From the sequence record NC_028992.1: 34,783 bases of DNA; one strand, given 5' to 3'. Shown piece after piece: positions 1 to 34,783 of the stretch. The first letter of the stretch is position 1. The number at the start of each line of letters is the position of its first letter. The notes beneath the pieces were generated by a model. The model saw nothing but the letters and a program-made list of their open reading frames with translations. It had not been told where the DNA came from and did not search any database. The translations under genes were made by a program, and so were the position numbers.

Positions 1-426
1 ATGAGGTCCAACAGTCTACTAAGTGCTTCAATCGCACAGATTCTCTTGCTGAGCCTACTAAATGTACTAGCACCGATCAGGGCGATATTCGGAAAGCTGA
101 AAGGAGTAGCCCTTGGACTCAATCTTCCAAAGCTCCCGATAATGATGGCTGACGAGGAGAACTACAAGGACAAGTTCAAGTACGTAGTGCTCGCGATCGT
201 AGTCTTAGTAGTTGGTGCCGTAATCGTATCTATTGTTGGCGGCGTAGGACTGTATATCCTCGGCATCTTCAACAGCACCGTCGTAAAGATTCCTCAGTCA
301 TACAACTTCCTCACTCCGATAACGCCAGCACTAGGGTCAATATTCGAGATCCTAGTAGTGGTCCTGATAATAGTGGCTCTAGTGTTCGTCATCAGGTACC
401 TGATGAGGGTCACCGACGAGTTCTAA
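1..426 (+). CDS. Major capsid protein precursor, VP1-like
   Basis: N-terminal leader, acidic ADEE segment (fusellovirus VP1 is processed at a Glu), then two long hydrophobic helices separated by a loop with an NST sequon. Confidence 0.7.
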   Translation: MRSNSLLSASIAQILLLSLLNVLAPIRAIFGKLKGVALGLNLPKLPIMMADEENYKDKFKYVVLAIVVLVVGAVIVSIVGGVGLYILGIFNSTVVKIPQSYNFLTPITPALGSIFEILVVVLIIVALVFVIRYLMRVTDEF

Positions 427-462
427 AGGCCTAGACGAAGCTAAACGCGTTTGAAGCTAAAT

Positions 463-473
463 TTTATTTTTTA
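463..473 (+). promoter_or_regulatory. T-rich upstream element TTTATTTTTTA (may also terminate the capsid transcript)
   Basis: 23 nt before GTG 496. Confidence 0.55.
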
Positions 474-495
474 ATTTCCGTTCCTCCTTCTTCTC

Positions 496-765
496 GTGAA
501 CATTTACAAAGGGAGGAACAGTTGTTATTATAGGAAAGAGGACATTCTTGTTTCCCACGATTGGCAAATACCAGACATGATTATGAGGGATTTAAGGAGA
601 GGTTATACTTACGACCACGAGTGCAACGCCATCCCGATGAACGAAGACCTGGCAAAGGCTAGGCTAGCGTTCCTCATAAGGATAACGACTGACGAGTTAG
701 CCAGAGAGAAGGCTAGGAGATATTTGCAAGAATTAAAAGAGGGAGAACGTGTTTTGATTTATTAA
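496..765 (+). CDS. Hypothetical protein (89 aa)
   Basis: GTG start 23 nt after the conserved TTTATTTTTTA element. Confidence 0.65.
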   Translation: MNIYKGRNSCYYRKEDILVSHDWQIPDMIMRDLRRGYTYDHECNAIPMNEDLAKARLAFLIRITTDELAREKARRYLQELKEGERVLIY

Positions 766-786
766 CACGCTTTCGAACTCTTTCTT

Positions 787-1101
787 ATGTCTGAACAAGG
801 ACAAGGGCAAATATCAATCGTATCGATTATTGTAATGGCCCTATTCGCGATCTTCATCTTCTCTACGATATTGCAGGGCATATCTTTCATAATCAATCCC
901 GTAAAGGACTTGGTTGCTTCTTCACCATCTCCCCAAGTCGCGTGGACTTTGGCCATTTATCAGTATCTTTACGTGGTTTATAGCTACCTTCTGGCAGTGC
1001 TTACAAACCAGTACTCCGTCGCCGTGTTCATTGCTCTTGGCATCGTCGTGCTAGCACTGACCTATTACTGGTACTGGAGACAACAGACATACGGTGCTTA
1101 A
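787..1101 (+). CDS. Small membrane protein, possible minor virion protein
   Basis: 2-3 hydrophobic helices; downstream of the capsid gene. Confidence 0.7.
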   Translation: MSEQGQGQISIVSIIVMALFAIFIFSTILQGISFIINPVKDLVASSPSPQVAWTLAIYQYLYVVYSYLLAVLTNQYSVAVFIALGIVVLALTYYWYWRQQTYGA

Positions 1102-1490
1102 ATGAACAGGGTATACAAATAATCAAAAAACTTATATAGCCTAGATATATCGGTTTCGACTTCTTTAATGTTTTTCATTCTCTTTACAAAGTCACGAAAA
1201 TCATACGTGTTCATAAAATGATTTAAATCATTTAAGGTTATGTATTTCCTTTCCATAATTTCGTATTTGTCACCACGTCTTCGCAAGGTCAGCCTAGGTT
1301 TACTCCACTTCAGTACTGGAATGACCAATTCCTTATCGATTAGCTGAGGTTTCTGCAATTCAAAACATGTGTCACCTTTACATATCATAACATGGCCTTC
1401 ATCAACAGTAACTACTTCAATTAGCTTGGTGTTGTTCGACGCCCTATACGATATATCCTTCAGTGCTTTGTAAGCCTCTACTATACCCAT
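1098..1490 (-). CDS. Hypothetical protein (start revised to ATG 1490)
   Basis: ATG at 1490 is 24 nt below the TTTATTTATTA element, the same spacing as at other genes. Confidence 0.7.
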   Translation of the reverse strand: MGIVEAYKALKDISYRASNNTKLIEVVTVDEGHVMICKGDTCFELQKPQLIDKELVIPVLKWSKPRLTLRRRGDKYEIMERKYITLNDLNHFMNTYDFRDFVKRMKNIKEVETDISRLYKFFDYLYTLFI

Positions 1491-1513
1491 AAGAGTCAAC
1501 ACAGAAAGGGGGC

Positions 1514-1524
1514 TAATAAATAAA
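1514..1524 (-). promoter_or_regulatory. T-rich upstream element TTTATTTATTA
   Basis: 24 nt before ATG 1490. Confidence 0.55.
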
Positions 1525-1553
1525 ACCTAGCCAACCAAGCTTGTCGCCCATTA

Positions 1554-1988
1554 TCAGACTGACTCATCCCATATTACCTTGTAATCCTTCAGAACGCTCT
1601 TCGCAGCACTTATCAGTACATTATTTACAATATTCAGCACCTCTCTCTCCTGCTCATCGGTTCTTATGTGTTTACTTTTTATTCTATTCATTAGCGTTTT
1701 ACTATCTTTAAGTGCACCGATCAACTTCTCCTTCGCGTTCCACACATTGAATAATGGAATTGTATAATCATTGATATCGGAAAGCAAAATTCCAAGTGCC
1801 TTCGTGACGTATTTCACGAATTTATCATCAACGTCTTTCCCGTACCTCAAAAGTAGATCGAGCAACTCTCCTTTCAGGAACTCCCATATTTGGTCGTCGT
1901 TCCGCTCGCCACTGAGCTTCGCGGTCAACAACTGTATCAGTATCTCCTCGACGTAACTACGTCTGTGCTGCTGATATTGTAGGCTCAA
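1554..1988 (-). CDS. Hypothetical helical protein, possibly fusellovirus A154-like
   Basis: 144-aa helical ORF in an overlapping operon; family resemblance is from memory only. Confidence 0.55.
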   Translation of the reverse strand: MSLQYQQHRRSYVEEILIQLLTAKLSGERNDDQIWEFLKGELLDLLLRYGKDVDDKFVKYVTKALGILLSDINDYTIPLFNVWNAKEKLIGALKDSKTLMNRIKSKHIRTDEQEREVLNIVNNVLISAAKSVLKDYKVIWDESV

Positions 1989-2559
1989 ACAGCCTCACCG
2001 CATTCCTGTTAATGAGGAGAAGGAAATAGCTTAGGTTGTCTGTGACTTTTACGAAGAAATACATAGGTGGGATGAGCAAGGGTTTGGAGATGTTTACATC
2101 GAGATCGATGTTACTTGTCTCTAAAAGCGTGGAATCCGACTCTGGAAGAATCGTCTTCCTTTCGACTCTTTTCAGCGGTAAATACTTGTTTCTTAGTATG
2201 CCGAAGAAAAGGAACGGCTTGCCTATGAACTGTTTCGCCACAAATGCCCAGGTGAGCCTGTACAGGAAGTCGTCGTCGAGCCTCGAGGTTTTGGTCCTTT
2301 TCATTAACTTGTCTATATTCAGGCTAATGTCTTGAATAGGTAAAGTCAGATATGCGTACTGTCCATAGATCTTATCAACAACCTTAGGCTTCGGCGAGCT
2401 GAGCATTTTCGGAGAAATGTGTTTATCGATCCACCAAACTACGTTGCTCACCGTATAGACAGGCTTCTTCTTTTTTCTTGTTAGAAGTAGAGTAGCCGTT
2501 GTCGCTACTGCCGCTCCTCCACCTACCGCTATTATTACATTTGTCAATGTTGCTTCCAT
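1957..2559 (-). CDS. N-terminally membrane-anchored protein
   Basis: Hydrophobic N-terminus followed by RKKKK, then a soluble domain. Confidence 0.7.
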   Translation of the reverse strand: MEATLTNVIIAVGGGAAVATTATLLLTRKKKKPVYTVSNVVWWIDKHISPKMLSSPKPKVVDKIYGQYAYLTLPIQDISLNIDKLMKRTKTSRLDDDFLYRLTWAFVAKQFIGKPFLFFGILRNKYLPLKRVERKTILPESDSTLLETSNIDLDVNISKPLLIPPMYFFVKVTDNLSYFLLLINRNAVRLFEPTISAAQT

Positions 2560-3122
2560 AGATCATACCCTGTCAGAATCTGGTTGACCAGACGCGGTGC
2601 CTTATCTGCGGGCAAGTTCGTGTTTAAGAGGTTTGCCACCTCTATGCTTATGTTATCGACAGCAAGGAGGAAGCTGTTAACTAGATCTATAAGGTCTTTT
2701 ATTAGCTTCAGATCCTCCATAAGCTTCTCTGTGTCATCGATATCTTTGCTTATTTTGCTAATGGTTTGTGCATAGACTGTGTCTAGAATGACTATCATGT
2801 TTCTAATTACGTTCCTCACAGAGTTCTTGAACAGAGTGACTATGAGTGCAGGAACAGTGATGTAACGTATTTCTTGCTGGAGGTCTTCGAGCAACGTTGC
2901 TATAATGGCCGACTGGAGTTGCTTGAGTCTATTGATGTTGTTAATCACATCGTTATCTTTCAGCTCTTCAAGGAGGTTTATCTTCGACAACGGTTGCTTT
3001 ACTAGTCTCGAGAATCCGTGGTTCTCATCAAGGGAGAGGGGATTTACTTTTACTACTACGGTTTTCGCACTCGTCCCTCTAATCCCAGTTTGTTGTTGTG
3101 AATCCTGTTTTTGGTCACTCAT
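2544..3122 (-). CDS. Helical/coiled-coil hypothetical protein
   Basis: SD GAGGTGA 5 nt before ATG 3122; Leu/Ile heptad-rich. Confidence 0.7.
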   Translation of the reverse strand: MSDQKQDSQQQTGIRGTSAKTVVVKVNPLSLDENHGFSRLVKQPLSKINLLEELKDNDVINNINRLKQLQSAIIATLLEDLQQEIRYITVPALIVTLFKNSVRNVIRNMIVILDTVYAQTISKISKDIDDTEKLMEDLKLIKDLIDLVNSFLLAVDNISIEVANLLNTNLPADKAPRLVNQILTGYDLWKQH

Positions 3123-3127
3123 GTTTT

Positions 3128-3331
3128 TCACCTCTTCTTATTGTCCTTGTGGGGAGACCATCTTATATATACAAATTTGCTTTTCCTTCTACTAAAAACT
3201 TGGATCGTTGCATTATACGACTTTGCAAGCTCCCTAACTTCATCCACGTACTCCAGCGGTACCATTATGACGTTCTCCTTTTCTGGAGAAAATAAGGGGT
3301 TGTAAGCGGTAATTACGTCAAGAATATTCAC
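3128..3331 (-). CDS. Small hypothetical protein (start revised to GTG 3331)
   Basis: TTTTA element 24 nt upstream of GTG 3331; divergent from the zinc-finger gene. Confidence 0.5.
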   Translation of the reverse strand: MNILDVITAYNPLFSPEKENVIMVPLEYVDEVRELAKSYNATIQVFSRRKSKFVYIRWSPHKDNKKR

Positions 3332-3390
3332 AGATGTGCGTATTCCTACAATAATAAAAGTTTTAAGCCGAACTGTGAATTCATTATACA

Positions 3391-3606
3391 ATGAAGCAAC
3401 TTTATGCAGTTTCGAAATTCAATACGCTACTTGGCATGAGACAACTGATCATCAACGCTGAGAAAAATAACATAGACCTGTTCAAATCAATAAAGGAAAA
3501 GAGGTGCCCAGTGTGTGGAAAGAAGTTCTCAAAAACGTTTCTTTTAAAGAGGCACATCATTCATTCGGAATGTGCAACGGTTCTTGAAAGACGGTTAAGA
3601 GAATAA
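3391..3606 (+). CDS. C2H2 zinc-finger protein
   Basis: CPVCGKKFSKTFLLKRHIIH; such fingers are typical of crenarchaeal viruses. Confidence 0.85.
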   Translation: MKQLYAVSKFNTLLGMRQLIINAEKNNIDLFKSIKEKRCPVCGKKFSKTFLLKRHIIHSECATVLERRLRE

Positions 3607-3936
3607 GTCAATGAAATTCCCCTTTTTTGTAAATATTTTGATTATCAGTAGGAAACCCGACACTATCGTTATTACGAACCCTATTATGAAAAGGGGAGCA
3701 AAGGGATCAGGTTTGTAAACGGGCGTTATTATAACCGTCGAATTGTTTACCTTCGTTTCATTTTCGCCAGCAACGTATACCAGGCCGTTCAGGTAGGACG
3801 CGAAATTGAAGGCCACTAAAAAGATCGTAATGATGGCGTCAAGGTAAATCGGGGTGTCCTTGTTCAAGAGGTAGAGTTGTATTGCTAATGCTATGAAGTC
3901 AATCGAGAGCGTAAGGATCAATTCATCACCTAGCAT
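3595..3936 (-). CDS. Three-helix membrane glycoprotein
   Basis: Three hydrophobic segments; NET and NST sequons. Confidence 0.75.
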   Translation of the reverse strand: MLGDELILTLSIDFIALAIQLYLLNKDTPIYLDAIITIFLVAFNFASYLNGLVYVAGENETKVNNSTVIITPVYKPDPFAPLFIIGFVITIVSGFLLIIKIFTKKGNFIDLFS

Positions 3937-4255
3937 TCTCCGCCAGCCTCTTTAATTCGTCAATGTATATCGGTTTATTAAAAAATATCCTAGCGACAAT
4001 ATAAATTGCTGGTTGGTAGTTCTCCTTTTCAGCACAATGAAATAGTAATTTGGACACGCATATCTCCAACGTGCTATACCTTTTTCGGCATAACTTCACT
4101 ATCTCCTCATCGTCCTCGACGAAATACCTCAATTTCTTGGCTTGTACACCGTAGTAGCTGTAAAGCCCACTCTTCTTGTCGCTGAAATAATACACTTTGC
4201 TTTTCGCTTTCCTAATAATGTCATTTACGAATTTTTCACATATCTCACGACCCAT
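3926..4255 (-). CDS. Hypothetical protein
   Basis: 109-aa ORF overlapping both neighbours. Confidence 0.65.
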   Translation of the reverse strand: MGREICEKFVNDIIRKAKSKVYYFSDKKSGLYSYYGVQAKKLRYFVEDDEEIVKLCRKRYSTLEICVSKLLFHCAEKENYQPAIYIVARIFFNKPIYIDELKRLAENAR

Positions 4256-4952
4256 TTTCCACTACACCCCTCATATAGCCATTATGGACGTAAATGAACA
4301 AGATGTTACCGTAGAATGTGTAGGAGATATTGTATCCGATCACGGTCACGTTACTAACGTTCCCGAGAACTGGTTGGTAGAATAACGCACTGCCGTTCAC
4401 AACGACGCCGTTGTTGTAGTAAAGTTTCGTTCCTGGGACGAGCTCAATATACCAGCCCCAAGGTAACGTTTCGTTATACTTCCCGCTGTAGTACAATACG
4501 GAGAAGTTCGGGTTGACGATGGGAGGCCTCGTTATGTTTGGCGTCACATAAACTGGGGAGTTTACAAAGTTGTACCCTGAGTAGACCTGGACGTAGATCG
4601 GGGTAAAAGGCGGTATGAAGTAGAGGGGCGAGGGTGCAGAGATATTGATCAGGCGCCACGAGTGGGGTGGGATAACTGGCAGTGTGCAGTTGTACGGTGC
4701 ATAGGCCATAATTTGGCTTGAGACGACCCACCTTTTCTCGCTACCAAACATGCTAAGGAGGAAGACGGGATAAACTGGGGAGTTTCCGTAGTTTGTAACG
4801 TTCAAGCACACCACGTCCCAGTACCCCACATCACCAACATCATAGACCCTTACGATGTTCACCGTTAGCGGCAACGTTGGTCTCCACATTAATGATATCG
4901 TGAGTATTTCGAGTACAATGATACTAATTATTGCTAGTACTTTCCAGCTCAT
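4245..4952 (-). CDS. Membrane-anchored surface glycoprotein
   Basis: N-terminal signal/anchor; beta-rich Y/N/V/P composition; many N-x-S/T sequons; contains two copies of the 16-mer. Confidence 0.75.
   Translation of the reverse strand: MSWKVLAIISIIVLEILTISLMWRPTLPLTVNIVRVYDVGDVGYWDVVCLNVTNYGNSPVYPVFLLSMFGSEKRWVVSSQIMAYAPYNCTLPVIPPHSWRLINISAPSPLYFIPPFTPIYVQVYSGYNFVNSPVYVTPNITRPPIVNPNFSVLYYSGKYNETLPWGWYIELVPGTKLYYNNGVVVNGSALFYQPVLGNVSNVTVIGYNISYTFYGNILFIYVHNGYMRGVVENGS
4549..4564 (+). repeat. 16-mer site TAAACTGGGGAGTTTA (in CDS)
   Basis: Exact match. Confidence 0.9.
4771..4785 (+). repeat. 16-mer site, 15/16 (in CDS)
   Basis: TAAACTGGGGAGTTT. Confidence 0.85.
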
Positions 4953-5889
4953 AGCTACTCACCCAAATCGTGATATAGAATAAGAAATAGTCCAAATCCC
5001 TCCAACTCACGATCCAGATAAAAGCTGGAAGGAGCCACTTCCACTTAGTGGCAGGTTTGTACAGTATTAACAACGCGATGTATAGCGTCAGGAAAGCCAC
5101 AGTATATGCGATGTGCGGTATAGGCACTCCTATCATAGTCAAGAGGCTGACAGAAGCACCCTGATTCGCTATAGGTTGCGTGATAGGGCCCAATACGTCA
5201 AAGGCCCATTTCGGCGAGACGAAAGGTAAGTTCGGGATCAGAAAAACAACTAGTGGTANAATTACGTTTTTCACCAGTTCTTTCCATTTGCCCCAATAAT
5301 CCTTCCATATAAACGGTAAGTAAAGCAACGTATATTGTTTGATGTCACCGCTCAGTGCCATAAGTGCCGATCTTATCCAGCCTTTGGTCGTGAGTGCTAC
5401 GATTGCGATCGTTAAGGATATTATGTCAAATGACCCACCTGTAAAAGCCGAAAAACTTCCTAGAATCAGCATGATGATAAAGAACAGCTTCTCTTTACCC
5501 TTCCACCTCAGGAATAGGTAGAGCAAGAACGTCGTTGCAAGCGTNGCGATCTGAGGGTACACGACGGAGGCTATCTCGAAATACAACGCAGGGTAACCGA
5601 ACACGTTAACGTAATAGTTTGGGGTGAGGGTGGCAGTGACAACAGGTTCGGCTACNGGAAACATCTTGTAGGCGTCAATCAGGTTCACTGTATAGGGGTT
5701 GTTCCCGTGCCTGAAGAGGTAAGCCGCGTATAATACCAGGCTCTCCTCATCGGTCTGTGAAGGGACTCTATATATCGAGATAGCGATAAAAGTGGCAACA
5801 AACGTAAAGAACACGATTAAATCGGCATACTTCTTATTTTCTCTTACAAGATAAAGAAAAGCAAACACTATGCCCATTATATAAAGCAA
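4924..5889 (-). CDS. GT-C-fold polytopic glycosyltransferase (GT87/DUF2029-like); true start probably further upstream
   Basis: Luminal QTDEE...GNNPY motif, YPALY, KQY, ~9 TM helices; the frame stays open and hydrophobic up to ~5988. Confidence 0.7.
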   Translation of the reverse strand: MLYIMGIVFAFLYLVRENKKYADLIVFFTFVATFIAISIYRVPSQTDEESLVLYAAYLFRHGNNPYTVNLIDAYKMFXVAEPVVTATLTPNYYVNVFGYPALYFEIASVVYPQIXTLATTFLLYLFLRWKGKEKLFFIIMLILGSFSAFTGGSFDIISLTIAIVALTTKGWIRSALMALSGDIKQYTLLYLPFIWKDYWGKWKELVKNVIXPLVVFLIPNLPFVSPKWAFDVLGPITQPIANQGASVSLLTMIGVPIPHIAYTVAFLTLYIALLILYKPATKWKWLLPAFIWIVSWRDLDYFLFYITIWVSSYELESTSNN

Positions 5890-5960
5890 ATCTATTGCAG
5901 GGGAGGCTACTTCTAATGATAGAATTCCGTTAACGAAAGCTAAAGCCCCTAGAAATACCG

Positions 5961-7268
5961 CTACTCTCTCAACTTCTTTATACAGTTCTCATTACCTCCT
6001 TTACAGTGGTAGACGATCCTTTCCAGGTCAGACAGGGTGTACCTCCTCGGCGTTGCCGTGATGTTGTAGGCACTGAAGATGATGTCGACCATGTTCTCGT
6101 TGTACTCATCCACATGGAAAGTTTCCTTCGCCGTTACGTTCTCTCCCACCACAACGATCGGGACGTTGGCTACACGGAACAATTCCTTTGTCGGTATCCC
6201 GCTCCTCTCGTCCACAATTAGTACGGCGTTGTAAGTTTCGGCTACCTTTACCGCCTCCTCTAAACCCTTCGCGTTGTAAACGACTACGTTTCCTTTGCCA
6301 GCGGAGACGAAATAGGCGGCCAGCACAGGAATCGCGAGGTCTGGGTTCGCCTTCACGAAGTAGAGCTCGGGGTAGTCGAGTGAGGAAAAGAACCTCTCAA
6401 GCCTCTTATCTGTGTACGGTTTCTTGACGTAAATTATCCTGTAACCGCGAAGCGGCTCCTCGGGCAGTCTGTCGATGCCGAACTGCAACCTTTTCAGGTA
6501 GGACACTATATTGGCGAAGTTCTGCATAGANGACGCCAGCTTTGAGGCCAATTCTTCCTTTCTCTCGACGAATTGCGGGAACTTCCTCTCTATGAGTATT
6601 TCTATCGCGTCCTTAGTAGGCACGGGAACGTAGATCGGCTCACCGAAACGGCCCTCCCTCTTCAATGCACTATCAATAAGGGAAGGCGAAATGTTAGTTA
6701 TTGCAATAAATAGCACGTCACTTTCCCTCATCTTAGACATCGTGTCCAAGAGCATTGACTTGATGTTTAGATCCGCGGTTGAGACACCTATCCTTTGCAT
6801 CACGAACTCTCTCGACATAAGTAAGGTATCAGCCTCGTCGATTATGAGGGCGGAAGGTCGCAATCTTACAGCTTCATCGATTTTCGCCTGAAAGCCCTTC
6901 TCGCTCTGACCAACGTAAGGCCCTAGCACTTCGGCGAAATTGAAGTAAACACTATCTAATCCTAGCATATCGGTAATTAACCTAGACAGCGTNGATTTCC
7001 CAGTTCCAGGTGGNCCTGCAAAGAGCAGGCCAGGGTTNGGGAAAACACCGTTCTCNTCGAAATAATCGATATAGAATTGTATGCGTTCCCACACGGATTT
7101 AGGGTAAACATACACGTCATCGGCCATAACGACTATGTAGTCCCTAATCTCCTCCACCTTAACTTCTCTAACGGTTTTAATTTCAGTGTAAGGAGCGATT
7201 TCGTCACAGCCAGTAGGCCTCCTCAAGATTTCGGTTGAGGAGTTCCTTACAATTTTTCTACAGATCAT
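5961..7268 (-). CDS. AAA+ ATPase, CDC48/Vps4-like
   Basis: Walker A (x)PPGTGK(x)T, pore loop YVGQSEK, Walker B IIDEAD, SRH TN...DSALKREGRF; ATG 7268 overlaps the upstream TGA. Confidence 0.9.
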   Translation of the reverse strand: MICRKIVRNSSTEILRRPTGCDEIAPYTEIKTVREVKVEEIRDYIVVMADDVYVYPKSVWERIQFYIDYFXENGVFXNPGLLFAXPPGTGKXTLSRLITDMLGLDSVYFNFAEVLGPYVGQSEKGFQAKIDEAVRLRPSALIIDEADTLLMSREFVMQRIGVSTADLNIKSMLLDTMSKMRESDVLFIAITNISPSLIDSALKREGRFGEPIYVPVPTKDAIEILIERKFPQFVERKEELASKLAXSMQNFANIVSYLKRLQFGIDRLPEEPLRGYRIIYVKKPYTDKRLERFFSSLDYPELYFVKANPDLAIPVLAAYFVSAGKGNVVVYNAKGLEEAVKVAETYNAVLIVDERSGIPTKELFRVANVPIVVVGENVTAKETFHVDEYNENMVDIIFSAYNITATPRRYTLSDLERIVYHCKGGNENCIKKLRE

Positions 7269-8024
7269 TTGTGCAACACCGACAGGGCCAGCATGAATAT
7301 GCCCATTATCATGAGCATTATGACGATCCACCTCATCCACGAGAACTCCGAAGACTTGCTAGCCGTCACGTTCTTCTCTATGTTCACTATTTCCTCCAAC
7401 TGCCTCAGGGAATGCTTGATGTTGGTGTGGAGTAAGTCCTCGATTGAGTTCTTGAATACGCTAGGATAATCTACCGCAATGACGAGCTGTGCGTTAGTGT
7501 CTAGCGTGATCTCTCTCATCATATCGATCCTGCTTTTTATTAGGTATGTGTAATAGTCCACGATCGACTTCCACGTACCGTCGAACTTTATCTCCGTTGT
7601 TGCCGATCCTCAGGATTAGATCCCGGATCCCAACATTGACAAGCGTCTGTGGATCCTTAGCGATGTAATAGGGCTGAATTCCCCAGCCGTAGATGATGTA
7701 CCTGTTTTTACTCTTTATTATCTTCACTGTGGGGTCCTTGTAGACGCGTATATTCCCCCTAACGCTAACGAAGTTGACCTCGTCAATTCTAGTCAGCGGG
7801 ATCTCCCTTTCTTCGTTACCGTCAATAAGCCTCAGCCAGTACTTGTAACTAGGTTTTCTGAAGGTTCTATATGCGAAGTAAATTATTACGGCTGCAGCAA
7901 TTACGAACATAGCGATTTGGATAAGATTCGGTGAGATAGACATTACAGATGAGACCGCTGACGACACTGATGACGGTGCTGAAAGTGTTATAGGTGGTGG
8001 AAGTGTGGTGGGCGAAGACGCCAT
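7265..8024 (-). CDS. Two-TM membrane protein split by one frameshift (ORFs 7494-8024 and 7265-7561)
   Basis: The second frame is open from 7609 and reads EIKFDGTWKSIVDYY; joining gives ~253 aa with N- and C-terminal TM helices. Confidence 0.6.
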
Positions 8025-8055
8025 GAGAGAAAAATCGGATCAAATAAGAAAAATG

Positions 8056-8685
8056 TTAGCCCGAAGTTTGGACGCTGTGCCACAGCAGAATAATGCCAAA
8101 CATTATCTCGAGGGTGGGGATCGCATACAGCCACGGGTTGGAAACCCCTAATGCTACCATTTCAGCTGACGTGAATATAGACGCTACCAATAATCCTAGC
8201 CCAACGTTTCTCAGGCCTGCCCTAAGCCCAAACAAAGCCACGACAGACAGCGGGATGATGTACATCAACATTTGGTCGAGAAGAGGCGGTGCGAAGTTCC
8301 CACCGTTTACCGTTATGTAAAACGGTCCGAACTGTTGGCCTTCCATGTAAATATAAATGACCGTTATATTGGAAGGAACCGTCACCACAGTGTAGTTGTC
8401 TTCTATCGTGTAATTGCCGATGAATTGGTGAGTGTAATAGTCGTAAAGCGAAAACGTGACTTGTTGTAAGTTTTGCCCCTGATAGTAAGGCTCCGCTAAA
8501 AGGACTACTTGGTTAGAGCCGTTGTAGAACGCGTTGACGATGTAGCCGTCTATGACGGTCTCGGTAAGCGGCTGTATCGTTACAACGGCACTGCCATCTG
8601 ACCAATCTAATATGGCACCCGCATCCCCTACCACTAGCAAAGACACCATAAGTGGGACTAAGAGTAGCACTAGTAACCTTTTCAT
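8056..8685 (-). CDS. Virion membrane glycoprotein
   Basis: Signal peptide, beta-rich ectodomain with sequons, three C-terminal TM helices. Confidence 0.75.
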   Translation of the reverse strand: MKRLLVLLLVPLMVSLLVVGDAGAILDWSDGSAVVTIQPLTETVIDGYIVNAFYNGSNQVVLLAEPYYQGQNLQQVTFSLYDYYTHQFIGNYTIEDNYTVVTVPSNITVIYIYMEGQQFGPFYITVNGGNFAPPLLDQMLMYIIPLSVVALFGLRAGLRNVGLGLLVASIFTSAEMVALGVSNPWLYAIPTLEIMFGIILLWHSVQTSG

Positions 8686-8709
8686 TACAGGATAACGAGA
8701 AAGGAGGGC

Positions 8710-8720
8710 TAAAAAATAAA
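8710..8720 (-). promoter_or_regulatory. T-rich upstream element TTTATTTTTTA
   Basis: 25 nt before ATG 8685. Confidence 0.6.
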
Positions 8721-8725
8721 ACAGC

Positions 8726-8995
8726 TTATGGGCTATATGGGTTACGTTCTCTCAGTATTTTAACTATGTATATGAGTATCATGAAGATTATCATTCCTAT
8801 TAATAAGATAAGAACATCAACAATATTGCTAGCGAACGGTATAGGGTTACTAGGGAGCTTAACACTGACATTGTCTATCTTTATATTGCCCAATGTAGGC
8901 ATGGCCAAGCCGTAATATATGCCCTCAATCAAGTTGAGGAAGGCCGCTACTATGCCTATGGTAAATAAGAGAAGGAGATATCCAATGAATCTCAT
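8726..8995 (-). CDS. VP3-like minor capsid protein, paralogue of ORF 1-426
   Basis: Two hydrophobic helices; NVSVKLP..PIPFASNIVDVL aligns with NSTVVKIP..PITPALGSIFEIL. Confidence 0.6.
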   Translation of the reverse strand: MRFIGYLLLLFTIGIVAAFLNLIEGIYYGLAMPTLGNIKIDNVSVKLPSNPIPFASNIVDVLILLIGMIIFMILIYIVKILRERNPYSP

Positions 8996-11900
8996 TGACT
9001 ATTCCTCCTCGCGAACCTATACGCTGTAGATATTATGAAGAGGACTGACCCTATGAAGATTATAGGCATGAGGTGTATTATAACACCTATCACTGCAGCT
9101 ACCGCACCTCCTGCAGCTATACTCCCTAGCAAATCCTGGTTAGCCCTTGCCAACGCGATTACCACACCTAGAACCATTGCCACCGTAACGATACCGCTTA
9201 CCGTAAGTGTTGACAGACTGAATGGCGTCGATTGTGTTAGTGGGAGTATTAATTCTGGTGCTGGTTTCGGGAAAGTTATCAACTTAGGCGAATAAATACC
9301 TACGCCAGATGATAGAGGTTCAAGATAAATGGTCAACACTTTCTTGTTGGGGTCTGCCACGACCTGTGCAGATAGGAGTCCTTGTGTAGTGAAAGGCTGT
9401 ATTTGTTGTGTCATTGGGTCGTTTATTATCATTGGCTGTCCGTTCTCATAAACAGTCACGTTCCAGCCTTGCCAGTTTATCAAAACGAATGAATAGGCTG
9501 TTAGAACTAGGACAATAGTAATCTGGTATTGGCCAGGTGGTACTGTTACGATCTTGTAGGGGAAAGTGTCATAATTTATGAACGTTTGTGAGTAATTAGA
9601 GCTTTTTATCGCTACCTCCGTAAATGGCGGGATAAAAATCTCAGGGTCTGTAACGTTCGGATCAAGAAATTTTATAACACCTATGTCCTGAACTTCTCTA
9701 TTTAAGGAACCAACTTCCTGGTAGGTCTGATTCGTAAACGGGTTTATGTATTGTCCTTGTTGATTGATGTATGTGGGGTCGAAAAAGAATAGTAACGAAG
9801 AGATAGAAGGAGGTGTTTGTTTCGTTGCTACAGTGTTGTTTTCTATGTACACCATATCAATAAAACCACTAAAAGGGTAATATTGTAAATTTGTTGCAAT
9901 CGTATTTGCTGTAAAACCTGTACCAACAATAGCATAATTTAAATTTGTTTGTTCAAATTGGCCAAATGAGACAGAATAATATGTGAAGTTTGTGGTGCCC
10001 CAGTCGTCATCCCATGGGAAGTTCTGCACTATTGTAACACCCTCATAGTAGTTCACACTGTTAGACGTGACTGGAGTAAATTGGTAATTCATGCCACCAA
10101 TACCTCCTCCTACTTGCCCGTTTTCTCCGATATAGGCTAGTGCGGCATAACTTCCACGAGGTGATGGGGGCATGGTAGTATCTTCTGCGTCTAGCATCAC
10201 ACCATTACCTAGAATGAATAAGGCACCGTAAGATAATACATTTGATGACGATACGGCTACTTTTACTTGGCCTGCAGCGTTATACATCGTAATTTTGAAT
10301 ATTCCATTCGGGTTAGGAATTGGTAAGTTAAGCTCATACCACGACCCGTTATTCATGCCAAGGATGGCATAAGAACCGTTGGAAAATTGTGAAATTAATA
10401 CTGTGACTCCATAATTAACGGATGTTGGAGGTAGTAAGACCGAGTTTATCTCGTACTCAACCACACTAGACGTGGAAGAAGAAACGCTGAAGTAGGAAAC
10501 GTAAAATATGTTACCGCTCTCACTAGCTATCCCTATATAAGCAATTTCGTTCCACGGGAAGGGAGTGCTGATGTTCGGAGAGCTATAAAGTGTTCCATTA
10601 ACATAAATCTGTGATATAGTTATATTACCGTTACTGTTCTTTGTAAGAATAATGGTTTCTGTGAACACTTTCCCTAGCAGATTAGGTATAGGTGAGTTAT
10701 AAATTCCCCAGGTAAAATAATTAGGAGTGTTATAACTATAAAAACCACTCCAATATACCCCTAAATAATAATTTCCATACATTGGATATGCGTTGTTACT
10801 AGCTAGGTTTGAAGAAGATATATATATACCGACTCTATTACTACCATAATTCGGATAATTTGTGATATGAACCGTTATATTAATAATATCATTTAATGGT
10901 ACATATCTCCAGAGTATGTATTGTCCAGCGTTTATTGAAGTGGCATTTATCACTAGTTCACCGTTTTTCCAATAGGGTGGCTCCTTCCAACACACTGATT
11001 CCGCATTGTTTACGTATTGATAACTAGCACCAAATTTGGAGACGTAGAATAAGTTATTAATATCACCCCTTATTCCTATGTAACCGACTTGGCTCCATGG
11101 GAAAGGAGTATTAACGTTTACTGCGTAAGCCGTTGAGTTAATATATATAGTAGATACAGTAATGTTCCCAGCACTGTTCTTTGTCAGAACGACAGTGAAG
11201 GTGAAGGGATAGTTAGGGTTAGGCTGAGGTAGAGAAGAGTAAAGCTGTTCCCAATTAGATGTTGGAGAGTGGAAGTATATCGAGTTTCCATAGAAGTCGA
11301 CTAACAATGCATAAAAACCATTATTTCCATCAGTTGTTTGGCTTCCTACGTTAGGTGAGTAGACTACTATACCAGGATTACCATATCTTAATGGGAACGA
11401 CGTAATGTTTATAAAGATTGTAATGGTATTTGATGTCGGTGTATAATACCAAGCAATATACTGACCAGCATTACTTGCTCTAGTGCTGTTTATTACTAGT
11501 GTGCCATTTTGCCAATAAGGTGGAACTTCCCACGACGTAGACTCAACACTATCAACAAACTGGTATTCAGTAGCATATTCTAGATTATTCGGGGAAAGCT
11601 GTATCTGATAACCATGATTTGGTTTTACAGAAACTGTAGCAGATGTATAATTTATAATAGTGGAATTCGTATAACTATAAAGGTTAGGTAGGTTTACTTG
11701 TTGATAAAGGAAGTTTTGATTTGAAAAGCCTGACACTGCATACTCATGTATGAGTGCCACTTCGCCAAGCGTCAAATTAACGTTTGTAGTAACTCCCAAC
11801 ACATTCTGTGTAGTTTGTGTACCTTGAAATGGAACGACTGAGGATAATGGAGATGGGATTTCATAAATCGTCAAAACGTTACTCTGGTTCTGTAGCATCA

Positions 11901-12024
11901 GAACCGTGCCGTAGCCCATAACATTCACGTAAAGCGTTAGAAAGGACTGTGCCGCATACACTCCTAAAGTTATGAAAGATAGGAGAAGCAAACTACTCAA
12001 GATCAAAAACTTCTTCAGTTTCAA
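8992..12024 (-). CDS. Large VP4-like tail/receptor-binding glycoprotein with two tandem ~181-aa beta domains
   Basis: Signal peptide, three C-terminal TM helices, many sequons, internal duplication at 10480-11565; SD GGGGGTGA. Confidence 0.75.
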   Translation of the reverse strand: MKLKKFLILSSLLLLSFITLGVYAAQSFLTLYVNVMGYGTVLMLQNQSNVLTIYEIPSPLSSVVPFQGTQTTQNVLGVTTNVNLTLGEVALIHEYAVSGFSNQNFLYQQVNLPNLYSYTNSTIINYTSATVSVKPNHGYQIQLSPNNLEYATEYQFVDSVESTSWEVPPYWQNGTLVINSTRASNAGQYIAWYYTPTSNTITIFINITSFPLRYGNPGIVVYSPNVGSQTTDGNNGFYALLVDFYGNSIYFHSPTSNWEQLYSSLPQPNPNYPFTFTVVLTKNSAGNITVSTIYINSTAYAVNVNTPFPWSQVGYIGIRGDINNLFYVSKFGASYQYVNNAESVCWKEPPYWKNGELVINATSINAGQYILWRYVPLNDIINITVHITNYPNYGSNRVGIYISSSNLASNNAYPMYGNYYLGVYWSGFYSYNTPNYFTWGIYNSPIPNLLGKVFTETIILTKNSNGNITISQIYVNGTLYSSPNISTPFPWNEIAYIGIASESGNIFYVSYFSVSSSTSSVVEYEINSVLLPPTSVNYGVTVLISQFSNGSYAILGMNNGSWYELNLPIPNPNGIFKITMYNAAGQVKVAVSSSNVLSYGALFILGNGVMLDAEDTTMPPSPRGSYAALAYIGENGQVGGGIGGMNYQFTPVTSNSVNYYEGVTIVQNFPWDDDWGTTNFTYYSVSFGQFEQTNLNYAIVGTGFTANTIATNLQYYPFSGFIDMVYIENNTVATKQTPPSISSLLFFFDPTYINQQGQYINPFTNQTYQEVGSLNREVQDIGVIKFLDPNVTDPEIFIPPFTEVAIKSSNYSQTFINYDTFPYKIVTVPPGQYQITIVLVLTAYSFVLINWQGWNVTVYENGQPMIINDPMTQQIQPFTTQGLLSAQVVADPNKKVLTIYLEPLSSGVGIYSPKLITFPKPAPELILPLTQSTPFSLSTLTVSGIVTVAMVLGVVIALARANQDLLGSIAAGGAVAAVIGVIIHLMPIIFIGSVLFIISTAYRFARRNSQ

Positions 12025-12577
12025 CCCGATTCACCCCCCTAGCTATGACGGGTGGGTATTTGGTGTAAAATATCGCGTTGAGCTCTCCTTGTTCCCTAGC
12101 CTCATCGAGTATAGGGCTCTCCTCTGGAGAATACGCCTTAGACACCAGCTTTCTCACCTCTGGGTTGTCGTCTATGAGCATTACATCCCCTATCCCCTTC
12201 AAGCCGTTGAGTATTTCCCGCTTGTACTCCACCTCTTTCCTGTAGTCGTTGGGGTTCCTCATTATCAAGTAGTCATACGGCACGTTATACTTCTCTAATT
12301 GTTCTAGCGTCTTTTCTCTTTGCGTCTCACCGTTCCTCCCAGTCAACAGTACCACAACCCAGCCCTTTTCCTTCGCCTTCCTTACGGTATCCAATACGTC
12401 CTTGTTGGGGATGTCGAAGTCCATGTACTTAGGGGACTGGAAGCACTCCCAGAACTTCCTCCTGGCCTCCCCCTGAAGGGAGTCTAAAGATGCTACCCCA
12501 TGTTCGGCTAAGCACGCGTTATACCTTGCCCTGGTGTCGAAGAGCGTATTGTCTAAATCAACAACTAGGACTTTCAT
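11993..12577 (-). CDS. HAD-superfamily phosphatase (polynucleotide 3'-phosphatase-like)
   Basis: Motif I DLDNT, motif II LTGR, motif III K, motif IV DDNP. Confidence 0.85.
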   Translation of the reverse strand: MKVLVVDLDNTLFDTRARYNACLAEHGVASLDSLQGEARRKFWECFQSPKYMDFDIPNKDVLDTVRKAKEKGWVVVLLTGRNGETQREKTLEQLEKYNVPYDYLIMRNPNDYRKEVEYKREILNGLKGIGDVMLIDDNPEVRKLVSKAYSPEESPILDEAREQGELNAIFYTKYPPVIARGVNRVETEEVFDLE

Positions 12578-12600
12578 CGTTGAATAGTAGGGGAAAGGGC

Positions 12601-12611
12601 TAAAAAATAAA
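12601..12611 (-). promoter_or_regulatory. T-rich upstream element TTTATTTTTTA
   Basis: 24 nt before ATG 12577. Confidence 0.6.
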
Positions 12612-12616
12612 CCGAT

Positions 12617-13006
12617 TCAGACTGGGAAGAAGAACTGCGCCAGCACTTCTAGCAAATATAACCACGCCATCGCCTGTAACATCGCACCCACTAAGAGAGC
12701 ACCTACAATGAGGCCAGGGTTCCCGCTGATTGCAGCCATTTCGTAGAACACTATCGGTATGCCCGCAACGAAATTGATCAACGCGTTGAAGATGAGGAGC
12801 CCTACCGCATAAAGGATGAAGGCGAAAGGCATGTTCGTTACTGCGGTGCTATGTATGATGGCAGTGAACGCTTGAGGGTTCACTATTGTCGTGAAGTACG
12901 GTATTTGCGGATAGCCTACTGACGCCAGGTCGACTTCGACCATTGTGTTTATGATGGTGAACGCTATGATGAACGCTAATGCAAACTTACCTAATGATGT
13001 TAGCAT
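12617..13006 (-). CDS. Multi-pass membrane protein, probable virion component
   Basis: 3-4 hydrophobic helices; conserved upstream element. Confidence 0.75.
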   Translation of the reverse strand: MLTSLGKFALAFIIAFTIINTMVEVDLASVGYPQIPYFTTIVNPQAFTAIIHSTAVTNMPFAFILYAVGLLIFNALINFVAGIPIVFYEMAAISGNPGLIVGALLVGAMLQAMAWLYLLEVLAQFFFPV

Positions 13007-13029
13007 TAAGGGGAAATAGGAGAAATGAC

Positions 13030-13040
13030 TAAAAAATAAA
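13030..13040 (-). promoter_or_regulatory. T-rich upstream element TTTATTTTTTA
   Basis: 24 nt before ATG 13006. Confidence 0.6.
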
Positions 13041-13220
13041 TTACTTCAAGAGGGCTTCCCTCACGTTCCCGTACTGGTCTACATATATTACGTGCTTGCC
13101 GTTGACGCTGAGTATCCTCTTAGCGTTCACCGTACCATTAACGGTATGCAATTTTATGACGTCCTCGTCATGTTCTATGACTTCGATTGGTTGCTCCTTC
13201 CGTTTGAATAGATTAAACAT
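13041..13220 (-). CDS. 59-aa hypothetical protein not in the ORF track
   Basis: ATG 13220 one base after the upstream TAA; MFNLFKRKEQPIEVIEHDED...EALLK*; fills the gap exactly. Confidence 0.7.
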   Translation of the reverse strand: MFNLFKRKEQPIEVIEHDEDVIKLHTVNGTVNAKRILSVNGKHVIYVDQYGNVREALLK

Positions 13221-13221
13221 G

Positions 13222-13383
13222 TTACTTCTTTCTGAGCGTCTCTCTCATGCACATCCTGTAGGCTTGCAATTTCTGTCCTTTAGGCAACCCCTTTACCTTC
13301 TCACTGCACATCTTTGCGGCTTCCGCGAACGTCCTCCTCCACTCTACAAGTCTCCCCGAGTGGGTGTGGTATTTGTGTGCCAT
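13222..13383 (-). CDS. Small basic protein, possible genome-condensing (VP2-like) protein
   Basis: 53 aa, very K/R-rich; ATG 13383 is 25 nt below TATATTTTTTA. Confidence 0.65.
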   Translation of the reverse strand: MAHKYHTHSGRLVEWRRTFAEAAKMCSEKVKGLPKGQKLQAYRMCMRETLRKK

Positions 13384-13407
13384 CAAGGTATACGCGTACG
13401 TACACAT

Positions 13408-13418
13408 TAAAAAATATA
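13408..13418 (-). promoter_or_regulatory. T-rich upstream element TATATTTTTTA
   Basis: 25 nt before ATG 13383. Confidence 0.55.
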
Positions 13419-13443
13419 TTCCGTTGAAATGGACGGGTTGGGC

Positions 13444-13920
13444 TCACCTTCTACGGCTATAAGATAGCACCATGAAGAGGATGAACACCACCGCGGCTGC
13501 GAAGAAGAACGCTAGACTCGACAGTACACTGAAGACTGGCTGTTCGAAGTCGAAAGCCTGCGTGGGTATATCATATTTGTAGTAGCCAGCTGAGAGATTG
13601 AACGTAGCATAGGGAGAGAATATCGGGCCATTATCACCATTATCGGACAGCATTTCGCTCCACGTCTGGTTGGACATGTAAATGTAGGAACCCTGTGCTA
13701 CCTCAATGACGAGCTTGTTGGATGGGGACTGAGAGATTTGCTGGATTTTACTGCCGTTCACGAGCCACGTACCGCTCATATATGTACTCGTGTTGTACCA
13801 CGTGTAGACACGTGCGTTAACGTTGTTGATCTCCGATATTACAAGGCTTACATAGGGTAACAACGCTAGGATGATACCAATTGCGACGAATACAATTAAA
13901 ATCAAGATCAGGTACTGCAC
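13444..13920 (-). CDS. Two-TM glycoprotein
   Basis: N- and C-terminal TM helices flank a beta-rich sequon-bearing loop. Confidence 0.75.
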   Translation of the reverse strand: MQYLILILIVFVAIGIILALLPYVSLVISEINNVNARVYTWYNTSTYMSGTWLVNGSKIQQISQSPSNKLVIEVAQGSYIYMSNQTWSEMLSDNGDNGPIFSPYATFNLSAGYYKYDIPTQAFDFEQPVFSVLSSLAFFFAAAVVFILFMVLSYSRRR

Positions 13921-13997
13921 GAGAAGAATTCAGGCTTAACGCTTTAAAAATAGAAACTCTTCTTTTCCCAAAATGCGTTGAAGAAGAAAACGCTTTT

Positions 13998-14270
13998 TTA
14001 ATACATTAAAAGATGTTTATTTGTCCCTCCAAGGCTTATTGGGTTCGGTTGTGTTTGAGAATATTGTTGATTTACAATAACTGGTACTATTCTGTATATT
14101 ATCTCTGAACCGTTATATACAGGTGGGCTCTCAAAGTATATTGGCGGTGTTTTTGGGCTAACAGGCTGATGTGTATTGGGTAACATTGAAATCCTATTTG
14201 TGCTTGGGATATAGAAAACCGTTGCAGTGAACGTAGGTCTCCTAACGTGGATCCAACCTACGCCTCTCAT
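13998..14270 (-). CDS. Hypothetical Pro-rich protein
   Basis: SD GGTGAG before the ATG; follows the giant gene. Confidence 0.6.
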   Translation of the reverse strand: MRGVGWIHVRRPTFTATVFYIPSTNRISMLPNTHQPVSPKTPPIYFESPPVYNGSEIIYRIVPVIVNQQYSQTQPNPISLGGTNKHLLMY

Positions 14271-14283
14271 CTTTTCTCACCGC

Positions 14284-17200
14284 TTATAGACGTATAACTT
14301 CGCCTGCCATTCCGCTTATTTCTAGGTTGTTTCCACCTCCTCCACCGAACCCACCTGGCATCGTCGAAGGTACTAGAGGAGGTGGTCCTATCAGTAGAGG
14401 CTCCTCACTAGAGGATTCTACATAATATAATGAAGAGATCAGTGGTGGCGGAGTATATTGTGGTGGTGGCGGAGTGTTGTTAGTAGGTGGTGGCGGAGTA
14501 TATTGTGGTGGTGGCGGAGTGTTGTTAGTAGGTGGTGGCGGAGTATATTCTGTAGTTGGCTCAGGTATTGGCTCAGTTATCCTCCCAGTTGGCTCAGGTA
14601 TTGGCTCAGTTATCCTCCCAGTTGGCTCAGGTATTGGCTCAGTTATCCTCCCAGTTGGCTCAGGTATTGGCTCAGTTATCCTCCCAGTTGGCTCAGGTAT
14701 TGGCTCAGTTATCCTCCCAGTTGGCTCAGGTATTGGCTCAGTTATCCTCCCAGTTGGCTCAGGTATTGGCTCAGTTATCCTCCCAGTTGGCTCAGGTATT
14801 GGCTCAGTTATCCTATATCCTCCGCTTTGTCCTGCTCCACCACTATTTTGTTGCTGATCCTCAAACAGGTTAGTAGGCTCGCCAGGAATGATTTCTGCAC
14901 CAACATATTTTAATCTATACCAATCTGACAAGATATCACGCAAAGGTCCAGGCAAGTTCCTAAGTAGTTCTGGCGTTTGTCTTACCCATATATTGTACAC
15001 TTCTCCAGTTCCTCTTAACTTAGCACCAGGAGCGAGTTCGATTTGCCTTTCGTGGCTAATCCCTAGTAGTCCCTCAGGGTCGATTACAGGTTTCCCAGTC
15101 TTAGCACTGTAGGTTAACACATCGTTTATGTACTCTCTAAACATGGGGCCATAATATGGGTCTTTGAGTACATCCTCCACGACGAGATTGTTCACCCATT
15201 TAGGATTTACCCCATTCGCCAAGTACTCCGCTTTCTTAGTAAGAATGTAGTCAACTAACTCCTTAGGAGGTTCAATTAGCTCAGCCTCTGTCTTTACACC
15301 TATTATACCTCCAGTGTCAAACGGATGAAGGAACCTGTACAGTGCTTCTCTTACACTTGATCTTCCTAGCCTAAACTCAGGTACGCCAGGCTTTGTATCT
15401 TTCAGTCCAGTGTAGGCGGTTAACGCTACTCCCTCGCTCTCGCCTTCGCCTGGCGATAAGTATAAACTCCTGAAATTCCCTGGTCCTCTCCACGCCCATT
15501 CACTTTCAGGTGATGGTGGTTTTGATGGCATTACGGGTACTTCTCCATTTTCAACCCCTTCAAGGAAACTACGTACTGGTGTTACATGGGTCGCTAAAGT
15601 AGTTCTACCTTCATATGCGTTTACAAACTCATTAATATCTCCTTCTCCAAATGTAGTTTTAGGCACTAAATGAATCGAATCACCACTAGGAAGTGTAATC
15701 TTCCAAGCCTCTGTAGTCTCGCCAGTAAGGGGAGAGGTTAACGTCTCTAGTTCCGCCACACCACCTGTTCCTCTTATCTCGTCTATCTTGCTCATCAACT
15801 TACCCGCTATACCAGGACCTAGTCCACCTGCCAAACCGCCTATGATTCCAGCGATAGCCAGTTGTTCAGGGTTCTGCGAGAAAGGTAATTGTGTTGCGAC
15901 ATTAGTTAATGCCCCACCAGTTGCTCTCCATAATGGCGTCAGGCCTGATACTTTCGATGCTAAGTCTTCACTTCCAGTCAGTAATTTCGTTAAAGCCCCT
16001 GCCCCTTTAGCTAAACCAGACTCTAATGCTAGACCACCAGCTTCGCCAAGAGCACTTAGCACGCCACCCTCATTGGCCTCCTGTAGCACTTCTGGTAGCG
16101 ATTGCCACTGGCCTGTGGTGAGCTTTGAGACTGCTTCACCGATGCCTACTGAGGCACCCTCTCCGATAAGCACGGCTGGTAAAAGCTCAGGTGCAACGAC
16201 CGCAGTAGCTATTGCTGGTAATGCGACTTCTGTAACATCACCTACAGCTCTAGCGATATTTTGTCCTCCAGCGGCATTAAATTGTGCAATTGCCTGGTTA
16301 AAATTCTCAAGGCCTTTGCCCTGTACAAGGTGGGCCAACTCCTCGCCTGCACCACCCAAATATTCGGTGCCATAGTATCCTACCAGTGCGGAAACGTCGG
16401 CGACATCGTTAAAGAATTGCTGGAACGGGTTAATATGTTGATTCTGGAGCTGTGCTATCCCTTGTTGTAATTGTTGCTGTGCCTGATTAAGCTGTGCTAT
16501 CCCTTGTTGTAATTGAGACCGGTCTTGTTCAAGTTGTACTAGATTTTGTGACGTTTTTTGTATATATTGCTGATTTTGTTGTATATACGCATTAACTTGG
16601 TTCAACTCTTGTTGTAGTTGTTGCTGTGCCTGCTCGTATTGTGCTAGATTTTGCTGATTTTGTTGTATATATTGCTGTAACTTTTGTAAGTAACTCTGTA
16701 ATTGTGGATTATTAGGGTTTTGCTGTAATAGTTGTTCGGCTTGTGCTTGATATTGTTGTGCTTGTTGTAAGTTCTGTTCTGTTTGTTGTATATACGCGTT
16801 AACCTGGCTCAACTCTTGCTGTAATTGTTGTTGTGCCTGATTGGCTTGTGCTTGATATTGTTGTGCTTGTTGTAAGTTCTGTTCTGTTTGTTGTATATAC
16901 GCGTTAACTTGATTCAATTGTTGCTGATATTTCTGTTTCTCTTGGTTGATTTGATTCAACTGTTGTTGTAGTTGTTTCTCTTGCTGTTGTGGGGTCTGTA
17001 TACCGTACGCCGAGGCGTACGCGTTCTGTATTGCGTTATTAGCCGCTGACAACGCATTAGATATTGCATTTCCAGCGGTGCTTAATGCCCCAGTTACGGC
17101 ACTCCCAGCCTCCTTTGCCACATTAATTTCTGTGTTCCAGACGTTTTCTATACCGCTAGTGAGTCCACTGAAGAACGAACCTAAGGGATTTCCCGACTGC

Positions 17201-18132
17201 GACCCTTGGGAAGTCATAGCGCTAGTAGTGGGTTGGCCTCCAATTGGCCCAAACCTAGCGTTTTCTATCGCATTATTCGTTCTCGGTTGAGAGCTTTGGG
17301 AAGTCGTGGCACCAGTAACGCTCTGTATCGCATTACTTATTCCACTAGCAATTGTTGATGCACCACTAGTCACAGCACTAGCGAGTCCGCTGAAGAACGA
17401 ACCTATAGCACTAAATGGATTACTTGGCTGAGACGGTTGAGAACTTTGGGAAGTTGCTGCATTGGCAACAATCATCGCAGGTTGTGGATTCTGTGAAGTT
17501 GATGTACCTCTATTTTCATTGTTTTGTAGAGGTGGTATCGGATTAACTATGAACGGTCTATCTGCCGAGTGGTAATATGTTTCTGGTTTTATGATGAGCC
17601 CTCCAGATAATTTCTTTATCCAGAGAGGTCGTGGTGGTACATTATACTCTGGCCTTGGCTTATGATAAAAAGTCTCTGGTTTTGGAAAGCCTAGACGCCA
17701 TTCTAGTTTAGGCTGATTATAGTCTTGGTTCTCCTCCTCTGACTGAGCTAGAGCAAATAATCTTTCATTTTCTACATAGTTTGTCTCATTATTTCTACGG
17801 TTAGATGATGGCCAAATGACTAGCGTTATAGGTCTTGGTGGTACTATCACCCTTTGTATAATTTCTCTAGCTGGTGATGGTGGATGATAATAAGAAGAAC
17901 CCACATATCTAATTCGCCACGGAAGCCGTTCTATATGCGAAGGTGCTACGGTCCTCGTATTCTCGATGTTTCTTATCGTATTAGCAATTTCACTAAAAAA
18001 GGAGCTTATCGTATTAAATGGGTTCCATCCAAAGATGAGTCTTTTTCTCCATTCCTCATTTGCGGCTGCTTCTCTAGCATGTTCTTGGTCAGTCGCGGCT
18101 CTGATATAAGTGAATCGTGGCCTATAGAACAT
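14284..18132 (-). CDS. Giant multidomain protein: S/Q-rich linker, Gln-rich coiled coil, Gly/Ala hydrophobic region, globular ART-like domain, Pro-rich repeats
   Basis: Single long ORF; SD GAGGTGA favours ATG 18132; domains read from composition and repeats. Confidence 0.8.
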   Translation of the reverse strand: MFYRPRFTYIRAATDQEHAREAAANEEWRKRLIFGWNPFNTISSFFSEIANTIRNIENTRTVAPSHIERLPWRIRYVGSSYYHPPSPAREIIQRVIVPPRPITLVIWPSSNRRNNETNYVENERLFALAQSEEENQDYNQPKLEWRLGFPKPETFYHKPRPEYNVPPRPLWIKKLSGGLIIKPETYYHSADRPFIVNPIPPLQNNENRGTSTSQNPQPAMIVANAATSQSSQPSQPSNPFSAIGSFFSGLASAVTSGASTIASGISNAIQSVTGATTSQSSQPRTNNAIENARFGPIGGQPTTSAMTSQGSQSGNPLGSFFSGLTSGIENVWNTEINVAKEAGSAVTGALSTAGNAISNALSAANNAIQNAYASAYGIQTPQQQEKQLQQQLNQINQEKQKYQQQLNQVNAYIQQTEQNLQQAQQYQAQANQAQQQLQQELSQVNAYIQQTEQNLQQAQQYQAQAEQLLQQNPNNPQLQSYLQKLQQYIQQNQQNLAQYEQAQQQLQQELNQVNAYIQQNQQYIQKTSQNLVQLEQDRSQLQQGIAQLNQAQQQLQQGIAQLQNQHINPFQQFFNDVADVSALVGYYGTEYLGGAGEELAHLVQGKGLENFNQAIAQFNAAGGQNIARAVGDVTEVALPAIATAVVAPELLPAVLIGEGASVGIGEAVSKLTTGQWQSLPEVLQEANEGGVLSALGEAGGLALESGLAKGAGALTKLLTGSEDLASKVSGLTPLWRATGGALTNVATQLPFSQNPEQLAIAGIIGGLAGGLGPGIAGKLMSKIDEIRGTGGVAELETLTSPLTGETTEAWKITLPSGDSIHLVPKTTFGEGDINEFVNAYEGRTTLATHVTPVRSFLEGVENGEVPVMPSKPPSPESEWAWRGPGNFRSLYLSPGEGESEGVALTAYTGLKDTKPGVPEFRLGRSSVREALYRFLHPFDTGGIIGVKTEAELIEPPKELVDYILTKKAEYLANGVNPKWVNNLVVEDVLKDPYYGPMFREYINDVLTYSAKTGKPVIDPEGLLGISHERQIELAPGAKLRGTGEVYNIWVRQTPELLRNLPGPLRDILSDWYRLKYVGAEIIPGEPTNLFEDQQQNSGGAGQSGGYRITEPIPEPTGRITEPIPEPTGRITEPIPEPTGRITEPIPEPTGRITEPIPEPTGRITEPIPEPTGRITEPIPEPTGRITEPIPEPTTEYTPPPPTNNTPPPPQYTPPPPTNNTPPPPQYTPPPLISSLYYVESSSEEPLLIGPPPLVPSTMPGGFGGGGGNNLEISGMAGEVIRL
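14442..14549 (-). repeat. 45-bp tandem repeat x~2.4 encoding YTPPPPTNNTPPPPQ
   Basis: GAGTATATT recurs at 14451, 14496 and 14541. Confidence 0.9.
14554..14814 (-). repeat. 33-bp tandem repeat x8 encoding RITEPIPEPTG
   Basis: Units start at 14554+33n and are nucleotide-identical; the last unit is 30 nt. Confidence 0.95.
16430..16990 (-). repeat. Gln-rich coiled-coil repeats (QVNAYIQQTEQNLQQAQQYQAQA-type)
   Basis: Repeated segments visible in both DNA and translation; boundaries approximate. Confidence 0.85.
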
Positions 18133-18137
18133 ATTTA

Positions 18138-18371
18138 TCACCTCATAATCCCTTGTAATAATTTCATTACATCATCTGCGTTCTTCGCCTCTTTAAGTGC
18201 CTTTTTTATCTCGGTGGCCATGCCTGGTAATAGATAAAATGTTGAATCAGTAAATGGCCTTCCATTGTATTCCTCTCTCAGCTTGAGCTTATCTCCCTCG
18301 ATCTTTATCTTGACCGTGTATCCATTATTATAATGAATCTCTACGCCGTTGTCTATCTTGCGGAACGTCAT
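18138..18371 (-). CDS. Hypothetical 77-aa protein (start revised to ATG 18371)
   Basis: ATG is 24 nt below an exact TTTATTTTTTA; the stop overlaps the SD of the giant gene. Confidence 0.7.
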   Translation of the reverse strand: MTFRKIDNGVEIHYNNGYTVKIKIEGDKLKLREEYNGRPFTDSTFYLLPGMATEIKKALKEAKNADDVMKLLQGIMR

Positions 18372-18394
18372 CGAAAAAGTGTAGGAGGAGGGGC

Positions 18395-18405
18395 TAAAAA
18401 ATAAA
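18395..18405 (-). promoter_or_regulatory. T-rich upstream element TTTATTTTTTA heading the giant-protein operon
   Basis: 24 nt before ATG 18371; no upstream gene on this strand to terminate. Confidence 0.65.
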
Positions 18406-18438
18406 TTTCGTGGCCTCACGGCTCATCGGAAAATTGGA

Positions 18439-18454
18439 TAAACTCCCCAGTTTA
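18439..18454 (-). repeat. 16-mer site upstream of the recombinase
   Basis: TAAACTCCCCAGTTTA on the + strand. Confidence 0.92.
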
Positions 18455-18644
18455 ACACAAAATATTGAATTTTGTGACAAAGCTATCGTGGAATTCGTTG
18501 TTTCTCTTACGGCCCTAAGCGAAACGCCGTGGAGATTTTATATTTCTCTTTCTGAGGATATAACGGGAAAAATAGAAATGCAAGATGAGAGAGGGATAAA
18601 TCAATCTCATAGGAGCAAAATTCGATTTTGGAGGTTGAAGAGAA

Positions 18645-19373
18645 ATGGATAAAGAGGAGCTAAAATTAATTATCCAAAACCTTCCCGATAACTCCCTTAA
18701 ACTTCTAGAGTATTTACAGGAAGCCAAGGAAAAGGGATGGGCTGATATTATTGATATGATTGCCGTAAAACTAGGACTAAAAGAGGAGAAAAAGAAGAGG
18801 AAGAAAGAGGAGAGCGAAATCCTCAAAAAAATTCTGAAACCCTTAGGGAAAAAGAAAATAGAGCATACATGGGATTATAGCGTCGATTTTCTCGAAGCAA
18901 AGAAAGTTTTGGTGAATGCCTATAAAGAATTGTACAATATGAATTTAATGCCATATGAGGTTTATGTTGCCATCCTCATAATTCAGCTAATTAATGGTTC
19001 TAGAATTAAGGAAGCTATTCGGGCGTTTAAGACGTTTGTGGAGTCGAATCAAAGAGAGTTTCAATTAGAGGCTGAGAAGCATGGAAATAATAGATTCTTT
19101 GTCATTCCCGATGTCGTTAAAAATAGGTTATCTTACAAATCAGTGCTAATGATTAGTGATGACAACTTAGAAGCTAGAATAAGAATGTTTACTCTGAAAT
19201 ATTTGAAGACGAACACACATTCTCTTCGTTATTCGCTAATTTCGTATTTAGCGAAAAATGCTGTAGATCCTGCATTAATCGCGAAAATCACTGGGCATAA
19301 GAAATTAGATAGGATTATAAATTATACCCAAACTAAAGATGCCATAGAAATCTTGCGTAAACTAGGGAGTTAA
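18645..19373 (+). CDS. int: Tyrosine recombinase/integrase (small, 242 aa)
   Basis: NGSRIKEA (R), HSLRY (HxxR), GHKKLDRIINY (H, catalytic Y); the stop codon lies in a variant 16-mer. Confidence 0.9.
   Translation: MDKEELKLIIQNLPDNSLKLLEYLQEAKEKGWADIIDMIAVKLGLKEEKKKRKKEESEILKKILKPLGKKKIEHTWDYSVDFLEAKKVLVNAYKELYNMNLMPYEVYVAILIIQLINGSRIKEAIRAFKTFVESNQREFQLEAEKHGNNRFFVIPDVVKNRLSYKSVLMISDDNLEARIRMFTLKYLKTNTHSLRYSLISYLAKNAVDPALIAKITGHKKLDRIINYTQTKDAIEILRKLGS
19358..19373 (+). repeat. Variant 16-mer ending the recombinase gene
   Basis: TAAACTAGGGAGTTAA; its last TAA is the int stop. Confidence 0.75.
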
Positions 19374-19396
19374 AAAACTTCACTTTTCTTATTCCC

Positions 19397-19891
19397 TCAA
19401 TTGATATTAATCAACTCTGTGATTCTTTTTTCGATTTCATTCAATTCCTTATCGACCTTGGTCTCGTCCACAGACCCCTTATCTTCTAATGCGATGACAT
19501 GATCGAGGAAGAGGTTAGACGCCTCGAATAATAATCTCAGTACCTCATTCTTCATTTGTTTGTCCTCGACTAGAACCGCCAATTTATAGAGCTTCTCAAC
19601 GTCCCTGAGTATTCTTGTGACCTGCCCATTATTGCTGTAATCTGTTTCCTTTTTTAGATCACTCCAGTCGATGTCCTTCGGCACCTTACCGTCAACTAAC
19701 GCCATTTCCCACTCCATTAAGACGTTCGAATATTTGTTTAGATACTTGATGAAGTTCTTTCTTGTAGATTCACTTTTCGACGTTTTTGCATAAAAATAGA
19801 TTTTGTCTAAGACCCATGTTAGGTCCCCTATATGTTTAGGGCTGGGCTCAGGGATTTGGACCATTTTTGGTCGAGATATCTTTTTTGTCAA
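19397..19891 (-). CDS. Hypothetical helical protein
   Basis: 164-aa ORF; TTTATATA box upstream; may start at ATG 19864. Confidence 0.7.
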   Translation of the reverse strand: MTKKISRPKMVQIPEPSPKHIGDLTWVLDKIYFYAKTSKSESTRKNFIKYLNKYSNVLMEWEMALVDGKVPKDIDWSDLKKETDYSNNGQVTRILRDVEKLYKLAVLVEDKQMKNEVLRLLFEASNLFLDHVIALEDKGSVDETKVDKELNEIEKRITELININ

Positions 19892-20023
19892 ACTAATATA
19901 TAAAGCTTTTGCCTAATCAGTTGTTACAATTCCCCTTATCCCAAAACCTGACGTAACAGTTTATTGGTGGGGGCTAACCCCCTAGCAAACAAAGTGTTGC
20001 GTCAAAAACAGGGGCTGAAGGAA

Positions 20024-20038
20024 TAAACTGGGGAGTTA
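20024..20038 (+). repeat. 16-mer site
   Basis: TAAACTGGGGAGTTA. Confidence 0.88.
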
Positions 20039-20109
20039 AATGGAAAAAATCCTTAAGAGATTAATGTGGTATCTAGGGCGTGTCGTGCTGCTAGCAGCCA
20101 GCTTTAGTC

Positions 20110-20745
20110 TTAGAATGTTAGTGTACTGCATAATGGGCACTTGTAAGTTCTTTGAAATCGTTTCAAATAATCCTCAGGGTTCTTCTGAATATCTCGGAAG
20201 TATATCCTTTGGTGGTTGTAAAATAACCCCGACCCTCCTTTCCTCAGCTTAGCCTCAGCCTCCACGAACTTTTGGAAGAACTCCGGGTTCTTTAACGCTA
20301 GTACTGCAAAATCTGCTGGTGTCTTGTAAGCAGAGCACCAACAATCGTAAGCTTTTCCGTAAATGTCATAAAGTGGGTTCTTCTTCAGACTGTTAACCTT
20401 TATGTACTCCTCTACATCTTTTTCTGAAAATTCGAAAATAGGAGCATACGTATAAACTTGAAATCTAGGATGAAGATAGAATTTTTTAGCACGACTCTTC
20501 ATCCAGCTCTCATCCTTCCTAACTCCGGTAACTAGAACTATTTCCTCTTTATTCTTATCCTTTAGAAACTCCTGCAAAGGTTGCAGCTTCAGGAAGTGTT
20601 TGCACCACCTATGTGTAATCGTCGGAAATCCGATCCTCTCAACGAGTTTAAAATAATCCTCTTTAGGAGATATAATATCCAGTGGAACGTTATATTATCC
20701 TATGAATTCTTTGTAGGGCAACGTAAAAAAATCACTCATCTTCAA
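20110..20745 (-). pseudogene. PAPS-reductase-family pseudogene lacking the PP-loop
   Basis: GFPTITHRWC...LK, VTGVRKDES and PIFEFS motifs; in-frame TAA at 20697-20695; no SGGKDS; SD AGGAGG precedes TTG 20745. Confidence 0.75.
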
Positions 20746-20810
20746 ATGAAGCCCCTCCTAATTTTCTTAGTTTTTATTTTGATCACGCTTATGATCCCTA
20801 CAGAGATAAT

Positions 20811-21509
20811 TTGTTAGAGAAGTACGGCGACTTCAAGGACTCAGAACTTTGCTTAGTTATACCTACAAGGAACGAGGCCGAAAACTTGCCCATAATCGTG
20901 GGAAAGGTTCTCCCTTACGGCTACTCAATAATTGTTGTTGATGACGAGAGCACGGATGGCACGTTCGAGCTGGCCAAGAGGTTGGCAGAAGAGGGTAAGA
21001 TATCGCTGATAGAGAGACGAGGAGTAAGGGGTTTGGGGTCCGCCATAAGGGTCGGAATTGAGAACGCCCCTTGTAAGTTCGTTGCTGTAATTGACGCCGA
21101 CCTACAGCACCCTCCTGAAACTTTACCTATTTTCCTTGAGAAGCTCAGGGCAGGCTGTGATATAGTTGTGGGTTCGAGGTATACTAAAGGAGGGAGAATA
21201 ATCGGTTGGCCTCTGAGGAGGAGGCTGATCTCCTTAGGTGCTATAATATTGGCTAAGCTACTTATACTGGAGGCGAGGAGGACGAGGGACCCAGTCTCGG
21301 GGTTTTTCGCGATCAACAAGGAGAGGGTTAAGCCCGATATAACGACTTCTGGCTACAAGGCATTACTAGACATACTAGTTAGGAACCCGAAAGCGAAGGT
21401 GTGCGACGTGCCTTATACCTTCGTGAATAGAAGCAGAGGGAAAAGCAAGTTGAGCCTCAGGGAGATCAGGGAATATTGGAACCAGATAGTGGGATATAGG
21501 AAGATATAG
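20811..21509 (+). CDS. GT2 polyprenol-phosphate hexose synthase (DPM1/GtrB-like)
   Basis: VIPTRNE, VVDDESTDGT, IDADLQHPP, VVGSRY, DPVSGF, RGKSKL motifs. Confidence 0.92.
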   Translation: MLEKYGDFKDSELCLVIPTRNEAENLPIIVGKVLPYGYSIIVVDDESTDGTFELAKRLAEEGKISLIERRGVRGLGSAIRVGIENAPCKFVAVIDADLQHPPETLPIFLEKLRAGCDIVVGSRYTKGGRIIGWPLRRRLISLGAIILAKLLILEARRTRDPVSGFFAINKERVKPDITTSGYKALLDILVRNPKAKVCDVPYTFVNRSRGKSKLSLREIREYWNQIVGYRKI

Positions 21510-21522
21510 AAAGGTTGGGAAT

Positions 21523-21960
21523 ATGAGATATTTGCAACGACTCCTGAAATTCGCCATAGTTGGGGGGCTAGGCACTATACTCAACGAGGGAGTTTTCGTC
21601 CTTTCTTCTGAGGCTATTCCCATAGCTGTTTCCCTGGCCTTAGCAATTGAGGCCTCTGTCATCTTCAATTTCGTCCTGAATGACATGTGGACCTTTAGGG
21701 ATAAGAGGAATGGATCTTTCATGGAAAGGCTTGTCAAATTTCATGCTTCCTCCTATCTAGGGAATGTGATTCAATATTTGGCGACTCTAGCGTTACTTAT
21801 CTACTTTCTCCATTTTCCCTCTATCTATCAGGCCCTACTCACATTATTCTTGGATAAATATGGGCAGTCCACCGTTTCGTTGTTACTATCCAATTTCTTA
21901 GGAATAATAGTGGGCTTCATGGTGCGATTTGCGACTAGCCTAAGGTACGTGTGGACTTAA
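21523..21960 (+). CDS. gtrA: GtrA-family flippase-like membrane protein
   Basis: KFAIVGGLGTILN...NFVLNDMWTF...; four TM helices; the stop codon is the TAA of a 16-mer. Confidence 0.88.
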   Translation: MRYLQRLLKFAIVGGLGTILNEGVFVLSSEAIPIAVSLALAIEASVIFNFVLNDMWTFRDKRNGSFMERLVKFHASSYLGNVIQYLATLALLIYFLHFPSIYQALLTLFLDKYGQSTVSLLLSNFLGIIVGFMVRFATSLRYVWT

Positions 21961-21973
21961 ACTCCCCAGTTTA
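21958..21973 (-). repeat. 16-mer site containing the gtrA stop
   Basis: TAAACTCCCCAGTTTA. Confidence 0.92.
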
Positions 21974-22223
21974 ACCCGATTACGGTCAAGCGTCCTGGTG
22001 GTTCGAATATCGTACTTTGGGTTATATTATAGGGACTCGAACTTAGTGGTTCGAAAGTCGAACCATACATGTGGTTATTCTGTAAATTTCGAACCGATAG
22101 ATACGAAATTAGAACCACGAGGGTAGGCACTAACATTCGCGACGAAAAGGAGGTGGAAAGTTTTTCTTGTCATTATGCTAACTCCTTTCACAAATGAGGG
22201 ATAGGGAGAGATTCGAGGAAGAG

Positions 22224-22340
22224 ATGGAATACATGAAAACACATAGGTATGCCATAATAGCCATCGTAATTCTATTAGGTATTGTAATAAAAATAAAAAT
22301 GATTATTAGAAAAATACTCATAAAACTAAGCGGTGGCTAA
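22224..22340 (+). CDS. 38-aa single-TM peptide not in the ORF track
   Basis: GAGGA SD; MEYMKTHRYAIIAIVILLGIVIK...; stop is 3 nt before the next ATG. Confidence 0.45.
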   Translation: MEYMKTHRYAIIAIVILLGIVIKIKMIIRKILIKLSGG

Positions 22341-22343
22341 ACG

Positions 22344-22544
22344 ATGGATCATGAAAACAAGGACAAACCTGAGGAGAGTTTTAGGGAGACCAAGGATCAT
22401 ATGACGCCCGAGGAGATGATAGGTGCAATCGTTGCTTTCGTAATTGGTATTATCGGTTTAGCCATAATTTGCACCCTCCATGATATGGGACAGATTCAGC
22501 AAGTCCTCAACACTTCTATGGTGAAAATCCCTGGCTTCATCTAA
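22344..22544 (+). CDS. Small single-TM protein
   Basis: One hydrophobic helix; GGTGG SD. Confidence 0.6.
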   Translation: MDHENKDKPEESFRETKDHMTPEEMIGAIVAFVIGIIGLAIICTLHDMGQIQQVLNTSMVKIPGFI

Positions 22545-22554
22545 ATCCTAAATC

Positions 22555-23098
22555 CTAAAGAGTGACCTGGTTCCTTTCGACGAGGCAATTGATTTTTGAG
22601 AAATACAATCTTTCATTCTTAAAGACGCTGGCTAATGCCTTGTAGAGGTCGGCGAGTGAAAACCTGTAGTGCGGATATATCAGCTCAGCGTTGTAGTAGA
22701 TAGCACACTCGCCGAATTCATCCTTGAAAAACGAGGAAGGATGGGGACGTTGCCGAAACTGATTGCGACGTATATGTATCCGACGTTTATCCCCTCTCCA
22801 AATAGATGTACCAATTCCCATGATAAAGTGCGTCAGGATCCCTGACCACGTACGGTTTTTCTACAGGGGCAATCACGTTGTTCGGCCACCTCTTTAGAGC
22901 TTCTGTCCTTGCGTCCTCAGAAACGATAAAGCTGTTCCAGAACGTCTTCATGAGTACGTCGTATACTGGCGGAACGAACTCCTTCCCTTCTTTTTCAGCG
23001 ATTATTTTCGAGATGGCTACGTTCTGGGGCTGGCCGTTCTTGTAGGCGAACTTACCCTCGAGTATTTTTTCAATAACGTCCTTAAACATCAGCGTCAT
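22555..23098 (-). CDS. Hypothetical protein, apparently broken by two homopolymer indels
   Basis: Adding one G at 22791-22794 and one T at 22727-22731 joins ORF 22787-23098, an intervening frame (INVGYIYVAISFGNVPILP) and ORF 22555-22821. Confidence 0.5.
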
Positions 23099-23861
23099 CT
23101 TCCTCGAGCTCCCTGTATTTGTCGATCTTTTGCTCGATTATCCTCCTTCTCTTCTCCATCATATCGTTCCAGATCTCACTAGGCATCCTCGGGTTCTTGA
23201 TGTAAAAGAACATCTCTGGGATGTCGACTTCCTTTAGGGTTCCCGATCGGGTTGAGGCTACTTCCCTCCTGGTGAATATTACCTTCCCGTCCTTCTTTAC
23301 CTGTACTCTCCAAGACGCTATGTCCCGGAAGAACTTAGCCAGTCCTACAAGCCTCGGAACCGTGAAGATTATCAGGGATATGAAGTCCTTCACGTAGACG
23401 AAAGCGTCGAAGAGCTCGAGCATCTTCCTCTTCTCTGCAGCTCTCTTCATGTTCCACGTTGAGCTCAGCCCTATTGCGGAAGGGTCGTCGAAAAGCACGA
23501 CGTCGTAACGTTGTCCACTCTTGACGTTTTCTAGGAGTTGCTTGAAATCGTCGACGTCAAATACTATCCTTTTGCGTACCTCATTCATGTCCTCATAGAC
23601 ATAGAACATGGACTGGATGACGTAGCTAGTTTTACCGCTTCCTGGCGGACCGTAAACGATTATTTCATCATGAATTAGTCTATCATTTGTTTTGATTGCA
23701 CTGCTTATGAACCAGACAAGTGGATTGAATCGAAAATCGTTAGCTAGCTGTTTTAGAGCTTCCCATCCTTCTCCCCTAGTTTTCGGAACCATAATTTTGT
23801 GATAAATCGGAAGTAATATGCTATAATAGTTCTGATAATCTTCTAATCGCATCATAGCCAC
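23082..23861 (-). CDS. P-loop ATPase, fusellovirus B251-like
   Basis: GPPGSGKT, VVLFDD, then LIIFTVP..K..R...WRVQV, as recalled for the B251 family. Confidence 0.8.
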   Translation of the reverse strand: MAMMRLEDYQNYYSILLPIYHKIMVPKTRGEGWEALKQLANDFRFNPLVWFISSAIKTNDRLIHDEIIVYGPPGSGKTSYVIQSMFYVYEDMNEVRKRIVFDVDDFKQLLENVKSGQRYDVVLFDDPSAIGLSSTWNMKRAAEKRKMLELFDAFVYVKDFISLIIFTVPRLVGLAKFFRDIASWRVQVKKDGKVIFTRREVASTRSGTLKEVDIPEMFFYIKNPRMPSEIWNDMMEKRRRIIEQKIDKYRELEEDDADV

Positions 23862-24018
23862 CTAGACAGTCGACCAGTTTACTCTTTCTCCTTTCTCCTG
23901 TCTTCAAGAATTGTATAATGTGGTCGATCTCCTCTTCAGTGATTAAGCCTATGCATTCCTCCTTAATGTCGTCTACTAATATACGCTCTAATATCTTGTA
24001 TATTTTCTCCTCTTCCAT
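23821..24018 (-). CDS. Small hypothetical protein
   Basis: SD-preceded ORF in a tight operon. Confidence 0.6.
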   Translation of the reverse strand: MEEEKIYKILERILVDDIKEECIGLITEEEIDHIIQFLKTGERRKSKLVDCLGGYDAIRRLSELL

Positions 24019-24021
24019 TCC

Positions 24022-24303
24022 TCATCCACCCCTGTTAGTAGTATTTTTCTCATTTTGCTTATTTTCCTTGTTGACGCGAGATTCGACCAGCTTCGTTATC
24101 CTCATTATCTTTATTACTACGAGAAGGAACACTATACTACTTATTGTAAGCGACGCGAAATCGTTGTACAAATAGGAGAGAACGGCCATGGCCATCGCCA
24201 TAACCGCAAACAAAATTTCGAAACGAACAATGGGAAAGTATCGCTTTTCTACGATAATATAGACGATCAAGAGTATTGCGGAAACGAAATCGAATATCAC
24301 CAT
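24022..24303 (-). CDS. Three-TM small membrane protein
   Basis: Hydrophobic helices with a polar C-terminal tail. Confidence 0.7.
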   Translation of the reverse strand: MVIFDFVSAILLIVYIIVEKRYFPIVRFEILFAVMAMAMAVLSYLYNDFASLTISSIVFLLVVIKIMRITKLVESRVNKENKQNEKNTTNRGG

Positions 24304-24668
24304 ACATTGACACCGAGATTCGGATATACGACACTCTCAGTTACCGCGATTTCACTGAGTATATCAATCAGTAATTTCGTTGTCCTTTCCATGTAGTCGT
24401 CGATGCTTTCCCCTTCCTTCCTTTCTAGCTCCCTCATTATTTCATTCAATCCCTTCCCTATCTTCCTGGTGATGTAGTCCGTCTTGTCCATGTGTGCTAG
24501 CAGGGATTTCGTTGCACTCACAGTGGCAAGGAATGCAGCTTTCCGTTGCGGGAACGGTATGCTGAAATTGTTTACCTCGTGGATTATCTTGTTTAGTAAA
24601 TGAGTTGCGAACTCCCTGTAGGATCTTAAAGGAGTTAGCTCAATGCCTGCATTCATTCCAGCTGACAT
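24297..24668 (-). CDS. Hypothetical helical protein
   Basis: Overlaps neighbours in the operon. Confidence 0.65.
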   Translation of the reverse strand: MSAGMNAGIELTPLRSYREFATHLLNKIIHEVNNFSIPFPQRKAAFLATVSATKSLLAHMDKTDYITRKIGKGLNEIMRELERKEGESIDDYMERTTKLLIDILSEIAVTESVVYPNLGVNVW

Positions 24669-25039
24669 TCCTGATTCCCCTTCACAGAGAGTAGGTATAC
24701 GTTACCGTTCTTCCCTTTCATCATTTTGATGCAATTTAGCTGGCTGAGGATAGACCTTATCCTTTGCTTAGTTTCAGGCAGGAGTGCGTCGCTCATTTTG
24801 GTGTATAAAACTAGGTCGTCCTCGTCATAGACAACGTCGAAATCGTAAGGTGTGAGGACTACTGGGGGAGAAACTACACGTTTGGCCTTTACGCCTTTCA
24901 GTAGTGCTAGGGACAATAGGGAATGAACTTGGCCGTAGAGAACTACTGCGTTCTTGTGGACTTCGTACTGCTTAAGGAAATTGAACAGCTTGGTTGGTGT
25001 GTACTGTGCCTTCAGCAAAACCATGTACTTCTTTATCAT
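24653..25039 (-). CDS. Hypothetical protein
   Basis: ATGA overlap with the upstream gene. Confidence 0.65.
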   Translation of the reverse strand: MIKKYMVLLKAQYTPTKLFNFLKQYEVHKNAVVLYGQVHSLLSLALLKGVKAKRVVSPPVVLTPYDFDVVYDEDDLVLYTKMSDALLPETKQRIRSILSQLNCIKMMKGKNGNVYLLSVKGNQECQLE

Positions 25040-25383
25040 TTTATCATATCCTCCAGTAATTTCTCAACGAGCTCGTTGCTTTTCGCAGGAATAATGGCAC
25101 CGTGTGTATCGTTATCGTCAAGCTTATTCACGAAGTAGTATTTTATTTTAGGCGTCCTGGACCAGAATAGCCTGAATAGATCGGTAGCGGGTGGCAGTAC
25201 TTCTACTACTTCGTAATTGCCGTAGCTTATTATTCTCATGTGAAGTCCTCCTATGCTACAAACGAATTCTTGCCAGACTGGTAGCGACGTGTTCACTGGA
25301 AATATTATTATTTGTGCTTTTCTTATTTCATCTAAGAATTCCTCTTTCGACTTTGCCTCGGTCTTGTTTAGGAACTTGACCAT
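25036..25383 (-). CDS. Hypothetical protein (start revised to ATG 25383)
   Basis: TTTTTCTTAT element at the same spacing as at 8024 and 26895. Confidence 0.6.
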   Translation of the reverse strand: MVKFLNKTEAKSKEEFLDEIRKAQIIIFPVNTSLPVWQEFVCSIGGLHMRIISYGNYEVVEVLPPATDLFRLFWSRTPKIKYYFVNKLDDNDTHGAIIPAKSNELVEKLLEDMIK

Positions 25384-25423
25384 ATGAAGGAAAAAGAATT
25401 GGGATAAGAAAAATGTTGAACCC

Positions 25424-25795
25424 TCAGGGTGAGGGGACAAGGTCGTATTGTTTGCCCTCATTCCTGAATATTATCATTTTTTTCTCTAAATCAAGGTACG
25501 GTGTGTACCCTTTCAAAAGAGGAAATACCTGCTTAGGTATATGGATGTAGTGGGCATTGTACTCTTTTCCTGCGACTTTCCGCTTTAACACGAGCCACCT
25601 TAGCTGTAGTGTCCTTTCTTGCTCAATTTTCTCATCGCTCTTCCTGAATATTATTACTCTATTCTCTAAATCAAGATATGGTGTGTATTCCTTTAAAAAT
25701 AATGCTATTTGTGAAGGTATTAGAACGTAGTGCATAACAAACACTTCCCCTCCCTTTTTTTGCTTTTTCACAACCCATCTTAATTCTTGCTCCAT
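25424..25795 (-). CDS. Tandem-duplicated AbrB/swapped-hairpin-like DNA-binding protein
   Basis: Two ~48-aa repeats LRW...HY.xIP.Q....LK.YTPYLDLE...IIFR; ATG 25795 is 25 nt below TTTTTTA. Confidence 0.55.
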   Translation of the reverse strand: MEQELRWVVKKQKKGGEVFVMHYVLIPSQIALFLKEYTPYLDLENRVIIFRKSDEKIEQERTLQLRWLVLKRKVAGKEYNAHYIHIPKQVFPLLKGYTPYLDLEKKMIIFRNEGKQYDLVPSP

Positions 25796-25885
25796 CAATA
25801 TTAGGTTCAACCAGTTAGTTAAAAAATTTACTCATCAGTTTACCCACTGAAAGAACAACCCGTATATCAAAATTATGACGAGGGT

Positions 25886-26293
25886 TTATCTCGTGAAAAA
25901 CCTGTGCTCGGCCAGCCACAGCAACAACCTGTGTAGCAATACCACTATTATCAGGGATAACATTGCGGCGATTAGGAACGCCATAGCATAGTATATCCAG
26001 ACATCGTTTTCTGACGGTACTACCACCACATCGTAGTACCCTGGCTGTACAGTTGTGGAGTTCACGTACACGCTCCCGTTTACCTCTAGGACTCCTCCTC
26101 CGTTTATGCTCAGCGTTGTGTAAGGACCTGAGGGGTAGTAATAGTAAGTCCCTGATGGCGTGAAGTTGTACATGCCAGGCTGGAAGTACATATTGAAGGT
26201 GTAGTAAGTCCTGGCGATAGACGCAGTTATCACCGATGATATGGCGAGGGTCAGAACGACGAAGACTATCGCGTAAAACACGGCCTCTTTCAT
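25886..26293 (-). CDS. Two-TM glycoprotein, same architecture as 13444-13920
   Basis: TM - beta-rich loop (VNGS, PGYY) - TM. Confidence 0.7.
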   Translation of the reverse strand: MKEAVFYAIVFVVLTLAISSVITASIARTYYTFNMYFQPGMYNFTPSGTYYYYPSGPYTTLSINGGGVLEVNGSVYVNSTTVQPGYYDVVVVPSENDVWIYYAMAFLIAAMLSLIIVVLLHRLLLWLAEHRFFTR

Positions 26294-26895
26294 TTCACCA
26301 CCGCGAAGGTGAAGGAGGAGGACTCTATGCTTTCTCCCAATATCACGATGTCCCTTTCCTCGGGAGCGAATACCCTGATTATATTATCGTCGAAGACTAC
26401 CTTTTTGATCTCCCTAGATGGAGGGAAAGGCAGAGCGTAGAAGAACGGCATTGTGCCCGCGTTGATTAGCAGAAGCGCATACATGTAGTCTTCATACGGG
26501 GTTCTGTTGCTACGGTTGAGGAGGATTAAGAGGTCGTTGTTGCTTTCGAAGTAGTCGGGTTTTCTAATCTTAGTCTTGGCCACCTCTAAGTCCTTCTTCT
26601 TCCTAATGTCCTGCAGGTAGACGAAAGGTTTCGTCGTCTCTTCAACGACGTACGTATATCTGAAGTACTCGTCTTCGATTTCGACAACGTTGCTTTCGAC
26701 CTTTGAGGACAGTGGAATGGAAAAGGTCGGCCTGAATCGGAACGCTGGGGCATCATACTGCTCTCTAATTGCAGCCAAAGCGAGGAACGTGTCAGCTGGT
26801 CTGTGCTCTGTTTTCTTCAGCAACCTGAGGTAATCAGAGACGGTATTGACTTTCACGTTGTACATGACCTCCAAATAGGACAGTATTGTGCCCAT
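26290..26895 (-). CDS. Hypothetical protein
   Basis: 201-aa ORF with upstream TTTTTCTTAT. Confidence 0.7.
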   Translation of the reverse strand: MGTILSYLEVMYNVKVNTVSDYLRLLKKTEHRPADTFLALAAIREQYDAPAFRFRPTFSIPLSSKVESNVVEIEDEYFRYTYVVEETTKPFVYLQDIRKKKDLEVAKTKIRKPDYFESNNDLLILLNRSNRTPYEDYMYALLLINAGTMPFFYALPFPPSREIKKVVFDDNIIRVFAPEERDIVILGESIESSSFTFAVVK

Positions 26896-26946
26896 AAGAG
26901 TAGGGTGAATTCGAATAAGAAAAACTTGGAACCGATTAAGAGGGGA

Positions 26947-26962
26947 TTAACTGGGGAGTTTA
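26947..26962 (+). repeat. 16-mer site containing the stop of 26960-27727
   Basis: TTAACTGGGGAGTTTA. Confidence 0.9.
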
Positions 26963-27727
26963 CTGGCTTCCTCCCCGCCCTAAAGGGCGAGGCTTGTCGT
27001 TCATTTTGTCAGGATCACAACCACTAACTTTCTTCCAAAGGTTCATGGAGTTCTCAAATTGCTTGTTAGGTTTTCTCCTAGGGAAAACGTATGCGATTAA
27101 AATCGCAACGATTACGCCTAAGTTGATCTTTAAAAGGATAGGTAGACTGGGCATATTTATGAGTGACATCAAAAGGGCTCCGATCATGGTCATATAAATT
27201 ATAGAGCCTATTAATAACGCACCCCATGAAACTAGACAATCTGTTGATGATAACATAGTATTCATTCTTTTAAGAAGTATAAATGGTAATCTGTAAATTG
27301 CTCCATACCTTCCAAGGAAATAGTATATGATTAAGGCAATGGCAACTAAAGAAGTGGGTATCAAATAGATCGAATATGAGAACTGTGCCTGAGGCTTTGT
27401 CATCATCACATATAAACTACTCACATATAAAGTAGTGAAAAATACTATACCCCCTATTGGTAGAAACATAATTAGATCTAATAAAATGAGACGTGAATAG
27501 AAAATAACCATTTCTTTAAATAAAGAAATTACTAAATCTGTTCCGAGTTTTAATGCTTCACGGTTTGTTTTTCCATATCTTAATTTCACCATAGTATATG
27601 CGGTAAATAGTAATATTATTATAAGGGCTACCAAAGAAACACCTGATATCTTTAAATTTGTCCATAATACAGTTGGAGTAGGTTTGCTAGGCAACAAGGT
27701 TACAAGCAAGGCTATAGGGTCTGTCAT
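26960..27727 (-). CDS. AT-rich polytopic membrane protein
   Basis: 5-6 TM helices; visibly lower GC than flanks; the stop lies in a 16-mer. Confidence 0.7.
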   Translation of the reverse strand: MTDPIALLVTLLPSKPTPTVLWTNLKISGVSLVALIIILLFTAYTMVKLRYGKTNREALKLGTDLVISLFKEMVIFYSRLILLDLIMFLPIGGIVFFTTLYVSSLYVMMTKPQAQFSYSIYLIPTSLVAIALIIYYFLGRYGAIYRLPFILLKRMNTMLSSTDCLVSWGALLIGSIIYMTMIGALLMSLINMPSLPILLKINLGVIVAILIAYVFPRRKPNKQFENSMNLWKKVSGCDPDKMNDKPRPLGRGGSQ

Positions 27728-27830
27728 CTGACGAACAATAAGAAATGTGATAATAAAAAGATATTATAAACGCTGTACGTTACGTTACGTACAATCAGCT
27801 ATTATTATTGAGCAAGGGCATTAGTTATCA

Positions 27831-27925
27831 CTTGCTCAATTTTCTCATCGCTCTTCCTGAATATTATTACTCTATTCTCTAAATCAAGATATGGTGTGTA
27901 TTCATTTAAAAATGATACTATTTGT
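27831..27925. repeat. Copy of 25618-25712 (73 bp identical, then degenerate)
   Basis: 27831-27903 equals 25618-25690. Confidence 0.92.
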
Positions 27926-28630
27926 CAGATAATTCATCAAATTCGGCTTCCTTATCCCTATCAACCTCTCCCTGTGCTGGGGAATGTATTGGCTAAAGTC
28001 AATTTTCCTAGTTTCGAACCCCTCTTTTTTGAGCGAATTAACTAAAGGTTCCGCGTAAACGTTCTCGTAAAACGCGTAAACTGGTTTGACAGAATTGACA
28101 ACCCTCAGGTATTCCTGCGTCAGCTCGTCTGACCCTGCATACAATCTGAAGTTCCTGAAAGCGTTGAGCGGAGTGTAGTCCTCGCACGGTGGAGAACCTA
28201 CAATTATGTCGAATTTCTTGGAGGGCTCGTACTTCCTTATATCAATATTAAGGATATTGTATTCGAACTCTTCGTTGTACTTTTTCAGCTCCTTAAATAT
28301 CATGTGTAGTACCTTAACCTTTCCAACATCTATTTCTACGGCTTCAACATAAAGGGGCTGAGGGAAGAAATAGAGGAATGCACCGATAGACCAGCCACCG
28401 ATGCCAGCGAAGAGATCTAGCATCGATTTACCTTTCACCTGGTTCTCCTTGAAGATATGATAGACGGCAAAAGGAGGAATTGCATCCGCGAGGTAATCTA
28501 TTAGGTCGTTTTTAGGTAATTTAAACAGAAGAAACGGAGGAAAAGTTTGCATCCATAATGCTAAATTTTCGTCGAATCGTTTATTGTATCGTGTATCCCT
28601 CCTCCAAATACCGCTTACTGTATTTATCAT
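27902..28630 (-). CDS. C5-cytosine DNA methyltransferase, circularly permuted (IX-X-I-IV-VI-VIII)
   Basis: QTFP (IX-like) and DAIPP (X-like) precede DLFAGIGG (I), GSPPC (IV), ENV (VI) and QHRER (VIII). Confidence 0.8.
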   Translation of the reverse strand: MINTVSGIWRRDTRYNKRFDENLALWMQTFPPFLLFKLPKNDLIDYLADAIPPFAVYHIFKENQVKGKSMLDLFAGIGGWSIGAFLYFFPQPLYVEAVEIDVGKVKVLHMIFKELKKYNEEFEYNILNIDIRKYEPSKKFDIIVGSPPCEDYTPLNAFRNFRLYAGSDELTQEYLRVVNSVKPVYAFYENVYAEPLVNSLKKEGFETRKIDFSQYIPQHRERLIGIRKPNLMNYLTNSIIFK

Positions 28631-28667
28631 TCTAACCTGACCTCCTCCCCCGAAATGCTAGTTTGTA

Positions 28668-29610
28668 TCACTCCCACCATGTCATTAGATTGCTTGTCTG
28701 TGAGACTTTCCGTTCCTTTAACCTCTTTTGTTGTAATTTCTCCTCAATCTTTTCCCTTAACTTTGTCCTCAATCTCTTGGCATCTTCTCTCTCAATTATC
28801 TCTATCTGCGGTTTTCCGAAAAGTGCGTTAGCACCAATCCTTTCTAAGATTACATCCTTTAACTCTAAGTCTATTTCATAGCCTATCGCATCCCTTTTCA
28901 ATTCGTTAGCGACCTTTAACGTAGTGCCAGTCCCAGCAAAGGGGTCTAGAACTGTATCCCCTACGTAAGAGTAAAGCGTAATAATTCTCCTAGCTAGCTC
29001 CTCGGGAAACGGTGCTGTATATTTCGAGTATTTATCCTGAGGCAGTACGTGACCTATTTCCCACACACTCAAATACCACTTCTCCCTTTGAAATTTATTC
29101 ACATCTATTTTACTTTCCTCCTTATTCCTAGGGACAAATTTCCCTGGCTTCTTAAACACTACTATTTCTTCATAAATGAAATCTGGATAATAATAAAGAG
29201 GGTAAGGATGTTGGAAGGAGAACTCCACTCCTCCTACTAATCCTGATGTAAAATTCTGGTTTTTTCCAAATGATCCTTTCTTGATATTTAAAACCCAAGC
29301 TTTGCATAATTTTTATCAAATCTGCAACTATAGGGTAAAGGTCCCCATCTACCCTCATATCAGCTACAACGAAAACCGCGACCCTGCCTTCCTCTAGGAC
29401 CCTGAAAATCTCTTTTCCCACTCCTTTTAGCAGGCTCAGGTAATCGTCATAAGAAGGAAAAAGGTCTGGGAAGTCAAAAGGTGCGTTATAGTAAGGAGGA
29501 GAAGTTAGGACCAAACCCACACTATTATCCTTAACTTCTTTCATATTTCTAGAGTCTCCAAATATAATTCTGACCTCCCTGGCCCTAAAAGGCTGATTTG
29601 TTGTTATCAT
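28668..29610 (-). CDS. Beta-class N4-C/N6-A DNA methyltransferase with a 1-nt frameshift
   Basis: TSPPY in ORF 29170-29610; DPFAGTGTT in ORF 28668-29228; removing one C at 29213-29214 gives GVLL-QHPYP. Confidence 0.85.
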
Positions 29611-30629
29611 AACGCCACCTCGAGCTTTCCTGGCACTAGGGATGGCTCTCCCAGCTCATGTCCGCATCTAGGACACTTTCCTCCGTACATTGCCTTTACT
29701 TCCGAAGGTAGTTTTATGCCGAAAACCTCCTGTCCTACTCTCTCAAATCTATAAAGCTCGAACCCGCAGTTCTTACATTTGTACCTTATAGGCCCTAGTA
29801 TGTTTAGGATTTCCTTGTATCTCATCCTCAAAACTAATTCTGATATATTCAGTGTTTCCGCTATTTCCTTTTGTGTTTTATTAATGTCCATCAACTTAGA
29901 TGCAATATAAACTGCAGCGGCACCGAATGCTAAACGGCTCTTTCCGCTAGTTAATCCCCGTTTTTGCATTTGCTCCACTATTTCTACTACTTTAGTTTCT
30001 ACGGTCAGTGGTAAGTTCAATTTGTTTAATATTATTGGAATATATTTTGTTGGTGTATTCACTTTAGGTTTAAAATATGGCACGACTTCATTGATCCTTT
30101 TTAAAGCCTTCCAGACTGCCCTTTCGGAAAGGTCAAACCTCGCTTTAAGCTCCTGTAAACTCAAGGGAATGTTGTTGATTTGGGACGCATAATATAATAC
30201 AACAGCGATCAGTGCATCGGGCTTAATCCTCATATAGGATTCATCCCTAAATAATTTTTTCACTATGATTGCAGCGGTCTCCTTTACGTGTTCTGGCAAG
30301 CCTAGCTTCGAAGCCTCAGCGTTTAGCCTCGATAGATATGTTACTAATTTTTTATCCTTGTATGAAACCCTAACCGAATTTTGTAATCTTCGCATTTTTA
30401 TTAGTTTAATCTTGTCTTCTACATTTCTATATCCTATTTTTCCTATTTTAGTCGTGAGTCCTTGGTCGTGAACCTTTAAACTAAGCCTTGATCCTACTCT
30501 TTCCCGCTCTAGTCTATCTGTGTCACTGAATGTCCTCCATTCTGGGCCAGGGTCAACTACCCTTTCCTCTATGACCTCTCCCGTCTCGGTGTCTATGAGC
30601 TCTCCTCTTTCGGCGTCGAAGACTATCAT
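29607..30629 (-). CDS. tfb: Transcription factor B homologue with an extra C-terminal Zn ribbon
   Basis: FDAERGE..TETGEV..., B-reader GPEWRTF, HDQGLTT, two cyclin folds, TQKEIA HTH; then CKNC...CPRC. Confidence 0.92.
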   Translation of the reverse strand: MIVFDAERGELIDTETGEVIEERVVDPGPEWRTFSDTDRLERERVGSRLSLKVHDQGLTTKIGKIGYRNVEDKIKLIKMRRLQNSVRVSYKDKKLVTYLSRLNAEASKLGLPEHVKETAAIIVKKLFRDESYMRIKPDALIAVVLYYASQINNIPLSLQELKARFDLSERAVWKALKRINEVVPYFKPKVNTPTKYIPIILNKLNLPLTVETKVVEIVEQMQKRGLTSGKSRLAFGAAAVYIASKLMDINKTQKEIAETLNISELVLRMRYKEILNILGPIRYKCKNCGFELYRFERVGQEVFGIKLPSEVKAMYGGKCPRCGHELGEPSLVPGKLEVAL

Positions 30630-30640
30630 GCTCTCACCCT

Positions 30641-30796
30641 TTAAACTCCCCAGTTTTCTCTAGTTTTTCTTACATTATTTAGATAAAACTCGAGGGCTTC
30701 TCTGACTACATCACTCCTCGAAAGCCTACGGTTCATAGCGTACGTATCGAGTTTTATCAGGAGATCATCGGGAATTTTGACCGTTATAACCCTCAT
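30641..30796 (-). CDS. Ribbon-helix-helix (CopG-like) regulator not in the ORF track
   Basis: MRVITVKIPDDLLIKLDTYAMNRRLSRSDVVREALEFYL...ENWGV*; SD AGGTGA; the stop lies in a 16-mer. Confidence 0.88.
   Translation of the reverse strand: MRVITVKIPDDLLIKLDTYAMNRRLSRSDVVREALEFYLNNVRKTRENWGV
30642..30657 (-). repeat. 16-mer site between RHH and tfb
   Basis: TAAACTCCCCAGTTTT. Confidence 0.9.
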
Positions 30797-30801
30797 TTTT
30801 C

Positions 30802-31020
30802 TCACCTAGTATTTTCCTCTTCTATTATTTTGAGAACACGGAATAGATTAGCCCCAATCTTATCTGACAAGAATGACGATGTCTCTAATCCTTGTTTCGC
30901 CCTGTCGAGATTCTTCAGAATTACATCCATTTTTATCATATGTACTAGGGCTTGCAACCTTCCTGCGTCCTCCTCGAGTTCATTTAATAGTTCTCGAATT
31001 TCTTCTTCTTTGCTAATCAT
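30802..31020 (-). CDS. Small coiled-coil protein
   Basis: Strong GAGGAGG SD; heptad pattern. Confidence 0.7.
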   Translation of the reverse strand: MISKEEEIRELLNELEEDAGRLQALVHMIKMDVILKNLDRAKQGLETSSFLSDKIGANLFRVLKIIEEENTR

Positions 31021-31382
31021 TCCTCCTCCTCCTCTAACTCTTCTTCCTTTGCCAATTGTTCGAATACCTGCTCCTTCTTCTCGAGAAGACTAACGAGCTC
31101 TAACGTTTGTAAGGCCTCCTCCTTAGCCTTGTTGAGGACCCATCGCCTTGCCGTCGCGTTGAAGAGGGCTACGTCGATAATGGTTTTATCCGAAAGGTGA
31201 ATCTTCCCCTTTTTGGCTTTGGCTATGGCCACAGGTGTGATTGCATCTTTCAGCTCCTTACTGAACCTCCTGGCGAATTCTTCCCTCGATTTTTTGCTTA
31301 GCCTTTCAACCACCTGAGAAAAAAGGGCAATAACTTTTTCTTCCTCTCCTTCTTCTCTTGGGGAGCCAATTGCAACGGCCAT
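31017..31382 (-). CDS. Hypothetical protein with acidic tail
   Basis: Canonical AAAAAC-TTTAAATA promoter upstream. Confidence 0.7.
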   Translation of the reverse strand: MAVAIGSPREEGEEEKVIALFSQVVERLSKKSREEFARRFSKELKDAITPVAIAKAKKGKIHLSDKTIIDVALFNATARRWVLNKAKEEALQTLELVSLLEKKEQVFEQLAKEEELEEEEE

Positions 31383-31391
31383 TTCTTCTCA

Positions 31392-31427
31392 ATGACTTTT
31401 GAGTCACTAGGTATATTTAAAGTTTTT
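31392..31427 (-). promoter_or_regulatory. Canonical BRE/TATA with a downstream TGAC-N6-GTCA inverted repeat (possible operator)
   Basis: Minus strand AAAAACTTTAAATATA; plus strand TGACTTTTGAGTCA between the TATA box and the ATG. Confidence 0.5.
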
Positions 31428-31466
31428 GCCTGAATTTTAGGGCCAAATCCCGTTACTCAGTACGGC

Positions 31467-31772
31467 TCAGTAAACTGGGGAGTTTAACACCTCTACGCCA
31501 TCCATGATTTTCTCAATGCCGACTTCCCTGAGAGCCTCGACCAACTTCTTTCCTTTATCGGTGAGAACGGCGAAGATCTTTCTCCCCTTTTCATGATATT
31601 CTATGAGACCTAGCTTGAGGAGGCTTTCCTCGACCGAAGTATAGTAAACCGTCGAGGACACTCCTGATAACTGCCATAGCTCAGATAGATAGAGCGGTCC
31701 ATGCTGGTCTAGCGTGTCGAGTACCCTATATAGATGCTCACATCTTAGGGGATTTGACAGGTTCCGGGGCAT
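31467..31772 (-). CDS. Winged-HTH regulator
   Basis: GLIEY....GRKIFAVLTDKGKKLV wing motif; the C-terminal NSPVY is encoded by a 16-mer. Confidence 0.8.
   Translation of the reverse strand: MPRNLSNPLRCEHLYRVLDTLDQHGPLYLSELWQLSGVSSTVYYTSVEESLLKLGLIEYHEKGRKIFAVLTDKGKKLVEALREVGIEKIMDGVEVLNSPVY
31471..31486 (+). repeat. 16-mer site
   Basis: Exact match. Confidence 0.92.
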
Positions 31773-31831
31773 TTTTCTANTTTAACATCTGTCAGTGTTA
31801 CCTTATAAGTCATTAGTTAGCATCGGTCTAG

Positions 31832-31847
31832 AAAACTCCCCAGTTAA
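31832..31847 (-). repeat. 16-mer site
   Basis: AAAACTCCCCAGTTAA. Confidence 0.85.
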
Positions 31848-31874
31848 TTCCACGTTACGCATGACTTGATGGGN

Positions 31875-31890
31875 TAAACTGGGGAGTTTA
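31875..31890 (+). repeat. 16-mer site
   Basis: Exact match. Confidence 0.92.
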
Positions 31891-31961
31891 ACNCNNNTGA
31901 AGNCNAAACCCCAAACCAATCCAACCGAAATCTATATTAACTACAGTGTGAGGCTCAGCTT

Positions 31962-32240
31962 ATGAGAGCGGCGATGGAAAAAGGATCACAATCAAAATTT
32001 CTATTTAATGCGATGAGTCCCGAGGAATATACTAAGGCTAAGGAGTTCTATGAGTTCCTTAAGAGCATCACTAAATGCACGCATGGGTATCTCAGAATTG
32101 ACCGGAAGAAGCTAGTTGACATGACAGCCGCTTTTATGGAGGTTTCTCCCTATGAGGCCCACCAGATCCTCACAAAAATGATGCAATACGGATGGATTCA
32201 CACGATAGACAACCATTATATAATAGTTAACATAGATTGA
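31962..32240 (+). CDS. Small winged-helix-like protein
   Basis: VSPYEAHQILTKMMQYGWI helix pattern. Confidence 0.6.
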   Translation: MRAAMEKGSQSKFLFNAMSPEEYTKAKEFYEFLKSITKCTHGYLRIDRKKLVDMTAAFMEVSPYEAHQILTKMMQYGWIHTIDNHYIIVNID

Positions 32241-32265
32241 GGANCGTATTTACNAGAAAGNGGGT

Positions 32266-32281
32266 TAAACTGGGGAGTTTA
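32266..32281 (+). repeat. 16-mer site
   Basis: Exact match. Confidence 0.92.
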
Positions 32282-32694
32282 ACACAAATGAAGATTGAAA
32301 AGGGGAAAAATAAAGGGGCTTAAAGCATTCGCCTGCTCTATTGCCNCCATTGCATGCCNCCTGNGNGCCTNTCCTATTACAGTACATGGGCTTACAGTAG
32401 CCTCTTANGGCACTACTATACTATTATTACAATATTCTATTGTTATTCAATAGACTACTTACAGTATACTAGATAGGGGCAAGGCTAGTCCACGATCCGT
32501 TCACGCNCTTGGAAACGGTTTTTGNCGTNCCGTTTTTCTCTACGTATAGAACGTTAGCTTTGAAAAAGTTTCTGTTCGCTTGCTTTGAAATTGTAAAGAT
32601 GTTTTATTCACGTGGGGGTTTNCTTTCAGCTAGCTNAAATAAACTAAACGGCAAATGTCTGCTTTGGTTCTCAAAACTTTGAAATTTTTATCAT

Positions 32695-32710
32695 TAAACT
32701 GGGGAGTTTT
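32695..32710 (+). repeat. 16-mer site
   Basis: TAAACTGGGGAGTTTT. Confidence 0.88.
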
Positions 32711-32749
32711 TTCAGTTTTTTNCTTCACTTTTAGCGGGATTTTTTGAAA

Positions 32750-32765
32750 TAAACTGGGGAGTTTA
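32750..32765 (+). repeat. 16-mer site
   Basis: Exact match. Confidence 0.92.
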
Positions 32766-32838
32766 ACGGTACCTTGAATATTTATTACTAAAATGAGAAA
32801 AAAGGTCGATAGAATCAATTCAGCTAGGCCACGACTCT

Positions 32839-33511
32839 TTAGCCTCCTGGGAACTTCGGCTTATACGCCCAAGCTTCTAGTATATGCTTTGGGACTTCAA
32901 AACCTAGACCCTCTATCACTTTCTTCAGGAAGAGGAATATCCTGTCGAATTTGAGCGTGAACTTCGTCACTTCCACCAGCTTTTGTAACCTAAAAAAAAT
33001 CTTGCTGTACATCCACTGTTTCAGAGAGTCTACCGTCGTGAAGAACTCCACTTTATGTTTCTTCAGTTCCTCCTGGGCTCCAGGAGTAAACGCGTACGCT
33101 ACTATTGCGGGATAGGTGTGATATCCCTTCTCTCTAAGCTTGTTCACTATTTTGTAGATTTGGTTGAACTTCCACGGTAACTGGGCTGGCACAATGGGCT
33201 TCGAGGTTTGTAGCGAGAAGTAAACAACGAATGCCGTCTTCCTCTCCTTTTTCGTCCAATCTATCCGTCTGTGGGTCCTCGAGCTTGATGACGAGGATTC
33301 TGCCTCCGTACCCGTCTTCTTTAATTTCTACGGCTCCGTTCTCGTCCTTTATCCTCGATTTTGCCCACGCTGGCATGCTTATCAGATCGGCGACATCCTT
33401 AACCCCAAGTAGATCCTTCCTTAGGCTGTTAAACGTCCTCACGATCTCTCCTTTCATCTCGTATATCTTCAGCAGGAGATCTTCACGCCCCATATCAGAC
33501 CCCTCCGTCAT
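32839..33511 (-). CDS. Restriction-endonuclease-like (PD-(D/E)xK/Mrr-like) protein split by one extra A
   Basis: Shortening the A5 run at 33248-33252 joins the two ORFs (LDEKERKTAFVVYFSLQTS...AIVAYAFTPGAQEEL). Confidence 0.45.
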
Positions 33512-33836
33512 CCGCGTAGAAGTTTATTTGAGCTAGGATGAAGACAAGGATATAGACTAGCGTAAAGCTTAAAAGCATGTTTGTTAATACTTTACTTGAC
33601 CTCATTAGATCTTTCAGCCCCCTTCCGCCCATTTCCTTTTCCTCTATCTTATATGGTAACCAGGTTTAAAGTCTTTTCTCCCATAATCCCCTTTCTTTAT
33701 ACCTGAAGAGGTTCTAAGACAAAATACCGAACTTCAACTCAAGGATCTCAGAATTACTGCTATAGCTAATTAATGTACTTTGCCCTTTAGCAGAACTAGA
33801 TAAGATTTAAATTTGCTTTATACTTCAACTACATTC

Positions 33837-34238
33837 GTGAGCCAGGCCAAACTCAGGAGGAAGAAAAGAAGTAAGTATGAGATAATATACAACGTCTTAG
33901 AGCAATGCCAGACTGGATCAAAGAAAACCTGGGTTATGTACAAGGCAAATCTGTCTTACGACTTAACGACAAGCTATCTCGACGAACTCATAAAGATGGG
34001 CCTCGTGGAGCCCAAAGACGGTCTATACTATATAACCGAAAAGGGAAAGCAGTTCCTAGAACTCCTCAAGGTCTGGATACAGAAGAAGTCAGAACTCGAC
34101 GACATAGCCAAGATGATTAAGGAGTTCCTCCCTGAAGAGAAAAAGAAGAGAGAGAAGAAGGCAAGCGATACTCAGCCAGCAGAAGCCCCTACTCAGGCCC
34201 CCCAACAAGCCCCACCACCTAGCCCACCAATCAGCTGA
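33837..34238 (+). CDS. Archaeal winged-HTH regulator (COG3432-like) with Pro/Gln tail
   Basis: RSKYEII..VL...KTWVMYKANLSY....YL..L...GLV.....YYITEKG; GTG 33837 follows TTTAAA. Confidence 0.85.
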   Translation: MSQAKLRRKKRSKYEIIYNVLEQCQTGSKKTWVMYKANLSYDLTTSYLDELIKMGLVEPKDGLYYITEKGKQFLELLKVWIQKKSELDDIAKMIKEFLPEEKKKREKKASDTQPAEAPTQAPQQAPPPSPPIS

Positions 34239-34253
34239 GACGGTTGAGGGGCC

Positions 34254-34679
34254 GTGAGCCAGGTGCAAATTATCGGAACCCAAGACAAATTCGTTTTACC
34301 TTCAGGTAAAGAGCTAACGCTTTTCGACGTGCTTCGCTTCTGCTACGGTTTATCAGAATCTGAAATTAATATCCTGATGACACTCCTCAAGTCGAGTCCT
34401 AATCCCAAGTTGGCCGAGGATATAGAACAAGAGCTTCAGGTTAGTAAGGCTATGGTAAACAAGAGCCTCAATAAGTTGCTGAGCTTGGGGCTGATTAAGA
34501 GAACTAAGGAGGCAGGTAATAGAACTGGAAGACCAAGATATGTCTACTTCATTCCCGACCCTGTAGAGTTCAAGGCTAAGCTGGCTAAGGAAATCGAGGA
34601 CTGCACGAATAACATTAGAAATGTCGTAACGACGCAGTTTGTCCCTCCATTTTCCTCACCACATGCTTTTCAAGGTTAA
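34254..34679 (+). CDS. Lrs14/AbfR1-family regulator
   Basis: LPSGKE...DVLRFCYGLS, SKAMVNKSLNKL, GRPRYVY; the stop is the TAA of a 16-mer. Confidence 0.82.
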   Translation: MSQVQIIGTQDKFVLPSGKELTLFDVLRFCYGLSESEINILMTLLKSSPNPKLAEDIEQELQVSKAMVNKSLNKLLSLGLIKRTKEAGNRTGRPRYVYFIPDPVEFKAKLAKEIEDCTNNIRNVVTTQFVPPFSSPHAFQG

Positions 34680-34692
34680 ACTGGGGAGTTTA
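34677..34692 (+). repeat. 16-mer site containing the Lrs14-like stop
   Basis: Exact match. Confidence 0.92.
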
Positions 34693-34783
34693 AGAAGCCA
34701 ACCGATTCGCTCGTTTTGCTAGGGCAAAAATACGTATACCTTTTATTATATTTTTAAGTGACCACTCTCACTTTTGGCTCGAC

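What the first reader, a model, noticed from the sequence alone, without database searches (positions are those of the whole stretch)
463..26924. Conserved non-canonical T-rich promoter-like element at fixed spacing before start codons
Seen: exact TTTATTTTTTA at 463(+), 8710, 12601, 13030 and 18395(-), with its last A 23, 25, 24, 24 and 24 nt before the start codon. Variants at 1514, 13408, 13945 and 25820 are 24-25 nt away. A second form, TTTTTCTTAT, lies at 8044, 25404 and 26915, with its T5 run at the same position. The exact form has no purine-rich BRE and is often followed by GCCC. Known: Sulfolobales mRNAs are often leaderless with TATA near -26, and their terminators are U-rich. Inference: a virus-specific, probably late, promoter class that may double as a terminator; the 18395 copy has no upstream gene to terminate. 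Regulatory genes use canonical TTTAAA/TTTATA boxes (31414, 33806, 19897).
Basis: partly seen in the sequence, partly recalled or inferred. Interest (0 to 1): 0.72.

Follow-up and report, generated by a model that had tools for sequence, protein, structure and literature searches.

The report
T-rich promoter cassette of an archaeal virus
An uncultivated hot-spring archaeal virus puts the same T-rich, TATA-like box at a fixed distance in front of its virion-module genes; this is most likely a lineage-specific core promoter for leaderless mRNAs, a variant of the ordinary archaeal promoter and not a new kind of signal.

Summary
The window is the complete 34,783-bp genome of Sulfolobales virus YNP2 (SYV2). 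In detail: TTTATTTTTTA occurs 5 times (0.17 expected), each time on the sense strand with its last A 23-25 nt before a start codon, and all listed variants and TTTTTCTTAT copies are where stated.

The box is exactly conserved in YNP1 and in related hot-spring contigs. Its distance to the start codon is fixed (22 nt in 67 of 86 metagenomic copies), even before a gene whose protein is only about 50% identical. Box genes never have a Shine-Dalgarno sequence, whereas 29 of the other 49 genes do.

Best reading: a BRE-poor, T-rich TATA variant (ATTTTTTA at -31..-24, the register of the genome's canonical leaderless TTTAAAT box) followed by a pyrimidine-rich spacer. It drives leaderless transcription of the virion module. 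Its T6 run probably also stops upstream transcription.

"Non-canonical" and "virus-specific" are only partly right. SMV2 and Acidianus loci use short T-rich boxes; only the extended cassette is lineage-specific. GCCC is strain-specific. "Late" timing, the terminator role and dependence on the viral TFB2-like factor remain untested. This is a new variant of a known kind.

The parts
463..473 (+). T-box TTTATTTTTTA; promoter of gp02 (true start GTG 496)
752..765 (+). T-box variant TTTTGATTTATTAA (contains the gp02 stop codon); 21 nt before ATG 787, the likely true start of gp03
1514..1524 (-). T-box variant TTTATTTATTA; promoter of gp04 (ATG 1490)
   Evidence: box kept before orthologues that are only ~50% identical
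8044..8053 (-). Second form TTTTTCTTAT; 2 nt after the gp17 stop and 19 nt before ATG 8024 (extended gp16)
8710..8720 (-). T-box; promoter of gp17 (ATG 8685); 5 nt after the gp18 stop
12601..12611 (-). T-box; promoter of gp20, an HAD/PNK-type phosphatase (ATG 12577); 5 nt after the gp21 stop
13030..13040 (-). T-box; promoter of gp21, a membrane protein (ATG 13006); directly follows the gp22 stop TAA
13408..13418 (-). Variant TATATTTTTTA; promoter of gp23 (ATG 13383); this variant is itself conserved in 4 orthologous sites
13945..13955 (-). Variant TTCTATTTTTA; promoter of gp24 (GTG 13920); orthologues have TTTTATTTTTAAG
18395..18405 (-). T-box; promoter of the gp27-gp26-gp25 unit (ATG 18371); no co-directional gene upstream
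25404..25413 (-). Second form TTTTTCTTAT; before gp42 (ATG 25383); 10 nt after the gp43 stop
25820..25830 (-). TAAATTTTTTA before gp43 (ATG 25795); orthologues have AAAAAC+TTTTTAAG, closer to the canonical class
26915..26924 (-). Second form TTTTTCTTAT; before gp45 (ATG 26895); conserved in 5 of 5 orthologous sites
34741..34757 (+). T-rich box TTTTATTATATTTTTAA before gp01, a virion structural protein (start at 1; circular genome)
31412..31428 (-). Contrast class: canonical CAAAAAC + TTTAAATATA promoter of the gp53-gp48 operon, which contains the viral TFB gene
19894..19911 (-). Contrast class: canonical CAAAAGC + TTTATATATTA promoter of gp29
33799..33812 (+). Contrast class: GATAAGA + TTTAAAT, ending 25 nt before in-frame GTG 33837 (likely true start of gp59); used to calibrate the TATA register
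29607..30629 (-). gp50, a virus-encoded TFB2-like transcription factor; candidate but unproven reader of the T-box

Best explanation
The T-box is the core promoter of a set of short transcription units in the conserved virion/morphogenesis half of the genome of SYV-type viruses (YNP2, YNP1 and relatives).

Its 8-mer ATTTTTTA lies at -31..-24 from the start codon. That is where a TATA box must sit if transcription starts at or within a few nucleotides of the AUG, giving a leaderless mRNA. TBP binds this T-rich TATA variant.

The BRE position upstream is filled by TTT and variable sequence, so TFB contact there is weak. The 22-24 nt between box and AUG are pyrimidine-rich (consensus R-CT-N4-CTCCTA-N-TTCTTCTT in relatives) and carry no ribosome-binding site.

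TTTTTCTTAT is a weaker form in the same register. Because the box holds a T6 run and usually lies 0-40 nt behind the stop codon of a co-directional gene, it probably also acts as an oligo-T termination signal. One element would then close one unit and open the next.

Shown: the occurrence, the fixed phase, the conservation, the exclusivity with Shine-Dalgarno sequences, and the two promoter classes. Inferred: TBP binding, the position of the transcription start, termination, and weak-BRE-therefore-delayed expression.
For: - Counts and phase in the window.
- Exact conservation in YNP1 at the orthologous sites.
- In 6 IMG/VR relatives found through gp21, 22 of 23 exact copies lie 22-24 nt before an ORF start, counted last A to start codon; across these and both YNP genomes the figure is 32 of 33.
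- An unbiased extraction of upstream regions by protein homology finds the box before all distinct orthologous sites of gp20 (9), gp21 (8) and gp27 (6). It is also present, exact or 1-2 nt off, before gp02 (7) and before gp04 (7), although gp04 proteins are only 49-54% identical.
- In metagenomes, 78 of 86 copies of the extended cassette have a start codon 20-23 nt downstream (67 at 22 nt), before five gene families.
- A weight matrix trained without YNP2 ranks the 5 exact sites and the gp01 promoter as the top distinct sites in YNP2; the top three sites score 24.6-33.5, above every shuffle (highest 19.1), and gp17 (21.2) also exceeds it, while gp01 (18.9) and gp20 (16.9) fall just under that maximum.
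- 0 of 11 box genes have a Shine-Dalgarno sequence, against 29 of 49 other genes (Fisher p = 3.5e-4). The spacer is 75% pyrimidine against 37.5% (p = 5e-8).
- Register: the canonical TTTAAAT box of gp59 ends 25 nt before its GTG, the same slot.
- Literature: archaeal promoter boxes lie about 22-26 nt from leaderless gene starts (PMC6028130). The core promoter is BRE + TTTAWATR + an A/T-rich proximal element (bioRxiv 10.1101/2025.11.20.689296).
- Termination: T6 runs alone mark the convergent ends of gp09, gp29 and gp56. The SSV1 terminator consensus is TTTTTYT (PMC9608457).
Against: - No transcript 5' or 3' ends exist for this uncultivated virus, so the start site, TBP binding and termination are all inferred.
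- The box fits TTTAWATR at only 5-6 of 8 positions and lacks a conserved BRE. It might therefore need an extra factor.
- The related genomes are not independent samples, and the structural module is highly conserved (gp21 94-98% identical). Part of the conservation is shared ancestry.
- No significant hairpin precedes the box in YNP2 (z about 0).
- The gp27 copy has no gene to terminate, so termination cannot be the selected function everywhere.
Confidence: 0.72

Rival explanations
1. The element is a promoter, but it is read by the virus's own TFB2-like factor (gp50) and not by host TFB1. This would be a factor-switch cascade. Host TFB1 transcribes the canonical BRE/TATA operon gp53-gp48, which contains gp50; gp50 then directs RNA polymerase to the BRE-poor T-boxes of the virion module.
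For: - gp50 is a genuine TFB (Pfam TFIIB 1.6e-27; matches PDB TFIIB/TFB). It keeps B-reader and B-linker motifs close to those of host TFB2.
- All four complete or near-complete genomes with the T-box encode it.
- It lies behind a canonical promoter.
- Its BRE-recognition helix is variable (ISELVLRMRY, ISETIIRHRY, ISxVTIRNSY) where cellular TFBs are nearly invariant (ITEVTIRNRY). That fits promoters without a BRE.
- Host TFB2 has its own regulon and promoter architecture.
Against: - The four genomes are one lineage, so co-occurrence counts as a single event.
- Other mobile elements encode the same kind of TFB and show no T-box cassette in the about 15-20 kb examined.
- The recognition helix varies while the T-box stays invariant, so there is no sign of co-evolution.
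- All four N-terminal zinc-ribbon cysteines, in the domain that recruits polymerase, are lost. An N-terminally truncated TFB2 is a dominant-negative blocker of cell division in S. acidocaldarius. That suggests host cell-cycle control as an alternative role.
- The gar1-tfb2 promoters of Acidianus do not resemble the T-box.
Confidence: 0.15
2. The element is only an oligo-T transcription terminator, or a 3'-end signal, for the upstream gene. Its distance to the next start codon is incidental to tight gene packing.
For: - Four of 5 exact copies lie 0-36 nt after a co-directional stop codon.
- T-runs are the archaeal termination signal.
- The single exact copy in SMV2 lies 17 nt after a stop at a convergent junction, with no gene behind it.
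Against: - The distance to the upstream stop varies from 0 to about 60 nt, and GC-rich inserts are tolerated there, while the distance to the downstream start is fixed at 22-24 nt.
- TTTA and the final A are invariant, which a T-run terminator would not require.
- The gp27 copy has no upstream gene in YNP2.
- The downstream genes lack a ribosome-binding site and so need their own 5' end.
- Convergent gene ends use plain T6 runs and not the box.
Confidence: 0.05
3. The conserved 35-nt cassette is the binding site of a virus-encoded regulator, or a U-rich translation element on a polycistronic mRNA, and not a basal promoter.
For: - The spacer (CTCCTA-N-TTCTTCTT) is conserved beyond what a generic promoter needs. 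S. acidocaldarius promoters are unconserved between the TATA box and the proximal element.
- The genome encodes several small DNA-binding proteins.
Against: - The spacer consensus is weak in YNP2 itself (3 of 6 copies) while the box is exact.
- The box sits exactly in the TATA register.
- Internal genes of this genome use strong GGTGA-type ribosome-binding sites, so SD-independent internal initiation is not the norm here.
- A regulator site could coexist with the promoter; it need not replace it.
Confidence: 0.06

Closest known systems
Archaeal (Sulfolobales) core promoter for leaderless mRNAs: BRE + TATA box (TTTAWATR) + A/T-rich proximal element
   Same: An AT-only 8-mer in the slot that ends about 24 nt before the start codon. 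It sits before first genes of units that lack a Shine-Dalgarno sequence. The region from -12 to -1 is A/T-rich (here T-rich). The register is the same as the genome's own canonical leaderless TTTAAAT box.
   Different: The 3' half of the box is T where the consensus has A (5-6 of 8 matches). There is no conserved purine-rich BRE, and TTT fills that position. The spacer is strongly pyrimidine-biased and partly conserved. An 11-nt string is invariant across paralogous promoters and across genomes.
Short T-rich boxes (S)TTTTT(T)AA(S) before structural genes of Sulfolobus monocaudavirus SMV2 (Bicaudaviridae), and similar boxes in Acidianus chromosomal loci
   Same: The T5-6 + A core is the same and ends 23-26 nt before leaderless starts. 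SMV2 shows the same two-class layout: T-rich boxes in the structural module, and GGCAGAAAGCTTAAATATC-type boxes on early or anti-defence genes (PMC11065993).
   Different: SMV2 boxes are short and flanked by G/C or purines, and several precede leaders with a Shine-Dalgarno sequence. They lack the TTTA prefix and the CTCCTA...TTCTTCTT spacer.
SSV1 terminator consensus TTTTTYT and the termination-initiation linkage of Reiter, Palm and Zillig 1988 (title and consensus as cited in PMC9608457)
   Same: TTTTTCT(TAT) matches TTTTTYT exactly. The T-rich elements sit between tandem units, just after a stop codon and just before the next unit.
   Different: In SSV1 the 3' ends were mapped; here nothing is mapped. 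The SYV element has a fixed phase to the next start codon, and flanking bases that a terminator does not need are invariant.
Virus-specific promoter additions in rudiviruses (GTC motif downstream of the TATA box in SIRV1/2, Kessler 2004, cited in PMC5569661) and the conserved early-gene regulatory consensus of archaeal viruses (PMC11065993)
   Same: A lineage-specific conserved sequence surrounds an otherwise ordinary core promoter and is repeated many times within one genome.
   Different: Those elements accompany a strong canonical BRE/TATA. The SYV cassette is BRE-poor and marks the structural genes and not the early ones.
Phage late promoters read by a phage-encoded initiation factor (for example T4 late promoters TATAAATA with gp55); functional analogy only
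   Same: A single extended AT-rich box lacks the upstream recognition element of the host's standard promoter. The box is confined to morphogenesis genes, and the genome encodes its own paralogue of the host initiation factor.
   Different: The machinery is different (sigma versus TFB), and there is no evidence that gp50 reads the box.

Membership tests
Archaeal TATA-box core promoter (leaderless type) | AT-rich 8-bp box centred about 26-27 nt upstream of the transcription start, which is about 22-26 nt from the start codon of a leaderless gene | tested here: met
   ATTTTTTA lies at -31..-24 from the start codon in all 5 exact copies, and 22-23 nt from the start in 74 of 86 metagenomic copies. 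The register matches the canonical gp59 box. Distance norm from PMC6028130.
Archaeal TATA-box core promoter (leaderless type) | Sequence fits the TATA consensus TTTAWATR | tested here: inconclusive
   TTTATTTT matches 6 of 8 positions and ATTTTTTA 5 of 8, counted by eye against the consensus quoted. T-rich boxes of the same core occur in SMV2 and Acidianus loci.
Archaeal TATA-box core promoter (leaderless type) | Purine-rich BRE immediately upstream of the TATA box | tested here: not met
   There are on average 2.9 purines in the 6 nt before the box. 58% of 120 distinct contexts have no RNWAAW-type hexamer in any nearby register. The canonical promoters of the same genome have CAAAAAC, CAAAAGC and GAAAAGAC.
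Archaeal TATA-box core promoter (leaderless type) | The downstream gene lacks a Shine-Dalgarno sequence and is the first gene of a unit | tested here: met
   0 of 11 box genes have a Shine-Dalgarno sequence, against 29 of 49 others. Every box gene has an upstream gap of at least 34 nt by the annotated or corrected starts used; gp03, added later by a start correction, has a 21-nt gap.
Archaeal TATA-box core promoter (leaderless type) | Primary transcript 5' end at the predicted position; TBP/TFB binding | not testable with these tools
   No transcript or binding data exist for this uncultivated virus.
Archaeal oligo-T intrinsic terminator | Run of at least 5 T on the non-template strand shortly after a co-directional stop codon | tested here: met
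   A T6 run lies 4-40 nt after the stops of gp01, gp18, gp21 and gp22, and a T5 run 2-35 nt after those of gp17, gp43 and gp46. The gp27 copy is the exception, with no upstream gene.
Archaeal oligo-T intrinsic terminator | Mapped transcript 3' ends within or just after the T run | not testable with these tools
   No Term-seq or 3'-end data exist.
Bacterial-type intrinsic terminator (GC hairpin + T run) | Stable GC-rich hairpin directly abutting the T run | tested here: not met
   No terminator-like site coincides with a box (11 found against 16.2 expected). Fold z-scores of the 45 nt before each YNP2 box range from -0.6 to +0.5. In the three relative contexts folded, two show hairpins with negative z-scores (z = -2.5 and -1.6; the third is -0.5), and they lie 10-25 nt away from the T run.
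Promoter class dependent on a virus-encoded TFB | The box co-occurs with the viral TFB gene across independent lineages | tested here: inconclusive
   It is present in all 4 complete or near-complete T-box genomes, but these are one lineage. TFB-bearing elements L043-L048 show no cassette in the stretches held.
Promoter class dependent on a virus-encoded TFB | Factor-dependent initiation in vitro or in vivo | not testable with these tools
   This needs biochemistry.

The most novel reading that the evidence does not exclude
The T-box would be the recognition element of a transcription-factor switch in an archaeal virus. A virus-encoded TFB2 paralogue has lost its N-terminal zinc-ribbon cysteines, gained a C-terminal zinc ribbon and has a degenerate BRE-recognition helix. 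It is made from a canonical early promoter and redirects host RNA polymerase to BRE-less T-rich promoters of the virion genes. That would be the archaeal counterpart of phage sigma-factor cascades.
Probability: 0.15. Interest if true: 0.85.

Novelty: new variant of a known kind. Interest (0 to 1): 0.5.

Why it matters
Archaeal viruses are thought to depend wholly on host TBP and TFB. How they order gene expression in time is known only through a few repressors.

This genome shows a clean split. A few canonical, BRE-strong promoters sit on the regulatory half. On the virion half sits an invariant BRE-poor T-rich cassette, conserved across a hot-spring virus lineage that is abundant in metagenomes.

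That has three practical uses:
- It gives a rule for calling gene starts and transcription units in these viruses. It corrects at least four annotated starts here.
- It provides a defined pair of promoter types for in vitro transcription with Sulfolobus factors.
- It yields a testable question about what the virus-encoded TFB2 paralogue does: promoter switching, or interference with the host's TFB2-driven division programme.

Tried and rejected
- The bacterial sigma-70 promoter and hairpin-terminator scans were uninformative: 42 sites against 40.8 expected, and 11 against 16.2.
- Hairpin before the box in YNP2: not significant.
- The extended cassette in one genome for each of 185,579 bacterial and archaeal species gave only 3 chance bacterial hits. 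There was no provirus and no host promoter.
- A search for the T-box near other TFB-encoding elements (L043-L048) found none at a fixed spacing.
- The Acidianus gar1-tfb2 promoters, which host TFB2 binds according to the preprint, do not resemble the T-box.
- GCCC as part of the motif was rejected as strain-specific.
- gp43's box as a member was doubted, because its orthologues have a BRE-like AAAAAC + TTTTTAAG.
- Literature searches for the motif string and for viral TFB function found nothing on this element. The paper that first described SYV1/2 (Gudbergsdottir et al. 2016) and Reiter et al. 1988 are not held.
- PHROGs gave a function only for gp01 (virion structural protein). The other box genes belong to lineage-only families.

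Full report
**Identity of the window.** The 34,783 bases are 100% identical to the complete circular genome of Sulfolobales virus YNP2 (SYV2; KP282680 / NC_028992). This is a metagenome-assembled virus from Yellowstone with 60 annotated genes. Its nearest relative in GenBank is Sulfolobales virus YNP1 (NC_029027). The two share a syntenic first half, roughly genes 1-27. gp01 belongs to a PHROG of virion structural proteins. The half from about 0 to 18.4 kb is therefore the virion/morphogenesis module.

**Check of the observation.**
- TTTATTTTTTA occurs 5 times against 0.17 expected, and TTTTTCTTAT 3 times against 0.27 expected, at the stated coordinates and strands.
- I read every context. The last A lies 23, 25, 24, 24 and 24 nt before GTG 496, ATG 8685, ATG 12577, ATG 13006 and ATG 18371.
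- The four variants lie 24-25 nt before ATG 1490, ATG 13383, GTG 13920 and ATG 25795.
- The two forms are in register: ATTTTT begins at -31 in both.
- The chance that 5 of 5 copies fall in a 3-nt slot before one of 60 genes on the right strand is about 1e-13.
- A blind 6-mer scan of the -42..-18 windows of all genes ranks TTTTTA, TTTATT and ATTTTT first, in 11 of 60 genes against 0.7-0.8 expected. This is therefore the dominant upstream signal of the genome and not a minor class.

- The 463 copy serves the unannotated GTG 496. All orthologues start there, mostly with ATG.
- The 8044 copy serves ATG 8024.
- GCCC follows 4 of 6 copies in this strain only.

**Conservation.**
- YNP1 has 5 exact copies at the orthologous promoters, and also has the TTTTTCTTAT sites.
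- Six further IMG/VR contigs were found through the gp21 protein. In them, 22 of 23 exact copies lie 22-24 nt before orthologues of gp27, gp21, gp20, gp17 or gp24, counted last A to start codon. One of these (L006 5088) precedes an ATG followed 3 codons later by a stop, so the ORF-length check missed it. The single real exception is a duplicated box that flanks an inserted GC-rich hairpin element.
- To avoid circularity I extracted upstream regions by protein homology alone.
  - The exact box precedes all distinct orthologous sites of gp20 (9), gp21 (8) and gp27 (6).
  - It precedes gp02 (6 of 7 exact) and gp04 (4 of 7 exact, the rest 1-2 nt off), although gp04 proteins are only 49-54% identical.
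  - gp23 orthologues keep their own variant, TATATTTTTTAAT (4 of 4).
  - gp24 orthologues keep TTTTATTTTTAAG (4 of 5; YNP2 itself has TTCTATTTTTA).
  - gp45 orthologues keep TTTTTCTTAT (5 of 5).
- In relatives the spacer is also conserved: TTTATTTTTTA-R-CT-N4-CTCCTA-N-TTCTTCTT-ATG.
- This extended cassette finds 86 copies on 74 metagenomic stretches. Of these, 78 have a start codon 20-23 nt downstream (67 at exactly 22 nt), before only five gene families.
- In IMG/VR it separates related contigs, which always have a start codon at +22/23, from chance hits in unrelated phages, which never do.
- It is absent from one genome for each of 185,579 bacterial and archaeal species, apart from 3 chance bacterial hits.
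- A weight matrix trained only on relatives puts the five exact YNP2 sites and the gp01 promoter at the top of a scan of YNP2. The best three sites score 24.6-33.5 and gp17 scores 21.2, all above the highest shuffle score of 19.1; gp01 (18.9) and gp20 (16.9) fall just below that maximum but well above the shuffle mean of 10.3. The scan also points to a missed member before ATG 787, the extended gp03.

**What it is.** Three lines of evidence make a core promoter for leaderless mRNAs the best reading.

1. *Geometry.* In archaea with leaderless transcription the promoter box lies about 22-26 nt from the gene start (PMC6028130). Within this genome, the canonical GATAAGA-TTTAAAT promoter of gp59 ends 25 nt before an in-frame GTG at 33837. 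The canonical TATA 8-mer and the T-box 8-mer ATTTTTTA therefore occupy the same slot, -31..-24.

2. *Translation signals.* Internal genes of this genome carry clear GGTGA or GAGG ribosome-binding sites at -8..-14 (gp07, gp25, gp26, gp38, gp50 and others). None of the 11 box genes has one, against 29 of the other 49 genes (Fisher p = 3.5e-4). Their spacers are 75% pyrimidine against 37.5% (p = 5e-8). A gene with no ribosome-binding site needs its AUG at the 5' end of the mRNA, and so needs its own start site there.

3. *Asymmetry.* The distance to the downstream start is fixed. The distance to the upstream stop codon varies from 0 to about 60 nt and tolerates insertions.

**How far it is from the canonical promoter.**
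- The archaeal core promoter is a purine-rich BRE, a TATA box TTTAWATR and an A/T-rich proximal element at -12..-1. Little is conserved between the TATA box and the proximal element (bioRxiv 10.1101/2025.11.20.689296).
- The T-box fits the TATA consensus at 5-6 of 8 positions.
- Its BRE slot holds TTT preceded by variable sequence. On average there are 2.9 purines in the 6 nt before the box. 58% of 120 distinct family contexts have no hexamer of the RNWAAW type (the consensus as I recall it from Bell and Jackson's work). 42% do, mostly GCTAAT or AGTAAT, and some of these include the upstream stop codon.
- The same genome's canonical promoters have CAAAAAC, CAAAAGC or GAAAAGAC before TTTAAA or TTTATA.
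- A T-rich TATA core is not peculiar to this virus. In SMV2 (Bicaudaviridae) the most enriched upstream 6-mers are TTTTAA and TTTTTA. Its structural genes carry (S)TTTTT(T)AA(S) boxes, while its early genes carry GGCAGAAAGCTTAAATATC. The latter is the early or anti-defence class described in PMC11065993, which also lists SYV1.
- Acidianus chromosomal loci show a mix of TTTAAA, TTTATA and TTTTTTAA boxes.
- What is lineage-specific is therefore the invariant 11-mer, the T-filled BRE slot and the pyrimidine spacer, and not the use of a T-rich box as such.

**Two promoter classes.** The canonical BRE/TATA promoters (gp29, gp53, gp58, gp59) all lie in the 19-34 kb half, which holds the integrase, replication, methylase and regulator genes. 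The T-box and its variants lie before gp01, gp02, gp03, gp04, gp17, gp20, gp21, gp23, gp24 and gp27, in the virion half. TTTTTCTTAT lies before gp16, gp42 and gp45. Strong BREs raise promoter strength, and in other archaeal viruses they mark early genes. A BRE-poor class on structural genes is therefore consistent with delayed expression. This is inference; no timing data exist.

**Terminator role.**
- The box contains T6. Plain T6 runs mark the convergent ends of gp09, gp29 and gp56.
- The SSV1 terminator consensus TTTTTYT (PMC9608457) is matched exactly by TTTTTCT in the second form.
- Four of 5 exact copies, and all 3 copies of the second form, follow a co-directional stop codon within 0-36 nt.
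- A double role as terminator and promoter is thus plausible.
- It cannot be the primary constraint, for three reasons. TTTA and the last A are invariant. The gp27 copy has no upstream gene in YNP2. The phase is kept to the start codon and not to the stop.
- There is no bacterial-type hairpin in YNP2. Of three relative contexts folded, two carry GC-rich palindromes (z = -2.5 and -1.6) and the third does not stand out (z = -0.5). The palindromes lie 10-25 nt upstream and may add insulation.
- The single exact copy in SMV2 lies 17 nt after a stop at a convergent junction, with no gene behind it. This shows that the string can stand at a pure 3' end, though one copy is within chance there.

**The viral TFB.**
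- gp50 is a true TFB, with two TFIIB repeats and a TFIIB-type ribbon. It matches the PDB entries for TFIIB/TFB.
- Its closest cellular relatives are the 290-295-aa TFB2 proteins of Acidianus, Saccharolobus and Sulfolobus, at 51-59% identity.
- In a maximum-likelihood tree, 28 of the 29 proteins scored as carrying the C-terminal extension fall in one group inside Sulfolobales TFB2, next to Acidianus sp. HS-5. That group also holds two proteins of similar length scored without the double CxxC motif. One extended protein groups with Saccharolobus instead.
- Every extended protein has lost both N-terminal CxxC pairs of the zinc ribbon and has gained a C-terminal extension of about 55 aa with CxxC...CxxC. 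The B-reader and B-linker motifs are kept.
- The BRE-recognition helix, almost invariant in cellular TFBs (ITEVTIRNRYKE), differs among the T-box genomes: ISELVLRMRYKE, ISETIIRHRYKE and ISxVTIRNSYKE.
- All four complete or near-complete T-box genomes encode it, and it lies in the operon behind the canonical gp53 promoter.
- This fits a factor-switch model. However, the four genomes are one lineage. Other elements with the same TFB show no cassette in the DNA held. The helix does not co-vary with the invariant box.
- A 2026 preprint shows that host TFB2 drives the division-phase regulon through a distinct BRE-TATA spacing, and that an N-terminally truncated TFB2 is a dominant-negative that blocks division. 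This offers a rival role for gp50.
- I put the factor-switch reading at about 0.15.

**Verdict.** The element is a promoter at a fixed spacing and belongs to a two-class layout. 'Non-canonical' and 'virus-specific' apply only to the extended cassette, GCCC is not part of it, and timing, termination and TFB dependence remain to be tested. The element is a new, lineage-specific variant of the archaeal TATA-type promoter. Nothing on it was found in the searchable literature, and the paper that first described the two viruses is not held.

Noticed in passing
window 4549, 4771, 18439(-), 19358, 20024, 21958(-), 26947, 30642(-), 31471, 31832(-), 31875, 32266, 32695, 32750, 34677: A dispersed 16-nt palindrome, TAAACTGGGGAGTTTA (arms TAAACT/AGTTTA around GGGG), gives 16 hits with up to 3 mismatches against 0.45 expected. 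Seven of 15 convincing copies lie within 33 nt of a gene's 3' end, and several lie 60-100 nt upstream of promoters of both classes. The copies cluster in the 31.4-32.8 kb non-coding stretch and also occur in relatives. It may be an operator of a dimeric viral regulator or a 3'-end hairpin.
   Followed up: partly
window 29607-30629 (-), gp50: A virus-encoded TFB2 paralogue. All four N-terminal zinc-ribbon cysteines are lost, a C-terminal CxxC...CxxC extension of about 55 aa is gained, and the BRE-recognition helix is degenerate. In the tree, 28 of the 29 proteins with this architecture fall in one group inside Sulfolobales TFB2, and they are spread over several kinds of mobile element. An N-terminally truncated host TFB2 was recently shown to be a dominant-negative blocker of cell division, so this protein may be a cell-cycle hijacker.
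   Followed up: partly
window 496, 787, 8024, 33837, 34254: Likely mis-annotated starts. gp02 should start at GTG 496 (annotated 577), gp03 at ATG 787 (annotated 835), gp16 at ATG 8024 (annotated 7910) and gp59 at GTG 33837 (annotated TTG 33813). gp60 may start at GTG 34254, since both gp59 and gp60 would then begin GTGAGCCAGG.
   Followed up: partly
L007 1055-1134 versus L010 7706-7716: In one relative a 58-nt GC-rich double-hairpin element (GTGGGGGATACCCCCAC...GGGGGATACCCCC...CCCCCAATGCTAA) sits between two copies of the T-box. A sister contig has a single box and no insert. Similar GC-rich units precede many boxes in relatives. This may be a small mobile or recombining insulator unit that targets or carries the box.
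   Followed up: partly
window 14442-14880 and 16448-17000, inside gp26: Coding tandem repeats occur in the 1,285-aa protein: nine 33-nt units, 21/24-nt units, and 42-nt and about 105-nt units. The RefSeq name 'deacetylase AcuC' looks unfounded for this repeat-rich, probably structural protein.
   Followed up: no
window 25618-25712 and 27831-27925: A 95-nt direct repeat, 97% identical, lies 2.2 kb apart. One copy is inside gp43 and the other spans the gp47 3' end and its downstream flank. A third copy, 63% identical, lies at 25438-25532.
   Followed up: no
L056 (SMV2, NC_029020) whole locus: SMV2 shows the same two-class promoter layout. Short T-rich boxes precede structural genes, including both major head protein genes. 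A repeated GGCAGAAAGCTTAAATATC-type promoter precedes small early genes.
   Followed up: partly
window, 31 positions (for example 31874, 32244-32261): The record contains 31 ambiguous bases (N), concentrated in the 31.8-32.3 kb non-coding region. YNP1 has more, including inside its TFB gene.
   Followed up: no

What the first reader, a model, noticed from the sequence alone, without database searches (positions are those of the whole stretch)
18439..34692. Tyrosine recombinase plus a genome-wide set of palindromic 16-bp sites: candidate integron/shufflon-like module-shuffling system
Seen: 15 copies of TAAACT-GGGG-AGTTTA (6-7-bp inverted arms, asymmetric 4-bp core) at 4549, 4771, 18439, 19358 (variant), 20024, 21958, 26947, 30642, 31471, 31832, 31875, 32266, 32695, 32750 and 34677. 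None was found in the structural block from 4.8 to 18.4 kb. They bracket coherent accessory modules: [int], [ORF164], [PAPS pseudogene + GT2 + gtrA], [ATPase operon], [membrane protein + 2 MTases + TFB], [RHH operon], [wHTH]. Known: I recall this 16-mer being described as a recombination motif in Sulfolobus pING/pNOB8-type conjugative plasmids; two arms around an asymmetric core is the layout of tyrosine-recombinase sites. Inference: the adjacent 242-aa recombinase, which shows no tRNA-derived attP, acts on these sites to invert, excise or acquire gene modules in a virus.
Basis: partly seen in the sequence, partly recalled or inferred. Interest (0 to 1): 0.85.

Follow-up and report, generated by a model that had tools for sequence, protein, structure and literature searches.

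The report
Plasmid-type 16-bp repeat in archaeal virus
A hot-spring archaeal virus carries 15 copies of the 16-base repeat that marks Sulfolobus conjugative plasmids; they sit at gene-module borders where relatives differ, but the virus's own integrase is very unlikely to be the enzyme that uses them.

Summary
The window is the complete circular genome of Sulfolobales virus YNP2. All 15 sites are at the stated coordinates: 8 exact, 5 with one mismatch, 2 with two (0.05 expected by chance).

The 16-mer is the repeat of Sulfolobus conjugative plasmids: 8-12 exact copies in pKEF9 and pNOB8, and 14-21 copies at up to two mismatches in each of five plasmids.

In the plasmids, nearly identical mosaic blocks start or stop at it: 12 of 26 block ends against 2 expected. 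In YNP2-like metagenomic relatives, several module junctions lie exactly at a site.

The sites are under purifying selection, even inside a coding sequence, and show no strand rule relative to transcription. They therefore act as DNA.

The link to the integrase is not supported. The 242-aa Int is a core gene of bicaudavirus-like viruses. About 271 kb of Int-bearing relatives (ATV, SMV1, SMV2, YNP1 and four contigs) have no array, and the plasmids use an unrelated integrase.

What co-varies with the array is a plasmid-type regulatory module: wHTH gp54, a putative HTH/coiled-coil protein gp53, and an RHH.

Best reading: these are conserved protein-binding sites of a plasmid-derived module. Because they stay identical between diverged elements, recombination crossovers land on them. 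This makes YNP2 a new member of a known kind, of moderate interest.

The parts
4549..4564 (+). Exact motif inside the gp12 CDS (antisense; encodes V-N-S-P-V-Y)
   Evidence: all 5 codons are identical in 5 relatives, against a background of 0.31 (P about 0.003).
4771..4786 (+). 1-mismatch motif inside the gp12 CDS (antisense; encodes G-N-S-P-V-Y)
   Evidence: Kept in L008 and L028, lost in L024, L005 and YNP1.
18439..18454 (-). Exact motif with T-rich flanks ('class A'), between the structural block and the int module
   Evidence: Homology to YNP1 and L060 stops 34 bp before the site and restarts 46 bp after it.
19358..19373 (+). 2-mismatch variant forming the last codons and stop of int (RKLGS*); probably a coding look-alike
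20024..20039 (+). 1-mismatch motif between gp30 (truncated PAPS reductase) and gp29
   Evidence: Conserved with its promoter region in L060, while the gene next to it is replaced.
21958..21973 (-). Exact motif overlapping the gp32 (GtrA-like) stop codon
   Evidence: An 87-bp unit ending at the motif recurs in a different context in L060; homology stops at the motif edge.
26947..26962 (+). 1-mismatch motif overlapping the gp46 stop codon, upstream of gp45
   Evidence: L041 lacks 26963-29605, and homology resumes exactly at the motif edge.
30642..30657 (-). 1-mismatch motif in the 3' end of gp51, 12 nt upstream of GGTGAG and the ATG of gp50 ('class B')
   Evidence: Homology of the TFB gene to YNP1 and L011 ends at this site.
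31471..31486 (+). Exact motif encoding the C-terminus (NSPVY) of wHTH gp54
31832..31847 (-). 2-mismatch motif in the divergent gp54/gp55 intergenic region
   Evidence: Conserved in L041, L043 and L044.
31875..31890 (+). Exact motif in the divergent gp54/gp55 intergenic region
32266..32281 (+). Exact motif 26 bp after the gp55 stop codon
32686..32815 (+). Non-coding stretch holding sites 32695 and 32750; homologous to plasmid and fusellovirus-like DNA
   Evidence: 87% identical to L017 3630-3756, 85% to pNOB8 16233-16302, 81% to U50k L011 8183-8256.
34677..34692 (+). Exact motif starting with the stop codon of gp60 (Sta1/Lrs14 family)
31017..31382 (-). gp53: the protein family that co-varies with the motif array; putative HTH plus long C-terminal helix
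   Evidence: present in every array-bearing element. (absent elsewhere). AlphaFold2 pLDDT 88. Foldseek top hits are XRE-type HTH proteins, but E is at least 1.2.
31467..31772 (-). gp54: about 100-aa winged-helix (MarR-like) protein, upstream partner of gp53
   Evidence: Pfam winged-helix families. The same gene pair is found in L017, L011 and the plasmids.
30641..30805 (-). gp51: RHH protein of the aCcr1 family, last small gene of the plasmid-like operon
   Evidence: NCBIfam 62 bits against a cutoff of 60. 48% identical to pNOB8 CopG. Listed for YNP2 in PMC9976878.
31974..32240 (+). gp55: homologue of the pKEF9 gene 15590..15877, which sits in the plasmid's motif cluster
   Evidence: 55% identical over 87 aa.
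18645..19373 (+). Int, a 242-aa tyrosine recombinase. Adjacent to the sites, but judged not to be their cognate enzyme
   Evidence: Pfam PF00589, 27.5 bits. Family distribution.

Best explanation
The 16-mer is the signature dispersed repeat of the Sulfolobales conjugative-plasmid backbone. YNP2 and a few relatives acquired a plasmid-type regulatory module, and the array of sites came with it. The module consists of wHTH gp54, gp53, gp52, RHH gp51, gp55, and a non-coding stretch homologous to the plasmids' repeat-rich region.

Shown:
- The sites work as double-stranded DNA. They have no fixed orientation relative to transcription, and the RNA hairpin melts at host temperature.
- They are kept by purifying selection.
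- They lie at gene borders.

Inferred:
- Each site is bound by a dimeric helix-turn-helix protein encoded by the module. The two 6-bp half-sites lie 10 bp apart centre to centre, which is one helical turn.
- gp53 is the best candidate, because it is the one family that co-varies with the array.
- The bound sites act as boundary or operator elements for transcription or for replication control.

Why junctions fall there: the sites are the only stretches that stay base-for-base identical between diverged plasmids and viruses. Recombination crossovers therefore land on them, most simply through host homologous or short-homology recombination. This explains why mosaic blocks and accessory modules begin or end at them.

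The 242-aa Int is the ordinary integrase of bicaudavirus-like viruses. Its likely role is chromosomal integration, as inferred for ATV. It is not the enzyme of this repeat system.
For: Same motif in plasmids:
- pKEF9 has 8 exact copies and 14 within 2 mismatches; pNOB8 has 12 and 21.
- pARN3, pARN4 and pHVE14 each have 14-16 sites.

Restricted distribution:
- In IMG/VR, multi-copy arrays occur only in YNP2, one 50-kb YNP-like contig and one fusellovirus-like contig.
- In genomes, multi-copy loci occur only in Sulfolobales, and most carry plasmid-protein homologues.

Selection:
- Motif positions are 88% identical among YNP2, L041, L043, L044 and L054. Other intergenic DNA is 68% identical and CDS is 73%.
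- Inside gp12, all 5 motif codons are identical in 5 relatives (background 0.31, P about 0.003). YNP1 encodes a similar peptide with other codons.

DNA-level action:
- Orientation relative to the nearest gene is 5:8 in YNP2, 8:2 in pKEF9 and 8:9 in pNOB8.
- The hairpin free energy is about 0 at 75-80 C.

Crossovers at the motif:
- pKEF9 versus pARN3 identity is 30-60% upstream and 100% from the motif onward for about 1 kb, inside a CDS.
- 12 of 26 ends of blocks at least 95% identical lie within 30 bp of a motif, against 2.0 expected.
- Virus junctions lie at 26947, 21958 and 19358 and 30642.

Co-variation:
- gp53 homologues are present in all array-bearing elements.
- They are absent from every other GenBank virus and from about 271 kb of Int-bearing relatives without arrays.
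- The gp53 model has pLDDT 88, and its best structural neighbours are XRE-type operator-binding proteins.

Int:
- The Int family is conserved in array-free viruses.
- ATV integration is attributed to its integrase (PMC12662068).
Against: - No binding experiment exists, and none can be run here.
- The Foldseek matches for gp53 are not significant (E at least 1.2).
- gp53 homologues are only 23-56% identical to YNP2 gp53 (46-56% in the other viral lineages, 23-34% in the plasmids), and the wHTH partners are even more diverse. Yet the 16-mer, including its asymmetric GGGG centre, is invariant. That fits a conserved host factor, or an asymmetric reader, better than a symmetric dimer of a fast-evolving protein.
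- In pKEF9 and pNOB8 no motif lies in the promoter region of the wHTH/gp53 genes, so simple autoregulation is not the rule.
- Some blocks are flanked by motifs on both sides: pKEF9 21127-21670; pHVE14 21867-23562; the int module in YNP2 and L058. A dedicated site-specific system would also produce this pattern.
- In the virus, the excess of junctions at motif-bearing gene borders over motif-free gene borders is modest. My hand count is about 8 of 11 against about 9 of 24.
Confidence: 0.5

Rival explanations
1. The adjacent 242-aa tyrosine recombinase binds the 16-bp sites and inverts, excises or captures the modules between them, like an integron or shufflon.
For: - Int is intact, with R, HxxR, H and Y candidate residues in the sequence.
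- The int module is bracketed by motif copies in two unrelated contexts: YNP2 18439/19358 and L058 5118/6045.
- It is inverted relative to the structural block between YNP1 and YNP2.
- No tRNA-like attP was detected.
Against: - Int homologues of 74-83% identity sit in ATV, SMV1, SMV2, YNP1 and four contigs (about 271 kb) with no array. The 3 motif-like hits found there include 2 that are the int stop-codon look-alike.
- The plasmids with the same invariant motif have an unrelated integrase.
- The fusellovirus-like contig L017 also has the array.
- The 'site' at the int 3' end codes for a conserved RKL[GSA][SAD]* peptide and has a mismatch in the invariant core.
- The left boundary of the int module lies 46-56 bp away from the motif, and that interval is not homologous between contexts.
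- The 6-4-6 geometry is atypical for tyrosine-recombinase cores (established knowledge).
Confidence: 0.06
2. The sites are true site-specific recombination or cassette-exchange sites shared by Sulfolobales plasmids and viruses. They are processed by a recombinase other than Int, for example a host enzyme such as XerA recruited by module proteins.
For: - The junctions are crisp and lie at the motif.
- Several blocks are flanked on both sides.
- The asymmetric core is strictly conserved, which gives the sites polarity.
- Motif copies accompany inserted DNA in the structural block of relatives: L008 618 and L060 1516.
- Three modules (I, A, B) are each flipped in place between YNP2 and YNP1/U50k.
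Against: - No candidate recombinase is shared by the elements.
- Many block ends have a motif on one side only.
- The insertion 26963-29605 has a motif at one end only.
- The breakpoints of modules A and B at 22576, 25354 and 25923 have no motif.
- Conserved gene order across the sites in the plasmids' small-gene operon is unlike a variable cassette array.
Confidence: 0.15
3. The sites bind a conserved host protein that mobile elements exploit (replication, segregation, chromatin boundary, or DNA transfer or packaging). They do not bind a protein encoded by the element.
For: - The 16-mer is invariant across plasmids, bicaudavirus-like and fusellovirus-like elements and across host genera: Sulfolobus, Stygiolobus, Metallosphaera. 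The element-encoded candidate proteins are divergent.
- Sites cluster in the plasmids' repeat-rich, gene-poor region. From my recollection of Greve et al. 2004, this region was proposed as the replication origin.
- The homologous stretch is YNP2 32686-32815.
Against: - Arrays are all-or-none among close relatives and track the plasmid-type module.
- Host-chromosome copies lie mostly in plasmid-like DNA.
Confidence: 0.15
4. The sites are transcription terminators or insulators, or RNA elements at operon junctions.
For: - Six of 13 sites lie within 40 nt of a stop codon.
- Class A sites are embedded in T-tracts, and class B sites lie 5-12 nt before a GGTGAG Shine-Dalgarno sequence.
- Orientation in pKEF9 is 8:2 sense.
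Against: - There is no orientation rule in YNP2 (5:8) or pNOB8 (8:9).
- The hairpin is unstable at 75-80 C.
- Sites are selected inside CDSs on the antisense strand.
- There is no Rfam match.
Confidence: 0.08

Closest known systems
16-bp repeat ('recombination motif') of Sulfolobus conjugative plasmids (pNOB8, pING, pKEF9, pHVE14, pARN3/4)
   Same: - The sequence is identical.
- The density is similar, about 1 site per 2 kb.
- Sites lie at gene borders and occasionally inside CDSs.
- Mosaic breakpoints fall at the sites.
- The neighbouring small-gene operon is homologous (wHTH, gp53-like, RHH), and a non-coding stretch with two sites is homologous.
   Different: - The carrier is a bicaudavirus-like virus genome without the TraG/TrbE conjugation genes and without the pNOB8-type integrase.
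- Orientation relative to genes is mixed.
- The array is absent from the closest sequenced relative, YNP1.
Short conserved boundary or linker sequences at module junctions of mosaic bacteriophages (modular evolution of lambdoid phages)
   Same: Short sequences shared between otherwise diverged genomes sit at gene borders and coincide with the ends of exchanged modules. No dedicated recombinase is required.
   Different: - Here the sequence is one invariant 16-mer present 15-20 times per element.
- It is shared by plasmids and two virus groups.
- It is under selection in its own right.
Integron attC/attI system and the R64 shufflon (tyrosine-recombinase systems that shuffle modules)
   Same: A tyrosine recombinase gene lies next to an array of repeated palindromic sites at gene ends. 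Modules differ between relatives.
   Different: - The recombinase does not co-vary with the sites.
- The sites are 16-bp perfect repeats rather than 57-141-bp imperfect attC sites or 19-bp sfx sites inside one gene.
- Genes between the sites have their own promoters and lie in both orientations.
- No population-level inversion has been shown (see Membership tests).
Bicaudavirus integrase (ATV ORF241 family)
   Same: YNP2 Int is 74% identical to ATV ORF241 and 80-83% identical to the YNP1 and SMV1 integrases, and has the same length.
   Different: Nothing notable. The C-terminal codons happen to resemble the motif in YNP1 and YNP2.

Membership tests
Sulfolobales conjugative-plasmid 16-bp repeat system | Sequence TAAACTGGGGAGTTTA present in many copies per element | tested here: met
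   YNP2 has 8 exact copies and 15 within 2 mismatches. pKEF9 has 8/14 and pNOB8 12/21.
Sulfolobales conjugative-plasmid 16-bp repeat system | Rearrangement or mosaic breakpoints coincide with the repeat | tested here: met
   - Plasmids: 12 of 26 block ends within 30 bp against 2.0 expected, plus a crisp crossover.
- Virus: junctions at 26947, 21958, 30642 and 19358. Other breakpoints lack a motif.
Sulfolobales conjugative-plasmid 16-bp repeat system | Carried on the conjugative-plasmid backbone (TraG/TrbE-like ATPases, pNOB8-type integrase, small-gene operon) | tested here: inconclusive
   Only the small-gene operon (gp51, gp53, the gp54-type wHTH), gp55 and a non-coding stretch are shared. 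There are no conjugation genes, and the integrase is of a different type.
Tyrosine-recombinase core site | Two inverted recombinase-binding arms (usually 7-13 bp) around a 6-8-bp overlap region | tested here: not met
   The arms are 6 bp (7 in some copies) around a 4-bp centre. The flanks beyond the arms are not symmetric. The expected geometry comes from established knowledge (loxP, FRT, dif, lambda core).
Tyrosine-recombinase core site | Sites co-occur with their cognate recombinase | tested here: not met
   Int homologues occur without arrays in about 271 kb of relatives. Arrays occur with an unrelated integrase in the plasmids.
Integron | Promoterless cassettes in one orientation, each ending in an imperfect-palindrome attC of about 57-141 bp, downstream of attI/Pc next to intI | tested here: not met
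   The sites are 16-bp near-perfect copies in both orientations (11 on +, 4 on -). The genes between them lie on both strands and form multi-gene operons.
Shufflon (Rci/sfx) | Clustered inverted repeats inside alternative C-terminal segments of one gene, with inversion variants in a population | tested here: not met
   The sites are spread over 30 kb between unrelated genes. Population variants could not be tested, because no reads are available.
SSV-type (partitioning) archaeal integrase | attP matching a host tRNA gene lies inside the int gene | tested here: inconclusive
   ARAGORN and Rfam find no tRNA-like segment in the int region or anywhere in the window. A short att site could escape these tools, and no integrated copy was examined.
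XRE/Cro-type HTH operator-binding proteins (for gp53) | Five-helix HTH fold, with sequence or structure similarity above noise | tested here: inconclusive
   The AlphaFold2 model is confident (pLDDT 88). The top Foldseek hits are HigA, ClgR and C.Esp1396I, but with E of 1.2-8. Pfam gives HTH_19 for only one member, at E = 0.088.

The most novel reading that the evidence does not exclude
The 16-mer may be a common 'exchange currency' of Sulfolobales mobile elements. On this reading it is a polar site at which conjugative plasmids, bicaudavirus-like viruses and fusellovirus-like elements swap gene modules. The exchange would use a dedicated, non-integrase mechanism: module-encoded HTH proteins (gp53/gp54 type) would mark the sites and recruit a host recombinase. 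This would be an archaeal, cross-element counterpart of cassette-exchange systems.
Probability: 0.12. Interest if true: 0.85.

Novelty: new member of a known kind. Interest (0 to 1): 0.5.

Why it matters
The function of this repeat in Sulfolobus conjugative plasmids has been open since it was noticed about 25 years ago.

Three findings here bear on that question:
- The complete array, together with a plasmid-type regulatory module, also sits in a bicaudavirus-like virus and in a fusellovirus-like contig.
- The array is selected at the DNA level.
- It marks crisp exchange junctions.

Together these document a concrete route of gene flow between archaeal plasmids and viruses.

The co-variation analysis removes the obvious suspect, the integrase. 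It nominates one small protein family (gp53-like, with its wHTH partner) for direct binding tests in the tractable S. islandicus/pKEF9 system.

Tried and rejected
Literature:
- The two primary papers on the motif (Stedman 2000, PMC94828; Greve 2004, PMC2685578) and a review (PMC4402960) are not held.
- Full-text searches for the 16-mer and for 'recombination motif(s)' found nothing.
- The plasmid claim therefore rests on my own counts, plus one sentence in PMC4872121.

Searches that gave nothing useful:
- The search for related loci with a single protein returned only the window itself. An alignment query was needed.
- The attP/tRNA search was negative. A T-arm-like string near 21958 gave no Rfam hit.
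- A PDB sequence search with Int found nothing.
- The bacterial-type promoter and terminator scan was uninformative for an archaeal virus.
Only the Sulfolobales loci are multi-copy.

Ideas rejected:
- RNA hairpin or terminator. There is no strand rule, and the stem melts at 75-80 C.
- aCcr1-type RHH gp51 as the binder. RHH homologues also occur in array-free SMV1 and YNP1, and the published aCcr1 box is a 9-bp palindrome.
- The inversion of the int module between YNP1 and YNP2 as proof of site-specific inversion. It is a single case, the right-hand 'site' is a coding look-alike, and YNP1 lacks a second site.

Full report
IDENTITY OF THE WINDOW
- The window is the whole 34,783-bp circular genome of Sulfolobales virus YNP2 (NC_028992/KP282680). 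It is a metagenome-assembled relative of the large tailed spindle viruses (100% match; annotation).
- Its closest sequenced relative is YNP1, which shares a collinear structural block (window 129-18405).

THE OBSERVATION
- TAAACTGGGGAGTTTA occurs 8 times exactly and 15 times with up to two mismatches. Shuffles give 0.00 and 0.05 expected.
- Eleven copies have GGGG on the + strand. Four (18439, 21958, 30642, 31832) have it on the - strand.
- No site with up to 2 mismatches lies between 4.8 and 18.4 kb.
- Of the 13 sites with up to one mismatch, only 2 lie deep inside a CDS (random 83%). Six lie within 40 nt of a stop codon (random 13%). Several supply the stop codon itself (gp32, gp46, gp60, int).

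THE RECALLED PLASMID CONNECTION IS CORRECT
- I could not read the primary papers, so I counted the motif directly.
- Exact copies / copies within 2 mismatches: pKEF9 8/14, pNOB8 12/21, pARN3 6/14, pARN4 4/16, pHVE14 4/15.
- In 2.9 million IMG/VR contigs, exact multi-copy arrays occur in only three places:
  - YNP2 itself;
  - a 50-kb YNP-like contig (U50k; at least 10 exact copies);
  - a 12.4-kb fusellovirus-like contig (L017, which encodes a B277-family protein).
- In species-representative genomes, the multi-copy loci are all Sulfolobales: Metallosphaera yellowstonensis, Stygiolobus, Sulfolobales HS-7 and Acd1, and Sulfolobus UBA167. Most of these loci encode conjugative-plasmid proteins.
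- The bacterial hits are single and match the number expected by chance for a 16-mer.

ANATOMY
Aligning about 70 sites from YNP2, the plasmids and the two viral contigs shows that all 16 positions are 91-100% conserved, including the asymmetric GGGG centre. Two recurring contexts appear:
- Class A: TTGAATTTTT-N5-motif-TTCAATTTT. It is intergenic and T-rich. Examples are window 18439 and 32695.
- Class B: the motif lies 5-12 nt before GGTGAG and the ATG of the next gene in an operon. An example is window 30642 before gp50, and the same arrangement is seen in pKEF9 and pNOB8.

Orientation relative to the nearest gene is 5:8 in YNP2, 8:2 in pKEF9 and 8:9 in pNOB8, so there is no strand rule. The possible RNA hairpin is worth -5.8 to -7.8 kcal/mol at 37 C but about 0 at 75-80 C. 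Rfam finds nothing. The element therefore acts as double-stranded DNA.

SELECTION
- Across YNP2 and four metagenomic relatives (L041, L043, L044, L054; 70-88% DNA identity), motif positions are 88% identical. Other intergenic DNA is 68% identical and coding DNA 73%. All five sites of that region keep their place and orientation.
- The two sites in gp12 lie in a real, conserved gene (77-86% protein identity in relatives). Read on the antisense strand, they encode (V/G)-N-S-P-V-Y.
- At site 4549, all five codons are identical in five relatives. The background rate for codons with a conserved amino acid is 0.31, giving P of about 0.003. The next codon, whose third base lies outside the motif, varies.
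- YNP1 encodes a similar peptide with different codons and has no motif there.
- The same reading frame (NSPV) recurs at the C-terminus of gp54 and the N-terminus of plasmid gp53-like proteins.

RECOMBINATION AT THE MOTIF: PLASMIDS
- Between pKEF9 and pARN3, identity is 30-60% upstream of the motif at pKEF9 12752 and 100% from the motif onward for about 1 kb. This lies inside the TrbE-like CDS.
- pKEF9 21127-21670 (97% identical to pARN3) is flanked by motifs at 21090 and 21674.
- pHVE14 21867-23562 (99.3% identical to pARN3/4) is flanked by motifs on both sides.
- Over all blocks at least 95% identical, 12 of 26 ends lie within 30 bp of a motif, against 2.0 expected. None of 5000 randomisations reached that number. 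The pARN3 and pARN4 ends are not independent.

RECOMBINATION AT THE MOTIF: THE VIRUS
- L041 (Ga0081534_100257; 83-88% identical) lacks window 26963-29605 (gp46-gp49). There, the TFB gene's stop codon is followed after 17 bp by the motif and then gp45. Homology to YNP2 resumes exactly at the motif edge.
- The gp48/gp49 methyltransferases of that insert are 88-92% identical in protein to a Stygiolobus chromosome segment that lies next to plasmid-like genes.
- An 87-bp unit ending at site 21958 recurs in L060 inside the structural block. Homology stops at the motif edge.
- L058/L059 share with YNP2 only the int module (18502-19373, 90%). They have a motif 56 bp before it and one at its end.
- Homology of the TFB gene to YNP1 and U50k ends at site 30642.
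- Relative to YNP1 and U50k, three modules of YNP2 are each flipped in place: int, A = 22576-25354, and B = 25923-32236.
- Other breakpoints (22576, 25354, 25923, 28725, 29564, 29605) have no motif. By my hand count, about 8 of 11 motif-bearing gene borders coincide with a breakpoint, against about 9 of 24 motif-free borders. The excess over 'being intergenic' is therefore modest in the virus.

THE INTEGRASE
- Int has a Pfam Phage_integrase match over its C-terminal half (27.5 bits) and plausible R, HxxR, H and Y residues.
- It belongs to a tight family of about 100 proteins, all about 242 aa and at least 70% identical. Members include ATV ORF241, ATV2, SMV1, SMV3 and YNP1.
- ATV (62.7 kb), SMV1, SMV2, YNP1 and four metagenomic contigs total about 271 kb. 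Together they contain three motif-like hits, two of which are the int stop-codon region, and no gp53/gp54 homologue.
- The int 3' end codes for RKLGS* in YNP1 and YNP2, RKLSA*, RKLAS* and RKLST* in others, and RKLAD* in ATV. Site 19358 is therefore best read as a coding look-alike, and it carries a mismatch in the invariant core.
- The plasmids' integrase (418 aa) shares only 27 residues around box II with Int. No Sulfolobus plasmid matched Int by tblastn.
- Unrelated recombinases would not be expected to recognise one identical 16-mer.
- ATV integration into the host chromosome is attributed to its integrase (PMC12662068), which gives the family an ordinary role.
- I found no tRNA-like attP, but that is weak negative evidence.
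- A conserved non-coding element of about 130 bp upstream of int (18497-18629) is shared with YNP1, SMV1 and U50k. It is a better place to look for att or regulatory function.

WHAT CO-VARIES WITH THE ARRAY
Window 30.6-32.8 kb is a plasmid-type module:
- gp53 is homologous to pKEF9 22583..22891 and its counterparts in pHVE14, pARN3/4, pNOB8, a Stygiolobus plasmid-like contig (L109), L017 and U50k.
- gp55 is homologous to pKEF9 15590..15877, a gene inside that plasmid's motif cluster.
- gp51 (aCcr1-family RHH) is homologous to pNOB8 CopG.
- 32686-32815, which holds two sites, is 81-87% identical to non-coding DNA of L017, pNOB8 and U50k.

In every array-bearing element, a winged-helix gene of about 100 aa accompanies the gp53-like gene. 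gp53 and gp54 have no homologue in any other GenBank virus.

The AlphaFold2 model of gp53 (pLDDT 88) has five short helices plus a 45-residue C-terminal helix. Its best PDB neighbours are XRE-type operator-binding proteins (HigA, ClgR, C.Esp1396I), but with E of 1.2-8. This is suggestive only.

MECHANISM
- Shown: the repeat is a selected DNA element of the plasmid backbone; it is present in YNP2 together with a plasmid-type module; it coincides with recombination junctions; it does not track Int.
- Inferred (about 0.5): the sites are bound by a module-encoded dimeric HTH protein, with gp53 as the first candidate. The half-sites lie one helical turn apart. Exchange at the sites is a by-product of their being islands of perfect identity for host recombination.
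- Against this inference: the invariance of the asymmetric core and the divergence of the candidate proteins. These leave room for a host factor (0.15) or a dedicated non-Int site-specific system (0.15).

COMPARISON AND NOVELTY
- This is the known conjugative-plasmid repeat, found here in a virus together with part of the plasmid's regulatory module.
- It does not meet the defining features of integrons, shufflons or canonical tyrosine-recombinase core sites (see Membership tests).
- I found no paper that mentions the motif in YNP2 or in other viruses, but the key older literature was not searchable.
- I rate it a new member of a known kind, with interest 0.5. The main value is a testable candidate binder for a long-unexplained repeat and a documented plasmid-virus exchange route.

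Noticed in passing
window 30641-30805 (-): gp51 is an aCcr1-family RHH cell-cycle regulator homologue (NCBIfam 62 bits against a cutoff of 60). PMC9976878 already lists aCcr1 homologues in YNP1 and YNP2. The published aCcr1 box is a 9-bp palindrome, not the 16-mer.
   Followed up: partly
window 26963-27011 (-): A GC-rich hairpin element (CCTCGCCCTTTAGGGCGGGGAGG) abuts motif 26947. It is 86-96% identical to copies of about 30-45 bp found in SMV1 at both ends of its IS200/605 element and at several other places there. Similar hairpins lie next to the motif in L060 (about 1550-1580) and beside the degenerate site in U50k. It may be a transposon-end or MITE remnant.
   Followed up: partly
window 25618-25712 and 27831-27925: A 95-bp direct repeat, 97% identical, with a third copy of 63% identity at 25438-25532. 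It brackets gp44-gp46 and motif 26947. L041 has a different gene order here, with gp46-like genes after gp43. The repeat is a likely substrate for homologous deletion or rearrangement.
   Followed up: partly
window 31780-32722 and 5259-7056: The 31 N bases of the assembly fall in two clusters. 23 are in the motif-dense, mostly non-coding stretch 31.8-32.7 kb, and 8 are in 5.3-7.1 kb. This points to population heterogeneity in the source metagenome.
   Followed up: no
window 14442-14880 and 16448-17000 (inside gp26, 14284-18132, -): The 1285-aa structural-block protein contains nine tandem 33-bp repeats (five of them identical), 21/24-bp repeats, and further units of 42-207 bp.
   Followed up: no
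L058 1678-4758 (Ga0315298_1016145): A contig whose Int is 93% identical to YNP2's carries Csf3- and RAMP-family genes (type IV CRISPR-Cas-like) next to a full-length PAPS reductase, upstream of int.
   Followed up: no
window 28668-29610 (gp48, gp49); L067 2-784 (Stygiolobus sp. CP850M): The two DNA methyltransferase genes of the YNP2-specific insert are 88-92% identical in protein to a Stygiolobus chromosome segment. That segment lies next to conjugative-plasmid-like genes and a motif copy.
   Followed up: partly
window 18497-18629: A conserved non-coding element of about 130 bp lies upstream of int. It contains a repeated AGCGAAA and is shared with YNP1, SMV1 and U50k. In U50k it is not followed by an int gene.
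   Followed up: partly
window 4549-4564, 4771-4786, 31471-31486; plasmid gp53-like genes (e.g. pKEF9 22611): When the motif lies antisense inside a gene, it is always read in the frame that gives N-S-P-V(-Y). This is seen twice in gp12, at the C-terminus of gp54, and at the N-terminus of plasmid gp53-like proteins.
   Followed up: partly
L089 (JAPDLT010000016.1, 'Ca. Rehaiarchaeum fermentans' MAG, 7.7 kb): This contig carries four motif copies (up to 1 mismatch) but no recognisable conjugative-plasmid protein. It may be a mis-binned Sulfolobales mobile element.
   Followed up: no
window 33813-34238 and 34263-34679 (+): gp59 is an Sso10a-family chromatin-protein homologue (92 bits). gp60 is a Sta1/Lrs14-family regulator (110 bits). 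The virus therefore encodes several host-type DNA-binding proteins next to the motif-rich region.
   Followed up: no
L008 146-1637 (U50k) and L060 1384-2456: Two relatives carry insertions of about 1.1-1.5 kb at the gp24/gp25 junction of the structural block. Each insertion contains an exact motif copy. YNP2 and YNP1 have no insertion there.
   Followed up: partly

What the first reader, a model, noticed from the sequence alone, without database searches (positions are those of the whole stretch)
19358..34692. Five genes take their stop codon from the 16-mer, like integron cassettes ending in attC
Seen: the TAA stops of int (19371-19373), gtrA (21958-21960), the AT-rich membrane gene (26962-26960), the RHH gene (30643-30641) and the Lrs14-like gene (34677-34679) lie in the motif arms. 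The wHTH gene ends NSPVY* one base past a copy, and tfb's SD directly follows one. Known: integron cassette ORFs often end in the attC inverse core. Inference: genes were captured or trimmed at the site, or the hairpin works in RNA as a 3'-end/processing signal. Caveat: the motif carries TAA on both strands, so some coincidence is expected once a site lies near a gene end.
Basis: partly seen in the sequence, partly recalled or inferred. Interest (0 to 1): 0.72.

Follow-up and report, generated by a model that had tools for sequence, protein, structure and literature searches.

The report
Plasmid recombination motif marks viral gene borders
The 16-base palindrome that supplies five stop codons in this archaeal virus (Sulfolobales virus YNP2) is the multi-copy motif of Sulfolobus conjugative plasmids, and it sits where genes are gained, lost or flipped between related viruses; the stop codons are a side effect of its TAA-rich arms.

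Summary
The window is the complete circular genome of Sulfolobales virus YNP2. TAAACTGGGGAGTTTA occurs 15 times (0.23 expected), and the stops of int, gtrA, gp46, the RHH gene and gp60 lie in its arms.

It is not YNP2-specific. The same 16-mer is multi-copy in the Sulfolobus conjugative plasmids pING1 (11), pKEF9 (14) and pAH1 (17), in YNP2-like metagenomic viruses and in Sulfolobales chromosomes. YNP2 carries a plasmid-like operon and non-coding region.

Orthologous copies are 98% conserved against 78% for their flanks. Five of six indels between YNP2 and close relatives have a boundary within 14 nt of a copy. One single-gene cassette (ORF110) is flanked by two direct copies in a relative and precisely absent in YNP2.

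Int, GtrA and gp60 are not truncated. A host gtrA ends at the same residue without the motif. The RHH tail is an out-of-frame relic of a deleted neighbouring gene.

The extended 18-mer closes two of three frames on both strands, so an abutting ORF usually stops in it. The hairpin is unstable at 75-80 C, and copies lie in both orientations relative to transcription, which argues against an RNA signal or an attC-like fold.

Verdict: a known recombination motif in a new virus host. It is integron-like in outcome but is not an integron.

The parts
4549..4564 (+). Motif copy (perfect) inside gp12; read on the minus strand as NSPVY
   Evidence: Conserved in L163, L164, L166, C50B, L028, L005 and L024.
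4771..4786 (+). Motif copy (1 mismatch) inside gp12, 222 nt from the first; also read as NSPVY
   Evidence: The same 222-nt spacing is seen in C50B, L028, L163 and L166.
18439..18454 (-). Motif copy between divergent gp27 and int, about 33 nt upstream of the TTTATTTTTTAGCCC promoter-like box of gp27
19358..19373 (+). Degenerate copy (TAAACTAGGGAGTTAA) forming the last codons and the TAA stop of int gp28
   Evidence: Homologues end ...ILRKL[SG][STA]* at the same position. L033 has the perfect core there; SMV1 and SMV3 have none.
20024..20039 (+). Motif copy between gp29 and gp30. Together with 19358 it flanks gp29 as direct repeats.
21958..21973 (-). Motif copy whose first TAA is the gtrA (gp32) stop. 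It is the single-copy junction where relative L169 holds the ORF110 cassette between two copies.
26947..26962 (+). Motif copy supplying the gp46 stop; left boundary of the YNP2-specific gp46-gp49 insertion
26963..29606 (-). gp46-gp49 block (membrane protein, C5 methyltransferase, split methyltransferase). It is absent from L163, where the motif is about 10 nt from the tfb stop. C50 holds a different 0.77-kb insert at this place.
30642..30657 (-). Motif copy at the RHH (gp51) stop, immediately upstream of the tfb Shine-Dalgarno sequence. It is homologous to the copy at the coiled-coil-gene/next-gene junction of conjugative plasmids, L017 and L088.
30632..30667 (-). Relic of the 3' end of a deleted coiled-coil gene. 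In another frame it reads EKLEKTGEFKG*. The RHH gene reads it as ...RKTRENWGV*.
   Evidence: compare L088, L017 and pAH1 C-termini ...RETGEFKG*
31471..31486 (+). Motif copy inside the last codons of wHTH gp54 (LNSPVY*)
31832..31847 (-). Motif copy (2 mismatches) 59 nt upstream of gp54, in the divergent intergenic region
31875..31890 (+). Motif copy upstream of gp55; direct-repeat partner of 32266. In pKEF9 the gp55 homologue is likewise flanked by two direct copies.
32266..32281 (+). Motif copy downstream of gp55. Collinearity with L163 ends 5 nt after it.
32695..32710 (+). Motif copy of the extended class (T-rich flanks) in the 598-nt non-coding region
32750..32765 (+). Motif copy at which nucleotide homology to pAH1 (17754-18470) and pING1 begins. 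It is conserved in L017, L088, C50 and L166.
34677..34692 (+). Motif copy whose first TAA is the gp60 stop, 91 nt upstream of gp01. Relatives carry ORF151/159 directly after it.
30641..33493 (-). Conjugative-plasmid-like module: gp51 (CopG/aCcr1-type RHH), gp52, gp53, gp54 (wHTH), gp55 (plus strand) and gp56/gp57. Gene order matches pKEF9 22175-24104 and pAH1 17847-18491.

Best explanation
The 16-mer, TAAACT-GGGG-AGTTTA, is often extended to the 18-20 bp palindrome (G)TTAAAC-TGGGGA-GTTTAA(C). It is a duplex-DNA site shared by mobile elements of the Sulfolobales: the pING/pNOB8-family conjugative plasmids, their integrated copies, and the YNP2 lineage of large spindle-shaped viruses.

Shown:
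- The site is kept by selection.
- It sits at gene and module borders in both orientations.
- It coincides with the points where single genes or gene blocks are inserted, deleted, replaced or inverted between close relatives.

Inferred:
- A protein recognises the site as double-stranded DNA. The architecture is two 6-bp inverted arms around an asymmetric core, like a recombinase core site or a dimeric operator.
- Crossovers occur within or right beside it. They could be made by a site-specific enzyme, or by short-homology recombination between the many identical copies.

The stop codons follow from this. The arms read TAA in two of three frames on both strands, and crossovers at the site place the upstream ORF directly against it. 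The ORF therefore either shares its native TAA with the motif (gtrA, gp60) or runs into the motif and stops there (RHH, gp46). At int, the copy arose in place by changing the last two codons.
For: 1. Non-random and selected. There are 15 copies against 0.23 expected. Orthologous copies in YNP2, L163, L164 and L166 match at 346 of 352 positions, against 1394 of 1787 in the 40-nt flanks (Fisher p = 3e-26).

2. Shared with plasmids.
- pING1 has 11 copies with at most 2 mismatches, against 0.02 expected. pKEF9 has 14 and pAH1 has 17.
- A TraG-bearing Sulfolobus contig, L139, has 4.
- About 20 of the 120 loci returned by the genome scan are from Sulfolobales, and many are multi-copy.
- YNP2 gp51, gp53, gp55, gp56 and gp57 have plasmid homologues. 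gp56 is 84% identical to its pAH1 homologue. Nucleotide homology to pAH1 begins at copy 32750.

3. Recombination junctions.
- The ORF110 cassette in L169 is flanked by two 24-nt direct repeats that contain the motif. YNP2 has one copy, and its two BLAST alignments to L169 overlap exactly on it.
- The gp46-49 block is inserted at the motif edge.
- ORF151/159 begins 8-11 nt after copy 34677, and L166-168 have a second copy at the far end.
- The Zn-finger ORF indel lies at the motif+SD of copy 30642.
- The replacement of 32287-33854 starts 5 nt after copy 32266.
- In total, 5 of 6 indels have a boundary within 14 nt of a copy. This gives p = 1e-3 even when boundaries are confined to non-coding DNA and gene edges.
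- int lies between inverted copies in YNP2, and is inverted relative to gp27 in L033 and L035.

4. DNA-level rather than peptide-level constraint. The two copies inside plasmid traG genes are conserved across plasmids whose TraG proteins are 35-75% identical, and they are read in different frames (ETGEF and GKLGSL).

5. C-termini are intact where they can be tested.
Against: - No protein that acts on the site is identified. The two element classes have no integrase type in common. gp28-like integrases occur in SMV1 and SMV3, which lack the motif.
- Some junctions are beside the 16-mer rather than in it. The Zn-finger ORF deletion lies between two GGGGTGAGNGCATG repeats. The ORF151 deletion starts 12 nt downstream of the copy. 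This fits short-homology recombination near a conserved site as well as it fits site-specific exchange.
- One indel, the acyltransferase at 1529/1554, has no motif.
- Near-perfect conservation of every copy, including copies inside genes and at fixed places in the plasmid operon, is more than a pure recombination scar needs. It suggests an additional first-order function such as protein binding for regulation, replication or segregation.
- The published name 'recombination motif' is my recollection (Stedman et al. 2000; Greve et al. 2004). Neither paper is held. [quoted passage not shown]
Confidence: 0.62

Rival explanations
1. The site is primarily an operator or architectural binding site for an element-encoded DNA-binding protein. 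The protein would be encoded in the shared operon; the gp53 family is one candidate. It would control transcription, replication or segregation. Recombination at the copies would then be a by-product of many identical 16-24 bp sequences.
For: - Every copy is strongly conserved.
- Some copies sit 33-120 nt upstream of genes and point toward them: 18441, 31834, 31877 and 34679, plus plasmid copies.
- A sub-class has extended T-rich flanks (TTGAATTTTTCTCAG-motif-TTCAATTTTT) and clusters in long non-coding regions of the plasmids and viruses.
- The gp53-family gene co-occurs with the motif in every element examined and carries an antisense copy in its own 5' end. SMV1 and SMV3, which have the RHH and gp55 homologues, lack both the gp53 family and the motif in the regions fetched.
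- The palindromic arms suit a dimer.
Against: - There is no fixed distance to TATA boxes or start codons.
- Copies lie at convergent gene ends (19358) and deep inside genes (gp12, traG).
- The gp53 model (pLDDT 89) has no significant fold match. The top hits are XRE-type HTH proteins, but only at E of about 2.
- The RHH gp51 belongs to the aCcr1 family, which binds a different 9-bp box (PMC9976878).
- This reading does not by itself explain the exact cassette indels, although it is compatible with them.
Confidence: 0.27
2. The motif works in RNA as a hairpin that terminates, processes or stabilises transcripts at gene ends.
For: - Six copies lie at gene 3' ends.
- The sequence is a hairpin on paper: -5 to -9 kcal/mol for the 20-mer RNA at 37 C.
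- The palindrome extension co-varies between lineages: GTTAAAC...GTTTAAC in YNP2 against GGTAAAC...GTTTACC in C50.
Against: - At 75-80 C the YNP2-type hairpin has dG >= 0 in RNA and DNA parameters.
- Gene-end copies are three sense and three antisense, yet the GGGG/CCCC centre is invariant.
- Many copies are upstream of genes, or in non-coding clusters, or inside ORFs.
- No Rfam family matches.
- No consistent T-tract follows the copies (sequence).
Confidence: 0.05
3. It is a true integron-like system. The motif would be an attC analogue that folds in single-stranded DNA and is recombined by the element's tyrosine integrase, capturing promoterless cassettes.
For: - Single-gene units are flanked by direct copies: ORF110, gp55, gp29 and ORF159.
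- ORF110 is precisely present or absent between relatives.
- Every motif-bearing element seen encodes a tyrosine recombinase.
Against: - The site is 16-20 bp, far shorter than an attC, and it does not fold stably at growth temperature.
- The cassette gene can be sense or antisense to the motif (ORF159 and gp55 against ORF110 and gp29).
- Copies are dispersed round the genome rather than arrayed behind an attI/Pc.
- The viral integrase type (gp28) also occurs in motif-less viruses.
Confidence: 0.04

Closest known systems
The repeated 'recombination motif' TAAACTGGGGAGTTTA of Sulfolobus conjugative plasmids (pING, pNOB8, pKEF9, pHVE14, pARN, pAH1). The name and the description are from my memory of Stedman et al. 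2000 (J Bacteriol 182:7014) and Greve et al. 2004 (Archaea 1:231). Neither paper could be opened here.
   Same: - The 16-mer is identical.
- It is multi-copy per replicon: 11, 14 and 17 copies in pING1, pKEF9 and pAH1.
- Copies lie in both orientations, mostly at gene borders.
- Individual copies are homologous in context to YNP2 copies 30642, 31875/32266 and 32750.
- It is associated with rearrangement borders, shown here between virus relatives.
   Different: - The carrier here is a virus genome with structural genes and no conjugation genes.
- One third of YNP2 copies overlap a stop codon, against about 7% in the plasmids.
- Among deposited archaeal viruses, only YNP2 has the motif in multiple copies.
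Integron gene cassettes and attC sites
   Same: Single genes are bounded by copies of a palindromic site. A cassette is precisely present or absent. Upstream ORFs often end in the site.
   Different: - The site is 16-20 bp, not 57-141 bp.
- It has no stable single-strand fold at 75-80 C.
- The orientation of gene to site is not fixed.
- There is no array behind an attI and a common promoter.
- No IntI-type integrase is identified.
Core sites of tyrosine recombinases (loxP, FRT, dif): inverted binding arms around a short asymmetric spacer
   Same: The architecture TTAAAC-TGGGGA-GTTTAA can be read as 6-6-6, with an asymmetric centre that gives the site a direction. Direct copies go with deletions or insertions, and inverted copies with an inversion (int).
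   Different: The arms are much shorter than the 11-13 bp of the known sites. No cognate recombinase is known, and no cleavage positions are known.
Repeated boundary elements that mediate mosaicism in phages, for example the promoter-stem-loop (PeSL) cassettes of T4-type phages (Arbiol, Comeau and Krisch 2010; from memory)
   Same: A short conserved non-coding element is repeated between small ORFs in plastic genome regions. It acts as the homology for shuffling single genes between related genomes.
   Different: PeSLs are about 50 nt and contain a recognisable early promoter and terminator hairpin, so their primary function is known. Here the primary function of the site is unknown, and the site is shared between viruses and plasmids.

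Membership tests
Sulfolobales conjugative-plasmid recombination motif | Sequence TAAACTGGGGAGTTTA | tested here: met
   There are 7 perfect and 8 near-perfect copies in YNP2. The same 16-mer is found in pING1, pKEF9 and pAH1.
Sulfolobales conjugative-plasmid recombination motif | Many copies per replicon, in both orientations, mainly at gene borders | tested here: met
   15 copies, 11 on the plus strand and 4 on the minus strand; 13 are intergenic or at gene ends.
Sulfolobales conjugative-plasmid recombination motif | Copies lie at the borders of rearrangements between related elements | tested here: met
   5 of 6 indels between YNP2 and its relatives have a boundary within 14 nt of a copy, and the ORF110 cassette is exact.
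Sulfolobales conjugative-plasmid recombination motif | Carried on an element with the plasmid backbone (small-ORF operon with CopG; traG/trbE conjugation genes) | tested here: inconclusive
   The operon part is present: gp51, gp53, gp55 and gp56/57 homologues. The conjugation genes are absent from YNP2.
Integron (attC cassette system) | attC: an imperfect palindrome of about 57-141 bp that folds in single-stranded DNA | tested here: not met
   The conserved unit is 16-20 bp. The hairpin dG is >= 0 at 75-80 C.
Integron (attC cassette system) | Cassettes arrayed in one orientation downstream of attI and a common promoter | tested here: not met
   Copies are dispersed round the genome. Cassette genes are sense (gp55, ORF159) or antisense (gp29, ORF110) to the motif.
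Integron (attC cassette system) | IntI-type integrase acting on the sites | not testable with these tools
   gp28 gives only a marginal PF00589 match (27.5 bits). 80%-identical integrases occur in motif-less SMV1 and SMV3.
Integron (attC cassette system) | Single-gene units bounded by the site, precisely present or absent | tested here: met
   ORF110 in L169 against YNP2. The gp55 unit is conserved from pKEF9 to the viruses.
Hairpin-type RNA terminator or processing signal | A stable stem-loop in the transcript, in a fixed orientation, at 3' ends | tested here: not met
   Gene-end copies are three sense and three antisense. The hairpin is unstable at growth temperature. No Rfam family matches.
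Tyrosine-recombinase core site | Inverted arms around an asymmetric 6-8 bp spacer | tested here: inconclusive
   A 6-6-6 reading is possible, but the arms are unusually short.
Tyrosine-recombinase core site | Cleavage and strand exchange by a cognate recombinase | not testable with these tools
   This needs biochemistry.

The most novel reading that the evidence does not exclude
The 18-bp site would be the core of a dedicated site-specific cassette-exchange system of Sulfolobales mobile elements, run by a recombinase or accessory protein not yet recognised. That protein could be encoded in the shared small-ORF operon or by the host. The system would move single genes between conjugative plasmids and viruses. 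It would be an archaeal, duplex-site counterpart of the integron, linking the plasmid and virus gene pools.
Probability: 0.25. Interest if true: 0.8.

Novelty: new member of a known kind. Interest (0 to 1): 0.55.

Why it matters
As far as I know, the motif of Sulfolobus conjugative plasmids has been linked to their instability without a known mechanism.

Finding it under strong selection in a virus lineage gives a second, independent set of genomes in which to study it. These genomes show exact single-gene gain and loss at its copies. One junction shows where a host-type gene (gtrA) was joined to the motif exactly at its stop codon.

This makes three things concrete:
- where plasmid and virus gene pools of thermoacidophilic archaea exchange material;
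- why annotated C-terminal tails at such sites (RHH, gp46) should be distrusted;
- which small proteins to test for binding.

For the original question, it shows that the stop-codon coincidence is a consequence of the site's sequence and position, not a function of its own.

Tried and rejected
- Promoter reading (BRE/TATA, perhaps for the viral TFB). Rejected: there is no constant distance to start codons. A different, well-placed box, TTTATTTTTTAGCCC, lies 19-24 nt upstream of five ATGs.
- Shine-Dalgarno reading of GGGGAG. Several plasmid copies lie 2-3 nt before a start codon. But the YNP2 tfb copy has its own GGTGA, half the copies are antisense, and the match to the anti-SD is weak. Not pursued.
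- PlrA as the binding protein. PlrA is absent from YNP2, C50, L163 and L166.
- The RHH gp51 as the binding protein. The family (aCcr1) binds a different 9-bp box (PMC9976878).
- gp53 as the binding protein. The family is tiny, with 21 cluster representatives. The model is confident, but there is no significant PDB fold match. This remains only a lead.
- Literature. The motif string is not in the searchable library. The two key plasmid papers and a review are not held.
- gp26 as bait for relatives found only the window itself.
- gp60 has no homologue in the phage or plasmid collections; homologues came from the protein database instead.
- The genome-collection scan was cut at 120 rows. Counts of Sulfolobales loci are therefore lower bounds, and most other rows are single chance hits.

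Full report
**Identity of the window.** The 34,783-bp window is 100% identical over its length to the complete circular genome of Sulfolobales virus YNP2 (KP282680 / NC_028992), a metagenome-derived relative of the large spindle-shaped monocaudaviruses. I use the 60 RefSeq genes, gp01-gp60, below.

**The observation.** The core AACTGGGGAGTT occurs 15 times with at most one mismatch, against 0.23 expected from dinucleotide shuffles. Seven copies are perfect 16-mers.

- int gp28;
- GtrA gp32;
- gp46;
- RHH gp51 (two bases in the 16-mer, all three in the 18-mer);
- gp60.

gp54 reads through a copy as LNSPVY and stops one base later. The tfb Shine-Dalgarno sequence follows copy 30642-30657.

**Chance.** Results depend on the null model:
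- Under uniform placement a 16-mer overlaps a stop with P = 0.034, giving p = 9e-5 for at least 5 of 15.
- If sites are confined to strictly non-coding DNA, p = 5e-5.
- If a site may also cover the last five codons of a gene, P = 0.17 and p = 0.06.

The link with gene ends is therefore real. The stop overlap itself is mostly mechanical. TTAAACTGGGGAGTTTAA reads TAA in two of three frames on either strand, and five of the six ORFs that reach a copy stop in it. When the arm is mutated the ORF runs on. In L166 the arm reads GTTCAA and the RHH gene continues for four more codons.

**The motif is not private to YNP2.**
- An exact-match scan of viral contigs found a 50-kb relative, IMGVR_UViG_3300033159_000002 (here called C50), with at least 14 copies. 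It also found a 12-kb contig, L017, with 7 copies.
- A scan of species-representative genomes was cut at 120 rows. About 20 of the loci are from Sulfolobales (Stygiolobus, Metallosphaera, Acidianus, Sulfolobus and Sulfolobales MAGs). Many are multi-copy and have conserved T-rich flanks.
- One of these loci, L139, encodes a TraG/VirD4-type coupling protein.
- Using that protein as bait, the classical Sulfolobus conjugative plasmids turned up in the plasmid collection.
- pING1 has 11 copies with at most 2 mismatches, against 0.02 expected. pKEF9 has 14 core copies and pAH1 has 17.
- Among deposited viruses, only YNP2 has the motif in multiple copies. SMV1 has one degenerate copy.

From memory, this is the sequence that Stedman et al. 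(2000) and Greve et al. (2004) called the recombination motif of these plasmids. I could not open either paper. [quoted passage not shown]

**YNP2 carries a plasmid-like module.**
- gp51 (CopG-type RHH), gp53, gp55 and gp56/57 have homologues in the plasmids. gp56 is 84% identical to its pAH1 homologue.
- The order wHTH - gp53 - ... - RHH - [motif + SD] matches pKEF9 22175-24104.
- Nucleotide homology to pAH1 (YNP2 32742-33469) begins at copy 32750.
- Individual copies are homologous in context. The copy before tfb matches the copy at the end of the plasmids' coiled-coil gene. The pair around gp55 matches the pair around the pKEF9 homologue.

**Selection.**
- Across 22 orthologous comparisons with L163, L164 and L166, the 16-mer matches at 346 of 352 positions. 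The 40-nt flanks match at 1394 of 1787 (Fisher p = 3e-26).
- In 96 distinct contexts, the conserved unit is the 16-mer plus a weaker 5' extension.
- Two copies inside plasmid traG genes are conserved although the proteins are only 35-75% identical. They are read in different frames, so the constraint is on the DNA.

**C-termini.**
- Int: homologues in SMV1, SMV3 and five contigs end at the same residue (...ILRKL[SG][STA]*). The YNP2 copy differs from motif-less relatives only in the last two codons.
- GtrA: the Pfam domain is complete to residue 144 of 145. Chromosomal homologues of S. tengchongensis and Saccharolobus have the same length and end.
- GtrA junction: the host gene ends ...TGGGCC TAA AATG with no motif. 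YNP2 and its relative L169 have ...TGG(A/T)CT TAA ACTCCCCAGTTTAA. The junction between host-like and viral sequence is therefore the stop codon itself.
- gp60: all close homologues end in QG*, and their DNA has the same TAA-in-motif. A TGA variant occurs in L164 and L165. More distant homologues end about 10 residues earlier.
- RHH: homologues have longer, unrelated tails. The YNP2 tail RKTRENWGV* is the out-of-frame reading of a 33-nt relic, EKLEKTGEFKG*. That relic is the C-terminus of the coiled-coil gene which follows the RHH gene in the plasmids, L017 and L088.
- gp46: its last 20 codons run through another conserved hairpin-like element and then the motif.

**Rearrangements at the motif.** I compared YNP2 with close relatives obtained through gp60 and GtrA homologues (L163/L169 from one 28-kb contig, and L164-L168).
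1. L169 has gtrA - [TTAAACTCCCCAGTTTAAGCCGAT] - ORF110 - [same 24 nt]. YNP2 has a single copy, and the two BLAST alignments overlap exactly on it.
2. The 2,644-bp gp46-gp49 block of YNP2 replaces a spacer of about 10 nt that lies between the motif and the tfb stop in L163. The left junction is at the motif edge.
3. A Zn-finger ORF lies directly after the motif+SD in L163, C50 and L017. It is absent in YNP2 and L166. The deletion lies between two GGGGTGAGNGCATG repeats.
4. ORF151/159 follows copy 34677 in all relatives and is absent in YNP2. L166-168 have a second copy at its far end.
5. A 1.6-kb replacement starts 5 nt after copy 32266.
6. One indel, an acyltransferase at 1529/1554, has no motif.

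Five of these six events have a boundary within 14 nt of a copy. This gives p = 1e-3 even if boundaries are restricted to non-coding DNA and gene edges.

In addition, int lies between inverted copies in YNP2 and is inverted relative to gp27 in L033 and L035. In those two contigs no second copy was found, so this case is only suggestive.

**Against an RNA or folded-DNA mechanism.**
- The 20-nt hairpin has dG of -5 to -9 kcal/mol at 37 C. For the YNP2-type sequence dG is >= 0 at 75-80 C, with both RNA and DNA parameters.
- Gene-end copies are three sense and three antisense.
- No Rfam family matches anywhere in the window.

**Who acts on the site?** This is not resolved.
- PlrA is absent from YNP2-like viruses.
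- The RHH belongs to the aCcr1 family, which binds a different 9-bp box (PMC9976878).
- gp28-type integrases occur in motif-less viruses.
- The gp53 family co-occurs with the motif and carries an antisense copy in its own 5' end. It has only 21 cluster representatives in 1.84 billion proteins.
- Its model is confident (pLDDT 89) and all-helical. Its best PDB matches are XRE-type HTH proteins, but they are not significant, at E of about 2.

**Conclusion.** It is the conjugative-plasmid motif in a new, viral carrier, and it marks the points of gene gain, loss and inversion.

The stop codons are a by-product of TAA-rich arms and of ORFs being butted against the site. The C-termini are mostly intact. 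The defining features of integrons, and of RNA terminator hairpins, are not met.

It remains open whether exchange at the site is enzymatic and site-specific or driven by short homology. It also remains open whether the site has a primary binding function.

Noticed in passing
window 1510, 8706, 12597, 13026, 18391 (minus strand): A second repeated box, TTTATTTTTTAGCCC, lies 19-24 nt upstream of the ATG of gp04, gp17, gp20, gp21 and gp27. This spacing fits a TATA box driving leaderless transcripts, so it is probably the promoter of the structural-gene module. It is also present in relatives (L163, L166, L033, L035).
   Followed up: partly
window 14488-14880 (inside gp26, minus strand): Eight to nine tandem 33-nt repeats encode TGRITEPIPEP units near the C-terminus of the 1,282-aa Gln-rich protein gp26. 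Shorter 21-24-nt repeats lie beside them.
   Followed up: no
window 29607-30629 (gp50, minus strand): The virus-encoded TFB homologue starts at position 11 of the 43-position Zn-ribbon profile, so the start of the Zn-ribbon is missing. The same start is seen in C50, L163 and L166.
   Followed up: partly
window 20110-20577 (gp30, minus strand): The PAPS-reductase-like gene covers only profile positions 99-161 of 175, so it is a C-terminal fragment. It is 88% identical in DNA to part of the Acidianus tailed spindle virus gene.
   Followed up: no
window 28668-29610 (gp48/gp49, minus strand): A DNA methyltransferase is split into two ORFs. The pieces are 88-92% identical in protein to a chromosomal locus of Stygiolobus sp. 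CP850M (L046). This suggests the gp46-49 insert was recently acquired from a host or another element.
   Followed up: partly
window 26973-27011: A hairpin-like element, CCTCCCCGCCCTAAAGGGCGAGG, lies inside the 3' end of gp46. It recurs just after the gp18 homologue in C50 (L008 7099-7138, 90% identical) and in L163. The same sequence appears in pMGB1-matching CRISPR spacers printed in PMC3839810.
   Followed up: partly
window 31780-32722: 23 of the 31 N's in the genome cluster here, around the motif-flanked gp55 and the non-coding region. This fits sequence heterogeneity at these junctions in the sampled virus population.
   Followed up: no
window 25618-25712 and 27831-27925: A 95-nt direct repeat, 97% identical. 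One copy is in the gp43 region and the other lies at the 3' end of gp47 and just downstream of it, inside the gp46-49 insert. A third, 63%-identical copy is at 25438.
   Followed up: no
window 30641-30805 (gp51): The RHH protein belongs to the aCcr1 family of cell-division repressors. These are reported to occur in YNP2, other Sulfolobales viruses and conjugative plasmids (PMC9976878).
   Followed up: partly
L169 1-100 (start of the 28-kb relative contig): Three tandem copies of ACGTTCAAAAGATAACGGGGTAA are followed by a degenerate motif copy (TTAACTAGGGAGTTAA), upstream of the glycosyltransferase gene.
   Followed up: no
window 31017-31382 (gp53) and homologues: The N-terminal peptide NSPV(D/E)G of many gp53-family proteins is encoded by an antisense motif copy. 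In YNP2 this copy has decayed to GSPREEG. The peptide NSPVY recurs twice in gp12 and at the end of gp54 for the same reason.
   Followed up: partly

What the first reader, a model, noticed from the sequence alone, without database searches (positions are those of the whole stretch)
29607..30629. Virus-encoded TFB with an altered recognition helix and a fused C-terminal Zn ribbon
Seen: a nearly full-length TFB (B-reader GPEWRTF, two cyclin repeats). The N-terminal ribbon has no Cys (DTETG). The BRE-reading helix is ISELVLRMRY, versus VTEVTVRNRY as I recall for Sulfolobales TFB1. An extra CKNC...CPRC domain sits at ~29640-29783. Inference: a sigma-like switch that redirects host RNA polymerase to the BRE-less T-rich viral promoters, or a dominant-negative decoy. 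It heads an operon with two methyltransferases inside a 16-mer-bounded module.
Basis: partly seen in the sequence, partly recalled or inferred. Interest (0 to 1): 0.75.

Follow-up and report, generated by a model that had tools for sequence, protein, structure and literature searches.

The report
Chimeric virus-encoded archaeal transcription factor B
A hot-spring archaeal virus (Sulfolobales virus YNP2) encodes its own version of the host's transcription start factor TFB, stitched together from three host-derived pieces, which probably lets it steer the host RNA polymerase; the gene was already annotated, but its architecture and its family of about 30 relatives had not been described.

Summary
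The window is the complete genome of Sulfolobales virus YNP2 (NC_028992). ORF 29607-30629 (-) is gp50, already annotated as a TFIIB-type protein.

What is new:
- gp50 belongs to a family of about 30 proteins. All sit on virus- or plasmid-sized contigs.
- It is a three-part chimera. Residues 1-34 resemble the host TFB1 ribbon, truncated and without Cys. Residues 35-278 nest inside the Sulfolobales TFB2 clade, the cell-cycle paralogue. Residues 279-340 are homologous to an uncharacterised small Zn-ribbon protein conserved in Sulfolobales chromosomes.
- The BRE-reading helix is nearly invariant in cellular TFBs but varies across this family. The ribbon remnant and B-reader invariants are strongly conserved.

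gp50 does not head an operon. It is an internal gene with its own Shine-Dalgarno site, directly behind an aCcr1-family cell-division regulator. The "two methyltransferases" are one frameshift-split enzyme plus a C5-like one.

Most likely it is a working alternative initiation factor with altered promoter-upstream recognition. A pure decoy is less likely. This is a new variant of a known kind, mobile-element-encoded TFBs, and no function has been tested.

The parts
29607..30629 (-). gp50, a TFB-like protein of 340 aa carrying a C-terminal Zn-ribbon domain (whole gene including stop)
   Evidence: ORF. Pfam, PDB and NCBIfam matches. Identical to NC_028992 gp50.
30528..30629 (-). Residues 1-34: truncated TFB1-type ribbon without Cys, plus the start of the B-reader (MIVFDAERGELIDTETGEVIEERVVDPGPEWRTF)
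   Evidence: 79% identical to the canonical TFB1-type P0069 and about 74% to Sulfolobaceae TFB1, against 41-62% to TFB2. AF2 predicts three strands. [quoted passage not shown]
29796..30527 (-). Residues 35-278: TFB2-type B-reader loop, B-linker and two cyclin repeats
   Evidence: 50-68% identical to Sulfolobales TFB2 against 25-30% to TFB1. The core tree nests it inside the TFB2 clade. Foldseek gives TM 0.80 to 1D3U_B.
29817..29846 (-). Residues 262-271: BRE-recognition helix ISELVLRMRY of the HTH in cyclin repeat 2
   Evidence: Aligned to VTEVTVRNRY of P. woesei TFB. It varies in the fused family and is nearly invariant in cellular TFBs. R268 is retained.
29610..29795 (-). Residues 279-340: Zn-ribbon domain (C283, C286, C317, C320; VGQ..G..P.E motif)
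   Evidence: All four Cys are invariant in the 18 intact members aligned. Homologous to a stand-alone small-protein family: 162 representative clusters at E<=1e-3, best stand-alone hit 3.7e-25. No Pfam, NCBIfam or PDB family matches.
30633..30639 (-). Shine-Dalgarno-like GGGTGAG, 3 nt upstream of the gp50 ATG
   Evidence: Read directly from the sequence. This is typical of internal operon genes in Sulfolobales (established knowledge).
30641..30805 (-). gp51, a 54-aa RHH protein of the aCcr1 cell-cycle regulator family, immediately upstream of gp50
   Evidence: NCBIfam aCcr1_fam scores 62.1 bits against a cut-off of 60. Pfam RHH_1 match. An RHH gene lies next to, or one gene from, the TFB in related contigs. 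YNP1 and YNP2 homologues are mentioned in PMC9976878.
31414..31428 (-). Canonical-looking archaeal promoter of the gp53-gp52-gp51-gp50-gp49-gp48 cluster: A-rich BRE-like CAAAAAC followed by TATA TTTAAATA
   Evidence: Read directly from the sequence. That it works as a promoter is an inference.
28668..29610 (-). gp49 and gp48: one N4/N6 DNA methyltransferase split by a frameshift. Its start overlaps the gp50 stop (ATGA).
   Evidence: Pfam N6_N4_Mtase profile positions 2-91 and 97-219. The two halves are 81% and 79% identical to collinear halves of an intact 308-aa enzyme in L009. The overlap is read.
27902..28630 (-). gp47, a C5-cytosine methyltransferase-like ORF matching the N-terminal half of the profile only
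   Evidence: Pfam PF00145 at 1.6e-13, profile positions 3-125 of 324. TIGR00675 match below its cut-off.
30641..30656 (-). One copy of the 16-mer AAACTGGGGAGTTTAA, overlapping the gp51 stop codon. It is the inverted partner of the copy at 26948-26962.
   Evidence: The same position is occupied in L009, L010 and L099.
26948..26962 (+).

Best explanation
gp50 is most likely a working alternative transcription initiation factor encoded by a mobile element.

How it is built (shown): a TFB1-type ribbon remnant, a TFB2-type B-reader, B-linker and cyclin core, and a Zn-ribbon domain captured from a conserved host small protein.

How it works (inferred):
- It is made from an early or regulatory operon that has a canonical BRE/TATA promoter, together with an aCcr1-family cell-division repressor.
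- It binds host TBP on TATA DNA through its cyclin core.
- It engages host RNA polymerase through the conserved ribbon strands and the B-reader/linker.
- Its diverged HTH helix, together with the extra Zn-ribbon domain attached right after that helix, sits upstream of the BRE in the known TFB-TBP-DNA geometry. This would give it a different promoter-upstream preference or a new protein contact.
- It would therefore compete with host TFB1 and TFB2 and shift RNA polymerase towards a different set of promoters.

The targets could be the element's own genes, for example the T-rich TTTATTTTTTAGCCC class, or the host TFB2 (G1/S) regulon. Which one is not known.
For: - TFB fold and motifs.
- All residues that are nearly invariant across 80 cellular and mobile-element TFBs in the ribbon, B-reader and linker are kept: D5, G9, G17, V19, D26, G28, P29, W31, R32, R44, G46, H54, D55, T60, I62.
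- The ribbon remnant is the most conserved segment in the family (0.80, against about 0.6 for the core). The Zn-ribbon domain is next at 0.68.
- Host TFB1, the housekeeping factor, also lacks a Cys4 site (PMC6101594). Unrelated rudiviral TFBs keep the same TFB1-type N-terminus.
- The recognition helix varies in 29 of 30 fused members and is nearly invariant in cellular TFBs.
- About 30 family members all have four conserved Cys and are found only on contigs of 35 kb or less.
- The core nests inside the TFB2 clade, and some members show mosaicism with host tfb2 at protein and DNA level. The two termini are therefore the constant, element-specific parts.
- The Zn-ribbon family is also fused to RHH DNA-binding domains in two other clusters, which ties it to transcription factors.
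- gp51 is an aCcr1-family gene, and an RHH gene lies next to or near the TFB in the related contigs.
- TFB2 is the cell-cycle-regulated paralogue (PMC2246294 and PMC9976878).
- A Shine-Dalgarno site precedes gp50, and a canonical promoter lies upstream of gp53.
Against: - There is no functional data of any kind.
- The first Zn knuckle is missing entirely. Only modelling at pLDDT about 75 suggests the three remaining strands fold and bind the RNA polymerase dock.
- NCBIfam's TFIIB model scores 196.8 bits, below its cut-off of 384.
- The variable recognition helix could reflect relaxed constraint rather than new specificity.
- The link to T-rich promoters is only co-occurrence in one genome and its close relatives.
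- The role of the Zn-ribbon domain is unknown: it has no structural relative and carries only a modest net positive charge.
Confidence: 0.5

Rival explanations
1. Dominant-negative decoy or shut-off factor. gp50 occupies TBP-promoter complexes, or sequesters RNA polymerase, but cannot support productive initiation because its ribbon is crippled. It would repress host transcription globally or at TFB2-dependent genes.
For: The first Zn knuckle is deleted and no Cys remains. N-terminal TFB fragments and TFB3 compete with TFB1 for RNA polymerase (PMC2246294). Archaeal viruses are known to repress RNA polymerase, for example ATV RIP (PMC5123050, listed). The neighbouring aCcr1 homologue is a repressor.
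Against: A simple decoy would not need the B-reader/linker invariants or the very strong conservation of the ribbon strands. Host TFB1 works with a ribbon lacking Cys4. The added, conserved Zn-ribbon domain and the diversifying HTH point to gained rather than lost function.
Confidence: 0.2
2. Host cell-cycle reprogramming as a TFB2 mimic. gp50 is a constitutively supplied form of the G1/S-phase TFB2 that keeps the host's replication-phase genes on. Meanwhile the co-encoded aCcr1 homologue blocks cell division, turning the cell into a replication factory. In this reading promoter specificity stays essentially that of the host TFB2.
For: The core nests in the TFB2 clade and recombines with host tfb2. 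tfb2 is cyclic and induced before G1/S, and has been proposed to drive replication genes (PMC2246294; PMC9976878). An aCcr1-family RHH gene lies next to or near the TFB across relatives. Viral aCcr1 homologues arrest division.
Against: The TFB2 regulon is itself hypothetical. The recognition helix is the one part that departs from TFB2, which argues against identical specificity in the YNP2 lineage. The N-terminus is TFB1-like rather than TFB2-like.
Confidence: 0.2
3. Decaying passenger gene or annotation artefact. gp50 would be a host tfb2 copy picked up by the element and now degenerating, with an accidental read-through into a small Zn-ribbon ORF.
For: The neighbouring methyltransferase is frameshifted. 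The genome is a metagenomic assembly with ambiguous bases nearby. Some family members are truncated (P0027, P0029).
Against: About 30 independent full-length copies from many metagenomes share the same start, the same junction (LGPxxY-CxxC) and four invariant Cys. Both termini are more conserved than the core. Models are confident.
Confidence: 0.03

Closest known systems
Sulfolobales TFB2 (SSO0946 / Saci_1341), the low-abundance, cell-cycle-regulated TFB paralogue
   Same: The B-reader loop, B-linker and both cyclin repeats are 50-68% identical. The core branches inside the TFB2 clade. Some family members carry segments 83-94% identical to host TFB2 in protein, and 80-87% in DNA for P0020.
   Different: TFB2 is about 292 aa, chromosomal, has a Cys4 ribbon (CPxC...CxxCG), the consensus helix ITEVTIRNRY and no C-terminal domain. 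gp50 has a TFB1-type ribbon remnant without Cys, a diverged helix and an added Zn-ribbon domain of about 60 aa.
Sulfolobales/Thermoprotei TFB1, the housekeeping TFB
   Same: The N-terminal 34 residues are 74-79% identical (..KI[IV][FY]DEERGE[YF]IC[TS]ETGEVIEER.VDQGPEWRAF). Both lack a Cys4 Zn site.
   Different: TFB1 keeps the first knuckle (CPPDK) and two Cys. Its linker and core are only 25-30% identical to gp50, and it has no C-terminal domain.
Sulfolobus TFB3, the UV-induced truncated paralogue
   Same: It is an accessory TFB-family factor that competes or cooperates at RNA polymerase and pre-initiation complexes (PMC2246294, PMC6101594).
   Different: TFB3 has a Cys4 ribbon but lacks the B-reader and the DNA-binding core. 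gp50 is the reverse: the core and B-reader are present and the Zn site is lost.
Rudivirus TFB homologues (ARV2, ARV3, MRV1, SSRV1)
   Same: They are virus-encoded TFB-family proteins from Sulfolobales viruses with the same TFB1-type N-terminus (bioRxiv 10.1101/2020.01.16.907410).
   Different: They are only 26-28% identical. They retain two Cys, their B-reader loop and linker are not conserved, they have no C-terminal Zn ribbon and are about 281 aa long.
TFB/TFIIB genes on other archaeal mobile elements (thaumarchaeal ICEs, Asgard viruses and MGEs, haloarchaeal megaplasmids)
   Same: The general phenomenon is the same: mobile elements carry their own TFB (PMC6563490; 10.1101/2021.07.29.453957).
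   Different: They belong to different lineages, and no such chimeric or C-terminal Zn-ribbon architecture has been reported. None has been functionally characterised in the papers read.
Phage-encoded sigma factors (for example T4 gp55, SPO1 gp28): a functional analogy only
   Same: The idea is the same: a virus supplies its own promoter-specificity subunit for the host polymerase, expressed from an early host-type promoter.
   Different: The protein families are unrelated and no activity has been shown for gp50.
Stand-alone small Zn-ribbon protein family of Thermoproteota (for example Saccharolobus WP_314124198, SUSAZ_06160)
   Same: It shares the domain of residues 279-340: Y-x-C-x2-C-G ... 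VGQD.YG..TPSE ... C-P-x-C-G ... PSL.DI.
   Different: It is a free-standing protein of 55-130 aa, chromosomal and in a housekeeping neighbourhood. Its function is unknown, and it has no Pfam, NCBIfam or PDB entry.

Membership tests
TFB/TFIIB family | Two cyclin-fold repeats forming the TBP- and DNA-binding core | tested here: met
   Pfam PF00382 at 1.6e-27 in two stretches. P. woesei TFBc at 3e-22. AF2 plus Foldseek gives TM 0.80 and rmsd 2.4 A to 1D3U_B.
TFB/TFIIB family | B-reader and B-linker between the ribbon and the core | tested here: met
   GPEWR and R44, G46, H54, D55, T60, I62 match columns that are nearly invariant across 80 TFBs. AF2 predicts a helix at 36-42 and a linker helix at 70-87.
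TFB/TFIIB family | N-terminal Cys4 (or Cys3His) Zn ribbon | tested here: not met
   There is no Cys before residue 283. The Pfam Zn_Ribbon_TF match starts at profile position 11, so the first knuckle is absent. A three-stranded fold is still predicted. Host TFB1 also fails this feature, having only two Cys.
TFB/TFIIB family | HTH recognition helix with the BRE-reading consensus | tested here: inconclusive
   The helix and the invariant R268 are present, but 6 of 10 positions differ from the host TFB2 helix ITEVTIRNRY (5 if the cellular V/I alternatives are allowed). DNA binding was not tested.
TFB/TFIIB family | Reaches the curated whole-protein score of NCBIfam PRK00423 (TFIIB) | tested here: not met
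   196.8 bits against a cut-off of 384.
TFB/TFIIB family | Supports TBP-dependent recruitment of RNA polymerase and initiation | not testable with these tools
   This needs in vitro transcription or EMSA.
Sulfolobales TFB2 orthologue group | Core sequence branches within the TFB2 clade | tested here: met
   Tree of residues 35-278: the fused family lies inside the 61-row Sulfolobales TFB2 clade (SH-aLRT 97). That clade sits within a larger TFB2-like clade (99) that is separate from the TFB1 group (92).
Sulfolobales TFB2 orthologue group | Chromosomal gene of about 292 aa with a Cys4 ribbon and no C-terminal extension | tested here: not met
   gp50 is 340 aa with a TFB1-type ribbon lacking Cys and an extra domain. 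It occurs only on contigs of 35 kb or less.
Stand-alone small Zn-ribbon family (unnamed) | CxxC-x(about 30)-CxxC with the VGQ..G..P.E motif; significant profile match | tested here: met
   hmmsearch with the C-terminal profile finds 162 representatives at E<=1e-3. Stand-alone hits reach 3.7e-25 and cover profile positions 3-55.
Duplicated or permuted TFB Zn ribbon (considered for the C-terminal domain) | Profile-profile homology to the TFB N-terminal ribbon over the whole domain | tested here: not met
   hhalign aligns only 14 columns, a single knuckle. Pfam Zn_Ribbon_TF gives only sub-threshold knuckle matches.
RNA polymerase subunit RpoP/Rpb12 (a source's automatic name for a stand-alone homologue) | Match to the RpoP model above its threshold | tested here: not met
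   NF001605 scores 17-20 bits against a cut-off of 63, over an 11-residue knuckle only.
Virus-encoded promoter-specificity switch (sigma-like, functional class) | Changes the promoter preference of the host polymerase towards viral promoters | not testable with these tools
   The only evidence is indirect: a variable recognition helix and a distinct T-rich promoter-like class in the genome.

The most novel reading that the evidence does not exclude
The fusion works as a 'Rosetta stone'. The conserved but unannotated host small Zn-ribbon protein would be a previously unrecognised cofactor of archaeal transcription initiation that docks at the C-terminal end of TFB, upstream of the BRE. The mobile elements would have hard-wired it onto a TFB1/TFB2 chimera, creating a true sigma-like factor: its hypervariable HTH plus the Zn-ribbon would read element-specific upstream promoter elements and drive a temporal switch from the canonical early promoter to the T-rich late class.
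Probability: 0.2. Interest if true: 0.85.

Novelty: new variant of a known kind. Interest (0 to 1): 0.62.

Why it matters
Archaeal viruses are thought to rely wholly on host TBP, TFB and RNA polymerase, and no virus-encoded general initiation factor has been characterised. Three things follow from this family.

- It offers a direct way to test whether archaeal mobile elements redirect the polymerase as phages do with sigma factors. The family is full-length, conserved and specific to mobile elements. It keeps the parts that engage the polymerase, varies the BRE-reading helix and adds a new domain.
- It gives a first functional lead for a small Zn-ribbon protein conserved across Sulfolobales chromosomes. 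That protein is usually annotated only as hypothetical and is also found fused to RHH regulators.
- Its pairing with an aCcr1-family division repressor, and its TFB2 (G1/S) ancestry, tie it to the open question of how viruses manipulate the archaeal cell cycle.

The mosaicism with host tfb2 also shows ongoing gene exchange between host and element within a core transcription factor.

Tried and rejected
- Scan of IMG/VR for the 15-mer TTTATTTTTTAGCCC. It returned 119 or more single chance matches in unrelated contigs. The pattern is too AT-rich to be specific, so this says nothing about co-occurrence with the TFB.
- Foldseek of the isolated Zn-ribbon model against the PDB. The best E-value was 0.35, so no relative was found. 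The PDB sequence profile search gave only knuckle-level hits.
- The idea that the C-terminal ribbon is a transposed copy of the lost N-terminal TFB ribbon. It is rejected because hhalign aligns only 14 columns.
- RpoP identity for the stand-alone family. Rejected.
- Word-based search restricted to residues 1-60. It produced only 47 candidates and no named TFB1. TFB1 sequences were obtained instead through genome loci.
- Literature search for the exact 16-mer string. It found no papers in the held library. My recollection that this is the conjugative-plasmid motif was checked directly on pNOB8 instead.
- The 16-mer as an aCcr1 box. Rejected, because the published box A(T/G)G(A)TA(G)A(T/G)TACN is unrelated.
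- The sigma-70 promoter scanner was not used, because it does not apply to archaea.
- Search for close homologues on sequenced plasmids. It found only distant haloarchaeal and Thermococcus TFBs below 36% identity.
Full report
**Identity of the window.** The 34,783-bp window is identical to the complete circular genome of Sulfolobales virus YNP2 (SYV2; KP282680 / NC_028992), a metagenome-derived Yellowstone element. The ORF in question, 29607..30629 on the minus strand, is gp50 and is already annotated as a 'Zinc finger, TFIIB-type domain protein'. The sister genome YNP1 carries a homologue that is 58.5% identical over its full length and annotated as a putative TFB. The gene call and its broad family were therefore public. 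Its architecture, family and context have not been discussed in any paper I could find. A 2021 survey states that among archaeal viruses TFB homologues were known only from some rudiviruses.

**Checking the observation.** All sequence-level statements hold.
- Pfam finds two TFIIB cyclin repeats (1.6e-27). It also finds the TFIIB Zn-ribbon model above its cut-off, but only from profile position 11 of 43.
- PDB sequence searches hit human TFIIB (1.7e-24) and P. woesei TFBc (3e-22). In that alignment ISELVLRMRY sits opposite VTEVTVRNRY.
- An AlphaFold2 model built on 80 sequences (pLDDT 77) shows three N-terminal strands, a B-reader helix, a linker helix, two cyclin folds and a small C-terminal beta/alpha domain.
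- Foldseek returns TFIIB chains from pre-initiation complexes. It superposes the core on the P. woesei TFB-TBP-BRE/TATA complex 1D3U_B at TM 0.80.
- The protein has no cysteine before C283. The reading frame is closed 11 codons upstream of the ATG with no alternative start, and nearly all relatives begin at the same M-I-I-F-D (a few have a short N-terminal extension). The truncation of the first Zn knuckle is therefore real.
- The C-terminal CKNC...CPRC domain is present (residues 279-340).

**A family restricted to mobile elements.**
- A search of 5.8 billion proteins found about 30 proteins of 332-354 aa with full-length coverage at 45-83% identity. Every one is on a contig of 35 kb or less.
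- The next-best hits are chromosomal Sulfolobales proteins of about 292 aa, covering only 81% of gp50 at 51-59% identity and lacking the C-terminal domain.
- The contexts are virus-like (SSV1 D-63 homologue, integrase, structural genes) or plasmid-like (ParA/ParB).

**Three-part chimera.**
- *Core.* Residues 35-278 are 50-68% identical to the chromosomal 292-aa proteins and only 25-30% identical to the canonical crenarchaeal TFB. A maximum-likelihood tree of this region places the fused family inside the Sulfolobales clade that contains the S. acidocaldarius and 'IIB 2' proteins, which is TFB2 (SSO0946 / Saci_1341). TFB1 sequences taken from Sulfolobales genomes lie well apart.
- *N-terminus.* Residues 1-34 show the opposite pattern. 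They are 79% identical to a canonical TFB1-type protein and about 74% to Sulfolobaceae TFB1 (...CPPDKI[IV][FY]DEERGE[YF]IC[TS]ETGEVIEER.VDQGPEWRAF). Identity to TFB2 N-termini, which carry CPxC...CxxCG, is only 41-62%. The more distant fused members P0051 and P0052 still have the TFB1-like ICPKDK...ICTETGEV.
- *What the missing Cys means.* Sulfolobus TFB1 has only two of the four Zn-ligand cysteines (PMC6101594; confirmed). The missing Cys in gp50 is thus the end point of a trend already present in the host's essential factor, not a unique loss.
- *C-terminus.* A profile of residues 278-340 was searched against 1.84 billion representatives. It found 162 proteins at E<=1e-3, almost all 55-130 aa long with the domain at their N-terminus. 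The best stand-alone hit scored 3.7e-25.
- *Where the stand-alone family sits.* It is encoded in the chromosomes of Saccharolobus, Acidianus, Sulfolobus, Metallosphaera, Stygiolobus and Sulfodiicoccus as a 'hypothetical protein'. Its neighbourhood is conserved and housekeeping: CCA-adding enzyme, RFC, Cdc6, PCNA.
- *What is known about it.* It has no Pfam, NCBIfam or PDB family, and its model has no significant structural neighbour. It is not a transposed TFB ribbon.
- *Other fusions.* Two other clusters fuse the same domain to RHH DNA-binding domains, one of them aCcr1-like.

**Mosaicism.**
- Some family members carry cores recently exchanged with host tfb2. P0020 is 94% and 86% identical to Acidianus sp. 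HS-5 TFB2 in the two cyclin repeats but only 52-54% in the ribbon and B-reader.
- At DNA level P0020 is 80-87% identical to that host gene across the core and 53-64% at the 5' end. Its 5' and 3' ends are closer to YNP2.
- P0028 shows the same pattern with Saccharolobus TFB2.
- The ribbon remnant and the Zn-ribbon domain are thus the constant, element-specific modules.

**Pattern of constraint.**
- Within the fused family, mean pairwise identity is 0.80 for residues 1-34, 0.68 for the Zn-ribbon domain and 0.57-0.62 elsewhere. In host TFB2 the second cyclin repeat, which holds the HTH, is the most conserved part at 0.70.
- All ribbon, B-reader and linker positions that are nearly invariant across 80 TFBs are kept in gp50.
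- The recognition helix behaves in the opposite way. Nearly all cellular sequences read (V/I)TEVT(V/I)RNRY, but only 1 of 30 fused proteins does. Substitutions fall at five of the ten positions, including the Val and Asn positions. The invariant Arg (R268) is retained.
- Rudiviral TFBs share the TFB1-type N-terminus but have lost B-reader and linker conservation.
- This pattern argues for retained engagement of RNA polymerase and altered or relaxed BRE reading. It argues against a simple decoy.

**Genomic context.**
- gp50 does not head an operon. On the minus strand, gp53, gp52 (SSV1 D-63 family) and gp51 overlap one another.
- gp51 ends 11 nt before the gp50 ATG, and that gap contains GGGTGAG.
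- The nearest canonical promoter (CAAAAAC-TTTAAATA) lies upstream of gp53, and another TATA lies upstream of gp54. An A/T-rich box inside gp51 means an internal promoter cannot be excluded.
- gp51 reaches the curated cut-off of NCBIfam's aCcr1 family (62.1 against 60 bits). aCcr1 and its viral homologues repress cdvA and block cell division, and YNP1 and YNP2 homologues are noted in that work (PMC9976878).
- An RHH gene lies next to, or one gene from, the TFB in all virus-like related contigs examined.
- tfb2 is the cyclically expressed TFB, induced before G1/S and repressed by UV, and has been proposed to drive replication genes.
- The gp50 stop overlaps the start of gp49 (ATGA). gp49 and gp48 are collinear halves of a single N4/N6 methyltransferase interrupted by a frameshift. 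gp47 is C5-methylase-like.
- The closest relative contig (TFB 81% identical) has no methyltransferase block, so this association is not a property of the family.

**The 16-mer and promoter classes.**
- AAACTGGGGAGTTT(AA) occurs 14 times in the genome against 0.04 expected. The copies lie mostly at gene ends. The pair that 'bounds the module' is just two of them.
- The same 14-mer occurs 20 times in the conjugative plasmid pNOB8. Window 32742-33469 resembles pAH1, pING1 and pARN plasmids. From memory, this is the recombination motif described for Sulfolobus conjugative plasmids. I verified only that it is present.
- In a relative, an extra ORF is inserted exactly after the copy at the end of the RHH gene. 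That fits module shuffling at the motif.
- Separately, five genes (gp04, gp17, gp20, gp21, gp27) are preceded at a fixed 19-20 nt by TTTATTTTTTAGCCC, with 0-2 mismatches. This is a T-rich promoter-like class for leaderless mRNAs, distinct from the canonical gp53 promoter.

**Mechanism.**
- I commit to a working alternative initiation factor, with confidence about 0.5. Core binding to TBP and DNA, and engagement of RNA polymerase through the ribbon and B-reader, are inferred from conservation. Altered upstream recognition is inferred from the variable HTH and from the position of the added domain. That domain follows the recognition helix after about ten residues, so in the 1D3U geometry it should lie upstream of the BRE.
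- The targets are unknown. They could be the element's own promoters or the host TFB2 regulon.
- The rival readings are a decoy or inhibitor (0.2) and a pure TFB2 mimic for cell-cycle control (0.2). A decaying passenger gene is effectively excluded.

**Novelty and score.**
- TFBs on mobile elements are known (rudiviruses, Asgard elements, thaumarchaeal ICEs, haloarchaeal plasmids), and this gene was annotated. It is a new variant of a known kind.
- The new points are the tripartite chimerism, the captured host Zn-ribbon protein, the family-wide diversification of the recognition helix and the pairing with aCcr1. Interest is 0.62.

Noticed in passing
window 4550, 4772, 18440, 20025, 21959, 26948, 30643, 31472, 31833, 31876, 32267, 32696, 32751, 34678: The 14/16-mer AAACTGGGGAGTTT(AA) occurs 14 times against 0.04 expected, mostly at gene ends, and clusters in 31.4-32.8 kb. 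The same 14-mer occurs 20 times in the conjugative plasmid pNOB8 (L098). It is probably the recombination motif of Sulfolobus conjugative plasmids. That identification is from memory; only the motif's presence was verified.
   Followed up: partly
window 32742-33469 (gp56/gp57): This stretch is 67-75% identical in DNA to 'hypothetical protein' regions of the conjugative plasmids pAH1, pING1, pARN3, pARN4 and pHVE14. YNP2 therefore shares a module with pNOB8-family plasmids.
   Followed up: no
window 1510-1524, 8706-8720, 12597-12611, 13026-13040, 18391-18405 (all minus strand): TTTATTTTTTAGCCC (0-2 mismatches) lies at a fixed 19-20 nt upstream of the start codons of gp04, gp17, gp20, gp21 and gp27. 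It looks like a distinct T-rich promoter class for leaderless transcripts. One copy is conserved upstream of a gene in each of L099 and L009.
   Followed up: partly
window 28668-29610 (gp48/gp49): A single N4/N6 DNA methyltransferase is split into two ORFs by a frameshift near nt 29215-29228. An intact 308-aa version, about 80% identical, exists in L009. YNP1 is also annotated as two ORFs. The cause could be a sequencing error, a pseudogene or programmed frameshifting; this is not resolved.
   Followed up: partly
window 30641-30805 (gp51): This 54-aa RHH protein reaches the NCBIfam aCcr1 (cell-division regulator) cut-off. An RHH gene lies next to, or one gene from, the TFB in the related virus-like elements examined.
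   Followed up: partly
L013 987-1202; L014-L017 8001-8243; proteins P0085-P0274: A conserved family of small (55-130 aa) Zn-ribbon proteins, annotated only as hypothetical or left unnamed, is found in Sulfolobales and other Thermoproteota chromosomes. It sits beside the CCA-adding enzyme, RFC and Cdc6 genes. Two clusters (P0105, P0160) fuse it to RHH domains. It has no Pfam, NCBIfam or PDB entry.
   Followed up: partly
L004 10001-11014 against L221 3001-3879; L006 10001-11017: Family members P0020 and P0028 have cores recently exchanged with Acidianus and Saccharolobus tfb2. For P0020, DNA identity is 80-87% in the core and 53-64% at the 5' end. This is recombination between host and mobile element inside a general transcription factor gene.
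   Followed up: yes
L219 476-1318; L220 580-1425 (ARV3 and ARV2 TFB): Rudiviral TFBs carry almost the same TFB1-type N-terminal 30 residues as the YNP family, with the two Cys retained. Their B-reader loop, linker and recognition helix are not conserved.
   Followed up: partly
L099 9476-11023 against window 29607-30805: In the closest relative contig a 117-aa ORF is inserted between the RHH gene and the TFB, directly after the 16-mer. The gp46-gp49 block (membrane protein plus methyltransferases) is absent, so that block is a cassette insertion in YNP2.
   Followed up: partly
window about 31780-32700: Scattered ambiguous bases (N) occur in the intergenic, repeat-rich region, and X appears in ORF translations. 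This is a low-quality or polymorphic stretch of the metagenomic assembly, so motif copies there carry uncertainty.
   Followed up: no
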